DNA of 25,824 bases from a virus (taxonomy: Duplodnaviria; Caudoviricetes), in IMG/VR virus record IMGVR_UViG_3300025127_000234, positions 1-25,824 of that record; one strand, given 5' to 3'. The notes beneath the pieces are model-generated. The model saw only the letters and a program-made list of their open reading frames with translations, had not been told where the DNA came from and ran no database searches. Each line of letters begins with the position of its first letter. The stretch's first letter is position 1. Below are positions 1 through 25,824 of the stretch, piece by piece. The translations under genes were made by a program, and so were the position numbers.

Positions 1-2
1 AC

Positions 3-692
3 ATTATTAAAGGTCCTTGTTTAAATTGGATCGCATGTGCTACACCAGAGCAGTTCGTAGATAATTTACCAGAGGATGCTAGATCACAAGGCTTGTTATC
101 TAGAATCATTCCTGTATTTTATGATGGCGAAAAGATACCACAGTCTTTATTACAAGATAGAGTAGAAGATTCTACAATACATAATCTAAGAAATGATTTA
201 TCAGAGATAGCTAAGATGTATGGTCCTATGCGATTTGATGATAGAGCATTTGATAAAATAAATCAAGACATAGAATCTGGATTGAAACCAATACCAACTG
301 ATGCAAACCTAGCTGAGTATACACAACGTAGAGTATCTCACTTTATTAAAGTTGCTTTGGCTGTATCTGCAAGTAGTTCTAAAGATAAAGTTATTACTTG
401 GGATCAATGGCAAAGAACTAAAGATTTAATGTTTGAAGTAGAAGAGAATATGCCTAAGGCATTGGCAGGCTTTGGTATGGCTAGAGCGGGTAAACTAGCA
501 CAAGATATGGCTGTTTGGACTAAAGAAACTATGCTGAATACAGAGAGAAACTTTGTAAGTCTTCGACATTTTAAGCGCGAATTACTCCGAAGAACTCTCG
601 CACCAGGAGAATCAGAACAGACAGTTAAAGCTATGGAAGAGGCTGGATATATTCAAGTTAAAGACGGTCTTGTGTTCCCAATGAAGTTATGA
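3..692 (+). CDS. 5'-truncated DUF3987/YfjI-like putative helicase (replication-associated ATPase), C-terminal part
   Basis: Frame is open from base 3 (IIKGPCLNWIACATPEQFVDNLPEDARSQGLLSRIIPVF...), so the track start at 93 is an artefact. P-x-L...ATP...GLLSR resembles the DUF3987 sensor/arginine-finger region; possible winged-helix-like C-terminus. Walker motifs would lie outside the window. Confidence 0.55.
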   Translation: MIKGPCLNWIACATPEQFVDNLPEDARSQGLLSRIIPVFYDGEKIPQSLLQDRVEDSTIHNLRNDLSEIAKMYGPMRFDDRAFDKINQDIESGLKPIPTDANLAEYTQRRVSHFIKVALAVSASSSKDKVITWDQWQRTKDLMFEVEENMPKALAGFGMARAGKLAQDMAVWTKETMLNTERNFVSLRHFKRELLRRTLAPGESEQTVKAMEEAGYIQVKDGLVFPMKL

Positions 693-698
693 TACAAT
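670..698 (+). promoter_or_regulatory. putative sigma70 promoter for nrdAB
   Basis: TTGTGT (670-675), 17 bp spacer, TACAAT (693-698), with extended -10 TG at 690-691; SD-like AAGGA before ATG 741. Confidence 0.5.
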
Positions 699-740
699 CA
701 AAAACTCGCGCTCTCTACAGGACAATATGAAAGGATACAA

Positions 741-2498
741 ATGAAAATAAATATAGAATACTCACGTGATGAATACCTAACCGAATCAGGAAAGACAATA
801 TTAAAAGATAGATACTTACTACCAACAGAAGCCAGCCCTCAAGATGCGTTTGTTAGAGCTGCCAAAACATTTGCAGATGATCAAGCACATGCGCAAAGAT
901 TGTATGATTATGCTAGTAAGTTGTGGTTTATGTTTTCCACTCCTGTGTTATCTAATGGTGGTACTACACGTGGTTTACCTATATCTTGTTTCTTAAATTA
1001 TGTAGACGATTCTCGAGAAGGATTAGCTGATCACTATACAGAAAACATATGGCTGTCTAGTATGGGTGGTGGCATTGGTGGATACTGGGGTGATGTAAGA
1101 TCACAGGGTATGTCTACTAGTATTGGAAATAAAACTACAGGAGTTATTCCTTTCATGCATGTAGTTGATTCACAGATGACTGCGTTTCATCAAGGCGCAA
1201 CTAGAAGAGGAAGCTATGCTTCTTATATGGATATATCTCACCCAGAGATTGTAGAGTTTATTGAGATGAGAAAACCAACAGGTGGAGATATACATAGAAA
1301 AAATTTAAATCTACATCACGGTGTAAATGTATCTGATAAGTTCATGGAAGCTGTAGTAGCAGGAGATTCTTGGGATTTAATTGATCCACATACAAAACAA
1401 GTTATCAATACAACAGATGCTAGAACTCTATGGATTAAATTACTTGAAACTAGAATAGCAACAGGTGAACCATATATAAGTTTTATTGATACAGTAAATG
1501 AATCATTACCAGAGACACAAAAGAAACTAGGATTAAAGTTTAATCATTCTAATCTATGTTCAGAGATTACATTACCTACAGCAAAAGATAGAACTGCTGT
1601 GTGTTGTTTATCTTCTGTTAATTTAGAATACTTTGATGAGTGGAAAGATAACCCACAATTCATAGAAGATTTAGTGCGTATGTTAGACAATGTGTTAGAA
1701 CATTTTATTCAGAAAGCTCCAGACTATATGTGGAGAGCTGTCAATTCTGCACGTTGTGAAAGAGCAATAGGTTTAGGTGCAATGGGATTACATAGCTACT
1801 TTCAGAAGAGAGCTATATCTATGGATAGTCCTATGTCTAAATCTATAAACGAATATATCTTTAAACATATACACAACGAGGCTCAAGCTGCTAATAAAAA
1901 GCTAGGGGCAGAGAGAGGTTCACCCGCAGATATGGAAGGCACAGGACTACGACATTCTCATGTCATCGCCATTGCTCCTAATGCATCTTCATCAGTTATC
2001 TGTGGAGGAACCTCTCCATCTATAGAACCACTAAGAGCAAACGCTTTTTCTCAAAAGACTTTGAGTGGCACATTTTTAATGAAGAATAAATACTTAGAGA
2101 AGGCATTAATAAAGTATGATAGAAATAATAAAGAAGTATGGAAGTCTATCGTAACTAATGGTGGTAGTGTGCAACACTTATCATTCTTATCTGAAGCAGA
2201 TAAAGAAGTATTTAAAACTGCAATTGAAATGAATCAAAGATGGTTGGTAGATTTAGCAGCCGATAGACAAAAGTATATTTGTCAATCACAAAGTTTAAAT
2301 TTATTTTTACCACCAGATGTAGATACTAAAACATTACATGGTATACATCTGAGAGCATGGAAGAGTAAAGTTAAAACTCTATATTACATGAGAAGTCAAG
2401 CACTTAAAAAGGTAGAGAACTTATCTAGTAAAATAGAAAGAACAATAAGACAAGACTTTGATACAGATGAAACTGCTTGCGCAGCTTGCGAGGCATAG
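741..2498 (+). CDS. nrdA: class I ribonucleoside-diphosphate reductase alpha subunit, short form without ATP cone
   Basis: Motifs STPVLSNGG, PISCFL, SNLCSEI (catalytic N-x-C-x-E), AVCCLSS, IAPNASSS, TLYY and C-terminal CAAC redox pair. Confidence 0.97.
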   Translation: MKINIEYSRDEYLTESGKTILKDRYLLPTEASPQDAFVRAAKTFADDQAHAQRLYDYASKLWFMFSTPVLSNGGTTRGLPISCFLNYVDDSREGLADHYTENIWLSSMGGGIGGYWGDVRSQGMSTSIGNKTTGVIPFMHVVDSQMTAFHQGATRRGSYASYMDISHPEIVEFIEMRKPTGGDIHRKNLNLHHGVNVSDKFMEAVVAGDSWDLIDPHTKQVINTTDARTLWIKLLETRIATGEPYISFIDTVNESLPETQKKLGLKFNHSNLCSEITLPTAKDRTAVCCLSSVNLEYFDEWKDNPQFIEDLVRMLDNVLEHFIQKAPDYMWRAVNSARCERAIGLGAMGLHSYFQKRAISMDSPMSKSINEYIFKHIHNEAQAANKKLGAERGSPADMEGTGLRHSHVIAIAPNASSSVICGGTSPSIEPLRANAFSQKTLSGTFLMKNKYLEKALIKYDRNNKEVWKSIVTNGGSVQHLSFLSEADKEVFKTAIEMNQRWLVDLAADRQKYICQSQSLNLFLPPDVDTKTLHGIHLRAWKSKVKTLYYMRSQALKKVENLSSKIERTIRQDFDTDETACAACEA

Positions 2499-2509
2499 GA
2501 AGGGGAGAG

Positions 2510-3475
2510 ATGTCAGTATTTGAAGGAAGAGAATATTACAAACCATTTGAATATCCGTGGGCGTTTAAAGCCTATGATGATCAACAAAAGATGCATTGGT
2601 TACCAAGTGAAGTTCCATTACATGAGGATGTAAACGATTGGAACTCTAAGATGAATGATGCAGAAAAGAATCTAGTAAAACAGATTCTAACATTTTTTAC
2701 ACAAGGTGATGTAGATATTGCACAAGCCTATATGGATGTGTATATACCCATGTTTAAAAAACCAGAGGTGCGCATGATGTTATCCGCTATCGCTACATCG
2801 GAGGCTAACCATGCACACAGTTACTCTTTATTAAATGATACAATAGGTATGGATGATAGAGAGTATAAAGCTTTCCAAGAATATAAAGAGATGGCTGACA
2901 AACATAACTACCTTTGGGAAAGTAAAGGGGGCACGGAAGAACAAAAGATCATAAGAGATATGGCTGTGTTCTCTGCATTTGGTGAAGGCTTGCAGTTGTT
3001 TGGTTCATTTATTATGCTACTAAACTTTCAAAGGTTTGGTAAGATGAAAGGCATGGGGCAGATAGTTGCATGGTCTATACGTGATGAGAATCATCATGTG
3101 GAAAATATGATTAAGTTATTACATACTGTATTAGATGAGAAACCTCACGTATGGAATGATAAGTTTAAGAAATCACTCTACGATATATGTAGGGATATGG
3201 TAACTCTTGAAGAGAAGTTCATAGACTTGGCGTTCGCACAAGGACCAGTCCAAGGACTTACACCACAAGAAGTAAAGAACTATATACACTACATGGCAGA
3301 CAGAAGATTACTCCAGCTAGGTTTAAAACCTAACTACGGAGTTAAAAACAATCCGCTTGAGTGGGTGGATTATATTGTCAATGGACAGGCACACGAAAAC
3401 TTCTTTGAGACTAGAGCGACTGAGTATGCAAAGGGAGCAGTTCAAGGAGATTGGAGTGATGCCTTTTCCTCTTGA
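2510..3475 (+). CDS. nrdB: class Ia ribonucleotide reductase beta subunit
   Basis: Di-metal ligands FFTQGD, EANH, EGLQLF and DENHH; radical Tyr in HAHSY; NFFE-x-R-x-x-EY tail. Real start is probably ATG 2510 after a GGAG SD, not TTG 2477. Confidence 0.96.
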   Translation: MSVFEGREYYKPFEYPWAFKAYDDQQKMHWLPSEVPLHEDVNDWNSKMNDAEKNLVKQILTFFTQGDVDIAQAYMDVYIPMFKKPEVRMMLSAIATSEANHAHSYSLLNDTIGMDDREYKAFQEYKEMADKHNYLWESKGGTEEQKIIRDMAVFSAFGEGLQLFGSFIMLLNFQRFGKMKGMGQIVAWSIRDENHHVENMIKLLHTVLDEKPHVWNDKFKKSLYDICRDMVTLEEKFIDLAFAQGPVQGLTPQEVKNYIHYMADRRLLQLGLKPNYGVKNNPLEWVDYIVNGQAHENFFETRATEYAKGAVQGDWSDAFSS

Positions 3476-3500
3476 CAAACCTTATATCATTTGATATAAT
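3472..3500 (+). promoter_or_regulatory. perfect-consensus sigma70 promoter overlapping the nrdB stop codon
   Basis: TTGACA (3472-3477), 17 bp spacer, TATAAT (3495-3500), extended -10 TG at 3492-3493. Confidence 0.9.
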
Positions 3501-3506
3501 AACACT

Positions 3507-3629
3507 AACAACGGAGACAGGGGGGCACAAAGAACCTTACTTCTTCTAGATGCAATATTTAGAAACAGTTTGGGGAACAACTTCCACAACCGTACAAAGG
3601 GCTGGTCTTAGGATTAGCCCTTTTCTTTT
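3507..3629 (+). ncRNA. candidate ~120-nt structured small RNA or attenuating leader
   Basis: Bounded by the consensus promoter and an intrinsic terminator; internal hairpins at 3544-3564 and 3568-3590; no SD-supported ORF. Confidence 0.55.
3596..3629 (+). terminator. intrinsic (Rho-independent) terminator
   Basis: Stem AAAGGGCTGGTC/GATTAGCCCTTT with two G-U pairs, loop TTAG, U-tract TTTTCTTTT. Confidence 0.8.
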
Positions 3630-3637
3630 GGAGACAC

Positions 3638-3838
3638 ATGAAAAATAAATTTAATTATCCACACACAACTAAATATGATAGGTTTGCAAAAAAGTTATAC
3701 CTGTTATTCAGCAATAAATCATTGACTTCTAAGTATAAGTTTGATAGACTCCCAATCAAAGACAAGGACTATTGGAGAGCCTTGGCTGAAATATCAACAA
3801 AGGAGAAACTATGGCAAACCCAACAACTTTCTCCGTAA
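3638..3838 (+). CDS. small basic hypothetical protein (66 aa)
   Basis: GGAG SD at 3630-3633, ATG start; no recognised family. Confidence 0.65.
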   Translation: MKNKFNYPHTTKYDRFAKKLYLLFSNKSLTSKYKFDRLPIKDKDYWRALAEISTKEKLWQTQQLSP

Positions 3839-4008
3839 CAGAATCATTTGTTAACAAGTGTTTAAACTTCTTTAGCAAAGACGAAACAAACGGAGACTCA
3901 TTAGAAGATTATTGCAGAGCTGAGTACAGAGAAGACTGGCAGTGGGCATTAAACTTTTATAAAAGAAACAACTCATTTCCAAGTGTTCATAAGATCATAG
4001 AGAAATAA
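3811..4008 (+). CDS. small hypothetical protein (65 aa)
   Basis: AAGGAG SD; the EDYCRAEYREDWQWA segment resembles small marine-phage proteins (from memory). Confidence 0.75.
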   Translation: MANPTTFSVTESFVNKCLNFFSKDETNGDSLEDYCRAEYREDWQWALNFYKRNNSFPSVHKIIEK

Positions 4009-4021
4009 TTGTAATCGGAAT

Positions 4022-4050
4022 AGGCTAGGCGTAAGCCTAGCTTTGTTCTT
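4022..4050. terminator. terminator hairpin at the junction of convergent operons
   Basis: GCTAGGC-GTAA-GCCTAGC (4024-4041, GNRA loop) followed by TTTGTTCTTT on +; contains the TAG stop of the minus-strand gene. Confidence 0.8.
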
Positions 4051-4675
4051 TGAATTTATAAAAGAAGTTAGTATCGTCACCTGCTGTCCATTTACTGACA
4101 GATTCCACATTATATTCTATAGTTGATACTTTAAAATCTGGTTGCTTTGGTTCTGCAGGAGTCAAAGATTTGTCATAAAACAATGTTCTATTGTTTGGTT
4201 GGGCAGCAAAGTGTCCGTTTTCTAATTCTAAAATATTAAATGACTTATGTTCCTCTGGAACTTGTGAGTAATTTATGTTGGGTAAATTATGATCAGCATG
4301 GCAACTATCTATTGTAAAAAGATATTCTCCATGATACCATTTCTTTGATGGCGATAAGTATTTTGCTCTAGGTGGTACAGTAATTTTTTCTATCACTGTT
4401 ATATGATAACTAAAAGCATCCCACAATTCTAGTTCTTCTAGGGGTAAATCTTCTTTAACATTGGGTGAACTAACGAAAGCACTAATTGGTAGCTTATCAT
4501 AGAGAGCGGCATACTCTGGTATATATGTTTCAAAATACAAAGCTCTGCCTTGTATAGATTTAACAGTAGTCCATATGCCTTCTACGTATTCTCCGTGCCC
4601 CCTTTCGAGGTCATAGAGATATTGTTTCTTAACCCAAACTTTTACAGGTGGTACGTTAGCTACTAGAAAAGACAT
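4037..4675 (-). CDS. conserved phage hypothetical protein (212 aa)
   Basis: Long ORF directly abutting the lysozyme stop; globular aromatic-rich sequence (ELWDAFSY, YLFTID, EHKSFN, AAQPNNR); no function recognised. Confidence 0.85.
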   Translation of the reverse strand: MSFLVANVPPVKVWVKKQYLYDLERGHGEYVEGIWTTVKSIQGRALYFETYIPEYAALYDKLPISAFVSSPNVKEDLPLEELELWDAFSYHITVIEKITVPPRAKYLSPSKKWYHGEYLFTIDSCHADHNLPNINYSQVPEEHKSFNILELENGHFAAQPNNRTLFYDKSLTPAEPKQPDFKVSTIEYNVESVSKWTAGDDTNFFYKFKEQS

Positions 4676-5122
4676 CTAGTGTGCTAGTTCTCTGATGATA
4701 TAAGATAGTTTCTCCGCACGCATTGGGGTCTGCTTTGCCCAGCGCGAGTCAAGCATTTCATCTGCGGCTAGGTGATAGGTCTTAGTAGATAAATTTGCTA
4801 AGAATTTTTTAAACTTACCTACACCCCCAACACCTAGCTGAAATACCATTTCTATAAGAACCTCTTTAACAGGTTGCGGATGATCGTCAAGATTGATATT
4901 ATTTGCTTGAGCGACCACGTCAGCAGAATTACAGGCGCTTTCAAAATCACTTTCAAACACGGCTTCCAATTGTTCTTGACTATATTCAATACCTTCTTCA
5001 TAGTTGTCCTCCGTTGTAACGAGGTGACCATATCCTATGGTAGCAAATCCTAAGCTATCCTTATAAACGATATTTCTAAATCCCTCGTGTTCTTTTATTC
5101 TCTCCTTAAGTTCTTCAAACAT
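4676..5122 (-). CDS. endolysin, T4-lysozyme-like muramidase (GH24)
   Basis: E-x8-D-x5-T triad in HEGFRNIVYKDSLGFATIGYGH; MVFQLG and DSRWAKQTPMRA motifs; AGGAGG SD supports ATG 5122. Confidence 0.92.
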   Translation of the reverse strand: MFEELKERIKEHEGFRNIVYKDSLGFATIGYGHLVTTEDNYEEGIEYSQEQLEAVFESDFESACNSADVVAQANNINLDDHPQPVKEVLIEMVFQLGVGGVGKFKKFLANLSTKTYHLAADEMLDSRWAKQTPMRAEKLSYIIRELAH

Positions 5123-5155
5123 TAAAATCCTCCTATGCCCCAATGTTTATTATGT

Positions 5156-5452
5156 TCATCTTCGTCTTGCTTTTGTTTTCCTTTTTTGTGATTCAATAAA
5201 CTTTCTATATATAGCGGCAGGCTTACTCTTGCCAGCAACGCGAGCTCGCTGCTCCATTGCAATAGCTGCTTGAGTTTTATGAGCATGGCTTCTACCGCTT
5301 CCACGAATTTTAGACACGCTCTTTCTAGCCGATGCGGCATCTTTGAATCCAAGTCCTTTGATTGTACCTTTTGGGTTTTCGTCTGTGTATAAGTCTGAGT
5401 GTTTTTTTGAACCAACAGGTTGTCCTTTCTTTCTAGGTATTCTTGGAGCCAT
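5156..5452 (-). CDS. highly basic hypothetical protein (98 aa, MAPRIPRKKGQ...)
   Basis: ATG 5452 overlaps the end of the upstream gene; HSDLYTDENPKGTIKGLGF segment looks like a conserved core; the track's upstream extension lies inside another gene. Confidence 0.75.
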   Translation of the reverse strand: MAPRIPRKKGQPVGSKKHSDLYTDENPKGTIKGLGFKDAASARKSVSKIRGSGRSHAHKTQAAIAMEQRARVAGKSKPAAIYRKFIESQKRKTKARRR

Positions 5453-5840
5453 TCTTAGATAGTAATCCCATAGCGCCCTTAGCACCTTTAATACCAAAGC
5501 TTGCAGAACAAGCAATATATAATAAATGTTTGTAATAATCTGGTAAACTATGCAATGCTTCAAATCCTGCTTTGATGTGTGGTGTCCATCCAGGAATAAA
5601 TACTAGCACCGCTGGAATTAACAGGCATAGTAAAATTAGTTCGTCTTTCCAGCTCCCTTTCATTTGATCTACAGCGGAAGCTTCCCACGATATTTTACCT
5701 GCGATCTGTTGTTCTTTTAAACTTTTCTGTGCTTTTATTTCTGTCAAAGCTAAGTCAGCTTTTGCTTTCTTAGTCTCAACAAACCCCTTGACTGTATCTC
5801 CTATCAAAGATGTTAGAGGTCCTACTAATAGATTTAACAT
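5433..5840 (-). CDS. putative holin-like membrane protein
   Basis: Hydrophobic segments ELILLCLLIPAVLVFIP and LLYIACSASFGI after SWKDE; amphipathic N-terminus; located upstream of the endolysin. Confidence 0.6.
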   Translation of the reverse strand: MLNLLVGPLTSLIGDTVKGFVETKKAKADLALTEIKAQKSLKEQQIAGKISWEASAVDQMKGSWKDELILLCLLIPAVLVFIPGWTPHIKAGFEALHSLPDYYKHLLYIACSASFGIKGAKGAMGLLSKNGSKNT

Positions 5841-6100
5841 TATGATACCTTTCTAAATCTTTTTGTTTTCTTCTTTATATTCTTTGGTTGAGCCGCGTGT
5901 TGTTTACCAGCAGCTCTGGCTTTTCTTTTAGCTCTAGTAGTGGCAGCGTACTCAGCAGGTGACAAAGACTTTATAGCAGCAGAAGGTAGATATCTTTCTC
6001 CTGTAGCTTTAGGTCCTTGTGTCGATGGCTTTCCAGATTTGGTTCTCCATTTCTGTTTGGTCCATGACTTTAAACTTCTCTGCGATTTGGCAAGAGCCAT
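5840..6100 (-). CDS. basic protein resembling the C-terminal half of DUF5872-family proteins
   Basis: SQRSLKSWTKQKWRTKSG...ERYLPSAAIKSLSPAEYAATTRAK; TAATG coupling on both sides. Confidence 0.75.
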   Translation of the reverse strand: MALAKSQRSLKSWTKQKWRTKSGKPSTQGPKATGERYLPSAAIKSLSPAEYAATTRAKRKARAAGKQHAAQPKNIKKKTKRFRKVS

Positions 6101-6282
6101 TACTTTTTCTTTTTAGACTTCATGATCTTGTCTTGCAAGAACTTAGGTAAAGTCTTTTGAGCTCCAGTTAATTTACCTTTTGTACCATTACCATTCTTAA
6201 CTTCTTTCATTGGCTTCTGGTTCTTAGCTTTCTTAGACGGTCTACCTTTCTTACTTCCGTAAGTTCCTTTTCCCATTGGCAT
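6100..6282 (-). CDS. Lys-rich small protein (MPMGKGTYGSKKGRP...)
   Basis: Translationally coupled (TAATG) at both ends; very basic. Confidence 0.75.
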   Translation of the reverse strand: MPMGKGTYGSKKGRPSKKAKNQKPMKEVKNGNGTKGKLTGAQKTLPKFLQDKIMKSKKKK

Positions 6283-6374
6283 TATTTTTTCCCTTTCTTT
6301 TTCTTAGGTAATTTGCATTTACATTCTTTTATGTGAAATATTTTGCAAATAATTTTTTTAATAATACGAATCAT
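6282..6374 (-). CDS. 30-aa cationic Cys-containing peptide MIRIIKKIICKIFHIKECKCKLPKKKKGKK (not in ORF track)
   Basis: Hand translation; ATGA overlap upstream, TAATG overlap downstream, GGAGG SD; fills the gap exactly. Confidence 0.7.
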   Translation of the reverse strand: MIRIIKKIICKIFHIKECKCKLPKKKKGKK

Positions 6375-6547
6375 TTGTAACCTCCGCCTTTTGATTTGTA
6401 TTGTTTAGCTAGCATTTGAGCTTTACGAGCTGACCATTGTCCAGGAGCTCCGCCTTTTCCTCCAGCTTTGATCCTATTAAATAGTGCTTTACGCATACCA
6501 GGTTTTGTATAGTTACCTGCTTTATTAACTGTAGATTTTTTCTTCAT
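6371..6547 (-). CDS. 58-aa basic protein resembling the N-terminal half of DUF5872-family proteins (not in ORF track)
   Basis: Hand translation MKKKSTVNKAGNYTKPGMRKALFNRIKAGGKGGAPGQWSARKAQMLAKQYKSKGGGYK; ATGA overlaps at both ends. Confidence 0.85.
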   Translation of the reverse strand: MKKKSTVNKAGNYTKPGMRKALFNRIKAGGKGGAPGQWSARKAQMLAKQYKSKGGGYK

Positions 6548-6759
6548 GGTCTCTGTAGTTTTTTCTTTTTAACTTTTAAATCTTTTTGTATTCTAGATAA
6601 AGTAGGTGATGGTCTATTTAAGCTAGACATAAAAGATTTTTTCTTAGCTTGTTTAGACATTAACTTTTTAACACGCTTATCTACGTTAGGGTTTTTAGGC
6701 TTTCTCTTTCGAGAAGCGGGAGCTTTCTTCATCATTTGCTCCATTGCAGCTCTGTTCAT
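6544..6759 (-). CDS. Lys/Arg-rich small hypothetical protein (71 aa)
   Basis: ATGA-coupled to the next gene; very basic, low complexity. Confidence 0.7.
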   Translation of the reverse strand: MNRAAMEQMMKKAPASRKRKPKNPNVDKRVKKLMSKQAKKKSFMSSLNRPSPTLSRIQKDLKVKKKKLQRP

Positions 6760-6768
6760 GGTTTTTAT

Positions 6769-6873
6769 CTACTCTTTGGATTCGGAATCATCTGAGGATT
6801 CTTCTACCTTAACAGCATCCCCACCGATTTTGACAACAGGAGCTGTCATTTCTATTGCATCTGTGTGTATCAT
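6769..6873 (-). CDS. 34-aa acidic peptide MIHTDAIEMTAPVVKIGGDAVKVEESSDDSESKE, probably leaderless (not in ORF track)
   Basis: ATG lies 7 nt after a TATAAT -10 element; fills the region between the promoter and the next gene. Confidence 0.5.
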   Translation of the reverse strand: MIHTDAIEMTAPVVKIGGDAVKVEESSDDSESKE

Positions 6874-6879
6874 TAGATA

Positions 6880-6908
6880 ATTATATCACAGTAGAATTTA
6901 CTTGACAA
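6880..6908 (-). promoter_or_regulatory. sigma70 promoter for the basic-protein/lysis operon
   Basis: Minus strand TTGTCA (6908-6903), 17 bp spacer, TATAAT (6885-6880), with extended TG. Confidence 0.8.
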
Positions 6909-6930
6909 TAGTATAAAATAATGGTAATAT
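6902..6930 (+). promoter_or_regulatory. sigma70 promoter for the HTH-metallophosphoesterase gene
   Basis: TTGACA (6902-6907), 17 bp spacer, TAATAT (6925-6930), TG at 6922-6923; AGGAG SD at 6942-6946. Confidence 0.75.
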
Positions 6931-6952
6931 ACCACAATTACAGGAGAACATC

Positions 6953-8191
6953 ATGGGTAAACCAATAGCAAAAAGCATATTAATTGATGCATTAAATGCA
7001 GTAATTAATAACAAGGGTAACAAAGCCGCAGCTTCTAGAGAGCTGGGTATACCACGCACAACATTACTAGAAAGAATAGAACAAGCACAACTACAAGGAG
7101 TTAAACCTACAGTCGTGCCCCCCGATGCTGAAGCGGCATTAATAGAACAACAGTATGAACACGATGCAGAAGTTCGTGAATTAAAAAAGAAAGTAGATGT
7201 ATTAGCTAGAGAAAACTTAGCGCATCAAAGATTAAAAGACAGTTTAATAAAAGCAGAAAAGCATGTAGCCAAGCCGCCAAAATGGCTGACTAAAAATACA
7301 AAAGCAAAAGGTGCACCAGGTGTGCCTACTATATTTTTATCTGACTTTCATTGGGGTGAAGTAGTAGATGAACAAGCTGTTAATGGTATTAATAAATATG
7401 ATAGAGATATAGCATTAAAAAGATTTAAGAACGTAGTAGAAACTACTATTGACTTATGTACTAATCACATGGTTAATCCTAGATATCCAGGAATAATCTG
7501 TGCTTTGGGTGGCGATATGATATCTGGTGATATACATGACGAGCTAGCAGAAAACAATGATGGCACTAATATAGAACATGTGTTGGATTTGCTAGATAAT
7601 ATGACATGGGCACTAGAAAGATTTGCTAAAGTTTTCGGTAAAGTATTTGTACCCTGTACCTATGGTAATCACTCCAGAACTTATAAGCAATATCGCCACA
7701 AACAAGCGGCAAAAACTAACTATGATTGGATGCTATACAATCTGTTAGCAAGACATTTTAAAAATGATAACCGTATACAGTTCCAAATACCTACAGGCTT
7801 TGATACAGTATATAAAGTCTATGGTATTAACTACTTACTGACACATGGAGATCGTCTCGGTGTGGCAGGGGGCACGGGAATTGTGGGTATGCTTGGTCCG
7901 ATAGCACGTGGTGTGCAGAAGATTAAACAAGAATACCATAATAGAAATAAGACTATTGATTACGTATTACTTGGGCACTACCACCAGTATATATCTCTAA
8001 AAGGTACTATTGTTAATGGATCTACTAAAGGATATGACGAGTATGCTTACTCAAATAGATTTACATCAGAGCGACCACAACAAGCACTATGGTTTACACA
8101 CCCAGAATACGGGGTGACATTCCAAGTTCCTGTAGTAGTTGATGAGCCTAAAGGATCTAAGTCTAAAGAGTGGGTTTCTTGGATGTGTTAA
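6953..8191 (+). CDS. Fis-like HTH + coiled coil + calcineurin-like metallophosphoesterase
   Basis: N-terminal GNKAAASRELGIPRTTLLERI (HTH); all five phosphoesterase motifs SDFH, GGDMISG, GNH, THGD, GHYH. Confidence 0.88.
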   Translation: MGKPIAKSILIDALNAVINNKGNKAAASRELGIPRTTLLERIEQAQLQGVKPTVVPPDAEAALIEQQYEHDAEVRELKKKVDVLARENLAHQRLKDSLIKAEKHVAKPPKWLTKNTKAKGAPGVPTIFLSDFHWGEVVDEQAVNGINKYDRDIALKRFKNVVETTIDLCTNHMVNPRYPGIICALGGDMISGDIHDELAENNDGTNIEHVLDLLDNMTWALERFAKVFGKVFVPCTYGNHSRTYKQYRHKQAAKTNYDWMLYNLLARHFKNDNRIQFQIPTGFDTVYKVYGINYLLTHGDRLGVAGGTGIVGMLGPIARGVQKIKQEYHNRNKTIDYVLLGHYHQYISLKGTIVNGSTKGYDEYAYSNRFTSERPQQALWFTHPEYGVTFQVPVVVDEPKGSKSKEWVSWMC

Positions 8192-11100
8192 TCTAATCCT
8201 AGTACCTCACGGTCTCGTAGGTTTCTAATAATTTGACCAGCGGGGTACTGTGTTAGTCTAAAGTTTCTAAATAAATCTTTCATGGCTTCATTCCTTAAAG
8301 CATCTACGTCTGGAAAAAAATTATAAGTTGGGTCCATTTTAGAATTAAATACAATTACTTTTTCTAGTGCTTCTTCTAGCTGATCGTTTCCTTTTTCTAT
8401 AAGATCTCTATCATTTGTCTCTGCGCCTACCATTATATTTCTAAAACCTTCAGTTATTAAATTGTTTATTCTGGTCCTAAACATTCTTGTTTCGCCACCA
8501 GTAAATTTTTCTAGGCGCAATGCTTCTCTTTCTTTTGATATTTTAGTAGGAGTAAAACCTATACTCTGCCATAATATATCTAAAGCGTTGAGATCATCAG
8601 TTAGCAAAGTGCCTGTAGATGAATACGCTCTTCCGTCTTTAGACATTTCAAAACCTTTGTAAATATTTTTTAAAAATGTAGGTAATAAGGCATCTATATA
8701 TGTAGAGAATTTAATACCACCTGTTTGAGTTAATTCTTGAAATAATTTTCTAGCATTGTCAATGAATATAGCACCTGGTGCACCAGTTATTGCACTTAAA
8801 TCTTGTGGCACTGGAGCTCCTAATACATTAAGAGCAGCTCTTGCTTGATCAGATCCTGGAAATCTAAATGCAATTCTTTTATTTATGTCCACATTTGCAA
8901 CAGCATTTATCAATCCGTTCTCAGCTGCTTCGATTAAAAATTCAGGTGTGCCTAAATCATCAAGCATTACTCTGAAATCTTGTCTTAAATCTTTGTCTAC
9001 TCCTGTATATATTTTTCTAACTAAATCAAATAAAAATGCACCATCTTCTCCACCAGGTAAACCAAAGAAACCAGCAGATAAGAATATAGCTAACATCATT
9101 CTGCCAAATATTTTTTGCCCTGTGTATTTTCTATTCTTATTACCTGCAGTCAACATTCTTAAAAAGACACCCATCATCTGACTGATATATGTTTGAAATA
9201 AAAACACAGGAGCGCCAAGACTTCTCATTATTTTAGGTTTATTTATTTTGTTATATAAACCAAATGTCTCTTCAGTTAATTCTTCTGCAATAATTCTAGG
9301 AGTAACCACACCACCGTTGGCTGCAACAGCTGCTCTAAATAGTGCATTGTTTTCCATTAAAAATTCTGTAGCATTTTTTCTAAATGTAGGATCTTGAGCT
9401 AATCTATGAATAGCTAAGAATGCAGTAGATCTAGCAAAAGTTTCGAAAGTTTGGAAAGCTCCACCGATTATTGTATTTTCTACAGTTCTAAATTTAGATC
9501 TTAAACTATTTCTTGTTCTAATATTTAAAGTTCCAGATGGCATACCTGCTTCTCTAACAGCTGAGCCTTGTTTTATAACACCATTAAAAACAGCTGCTAA
9601 AAAATCATCAGCTTGATCTTCAGGAAGATTTTCTCTTCTTATATCTAGGAATAAATCTTGATAAGATCTATTTTTACCGCTTAACATTTTACTTGTAATA
9701 GCAAATGCTCTTGCTAATTCTTTTTTGGTTTGTACTTCCCCTCCAAATTGTGCTATATAAGGACCTGTTATTTGAAGAAGACTTAGTAACTGTAAAAATG
9801 CTGAAGATAAATTACCTCCTAAGTACCACCAGAATCCTAATCTTCTTAAATTTGCAAACTCTTGTTCTGGGTCACTAGTATAATCATACCACTGTTGGTA
9901 AGCTCTTCTTTTAGCTGCATTAGGTTCTTTAGCTGGATCTGTTACTTCTTTTAGAAGCCTATTAGAAGAAGTATTGTATCTATTAGCTGCGGCAGCTTGC
10001 GCAGCTGCTTGTGCATATTGTGTTAAAGCTCTACCAAAATCATTACTAAATCCAGGAACACCACCTATTTCTCTTCTAGGTTTAAAGTAAAAAGAATAGC
10101 CTCTAATATTTCTTCCTACTTTTTTATTTATTATACTATCTAATTCTTTCCGTACTTCTAAATAAGCATTGACATTTACATCTGACAAATGTTGAGCTAC
10201 AGAATCTAGACTATCAAAATCATCTCCCACCATTTTTCTTAATTCTGCTATACTAACTTCTTGTGCGTTTGATATAACAAAATTACCAGAGCCATACTTC
10301 TTTTCAAGCTCTGCTCTTACTTCTGGCTCTTCGTCTAAAAAACTAGTTCCAAATTTTCCTTTATTAAATTGTCTGTAGTCTACTAAATCTCCAGACTGTT
10401 TCTCTTTTACTGTAATATAAAAATTTCCGTACCTTTGTAATGGAACATAATCATTCTTTTTAAAATCTTCAAATTGTTTTAAGTCAGCTACTAGCGCAGA
10501 TAGCCCAGAGCCTTGTGGATTTGTTTTAGTTCCTCTAGTAGTTCCTACTATAGGAGGTACTACTTTAGTTAACACTTCATCTCTACCTGTGTCTGGTTGT
10601 AGTATAGTATCAGATTCTTTTAACTTTTCTAAAATATAACTAAGTTGACGATAAGTTAAATTCTCTTGTTCTTCAACAGGCATATTAAAATCTACTATAC
10701 CATTGTTTGCTAAGTCTGGTCTGTAATCTCTTAATATTCTTAATCCATTTGTTATTACATCTCTAGTATTTTCATCAGCAAGTAAACCTTTGACCACTTC
10801 ACCATGTAATACTGCTAGAGCTTTTTGTACATCTTCATAAGCACGTGCTGCATTGCCTCTAAGAACAACAGTTTCTCCTGCTTTTACTGTGCTACCAGCG
10901 GCTCTTCCATTTTCTTGTGCTACAAAAACTATTTCACCGTTTTCATTTGCCCTGAATATACCAGGAGATCTTTTAGTTATTATTGGCTCGCCTGTCTCTG
11001 GATTTACTGATCTTTGTGATATAGGTTGTTGCGATATTTCTAAAGCTTTTATTAAAGCGTCACGAACTTCTGGGTCACCCATTGCTGGTATAAAATAATC

Positions 11101-14100
11101 TTGTAATATAGAAGTAAACTCTGTAACTATTTCTGTTTGCTTACGATCTTTTGCTCTGACATTTTCAAATAAAAATTCAAAGCCACCACCAGCAATAGCC
11201 CAGTTTCTAGGATGTCCAAATATTTTAGAACGTGTGCTCCACTTCTCTAAACTTTGGGTGCCCCCTTTATCAAACATACCTTTGACTTGATTTATCTTGT
11301 TATTAAATTGAGCAAAGTCTCTTCTTTGTTGTTCTCTTGTAGGAGGTTCTTGTCCTTGTTCTAGTGGAGGATCACTAGGATCAGGAGTAAATGATCGTGA
11401 TTCTAATATATTAGGAATAGTGGAATCATAATTGCCATTGTTGTATACGCTCTTTAATTGTGTAGGTTTAAATACTATGTAAGAATCAAATAAATATTTA
11501 TCAAATAATTCTAGGTCTCTTTCAAATTCATTCCTATAAACAATACCATCGTAACCTTTATTTTGTATTTCATTAATTAATATTTTGTACTGCTGTCTAA
11601 CAGTTTTATTTTCCATAGCTTTTAATATTCTACGTTGTTCTGCTTTTGTAAATATAGGTTTGTAAACTGTATTGGGTGGTGCTTCTCTTTCACTACGTAT
11701 TTTAACAGAGGCAGGGTTTTGTACTATTTGAAACTTATTAGGATCTCCTGTTAAAGTTTCTAAAACAACATTAGGTAGCCAATTACCTAGATCTGGCATA
11801 CGTAAAGGATTTTGTATAGACACCATAACAGGATATACTTGTGCATTTTTTAAATACTCAGCTTGTTTATCTACAGATATATCAACTGGAAAACTAGGAG
11901 TTCTATCTTTTAAATTTCTTATTATACTATTAGCTTGTCCTGCAGTACCTACGTGAGCTCCCAGATCTACAGTGTTGCCTATGAATGGTATTTGTTTTGT
12001 TGTGCCATGAAATGCTACTAATGGGGCATTTGCTCTATCAATATCAGCTGTAGATAATACTGAAGCTCTGATTAAATCAAATTGATTTTTAAAAGACCCA
12101 GGTGAAAGATTATCTGTTATACTATATTTAAAAAGAAAATTCTTAGGTCCTATTAATAAATCTAATATAGCATTTTGAGCGGGTGTATTTAAATATGTAT
12201 CTAAAAATGTTTCAGTAAAAGTTATTATGTCTGCAATTCTTCTATCTTCTGTAATATATTTATCTATCATACCATGATTTTTATTTGCAAACTTAGATAA
12301 TTTATCTATAAGAAAAACATACTGCGTTATTTCTTCTTGAGTTGGTATACCTTCTGGGCGACCATTGCCTGTTAATAAATCTAATGCCTTAACTATATTA
12401 AGTAAATAAGTTCTAATTAGTACATCGTTTTCTTCTGATATTTTTTCTTCTGCTCCTATGAAAGGTATATTATCTGATGATTTTTCTATACCTTGTCCTT
12501 TTCTAAAAGATACAGGTATAGCATTATATAATTGTTCTAGTCTATCTAGATCGGCATTGTCTACCTCATATAGTGCACTAAGACGCTGATCTTCATTAAT
12601 ATAAATTAAAGTATCTTGCCCACCCTCTATTAAATTTTGCGCTACTTGACCATATGTATTAAGATCCATTTTACTTAACGACTGTAAAACTATTCTTCGC
12701 ACATCAGCATATTCATCACTACCAAAAATACTTATTGAACTTTCAGATATTACTTTTTCAGATTCTTCTTTTAATATCTGTTTTTTCTTTTCTTCAGTTA
12801 AAATTTTACCAGCGTCTTCAGAAAAGATACTAAAAGTAAGAGGTATCTCTTCACCTACTTTTAAAGAATCTTCTAATTCATCTAACTCTTCTTTAGTTTT
12901 ATATCTAACAGTGGTGCCTTCTGGTCTTTCACGCCCAAACTTTTCTTTGTATAATCTATCTTGCTCTTCTTTAGATAATATGGTACGAACTATCTCCCCT
13001 TTTTCTTTTCCTTTTTTAGATACTTGTCTATCAGGCGTAGGGAATTTAATTATGTCTGCAGTTTTTTTTATTTCTGGGAACTGATTTTTTATACTAGGTT
13101 CTAATCTATTTTTTATAAGTAAGTTAGCATTAGCATTATTAGTTCCTTGTCCTGTAATTTTTATAGCATTATGCGTGCCCCCTTTAACCACAGAGTTTTT
13201 AAACCATGCTTGGAAGTTACTTCTATTTAAAAGAGTAGATTGTTCTATATTTAAATCTTTAGTCTTTTGTAACTCTTTATCTTTTCTATCTAAAAATTTC
13301 TTACGGATTATACCTAAATCAGCTTCTTCAAATATATCATGTACACTCTGATAATTTCTATTTAGTAAAATATTACCAATGCCTCTTAATATGTTTTCTA
13401 TAATATCAAATATCTTTTTAATAATACCACGTGGTTGATATTGATTAGCTTTGTATTGAGCAAACCTATCTGATATTGCTTCTAATTGTTGTACAAAACG
13501 GGGGGCACCCGCATATCTTTGTTCTATTTTAAACTCTTTTATCCATGATTTTTCTGCAGCGTCTAGTAATCTTTTTTGTTGTTCAGGTGAAAGCATGGTA
13601 AATATAGCATGCATTGCTTCGTGATGTAATGTATACAGTCTAGGGTCTTGATTTATTCCAATAATTGATGGATCTGCCATATTATTTTTAGCTATAAATA
13701 TAGCTACTTCAGCGTCTCTTGTTGCCAAGTCAACTAAATTATAGTTACCAATAAACTGGAAGAAACCATTACCAGGAAAACCATCTGCTCCTTTTATCTC
13801 ATCTACAAATTTTAAATCTACATTGGGTCCAACAGTACGTAAAAGATAAGATCTGAAATCTGCTTCCATAGATGGCAGGTCATCATATACTGAGTCTTTT
13901 AATTTAGGTGGTTTAGGTGTGATGTTATTAAACTTGTTCCAAAACTTGTAATATCTTTTCTCTCTTATTATCTTTTTCTGCCCAAGGATTTTGTTTTTAA
14001 CATCTTTAGGTATAGATTTTAAATTGTTAAAATCTTCATCGGTTAAAGTATCCATGCCTAAAGTAATTAGTAATTCATTAACATAGACTTTAGCTTCTTC

Positions 14101-16539
14101 TATACTTTGTATCTTACCTTCTAAAGCTTTTATTTCTCTTGCTTTTTCTTGAGGTGTTAAAAAAGTAGATCTATTTATCTTGGCAATCTCATCTTTAAAC
14201 TTTTGTATTCTACTATTAAAAGTAGATGCAGGTCCTAAGTCTTGATACTTTCCATTAATTATATTTTGCAAAGCTCTTAGTCTATCTCTTGGTCTGGTAG
14301 ATTTTAAAAGTTTGTAGGCTTTTATCTTATTTATTTCTTTAGGATCTGTAGCATCTTTTAATGCTTGATCAAGTTCTGCTGTAGTATACCTGTCTATTAT
14401 ACCTAAACTTATGCCAGTTTTTCTTAATTCATCAGCTGTTAAAGGTTCGGATATTATTTCTTCTCCTATCTTTTCCATTTGTTCAAATGTAAAAGGTTTA
14501 AATTTTATCTTATTGTTAATAATATTTTCTAATTGTAATCTTCCGTTAGTCTTTGATTTAGCATCTTTAGAATTTACATCGTTTAATAATCTTTGTATAA
14601 ATCTTCTACCGTTTTCTCCTTTAAAATATCCTAGAGAATTTAATGTGTCGTTTTCTTTAGTGCTTAATTCATTTAGATTATCAGAAGCTATATCAGCTAC
14701 ATCTTGTCTGTATACTGCTTCATCATTATTACCTTTAATACCTTTTAAGTCATACCCTCTGCTTTTTAATTTTCTTTCATTAGCTTGATGAGTCTTAGTA
14801 TTTATTAAAGGTCTGTTTTTAATTTCTTCATCTGATTCAGTAAACTCATCTATTGGTTTTTCTTCTGGGGTTTTTACTTCGGGAGTTTGCACAGCAGGAC
14901 CTGCTAATGCAGCACCAGGTGCATTCTTTTTTACAGCATCTTGAAAAGTCATACCTTGTTTCATATCTCTAGCAATACCTTCTGCTTGTTCTGGCGATAC
15001 TCCTACTAAACCTGTAGGAATTCTGCTAGCTTTTGGAGGTGGAGATTCTGGGGCTTGTGTTTGCTCTTTGAGTTCTTCTTTTGTAGGTTCTATTGGATCA
15101 ATTACTAAAGATATGTTAGGTCTATCTGAAACAGGAATAATTTGCTGTGCTCCTCCCTGTGTGCTATTTAAAACATAAAAATCTTCACCATTCATATTAA
15201 CAATACCTGTAACAATAAACTCAGGAGTTACTGCATCGCCTTGTTTGTTTTTTACTAACTCACCATTCTTATCATAGATAGCTTGAATGTTAGATACGTT
15301 TACTCTTTTTCCTGCTATGTCATCAATGTCTTTTCCTTGCACTCTAAAAGTAGCATTGCTTATTGACCCCTTAAAATCTTTATCTCTATCGCTAGGACTT
15401 ATAATGTATTTGTATGTACCACCTGCAGCTCCGAAGGGGGCACCGCCAAATGCACCCATAGCACCTGCGTTAAGAACTGTTTTGTAAAACTCTGGATCAT
15501 TTACTTGCTCTTGTAAAGCTCCTGTAATATCGCCATCACGTTTTCCTTTTTCTAATGTACCTGCTGTTTCTACTAAAGATTCTTGGATAGTTTCTGCTCC
15601 AGCTTCTCTAGCCATTGTAGCTGCTACGTCTTTTGTAAACTTTCCTAAAGTATATTTACCTACACCCTCTTTTGTAGATTTACCTATTATTTTTTCAAAC
15701 CTAACTGGTGCACCTAGTGCTATTTCAGCTGCTGTATATAAAGGAGCTAACGCCATAGTGACACGTAAGTCAGGATCATCCGTTACTTCTAATTGTCCTT
15801 CTGTTATATCAGCACCTGCCATTGCTGTTAAGTATGCTCGGCTAGCATATTTGCCAAACTTGTTGCCTAATTGTGTTGCTCTTATAGAAGCCATTGGTCC
15901 ACCAAAAAGACCTATGGCTCCTCCTATAACAGGGGGAGCGTATCTTAAAAAAAGAAATGGTATGGATGTAGCAAATGCGTTACCCATAGAACCTGCTGCA
16001 AAATCTGTAAAGTGTTGAAGTTTACTTTCGCTATTTAATATGTTGAATATATTTAGGTCATACTCTTCTAGCTGACCCTCTTCATTTAAAAAGAATCTCT
16101 CTGCATCTGCTTTTAATTGATATTGCCTAGTAACAGTTTGCCACTTCTGTTGCATTTCTTCATTGTCTATTGCATCTCCTATGATACTCATTATATTAGA
16201 AGGAATTCTTTTTACAAAGTTAGCACCACTTTTAAATTGTTTAGTAAAAGCACCATCGTCTAGACTCTCAAGTGGTATGGCTTCTGCGTCTAATCCAGGA
16301 ACAAATAAGTATCCTTTATCAAACATATCATTGATAAATTGATCAGAGTTAATTACTTCTTGTATTTTATCTTTAGACATATCCTTTGGAACAATCATAG
16401 TTGGTCCATTAGGATCAGCTGATAGTGCTAGTTTAATTGAGTTTTCGGGAGAAGTTGTAGATGTAGGACTTACATTAAGATTTTGTAAAGACTCTAATAA
16501 TTCTGTTCTAGATGGTCGTAAGTTTATTTCTGTTGCCAT
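8188..16539 (-). CDS. giant polyvalent (probably internal virion/ejected) protein with zincin metallopeptidase, ADP-ribosyltransferase and PLxRFG domains
   Basis: HEAMH...EAISDRF (13623-13609); PLVAFHGT...GAHVGT...YDGIVY...SYIVFKPTQLKS (about 12030-11400); YVPLQRYG (10443-10426); last gene of the virion module. Confidence 0.8.
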   Translation of the reverse strand: MATEINLRPSRTELLESLQNLNVSPTSTTSPENSIKLALSADPNGPTMIVPKDMSKDKIQEVINSDQFINDMFDKGYLFVPGLDAEAIPLESLDDGAFTKQFKSGANFVKRIPSNIMSIIGDAIDNEEMQQKWQTVTRQYQLKADAERFFLNEEGQLEEYDLNIFNILNSESKLQHFTDFAAGSMGNAFATSIPFLFLRYAPPVIGGAIGLFGGPMASIRATQLGNKFGKYASRAYLTAMAGADITEGQLEVTDDPDLRVTMALAPLYTAAEIALGAPVRFEKIIGKSTKEGVGKYTLGKFTKDVAATMAREAGAETIQESLVETAGTLEKGKRDGDITGALQEQVNDPEFYKTVLNAGAMGAFGGAPFGAAGGTYKYIISPSDRDKDFKGSISNATFRVQGKDIDDIAGKRVNVSNIQAIYDKNGELVKNKQGDAVTPEFIVTGIVNMNGEDFYVLNSTQGGAQQIIPVSDRPNISLVIDPIEPTKEELKEQTQAPESPPPKASRIPTGLVGVSPEQAEGIARDMKQGMTFQDAVKKNAPGAALAGPAVQTPEVKTPEEKPIDEFTESDEEIKNRPLINTKTHQANERKLKSRGYDLKGIKGNNDEAVYRQDVADIASDNLNELSTKENDTLNSLGYFKGENGRRFIQRLLNDVNSKDAKSKTNGRLQLENIINNKIKFKPFTFEQMEKIGEEIISEPLTADELRKTGISLGIIDRYTTAELDQALKDATDPKEINKIKAYKLLKSTRPRDRLRALQNIINGKYQDLGPASTFNSRIQKFKDEIAKINRSTFLTPQEKAREIKALEGKIQSIEEAKVYVNELLITLGMDTLTDEDFNNLKSIPKDVKNKILGQKKIIREKRYYKFWNKFNNITPKPPKLKDSVYDDLPSMEADFRSYLLRTVGPNVDLKFVDEIKGADGFPGNGFFQFIGNYNLVDLATRDAEVAIFIAKNNMADPSIIGINQDPRLYTLHHEAMHAIFTMLSPEQQKRLLDAAEKSWIKEFKIEQRYAGAPRFVQQLEAISDRFAQYKANQYQPRGIIKKIFDIIENILRGIGNILLNRNYQSVHDIFEEADLGIIRKKFLDRKDKELQKTKDLNIEQSTLLNRSNFQAWFKNSVVKGGTHNAIKITGQGTNNANANLLIKNRLEPSIKNQFPEIKKTADIIKFPTPDRQVSKKGKEKGEIVRTILSKEEQDRLYKEKFGRERPEGTTVRYKTKEELDELEDSLKVGEEIPLTFSIFSEDAGKILTEEKKKQILKEESEKVISESSISIFGSDEYADVRRIVLQSLSKMDLNTYGQVAQNLIEGGQDTLIYINEDQRLSALYEVDNADLDRLEQLYNAIPVSFRKGQGIEKSSDNIPFIGAEEKISEENDVLIRTYLLNIVKALDLLTGNGRPEGIPTQEEITQYVFLIDKLSKFANKNHGMIDKYITEDRRIADIITFTETFLDTYLNTPAQNAILDLLIGPKNFLFKYSITDNLSPGSFKNQFDLIRASVLSTADIDRANAPLVAFHGTTKQIPFIGNTVDLGAHVGTAGQANSIIRNLKDRTPSFPVDISVDKQAEYLKNAQVYPVMVSIQNPLRMPDLGNWLPNVVLETLTGDPNKFQIVQNPASVKIRSEREAPPNTVYKPIFTKAEQRRILKAMENKTVRQQYKILINEIQNKGYDGIVYRNEFERDLELFDKYLFDSYIVFKPTQLKSVYNNGNYDSTIPNILESRSFTPDPSDPPLEQGQEPPTREQQRRDFAQFNNKINQVKGMFDKGGTQSLEKWSTRSKIFGHPRNWAIAGGGFEFLFENVRAKDRKQTEIVTEFTSILQDYFIPAMGDPEVRDALIKALEISQQPISQRSVNPETGEPIITKRSPGIFRANENGEIVFVAQENGRAAGSTVKAGETVVLRGNAARAYEDVQKALAVLHGEVVKGLLADENTRDVITNGLRILRDYRPDLANNGIVDFNMPVEEQENLTYRQLSYILEKLKESDTILQPDTGRDEVLTKVVPPIVGTTRGTKTNPQGSGLSALVADLKQFEDFKKNDYVPLQRYGNFYITVKEKQSGDLVDYRQFNKGKFGTSFLDEEPEVRAELEKKYGSGNFVISNAQEVSIAELRKMVGDDFDSLDSVAQHLSDVNVNAYLEVRKELDSIINKKVGRNIRGYSFYFKPRREIGGVPGFSNDFGRALTQYAQAAAQAAAANRYNTSSNRLLKEVTDPAKEPNAAKRRAYQQWYDYTSDPEQEFANLRRLGFWWYLGGNLSSAFLQLLSLLQITGPYIAQFGGEVQTKKELARAFAITSKMLSGKNRSYQDLFLDIRRENLPEDQADDFLAAVFNGVIKQGSAVREAGMPSGTLNIRTRNSLRSKFRTVENTIIGGAFQTFETFARSTAFLAIHRLAQDPTFRKNATEFLMENNALFRAAVAANGGVVTPRIIAEELTEETFGLYNKINKPKIMRSLGAPVFLFQTYISQMMGVFLRMLTAGNKNRKYTGQKIFGRMMLAIFLSAGFFGLPGGEDGAFLFDLVRKIYTGVDKDLRQDFRVMLDDLGTPEFLIEAAENGLINAVANVDINKRIAFRFPGSDQARAALNVLGAPVPQDLSAITGAPGAIFIDNARKLFQELTQTGGIKFSTYIDALLPTFLKNIYKGFEMSKDGRAYSSTGTLLTDDLNALDILWQSIGFTPTKISKEREALRLEKFTGGETRMFRTRINNLITEGFRNIMVGAETNDRDLIEKGNDQLEEALEKVIVFNSKMDPTYNFFPDVDALRNEAMKDLFRNFRLTQYPAGQIIRNLRDREVLGLD

Positions 16540-16545
16540 GTCCTT

Positions 16546-16579
16546 TACACCTTAGTGTATTCAGAGAATATTATTCTCT
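16546..16579. repeat. two tandem inverted repeats upstream of the giant gene
   Basis: AGAGAATA-T-TATTCTCT (16563-16579) and TACAC-CTTA-GTGTA (16546-16559). Confidence 0.6.
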
Positions 16580-16582
16580 TAG

Positions 16583-17854
16583 TTATTTTAAATAATCGTT
16601 TATGTTTAATGTTACAGGACCCACAGGAGAATCAAATGTACCAGTAGTTCCTGCTGTGGTTTGCCCACTACCTTGATTATTAACATAGTTTGCTAGTTGT
16701 GGGAATTTTTCTTTTAGCATTTCAAACATAAACGCATCGTCAATATTTTTTAAGAAAGGATTTACGTCTTCTTTATCTAGAGACTTAATAAACCCATCTA
16801 AATAAGCTGCATCATATCCATCGTCACCAGGCTCAAGTCCTAGTCTAGCAGCTTCAGCAATTCCTCTAATTGTAGCTTCTTGTACTTTCTCGCTAGGAAG
16901 TCCTGCTTTTATAGCATAAGCTTCTGCTTGATTAGCCAAAGCCTCATTGTATCTTCTTTTAGATGCAGACTCTAAAGCTTCTAGATAAGACTTTTGCTCT
17001 TCTACGTCTGCTTCTTTTTGTACCTTAGCCGCTTTAATAGTACTAGGGAATAGACCTTCACCTTCTAGTAATCTTAAACCTAAGTCCATTAAGAAATCAT
17101 CTTTCTTTAAAAGACCATCCATAATTTTTCCTATCTTAGTTCTATCATCTTTTTCAGGAGTAGGTTCTTTCTTATCATCACCTTTTTTGTCTTTCTCTTC
17201 TTTCTTTTCATTTGATACTTTTGTATCAGATATTATATTCTCTGGTAGATCTTCAAATACAGTGCCTTTAACATCTATATTTTTTTCAGGAAATGTCATT
17301 CTTTCTTTTTCTTTTCTTTTATCTATGGCATCTTTTTGTAATATTTTAAACATGTCAAATATATTTAGTTCTTGGTCAGAACCAGGAACCCCATCAACTT
17401 TTGGTTTCTTTGATATGATATCTTCTATGTAGCTATCAGGTAAAATTTTTTTTAAAAGCTCATTACCATCCGCATTTGCAAAAGCATCTGGAATATCTTC
17501 TGTAACAAATTCTTTTATAGGATTTATTGTGCGGTCTATAAATTCATCAATTGCACTTGGAGGATTCAGTTCTTTCTCTAATTTTTTTAATTGTAATTCT
17601 TTCTCTTCCGCTTCACTCAATTCTTCTGGTACTGTGGGGAGCATAGAAGAATTTACTAAAGCACTTAAACCCTTATTAGTTCCTGCAGGAAAAATAAATG
17701 GGGCTAAGTTTGAATCTTTTAGTATACCACCAGGAGTATTCTTTCTAGCACCATATGTATCTAATCCTAATGTTCTTAATGCATCAGTAGAAAGATTAAA
17801 ATCATCATCTAAAGTTAAAACTAATTCTCCGTCTTTACCTATTTGTACTCCCAT
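16583..17854 (-). CDS. putative internal virion protein (acidic, partly disordered)
   Basis: 423-aa ORF, TAATG-coupled; position between the pilot-like protein and the giant protein. Confidence 0.6.
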   Translation of the reverse strand: MGVQIGKDGELVLTLDDDFNLSTDALRTLGLDTYGARKNTPGGILKDSNLAPFIFPAGTNKGLSALVNSSMLPTVPEELSEAEEKELQLKKLEKELNPPSAIDEFIDRTINPIKEFVTEDIPDAFANADGNELLKKILPDSYIEDIISKKPKVDGVPGSDQELNIFDMFKILQKDAIDKRKEKERMTFPEKNIDVKGTVFEDLPENIISDTKVSNEKKEEKDKKGDDKKEPTPEKDDRTKIGKIMDGLLKKDDFLMDLGLRLLEGEGLFPSTIKAAKVQKEADVEEQKSYLEALESASKRRYNEALANQAEAYAIKAGLPSEKVQEATIRGIAEAARLGLEPGDDGYDAAYLDGFIKSLDKEDVNPFLKNIDDAFMFEMLKEKFPQLANYVNNQGSGQTTAGTTGTFDSPVGPVTLNINDYLK

Positions 17855-18747
17855 TAGCTAAAAAATCCTGTTATATCTCCCCATGTTAATCCTAAGTTAC
17901 CTGCTGCTCCCAATGCGCCTATACCAGCACCAGCTATTTGTCCAAACAAACTAGGTTGTTGAGGAGCTGGACCCATTGTAGTAGTCATTGATCCTGTTGG
18001 AACACCACGTAATATATCAGAGTAGAATCCGAGTTGTTGTTTCGGAAAGTCTCTTTCTTGTACAAATTGATTGTACCCTAAATCTAACACTGCTTGATCC
18101 ATACCTCTTTGTAATCCACCAATACCTAGTTGTCTATTTATATCGGATGATTCTAATGCATCTGCAGTTGCAGCAGTTTGCGCCATACCTAACCCTGAAG
18201 CTAACTGTGTTTTTCTATCTTGTTGTGCTGCTTTTAAAGCCGTGTCAAAAGCTCTAGCTTGTGCCTGTGTATAAATATCACCAAGACCTTGTTGTAAATT
18301 TCTTTGACGTTCTGCTTCTACTATGTCTGCTCTTGATCCACCAAATGCACCAGCTTGTGCAGCTTGTGCTTGATTAGCTACTTGTTGCATTTCAGATCTT
18401 CGTGTTAATTCTCTGGCTGCAATATCTGCTACGTTTGTCATATATGGATTCATATATGTTGATATGTCAGCGGCTGCTGGCATTCCTGCGGCTGTCGCAG
18501 CTGTAAATGCTTGTGCCCCTCTGAGACCACCAAGACCTCTGCCTTGTTGAGCCTGTGCCATAGCTTGTTGTTCTAGATCAGAAAAGCCTGCAAGTCTAGG
18601 TCCTGTGTACGGTATAAAATTTTCTTTTGCTACATCACCTGCAGTTGCTACTAAAGATTCAGCAGCTCTTTCCATATACTCAGGAAGTTGTACCTGACTT
18701 GTAGAAGTTTGTTGTGCCTGTTTAGTTCCAAATAAAAAATCTAACAT
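17854..18747 (-). CDS. putative DNA ejection/pilot protein
   Basis: Ala/Gln/Gly-rich; YMNPY, AGAFGGSR and a C-terminal Gly-rich hydrophobic segment typical of podovirus ejection proteins. Confidence 0.7.
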   Translation of the reverse strand: MLDFLFGTKQAQQTSTSQVQLPEYMERAAESLVATAGDVAKENFIPYTGPRLAGFSDLEQQAMAQAQQGRGLGGLRGAQAFTAATAAGMPAAADISTYMNPYMTNVADIAARELTRRSEMQQVANQAQAAQAGAFGGSRADIVEAERQRNLQQGLGDIYTQAQARAFDTALKAAQQDRKTQLASGLGMAQTAATADALESSDINRQLGIGGLQRGMDQAVLDLGYNQFVQERDFPKQQLGFYSDILRGVPTGSMTTTMGPAPQQPSLFGQIAGAGIGALGAAGNLGLTWGDITGFFS

Positions 18748-20039
18748 TATTCGTTACCTCCAAACAATACAGGAATATCATCTTTTAAATTTACTCCTTT
18801 AGCTCTATCTACTGCATCAGATAAATTTTCTAATAAATTCTGACGATTAGGATCTCCTGTCATAAATCTGTTTCTTAGTGATTCAAGAGTTAATGGCATG
18901 TTAAATCTTCTTTGTAAGTTACTAAAGAAATCTATCTCTTCTTCTTCATCTTCTTCTTTTTTTGCAGTGTCTTGACTTGGTGCAGGAGTTTGTTTATTGT
19001 CATTACCACCACCTCTATTGCGTCTTCTCATTTCTTCTGCAGCCATCATGGCATCTTGTTTATCATAAAACTCTTTTAATTCTTCAATAGTCATGTCTTC
19101 TAATTTTTTACCACTGCCAAATAATTTACCTAATATTCCTGAAATACCAACACTTCCAAAAAGATCAGCTACGTTTTCAACAAAGTTTTTATCTCTAGGT
19201 AATTGTCCGAATGTTTTTGCAGCACGTAAAATATTTTTAGTATCATCACCTAGCATAGTGTTGCCAAACAAATCTTTACCTCCGTAGTCATAAGCAGCTA
19301 AACTAGATTTTAATGCATCAACTGCTGCATCGTATTGTTCTTTACCAGCTCCTGGTGTTGTTTTTTCATATTGTTTTAATAAGTCAACAATACCTTCTGC
19401 AGCTTTAATGGGATTATAACCTGGTGATGTAATCGTTTGATCTCCAAAAGTAAATTTCTTATCAGGGTCTACACCTAAACTACTTACAAGATTAGATAAT
19501 CTATCTTCTTTTATAGCAGCTTCTAATCCTGCTTGATTAAGTTGGAATTGAGTATCAGCTGGTCCTGTAGGTCCACTAGTTGGTTTATCATCATCATCTC
19601 TATCAGGTTTAGATGGAGGAATATTAAAATTTCTTTCTCTTGCTGCTTTTAAATTTCTAGCACGGTCTATCATGCCTTTGCTTACACCACCGCCTTCTTT
19701 GCCATCTGTAATATAGAAAGAAGGTATACCTGTGACAGGTTCTGGTTCACCTGAACCACCTAGTAGTTTAAGTATGCCCGCTTCTTTTGGATTAATGTAT
19801 GCAAGAGATTCACCTTCAGGCGCTAATGTATTAATAGTTCTTGCAAAATTTCTTAATTGTGATTGTACATTGTCTAATGACATATTATAAAAATCTGGGT
19901 TCTCTGGTTTAGCTACAGGTAGTTCGTATATACCTCTATTGTTTCTCGATTCTTTTTTAAGTAATGCGGCAACACCTGGTGCAACTTCATTTGTGCGCAC
20001 CGCCATATCACCTGGATTAAGAGGACCTGCAAACTGCAT
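18747..20039 (-). CDS. putative internal virion protein
   Basis: LAYINPKEAGILKLLGGSG...TGIPSF motif recalled from marine podovirus virion-module proteins; TAATG-coupled downstream. Confidence 0.6.
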   Translation of the reverse strand: MQFAGPLNPGDMAVRTNEVAPGVAALLKKESRNNRGIYELPVAKPENPDFYNMSLDNVQSQLRNFARTINTLAPEGESLAYINPKEAGILKLLGGSGEPEPVTGIPSFYITDGKEGGGVSKGMIDRARNLKAARERNFNIPPSKPDRDDDDKPTSGPTGPADTQFQLNQAGLEAAIKEDRLSNLVSSLGVDPDKKFTFGDQTITSPGYNPIKAAEGIVDLLKQYEKTTPGAGKEQYDAAVDALKSSLAAYDYGGKDLFGNTMLGDDTKNILRAAKTFGQLPRDKNFVENVADLFGSVGISGILGKLFGSGKKLEDMTIEELKEFYDKQDAMMAAEEMRRRNRGGGNDNKQTPAPSQDTAKKEEDEEEEIDFFSNLQRRFNMPLTLESLRNRFMTGDPNRQNLLENLSDAVDRAKGVNLKDDIPVLFGGNE

Positions 20040-20045
20040 CTAAAT

Positions 20046-20074
20046 ATTATACCTTTTTTGTACCTTTCTAACAA
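20046..20074 (-). promoter_or_regulatory. sigma70 promoter for the ejection-protein operon
   Basis: Minus strand TTGTTA (20074-20069), 17 bp spacer, TATAAT (20051-20046); ATG 20039 lies 7 nt downstream. Confidence 0.75.
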
Positions 20075-20091
20075 GGGGGGCACGGGCAAAT

Positions 20092-20433
20092 TTACAGTGG
20101 GTTATTTGTATCACTCGTTACCTCCATTAAACTTACTATTACATGCAGTCTGCCAGCTGTTACAGCCTGCGCTTTTAATATCTCAGTAGCTTCCATAACT
20201 AAAGGATGTGTCAATATCTCATCTGTTGCATCACCACTTACAGTTTCTTTCTTTAATCTAAATACAGCAGAGCTAGCATCTGTGATTGTTAAGGTTGCTG
20301 TGTCACCTGAGCCAGAGTCGTCAGATACTAATATCGATTTAATAATAGCTTTGGTCTCTGCAGGACATGTGTATATAGTGGTATTATTTGTTGTAGTTAA
20401 ATCTACTTTTTTACTTTTATATTCTATAGCCAT
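20092..20433 (-). CDS. small beta-rich virion-associated hypothetical protein
   Basis: Start probably ATG 20433 (TAATG overlap); TTIYTCP...AIIKSILVS pattern common in phage structural modules. Confidence 0.7.
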   Translation of the reverse strand: MAIEYKSKKVDLTTTNNTTIYTCPAETKAIIKSILVSDDSGSGDTATLTITDASSAVFRLKKETVSGDATDEILTHPLVMEATEILKAQAVTAGRLHVIVSLMEVTSDTNNPL

Positions 20434-20621
20434 TAACTTAAAAACCAACTCATAGAAGTCTGCTCTGTTTGATCTGCAATTTTAACAGGAGGATTTTCTT
20501 CTGAGAAATCTTTTAATTTTAAAACCTGCAGTAGTGTATCAAATGTTTTAACATCTATCTTGCCTTCAGCTCTTTCTTTATAAGACGGTTCTGGATATGC
20601 AGGCTTACTATATATTGCCAT
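20433..20621 (-). CDS. small hypothetical protein (62 aa)
   Basis: TAATG-coupled on both sides. Confidence 0.7.
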   Translation of the reverse strand: MAIYSKPAYPEPSYKERAEGKIDVKTFDTLLQVLKLKDFSEENPPVKIADQTEQTSMSWFLS

Positions 20622-22474
20622 TACCTAGCTCCGTCTACTCTTCCTTCAGCTCTCCAAGTTCCTAAACGCCATGCCACACCTGTAGTATCTGTTTCATATC
20701 TAGCTTGAAAAGATCTACCTCTAGCACGCATATCTAATTTGTTATCTGTATTAGATATTGTAAAAGGTCCTTTTGTTATTTCAGTATCTTGTGGAAATAC
20801 TTTTGTCTTCAAAGTAAATTTAATATTTGTACCTGCACTATACGTTACATCAGGTATAACTCTATTTACAAAATAAAGATTGTCACCATTAGCATCACCA
20901 TTAAAGAAACCTGTTTCTACAAAAGCTGTAATAGCAGAACCTGCTGCGTCATTTCCAGACTCTTGATTATATTGTAAACCAGTTTTATCTACGGTTAGTG
21001 GGTTAGCAAAGATATTAGAATCTACCCATGCTGTTCTGTCTAGAGTTCCTATTGACCAGTTATTATCTATATAATTATATATAACATACTTATCAATATC
21101 ATCAGAGCTGCCTGATGGATAGAACCACCATATCTCATTAAACTTAATGTTCTGACCAGCAAATACTTTTTCTCTTTGTACTTGATTAAAGTCATCAAAT
21201 ACGTGCTGTAATACTGGGCATGGTAAAGTTCTTACTGCACCATCATACATATAAAAGTTATCTACACCCATCCAGAATGATGCACCTTCTATCGTAGTAG
21301 CTGCGTTCTTAGATATGGTGCCTGATATCTCTCCTAGTACAGAGAATGAAAATGTAAAAGGTGGACCAATAAACTGCATAGAATAAACATCTACATCTGT
21401 CCAAACAAATATTTGACCACGACCTTTTTCTACTGCTTCTATATTAGTTCCTGTACCTAGCCTTTGTTCACCAGCTGTGTTTGTTATTTGTGCGTTCCAT
21501 GTACTTAAACTTTCTTGGTCTGAGAATCTTATAGTCATTCTGTCATATGTAGAAGAGCCTTGAGGATTAGAACCAAATACAATTAAGTGTCTGTCTGGTG
21601 TAGATACTAACACTTGCCCAACTTTAGTTGGTATCTGTGAAGCATCTCCACTTAATGTGTTTGTCACATAGTATGCTAATGTAGTTCCTCTAAAAGTACT
21701 AGGAGCAGCAACAAAAGCACTTACATCAAAGTAATATATTGTATCTTCACCACCACCTACAGAAGCTACGATGTCCTCACCAAAAGCATCCATAGACCAA
21801 ACTCTAGGAGATAACACAACACCAGAAGCTGAACGTGCAGTACCCCATGAAGAAGCTCCCCATACACCAGCACCAAAACCATAACCTGTTAAACCATCAT
21901 CTGGTCCATTGTTTGTTAAGTATCTTAATGTAACAGAACCTCCGCCTGTTTGACTACCACTACTTGCTGTGCCTGAAGAAGCCACAATAGAATATTGGTT
22001 TGCACTTATATAAGTACCTATGTATTCTCCAGCTGCTATTGTTACTCCATCAAGAGTCACTGCTGTGTCTATAACAACACGAGAACCTGGACTAGTGTTA
22101 GCCAAGCCGTGATTAGTATGTGTTACTGTGACAACATTAGAACCTGCAGAACCTGTAGTGTATGGATTAGTTAAAGTTATTGGGTCTGTTCTAAATGGTG
22201 TAATGTCATAGACTGCACCACCATACTCCACAAAGAAGTGAGTTGATGTTCCCATAAATATAAACTTACTACCATCTGTATCTCTATGTGGGAATATTTT
22301 ACGGCATTGCCCTTGTAGTTGTGATGAACTAAATCGTTTAGTCCAGCCACCTATCTTCTCTGCATAGCCTTGAAAGAAGCGCACCTTATCTGCGTTAGTA
22401 TAACGCATCTGCGCTTGATAATCTGTTATGTCTGTGATAACTCCTGGAGGCGCTGTTAATTGTACTAATGGCAT
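20621..22474 (-). CDS. packaged-DNA stabilization / tail nozzle protein (P22 gp10-like)
   Basis: 617 aa, beta-propeller-like; NADKVRF...EKIGGW, IRFSDQE, EIWWFYPS, C-terminal RARGR...WRLG. Confidence 0.7.
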   Translation of the reverse strand: MPLVQLTAPPGVITDITDYQAQMRYTNADKVRFFQGYAEKIGGWTKRFSSSQLQGQCRKIFPHRDTDGSKFIFMGTSTHFFVEYGGAVYDITPFRTDPITLTNPYTTGSAGSNVVTVTHTNHGLANTSPGSRVVIDTAVTLDGVTIAAGEYIGTYISANQYSIVASSGTASSGSQTGGGSVTLRYLTNNGPDDGLTGYGFGAGVWGASSWGTARSASGVVLSPRVWSMDAFGEDIVASVGGGEDTIYYFDVSAFVAAPSTFRGTTLAYYVTNTLSGDASQIPTKVGQVLVSTPDRHLIVFGSNPQGSSTYDRMTIRFSDQESLSTWNAQITNTAGEQRLGTGTNIEAVEKGRGQIFVWTDVDVYSMQFIGPPFTFSFSVLGEISGTISKNAATTIEGASFWMGVDNFYMYDGAVRTLPCPVLQHVFDDFNQVQREKVFAGQNIKFNEIWWFYPSGSSDDIDKYVIYNYIDNNWSIGTLDRTAWVDSNIFANPLTVDKTGLQYNQESGNDAAGSAITAFVETGFFNGDANGDNLYFVNRVIPDVTYSAGTNIKFTLKTKVFPQDTEITKGPFTISNTDNKLDMRARGRSFQARYETDTTGVAWRLGTWRAEGRVDGAR

Positions 22475-22490
22475 TTGCCGTGCCCCCTTC

Positions 22491-22694
22491 CTACCTGTTA
22501 TTAGGTATACTTATTAAATAACTCTCCATCCACATTATCTTCTCTTTGATAATGGCAATGTCCTGTTGCATTTGAGTAATCTTATCTACTTTGTTTTCAA
22601 CAGCATCTAATCTTTCAGACCACATGCCCCATGTCATGGCTATACCAAAAGCCATTACTATGTATGGTGCTATTAATTTAATATCTATCTTCAT
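22491..22694 (-). CDS. small single-TM + coiled-coil protein
   Basis: Hydrophobic LIAPYIVMAFGIAMTWGMW followed by heptad-like repeats; ATGA-coupled. Confidence 0.65.
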   Translation of the reverse strand: MKIDIKLIAPYIVMAFGIAMTWGMWSERLDAVENKVDKITQMQQDIAIIKEKIMWMESYLISIPNNR

Positions 22695-22978
22695 GGTTTA
22701 GTTGGCCAAGTTACTGAGTTTACTTTTTCTACTGTGTCTAAGCCTTCTGTTAAATCCCTTAAATCTTGTCTATATTTTTTCTGTGCGTCTGTCATGGTGT
22801 TATCAGAGGTACCCCACCAATCTGTTTCTGCGATTAATCTATTTCTTTTTCTTCTAAGTTCTTCCATGCTTCTATCAAGAGCACCATCTGCCCATGCTTT
22901 TTCTTCTGCATCTCTTGCAGTTTCTTCCTCTGCTGTAAACTGAACTTTTTCTCCATTTATATTATGAAATCTAGGCAT
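22691..22978 (-). CDS. phage tail (fibre) assembly chaperone
   Basis: LRRKRNRLIAETDW...YRQDLRDL...WPTKP signature. Confidence 0.85.
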   Translation of the reverse strand: MPRFHNINGEKVQFTAEEETARDAEEKAWADGALDRSMEELRRKRNRLIAETDWWGTSDNTMTDAQKKYRQDLRDLTEGLDTVEKVNSVTWPTKP

Positions 22979-23607
22979 TAATTTACTCCAAATAATTTAA
23001 ATGTTCCACTAGCTATAGTACCACTAGCCATAAAAAATCTAATGGCATTTACAGCACTTGTTGATGTAATATTAGCACTACCTATTATCATTCTCATGGT
23101 CGTGGAATTATCCATGAAAGTACCAAGTATAGCTATATTTTTATACAAGCTACCCGCAGGATTAAATAGATGAAAATCAAAACAAGCACCTTCTCCTGTT
23201 GCACTACCACAACTACCACTGCCTGTTATTTGTAAAGGGTCCATATTTGCGGATGCATTTACTTCATCTAATGTTCCTGAAGAAGCATTGTTCTCGTGAC
23301 TTATTGATCTTTGATAACTTCCCAAATCGCCTGTAAAATTATCAGTTGACGCTAAAAATTTTAAATGTTGTGCATCTGTACCAGGCACTAAATCTATTAC
23401 TGAAACGATATATTTTTTATAAGCGCTTGTAATATAAGTTGAATTAAAAGTTATAGTGGTATCACCACTAGCTGAAATTGTATGTAGCAAGTCATAACCT
23501 GCTCCACTAACTGTGCCTGTGAAAGCAAAATTGTTTGCTAAATTTAATTTAGCAGATGTAATTGTGCTATCTGCAAAAGCTCCTGCGGGTAATGTATTAA
23601 GTGCCAT
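22978..23607 (-). CDS. tail fibre/spike-associated beta-rich protein
   Basis: DSTITSAKL N-terminal motif; C-terminal AIRFFMASGTIASGTFKLFGV pattern. Confidence 0.65.
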   Translation of the reverse strand: MALNTLPAGAFADSTITSAKLNLANNFAFTGTVSGAGYDLLHTISASGDTTITFNSTYITSAYKKYIVSVIDLVPGTDAQHLKFLASTDNFTGDLGSYQRSISHENNASSGTLDEVNASANMDPLQITGSGSCGSATGEGACFDFHLFNPAGSLYKNIAILGTFMDNSTTMRMIIGSANITSTSAVNAIRFFMASGTIASGTFKLFGVN

Positions 23608-24152
23608 TATGCTAATATCTCCGTAGCCATACCAATTGAAACCTCTGCATCACTATAACCACCAGTATTTGCTGGCATATTTAAAGTCCATGCCCCAGAA
23701 TTAGTTTTTATTTGTAAATCATATTGAGTAGCAGAAGTTGTATTAGGCGAGTCTAAATATACTAAAGGCTGTGGTTGTGTGTAATAAGCCGACTGACTAT
23801 CAGCAGGCCATCTAGTAACTATGAATGGATCTGATTGAACATCTGATCCAGCAGTATTATTTCTAATTTTTAACATAACATTAGCAGATGATGTATTACA
23901 ACCAACACGAGGAGTAAACATCAGTAATACTTTACTAGTAGCTGCACTAGGAGTAATAGTTACAGAATAAATAGTTACATAACTAGTAGAACTTGATGTT
24001 TCTGTATTTGATTTAATTGTTTGCACTACTTGTCCTACTTTACCAACAGGAGGGAAAGCTGTACCAAGAGTTACACTACCTGAACCATTAGACGTGATAA
24101 GATTATTATCACCTGAGTCATTAATTAAATTTACTTTTAGTTTACTGGTCAT
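23607..24152 (-). CDS. tail fibre-associated protein
   Basis: MTSKLKVN N-terminus; GKVGQVVQT, ITPSAATSKVL, LDSPNTTSATQY motifs. Confidence 0.65.
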   Translation of the reverse strand: MTSKLKVNLINDSGDNNLITSNGSGSVTLGTAFPPVGKVGQVVQTIKSNTETSSSTSYVTIYSVTITPSAATSKVLLMFTPRVGCNTSSANVMLKIRNNTAGSDVQSDPFIVTRWPADSQSAYYTQPQPLVYLDSPNTTSATQYDLQIKTNSGAWTLNMPANTGGYSDAEVSIGMATEILA

Positions 24153-24701
24153 CTATACTCCTACTAACTTGTACGCTCCAAAATATGTAGGTGAAGCACT
24201 AGAGGCTCCATAAATACTTGGTGTTCCAGAACCTACATTTGCTTTTACATACATCTCCACATAATCAGTGGTGTTAAAATCAACAATCATACTAATAGCT
24301 TGTATAATTTGGTTACTTTTAGCGTTAGAATTATTACTAGGGTCGATTGCATTTCTAGCTAATTCAGAGCCATTTTTATAAAGAATAATAGCTCCATATT
24401 GATATTCTTCTCCATTACTATTACTTGCATTGACTTGACCATAAACAAGATACTTACCTGCCACTGTTGGTGTAAATCTATAGTTTGTGCTATTATCGTA
24501 CTTACTATCAGTGTCAAATAATTCAGTATCAAAATCTATTTTTGTATCGGTGCCACTTGAAATATTTGTACTTGAACTCTTGGTAGCATGAAAGGCGGGA
24601 ACGCTAGTAAAAGGTCCAGATACAGTATCCCCTGTCTCACCAATCGTAATTGATGAGCCTGACTGCTTTATAATCTCATTTACCTTTAACTGTGATGCCA
24701 C
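24153..24701 (-). CDS. tail fibre-associated protein with C1q/TNF-like domain
   Basis: GTG start with GGAG SD; PAFHA...IDFDTELFD...YRFTPTVAGKY...DYVEMY...YFGAYKL. Confidence 0.75.
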   Translation of the reverse strand: MASQLKVNEIIKQSGSSITIGETGDTVSGPFTSVPAFHATKSSSTNISSGTDTKIDFDTELFDTDSKYDNSTNYRFTPTVAGKYLVYGQVNASNSNGEEYQYGAIILYKNGSELARNAIDPSNNSNAKSNQIIQAISMIVDFNTTDYVEMYVKANVGSGTPSIYGASSASPTYFGAYKLVGV

Positions 24702-24711
24702 TTATTACTCC

Positions 24712-25041
24712 TTATGATTTAGGGTTTGCGTCTTTAATAGCTTTGATTCTAGCTTTCCATGCATCTATATCTTTATAGATTTCATCTAGCTGATCACCAA
24801 TATCACCGTAAGCTGCTCTACGTGTAGATCTGACTACATTGTTTGCCTCTTCAGTATTACCTGCTGTTTCGTATGTAGCAAGTTGATCATCTGTTGGTTT
24901 ATCAAGTCCTGAAACATTCCATTCTTTTATGTAAGGACCCTTACCATCAGAATCATCCTGAAGTAAAACGTCTTTTGTAAAATCCACAGTCTTTGAGTTA
25001 GCCTCACAATAAAGTTTTATCTTTGTTGATAACTGTGCCAC
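24712..25041 (-). CDS. XkdW-like tail-associated protein/chaperone
   Basis: LQDDSDGKGPYIKEWN...KPT and RRAAYGDIGDQLDEIY...IKDANPK; GTG start with GGAG SD. Confidence 0.65.
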   Translation of the reverse strand: MAQLSTKIKLYCEANSKTVDFTKDVLLQDDSDGKGPYIKEWNVSGLDKPTDDQLATYETAGNTEEANNVVRSTRRAAYGDIGDQLDEIYKDIDAWKARIKAIKDANPKS

Positions 25042-25050
25042 TGTTTACTC

Positions 25051-25419
25051 CTATCCGCTAAAGTCTGCGTATTCCACAACCTTAGCACGTTCTGCTGCTC
25101 TTTTTGTTTTTACATCAGAAGGCATAGCAGTTCCGCCCTCTGCCTCTCTGATTGAATACCAATCAGTAGATGCAAGATAAGCTCTTGCAGTTTCGTTGAT
25201 TACTTTTTGATCAGCAAACTTGTCTTGTTTGTCCATGTCGGCTTTGACTTTTGCCCAAGTAACAGCATCTGGCTTAGAGCCAAAAATAGCTGTACCGTTA
25301 GAGTCAGCGCCAGATACCCACTTAACTTGCGAATTAAACTCCGCTTCAGTAGAGGGGGCACCAGTTATGACAAACTCGTATGTACCGATCGATTGTATTG
25401 CTTGTGCACAATCTGCCAT
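25051..25419 (-). CDS. tail fibre assembly chaperone-like protein
   Basis: ARAYLASTDWY...KRAAER motif; AGGAG SD. Confidence 0.65.
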   Translation of the reverse strand: MADCAQAIQSIGTYEFVITGAPSTEAEFNSQVKWVSGADSNGTAIFGSKPDAVTWAKVKADMDKQDKFADQKVINETARAYLASTDWYSIREAEGGTAMPSDVKTKRAAERAKVVEYADFSG

Positions 25420-25429
25420 TGTTTACTCC

Positions 25430-25822
25430 TTATAATATCACTAGTGTTCCACCACTAGCTACGGTTATTGTTTGTCCTGAGGACACTGTTATAGGACCCA
25501 CTATACTAGCATTTTCAGATGCTGCAATAGAGAGCCCCCCTGTCAAAGTTTGTACGTTTCGATACGCGCCTTGAATACTTGTTAGTTTCGCAGCAGTAAC
25601 TGTTGCGTCACTTGGAGTACCTATGTCTAAAGTATCTCCGAATATCTGACCTGAAAACGTAGCACCGTTTGCAGGTGGTCCTGTAAATGCTATTGTACCA
25701 GATGTTGAGCCCGCTGTAAAGGCTGTTCCTGGTACTTGATAGACACCATTTATATGAATCATTAGCGATGCTAGTGAACCTATTGTTTGTGTGGTGCCCC
25801 CTACAGCTATAGTAAACTGTGT
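25430..25822 (-). CDS. 5'-truncated tail fibre/baseplate-repeat protein
   Basis: Frame stays open to the window edge (TQFTIAVGGTTQTIGSLASLMIHINGVYQVPG...); INGVYQ-x-P...IAFTGPP repeat unit; GPITVSSGQTITV tail. Confidence 0.7.
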   Translation of the reverse strand, partial: TQFTIAVGGTTQTIGSLASLMIHINGVYQVPGTAFTAGSTSGTIAFTGPPANGATFSGQIFGDTLDIGTPSDATVTAAKLTSIQGAYRNVQTLTGGLSIAASENASIVGPITVSSGQTITVASGGTLVIL

Positions 25823-25824
25823 GT

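Follow-up and report, generated by a model that had tools for sequence, protein, structure and literature searches.

The phage T7 primase gp4 uses sites of the form 5'-(G/T)2GTC-3', and the recognition site of pRN1 ORF904 is GTG. Chi sites of RecBCD and AddAB are G-rich asymmetric octamers, useful to a phage in either orientation. Template sites used by the NrS-1 polymerase are 5'-TTTGGTTA-3' and 5'-GTGG/GTG-3', according to passages of PMC8718748. Priming de novo by a PolA-type polymerase at a preferred site has a precedent in the CCPol-MP-Cch2 module of SCCmec, as described in sections of PMC7581432. Phage 119X has no primase and possibly resorts to non-canonical priming; how 119X-type phages prime is presented as an open point (PMC4889955).

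The window, that is the whole stretch of DNA analysed (25,824 nucleotides of a Caudoviricetes virus, record IMGVR_UViG_3300025127_000234), has a GC content of 35.4% and contains 13 exact copies of the octamer GGGGGCAC, 7 on the + and 6 on the - strand (positions 2927..25801), as counted in the first-pass annotation. That annotation estimated less than 0.1 copy by chance, and an order-2 Markov model indeed gives 0.056. The GGGGGCAC family ranks first among the 7-, 8- and 9-mers of the window, and runs of five G or five C outside the word are found, as already noticed, at three positions only (4824, 15932, 25535). Ten copies are coding and three intergenic; the word occupies all six frames plus the intergenic gaps, and is spelled within genes by rare codons. 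The mixture of frames, contexts and orientations to transcription (8 sense, 5 antisense) is the one initially reported. Nine copies, residing in the ORFs used by the caller, were taken into a synonymous-codon shuffle, and this number was never reached in 5000 shuffles (maximum, 3 copies). The base following CAC is G or C at 12/13 copies in the window, in keeping with the extended consensus suggested at first sight; clade-wide the preference is weak (143 site clusters: G 0.34, C 0.20, A 0.27, T 0.18), and the proposed extension is borne out only partially. Purines immediately 5' of the word are a general feature (frequency 0.84 at -1, 0.81 at -2).

Several of the sites in the window are retained in orthologues. 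The site in nrdB (2927..2934, + strand; codons GGG GGC ACG) is kept in 20/20 orthologues at 75-90% identity, the background being 33%. An intergenic site after nrdB (3521..3528, +) has the same context in the related genomes G001 and G003. The site in the gene of a 212-aa protein (4595..4602, -; codons AGG GGG CAC) is kept in 19/20 orthologues at 50-75% identity (background 36%). The HTH-phosphoesterase gene hosts an antisense site (7115..7122, -; V-P-P), kept in 18/18 orthologues at 75-90% identity and in 0/34 at 50-75%, where it is often relaxed to GGGGGCAT, and a sense site (7868..7875, +; G-G-T), kept in 14/18 and 1/34 orthologues at the same identities. Exact copies in the gene of a 2783-aa ejected/polyvalent protein are sense at 11258..11265 (-) and 13175..13182 (-), antisense at 13501..13508 (+; G-A-P) and 15436..15443 (+; G-A-P); those at 13175 and 13501 are back-to-back. 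The largest gap between exact copies includes the variant AGGGGCAC, located in the DNA ejection protein gene (18513..18520, -; position derived from gap lengths). An intergenic site at 20076..20083 (+) has equivalents in G001, G002 and G005. The third intergenic site, an exact copy at 22480..22487 (-), ends 5 nt before the stabilisation protein gene starts, and may double as a ribosome-binding site. The antisense site in a 122-aa tail gene (25354..25361, +; G-A-P) is kept in 5/5 orthologues, and the site in a 5'-open tail fibre ORF (25794..25801, -; G-G-T) has an equivalent coding site at G001:53618. Silent positions of word sites are conserved far above background among orthologues, and loss is all-or-none. 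In G001 conservation is limited to the word itself; oriented diversity around sites revealed no asymmetry.

Of 72 distinct loci with a clade PolA and a length of at least 8 kb, 71 are enriched in the word at p<1e-3 (p=1.0e-3 in the remaining one), as against 0/15 outgroup phages. The clade, made up of uncultured phages rich in AT, holds GGGGGCAC and close variants at intervals of 3 to 5 kb on each strand, through genes, under purifying selection. The initial suggestion of a cis-acting signal selected at the DNA level is supported by codon shuffles, clade enrichment and retention of silent positions in relatives. Codon-pair bias, the avoidance of restriction sites or errors of assembly might be thought to generate the word as a by-product, and GGCC and CCGG are wholly avoided in G001 (0 vs 93 and 0 vs 78 expected). 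However, presence in six frames and in intergenic gaps, use of rare codons and silent-site retention in many independent contigs refute this view, the probability of which is negligible; an assembly artefact is excluded because the word recurs in independent contigs. Among the literature matches listed for GGGGGCAC, in a search covering mainly open-access main texts, none concerns a phage signal by title; none of the matches listed concerns the clade by title, and nothing on it was found in passages of PMC9069017, PMC12918982 and PMC9599517.

Analogous words were sought in distant phages that carry the PolA and DUF3987 module. GTCCCTC in Kuura (27 copies vs 4.5 expected) is a weak lead; 25/27 copies lie in one sense frame, and 5 relatives at the level of Kuura show no clear enrichment of the word. 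Candidates in Desulfofustis phage LS06 (TTGGGAC, half of an intergenic palindrome) and EBPR podovirus 3 (which looks like a linker artefact) were rejected, as was GCGGCA in HTVC019P, which appears to be made mostly by Ala-Ala codon pairs as judged by eye.

If each strand is taken separately, word sites follow one another at regular intervals of 3.1-4.6 kb, and the two strands are used in a balanced way (+/-: 7+6 in the window; 11+13, 7+8, 16+11, 6+7 and 8+6 in G001-G005). The coefficient of variation of per-strand RGGGGCAC spacing is 0.51 in G001, 0.48 in G003 and 0.59 in G002, vs ~0.9 for random sites, and per-strand evenness beats orientation shuffles in the same genomes (p 0.029, 0.0013 and 0.034, respectively). 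Orientation-specific evenness of RGGGGCAC is not significant in G004-G007 (p 0.11-0.30); the Fisher combination across 7 genomes, which are related and for which four motif definitions were tried, is 1.7e-4. When enriched words were ranked by evenness of spacing in an unbiased scan, the word or a substring of it came first in 6/6 clade genomes. The new observation is that evenness holds per strand, over and above that of the pooled sites, as a directional process acting on single strands would produce. The word is non-palindromic, strand-specific and even along each template strand, as generally expected of priming sites.

Per-strand evenness would also be expected of Chi-like sites, at which an end-degrading helicase-nuclease, either host AddAB/RecBCD or the phage PD-(D/E)XK nuclease working with Sak4, would be halted or redirected, promoting recombination; with sites in both orientations, a break would be guarded against wherever it occurred. 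A non-palindromic G-rich 8-mer evenly distributed on both strands fits such a role, and the phage encodes both a PD-(D/E)XK nuclease and a Sak4-like protein. In contrast, frequencies in 301 genomes from the class of G017 (recorded as Alphaproteobacteria) peak at ~170 per Mb (control, 76 per Mb), whereas the window has ~500 per Mb. The sample may include neither the host nor SAR11, a SAR11 probe having matched 0/301 genomes. No host or provirus was found by an NrdA scan of genome contigs. The word is absent in two Pelagibacter phages (0 copies each in HTVC019P and in the first 50 kb of HTVC027P), and its strictness varies with phage lineage. A Chi-like function is on the whole unlikely.

The explanation we favour, with a probability of about 0.5, is that the phage replisome, and possibly PolA within it, reads the words as sites for priming the lagging strand. 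The first-pass annotation listed a primase recognition site among its options. Per-strand evenness favours the priming part of that option; the supposed phage primase is instead a DUF3987 (MCM-like) helicase fragment (3..692, +), corresponding to the C-terminal 229 aa and 98% identical to residues 190-418 of the G001 helicase. PHROGs label the product 'DNA primase', yet a primase domain is absent. The helicase gene is the last of a candidate reader module, in which UDG-exonuclease and PolA genes are located upstream of the window, as seen in G001. The replication module of the clade includes the UDG-exonuclease, a split PolA and the DUF3987 helicase, all three encoded by five near-complete relatives, together with a Sak4-like annealase, a PD-(D/E)XK nuclease and a putative SSB. 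Searches of 5/5 near-complete relatives (92-100% complete) for Prim-Pol (PF09250), DnaG_N (PF08275), Toprim_2 (PF13155) and DNA_primase_S (PF01896, the AEP catalytic domain) were all negative; controls worked, ringing in 10 and 14 of 14 for PF08275 and PF13155, though highly diverged forms could escape. PHROGs annotation of 75 of the 77 G005 ORFs revealed no primase domain. An A-family polymerase beside an MCM-related helicase, with no separate primase, is the arrangement present in the clade, and the PolA and helicase of 119X are homologous to the clade proteins.

Clade PolA has a separate UDG-exonuclease subunit, a His occupying the selectivity position of motif B, and an insert of ~40 aa in the fingers, found in 19/19 clade and 0/6 outgroup sequences and predicted to be folded (pLDDT 88-95); the whole protein matches only Taq/Bst-type polymerases in Foldseek. 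Several small clade-specific proteins carry no annotation. A 95-aa protein gave a weak match to ORF904 (E 0.14), which was lost with a deeper alignment, and no match in fold searches (Foldseek E>1; best VIA Z 4.6); its assignment as a helix-bundle primase domain is unsupported by sequence or fold. A 266-aa protein, not core to the clade, has no Atlas match, and no Rfam families were found in the window.

The helicase also features an insertion of its own (4/4 clade, 0/6 outgroup), which is compatible with a different role. The MCM-like helicase might recognize the word in double-stranded DNA and create numerous origins inside the genome, leaving primer synthesis to host DnaG. DUF3987 proteins end in a winged helix (PMC4889955), binding to a specific dsDNA site is described for the related Cch2 in sections of PMC7581432, and in G002, G003 and G005 a shorter distance separates back-to-back than head-to-head pairs (7-mer Fisher p 4e-4). 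This asymmetry is, however, missing in the window, G001 and G004, and G007 and G009 show the reverse (8-mer Fisher p 0.11), and the self-loading helicases described in those sections use clustered iterons at one origin, not lone words every few kb. We regard helicase loading as quite improbable.

A further possibility is that the words mark localized nicks made in virion DNA by a nuclease of the phage, for instance the HTH-phosphoesterase, comparable to those of tf, T5 and phiKMV. Phage tf has 14 dispersed 9-nt sites, as reported in parts of PMC3517423, the stabilisation protein of the window is distantly related to the tf counterpart, and the HTH-phosphoesterase belongs to the clade core. The tf-type sites described there lie on one strand only, and tf nicks are unevenly spread; clade sites are balanced (e.g., 11+13 in G001 and 16+11 in G003). 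Moreover, homologues of the HTH-phosphoesterase 43-50% identical reside in 14/14 loci which lack the word, a distribution that also weakens the earlier suggestion that the protein binds the word. Nicking is on the whole very unlikely. An operator- or stoperator-like site, recognized by a transcription or genome-organising protein (the HTH protein, the 95-aa protein or an ejected protein), is less probable still: intergenic copies, one close to a start codon, and unannotated small proteins are compatible with it, but the word is not palindromic, sites are chiefly mid-gene, and a plain duplex-binding protein would not need strand-dependent evenness. Unlike mycobacteriophage stoperators, as first pointed out, sites have no fixed orientation to transcription, both orientations being present also in G001-G005.

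If the words are priming sites, the polymerase-helicase pair of the phage would start new DNA strands at them. Forks would travel both ways over the genome via recombination-dependent starts, so that sites would be needed on both strands. Primers start with purines, and on the G strand a purine bias is seen in both flanks; the probable template is therefore the C-rich strand (5'-GTGCCCCCYY-3'), and the GC-rich tract would make for primer stability in a genome of 35% GC. The least certain step is that PolA itself would be the reader through the clade-confined fingers insert, perhaps with the helicase, in the manner of the CCPol-MP/Cch2 module. That an abundant clade replicates with no primase, PolA reading an 8-nt word via its fingers subdomain and the MCM-like helicase and starting DNA de novo, is a tentative proposal, which we would rather doubt. 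Against priming, 12 outgroup phages with the same PolA and DUF3987 module have no comparable word, so the module alone fails to predict it; the match between insert and word arose only once in evolution and cannot be separated from the other traits of the clade. For Okazaki priming, an 8-nt site per 3-5 kb would be too few unless weaker sites serve as well, and host DnaG could supply primers, making the word unnecessary.

Were the proposal correct, phages would have a third, sequence-programmed priming route, and the primase-less 119X-type case would become testable at the bench, as the clade offers a candidate template word, its lineage variants and four or five candidate proteins. Amplification without added primers could make use of a PolA that primes at one fixed octamer. 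Should the priming hypothesis prove wrong, some reader is still implied by a strand-specific signal that spans the genomes of a common phage group and is strongly selected at silent sites.

Compared with known systems, the clade word differs from Chi in that host enrichment was not found among the 301 sampled genomes. Like the nick consensus sites of tf/LUZ24-like, T5 and phiKMV-like phages (parts of PMC3517423), clade sites are short, dispersed, ~14 per genome and private to a phage group, but lie evenly on both strands rather than unevenly on one. T7 gp4 sites, which serve lagging-strand starts, are similarly dispersed on both strands and have a GC-rich primer-coding tract; in contrast, no Toprim primase was found in the clade, whose word is longer, much rarer and strongly enriched. 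The word resembles AEP primase-polymerase sites in being short and non-palindromic, with a C-rich strand beginning 5'-GTG, and its 8-nt length has precedent there; the clade differs as an AEP domain was not found, the helix-bundle domain is unmatched, and sites are even on both strands. The PolA and DUF3987 modules of 119X/PaP2 (Pseudomonas) and Kuura (Caulobacter) feature the same gene set, with no primase detected, but are 22-40% identical to the clade proteins, the 12 such phages have no comparable word, and Kuura PolA lacks the insert. As in CCPol-MP-Cch2, an A-family polymerase adjoins a helicase and a conventional primase is absent; that module acts at one origin site, whereas the clade has dozens of sites at which PolA priming is only proposed, and clade PolA is set apart from CCPol by its separate exonuclease subunit, motif B His and fingers insert.

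The octamer GGGGGCAC is a real, strongly selected word, shared clade-wide by the phages related to the window. The window carries 13 exact copies (7 on the plus, 6 on the minus strand), where an order-2 Markov model predicts 0.056 (25,824 nt, 35.4% GC), and only three other G5/C5 runs; the strong over-representation and the near-absence of other such runs, claimed in the first-pass annotation, are thus both borne out. The sites use rare codons, GGG making 35 of 597 Gly, CCC 23 of 355 Pro and ACG 18 of 558 Thr codons. The codon shuffle proposed in the same place never gave more than 3 copies in 5000 synonymous shuffles, vs 9 real copies, the test covering the 9 of 13 copies inside ORFs of the caller used. 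The word occupies all six frames and intergenic gaps in relatives. The extended consensus was partly upheld: in 143 site clusters purines precede the word (0.84, 0.81, 0.67) and a C-poor stretch follows, but the base after CAC, where a G or C had been placed, is weakly constrained. Site flanks feature neither conservation nor oriented asymmetry.

Strictness changes by lineage. GGGGGCAC is the form found in the window, in its close relative G001 and in G003, RGGGGCAC that of G002, and GGGGGCAN is used as well in G004 and G005. Whole records of nine relatives (G001-G009) hold 9–27 copies on both strands (reversed control 0–1); the whole record of G010 holds none. The octamer was found in all 29 loci with a stabilisation protein 52–100% identical and in all 66 with an HTH-phosphoesterase at 54–100%. 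Among stabilisation-protein loci at 31–42% identity (n=48), 43 lack the octamer and 5 have one; it is absent from 14/14 HTH-phosphoesterase loci at 43–50%. Loci of at least 8 kb with distinct PolA sequences were scored for a five-word set (GGGGGCAN plus AGGGGCAC): enrichment reaches p<1e-3 in 71 of the 72 that belong to the clade (1.0e-3 in the last) and in none of 15 outgroup records. The word is missing from HTVC019P and, within the first 50 kb of each, from HTVC027P and DSL-LC04. It marks the clade, and is predicted by neither the structural nor the replication module alone, because word-free phages share one or the other.

Conservation in relatives, also proposed at first pass, was confirmed at single sites, in counts that include related orthologues and hence are not independent events. 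The nrdB site (2927, plus strand) is kept in 20/20 orthologues at 75–90% amino-acid identity, against a background of 33% (retention of G/C-ending fourfold third positions), and in 27/33 at 90% or more; in the losses displayed, the whole word is recoded. The 4595 site (minus strand, in a 212-aa gene) is kept in 19/20 orthologues at 50–75% (background 36%). The two HTH-phosphoesterase-gene sites (7115, minus; 7868, plus) are kept in 18/18 and 14/18 at 75–90%, and in 0 and 1 of 34 at 50–75%, where the last base is often relaxed and other sites arise.

Sites on each strand are spaced more evenly than random. With records treated as circular (G003 and G007 are ~85% complete), the strand CV of RGGGGCAC is 0.51 in G001, 0.48 in G003 and 0.59 in G002 (random ~0.9), below orientation shuffles over fixed positions (p 0.029, 0.0013 and 0.034, respectively). 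The same test is not significant in G004-G007 (p 0.11–0.30); the strict 8-mer gives p 0.019 in G004 and 0.044 in G005. Fisher combination over seven genomes yields 1e-4 to 5e-4 under all four motif definitions tried, and under the combined definition all seven fall at 3.1–4.6 kb per strand. None of 300 control 7-mers in G001 is as even as the word. In an unbiased scan of enriched 5–8-mers, the word or a substring is the most even in 6/6 clade genomes, and no word of comparable enrichment and evenness was found in 16 further genomes, of which 12 share the module. Back-to-back pairs lie closer than head-to-head ones in three genomes only, and therefore weigh little.

A non-palindromic word at regular per-strand intervals, tuned by lineage, would suit a directional enzyme working on one strand. 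Such spacing is also expected of a Chi-like signal, an unlikely reading. The phage density is not approached by any of 301 genomes of the class of G017, two rows being unpublished genomes, in a sample where SAR11 could not be shown to be present. Within that class one 2.1 Mb genome (G078) has 137 GGGGGCAC vs 21 of the reversed word, and no other copy-rich genome has a higher ratio. The simplest reading, to which we give a probability of about one half, is lagging-strand priming by the phage replisome, because the genome has no primase and the recombination set could start forks in either direction; which strand is the template, what the primer is and which protein reads the word are inferred. 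Among the papers listed in searches of open-licence literature, none is on the word or the clade.

The window's own record is this contig alone. Its genes include NrdA/NrdB, a lysozyme and the HTH-phosphoesterase, besides tail genes and one for an ejected protein of 2783 aa. The closest NrdA matches are Pelagibacter phages (61–65%), and the stabilisation protein is 33–38% identical to those of DSL-LC04, HTVC027P, HTVC023P and CRP-901; neither a host nor a provirus came up in a scan of GTDB. The ribonucleotide reductase is exchanged between clade members: the window (741-3475) and G001-G003 have NrdA/NrdB, G007 has NrdA, G005 has a different single 637-aa enzyme (C1:118-2028), and G004 and G006 give no NrdA match. 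The ejected protein (8188-16539, minus strand), which has an ART-PolyVal match, has diverged to 38% identity from the corresponding protein of G001, its neighbours being ~95% identical. Very basic small ORFs cluster at 5156-6759 (minus strand), at least two with homologues in 6/7 clade genomes; they possibly encode DNA-condensing core proteins. Genes for an amidoligase, a class II glutamine amidotransferase and a gamma-glutamyl cyclotransferase belong to the clade core (G001:C1:14690-20492). GGCC and CCGG are wholly avoided in G001, CCGG and GGWCC in G004, which indicates different host restriction systems.

G001 (60.6 kb, near-complete, proteins 94–98% identical to those of the window) joins HTVC027P-like structural genes (capsid 60%, portal 38%) to a different replication block: PD-(D/E)XK nuclease, Sak4-like AAA_24, a 145-aa unannotated putative SSB, UDG and 3'-5' exonuclease, a 95-aa protein, DUF3310, PolA and DUF3987 helicase. 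The ORF at 3-692 of the window, labelled 'DNA primase' by PHROGs, corresponds to the end of this helicase. Prim-Pol, DnaG_N, Toprim_2 and DNA_primase_S, all detected in control genomes, are absent from 5/5 relatives of 92–100% completeness. A PHROGs scan of 75 of the 77 ORFs of G005, all but the terminase and the stabilisation protein, gave no primase domain; its only 'primase' label is on the DUF3987 helicase. Passages of PMC4889955 describe DUF3987 proteins as helicases related to MCM whose usual partners are AEP or DnaG primases, and list phage 119X among primase-less cases which may use non-canonical priming; 119X and PaP2 encode homologues of the clade PolA and helicase. One DUF3987 protein is a demonstrated helicase, according to a passage of PMC11724360. 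Loading of the clade helicase at the word is an improbable alternative, and nicking of virion DNA at it slightly more so: in a passage of PMC3517423, the nick sites of phage tf lie on one strand.

If the replisome primes at the word, PolA is a candidate reader, perhaps together with the helicase. PolA has His at the position of the Taq motif B Phe in clade and outgroup (G001:C1:25934-27493, L162:5934-7493), a feature on which the parts of the PolA literature searched hold no passage. A ~40-aa insert in the fingers, predicted to fold as an alpha/beta subdomain (pLDDT 88–95), is found in 19/19 clade vs 0/6 outgroup proteins; it is absent in Kuura, and not scorable in PaP2, Tiera and EBPR3 at 25% identity. 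The helicase carries a clade insertion as well. Each insertion is one event, and neither demonstrates binding. The 95-aa protein has a confidently predicted fold matching no known one.

Other repeated words occur in distant module-bearing phages. A palindrome of ~23 bp, which is probably an operator, recurs about nine times between genes of Desulfofustis phage LS06 (e.g. 249-263, 15474-15488, 29970-29984). A NotI-containing 20-mer repeated near broken genes in EBPR podovirus 3 (9398, 9436, 13813, 29050, 29093, 38969) looks like a linker left in assembly. In Caulobacter phage Kuura, which has the closest cultured PolA, GTCCCTC, sharing 5/7 bases with GTGCCCC, occurs 27 times on the sense strand vs 4.5 expected, 25 in one frame.

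As a priming site, the word would act similarly to Toprim and AEP primase sites, yet neither enzyme type is encoded here, and for this reason it is not classed with them. Both an 8-nt site and 5'-GTG-3' are recognised by the NrS-1 polymerase (a passage of PMC8718748), and CCPol-MP shows that priming is possible for an A-family polymerase next to a helicase (a passage of PMC7581432).
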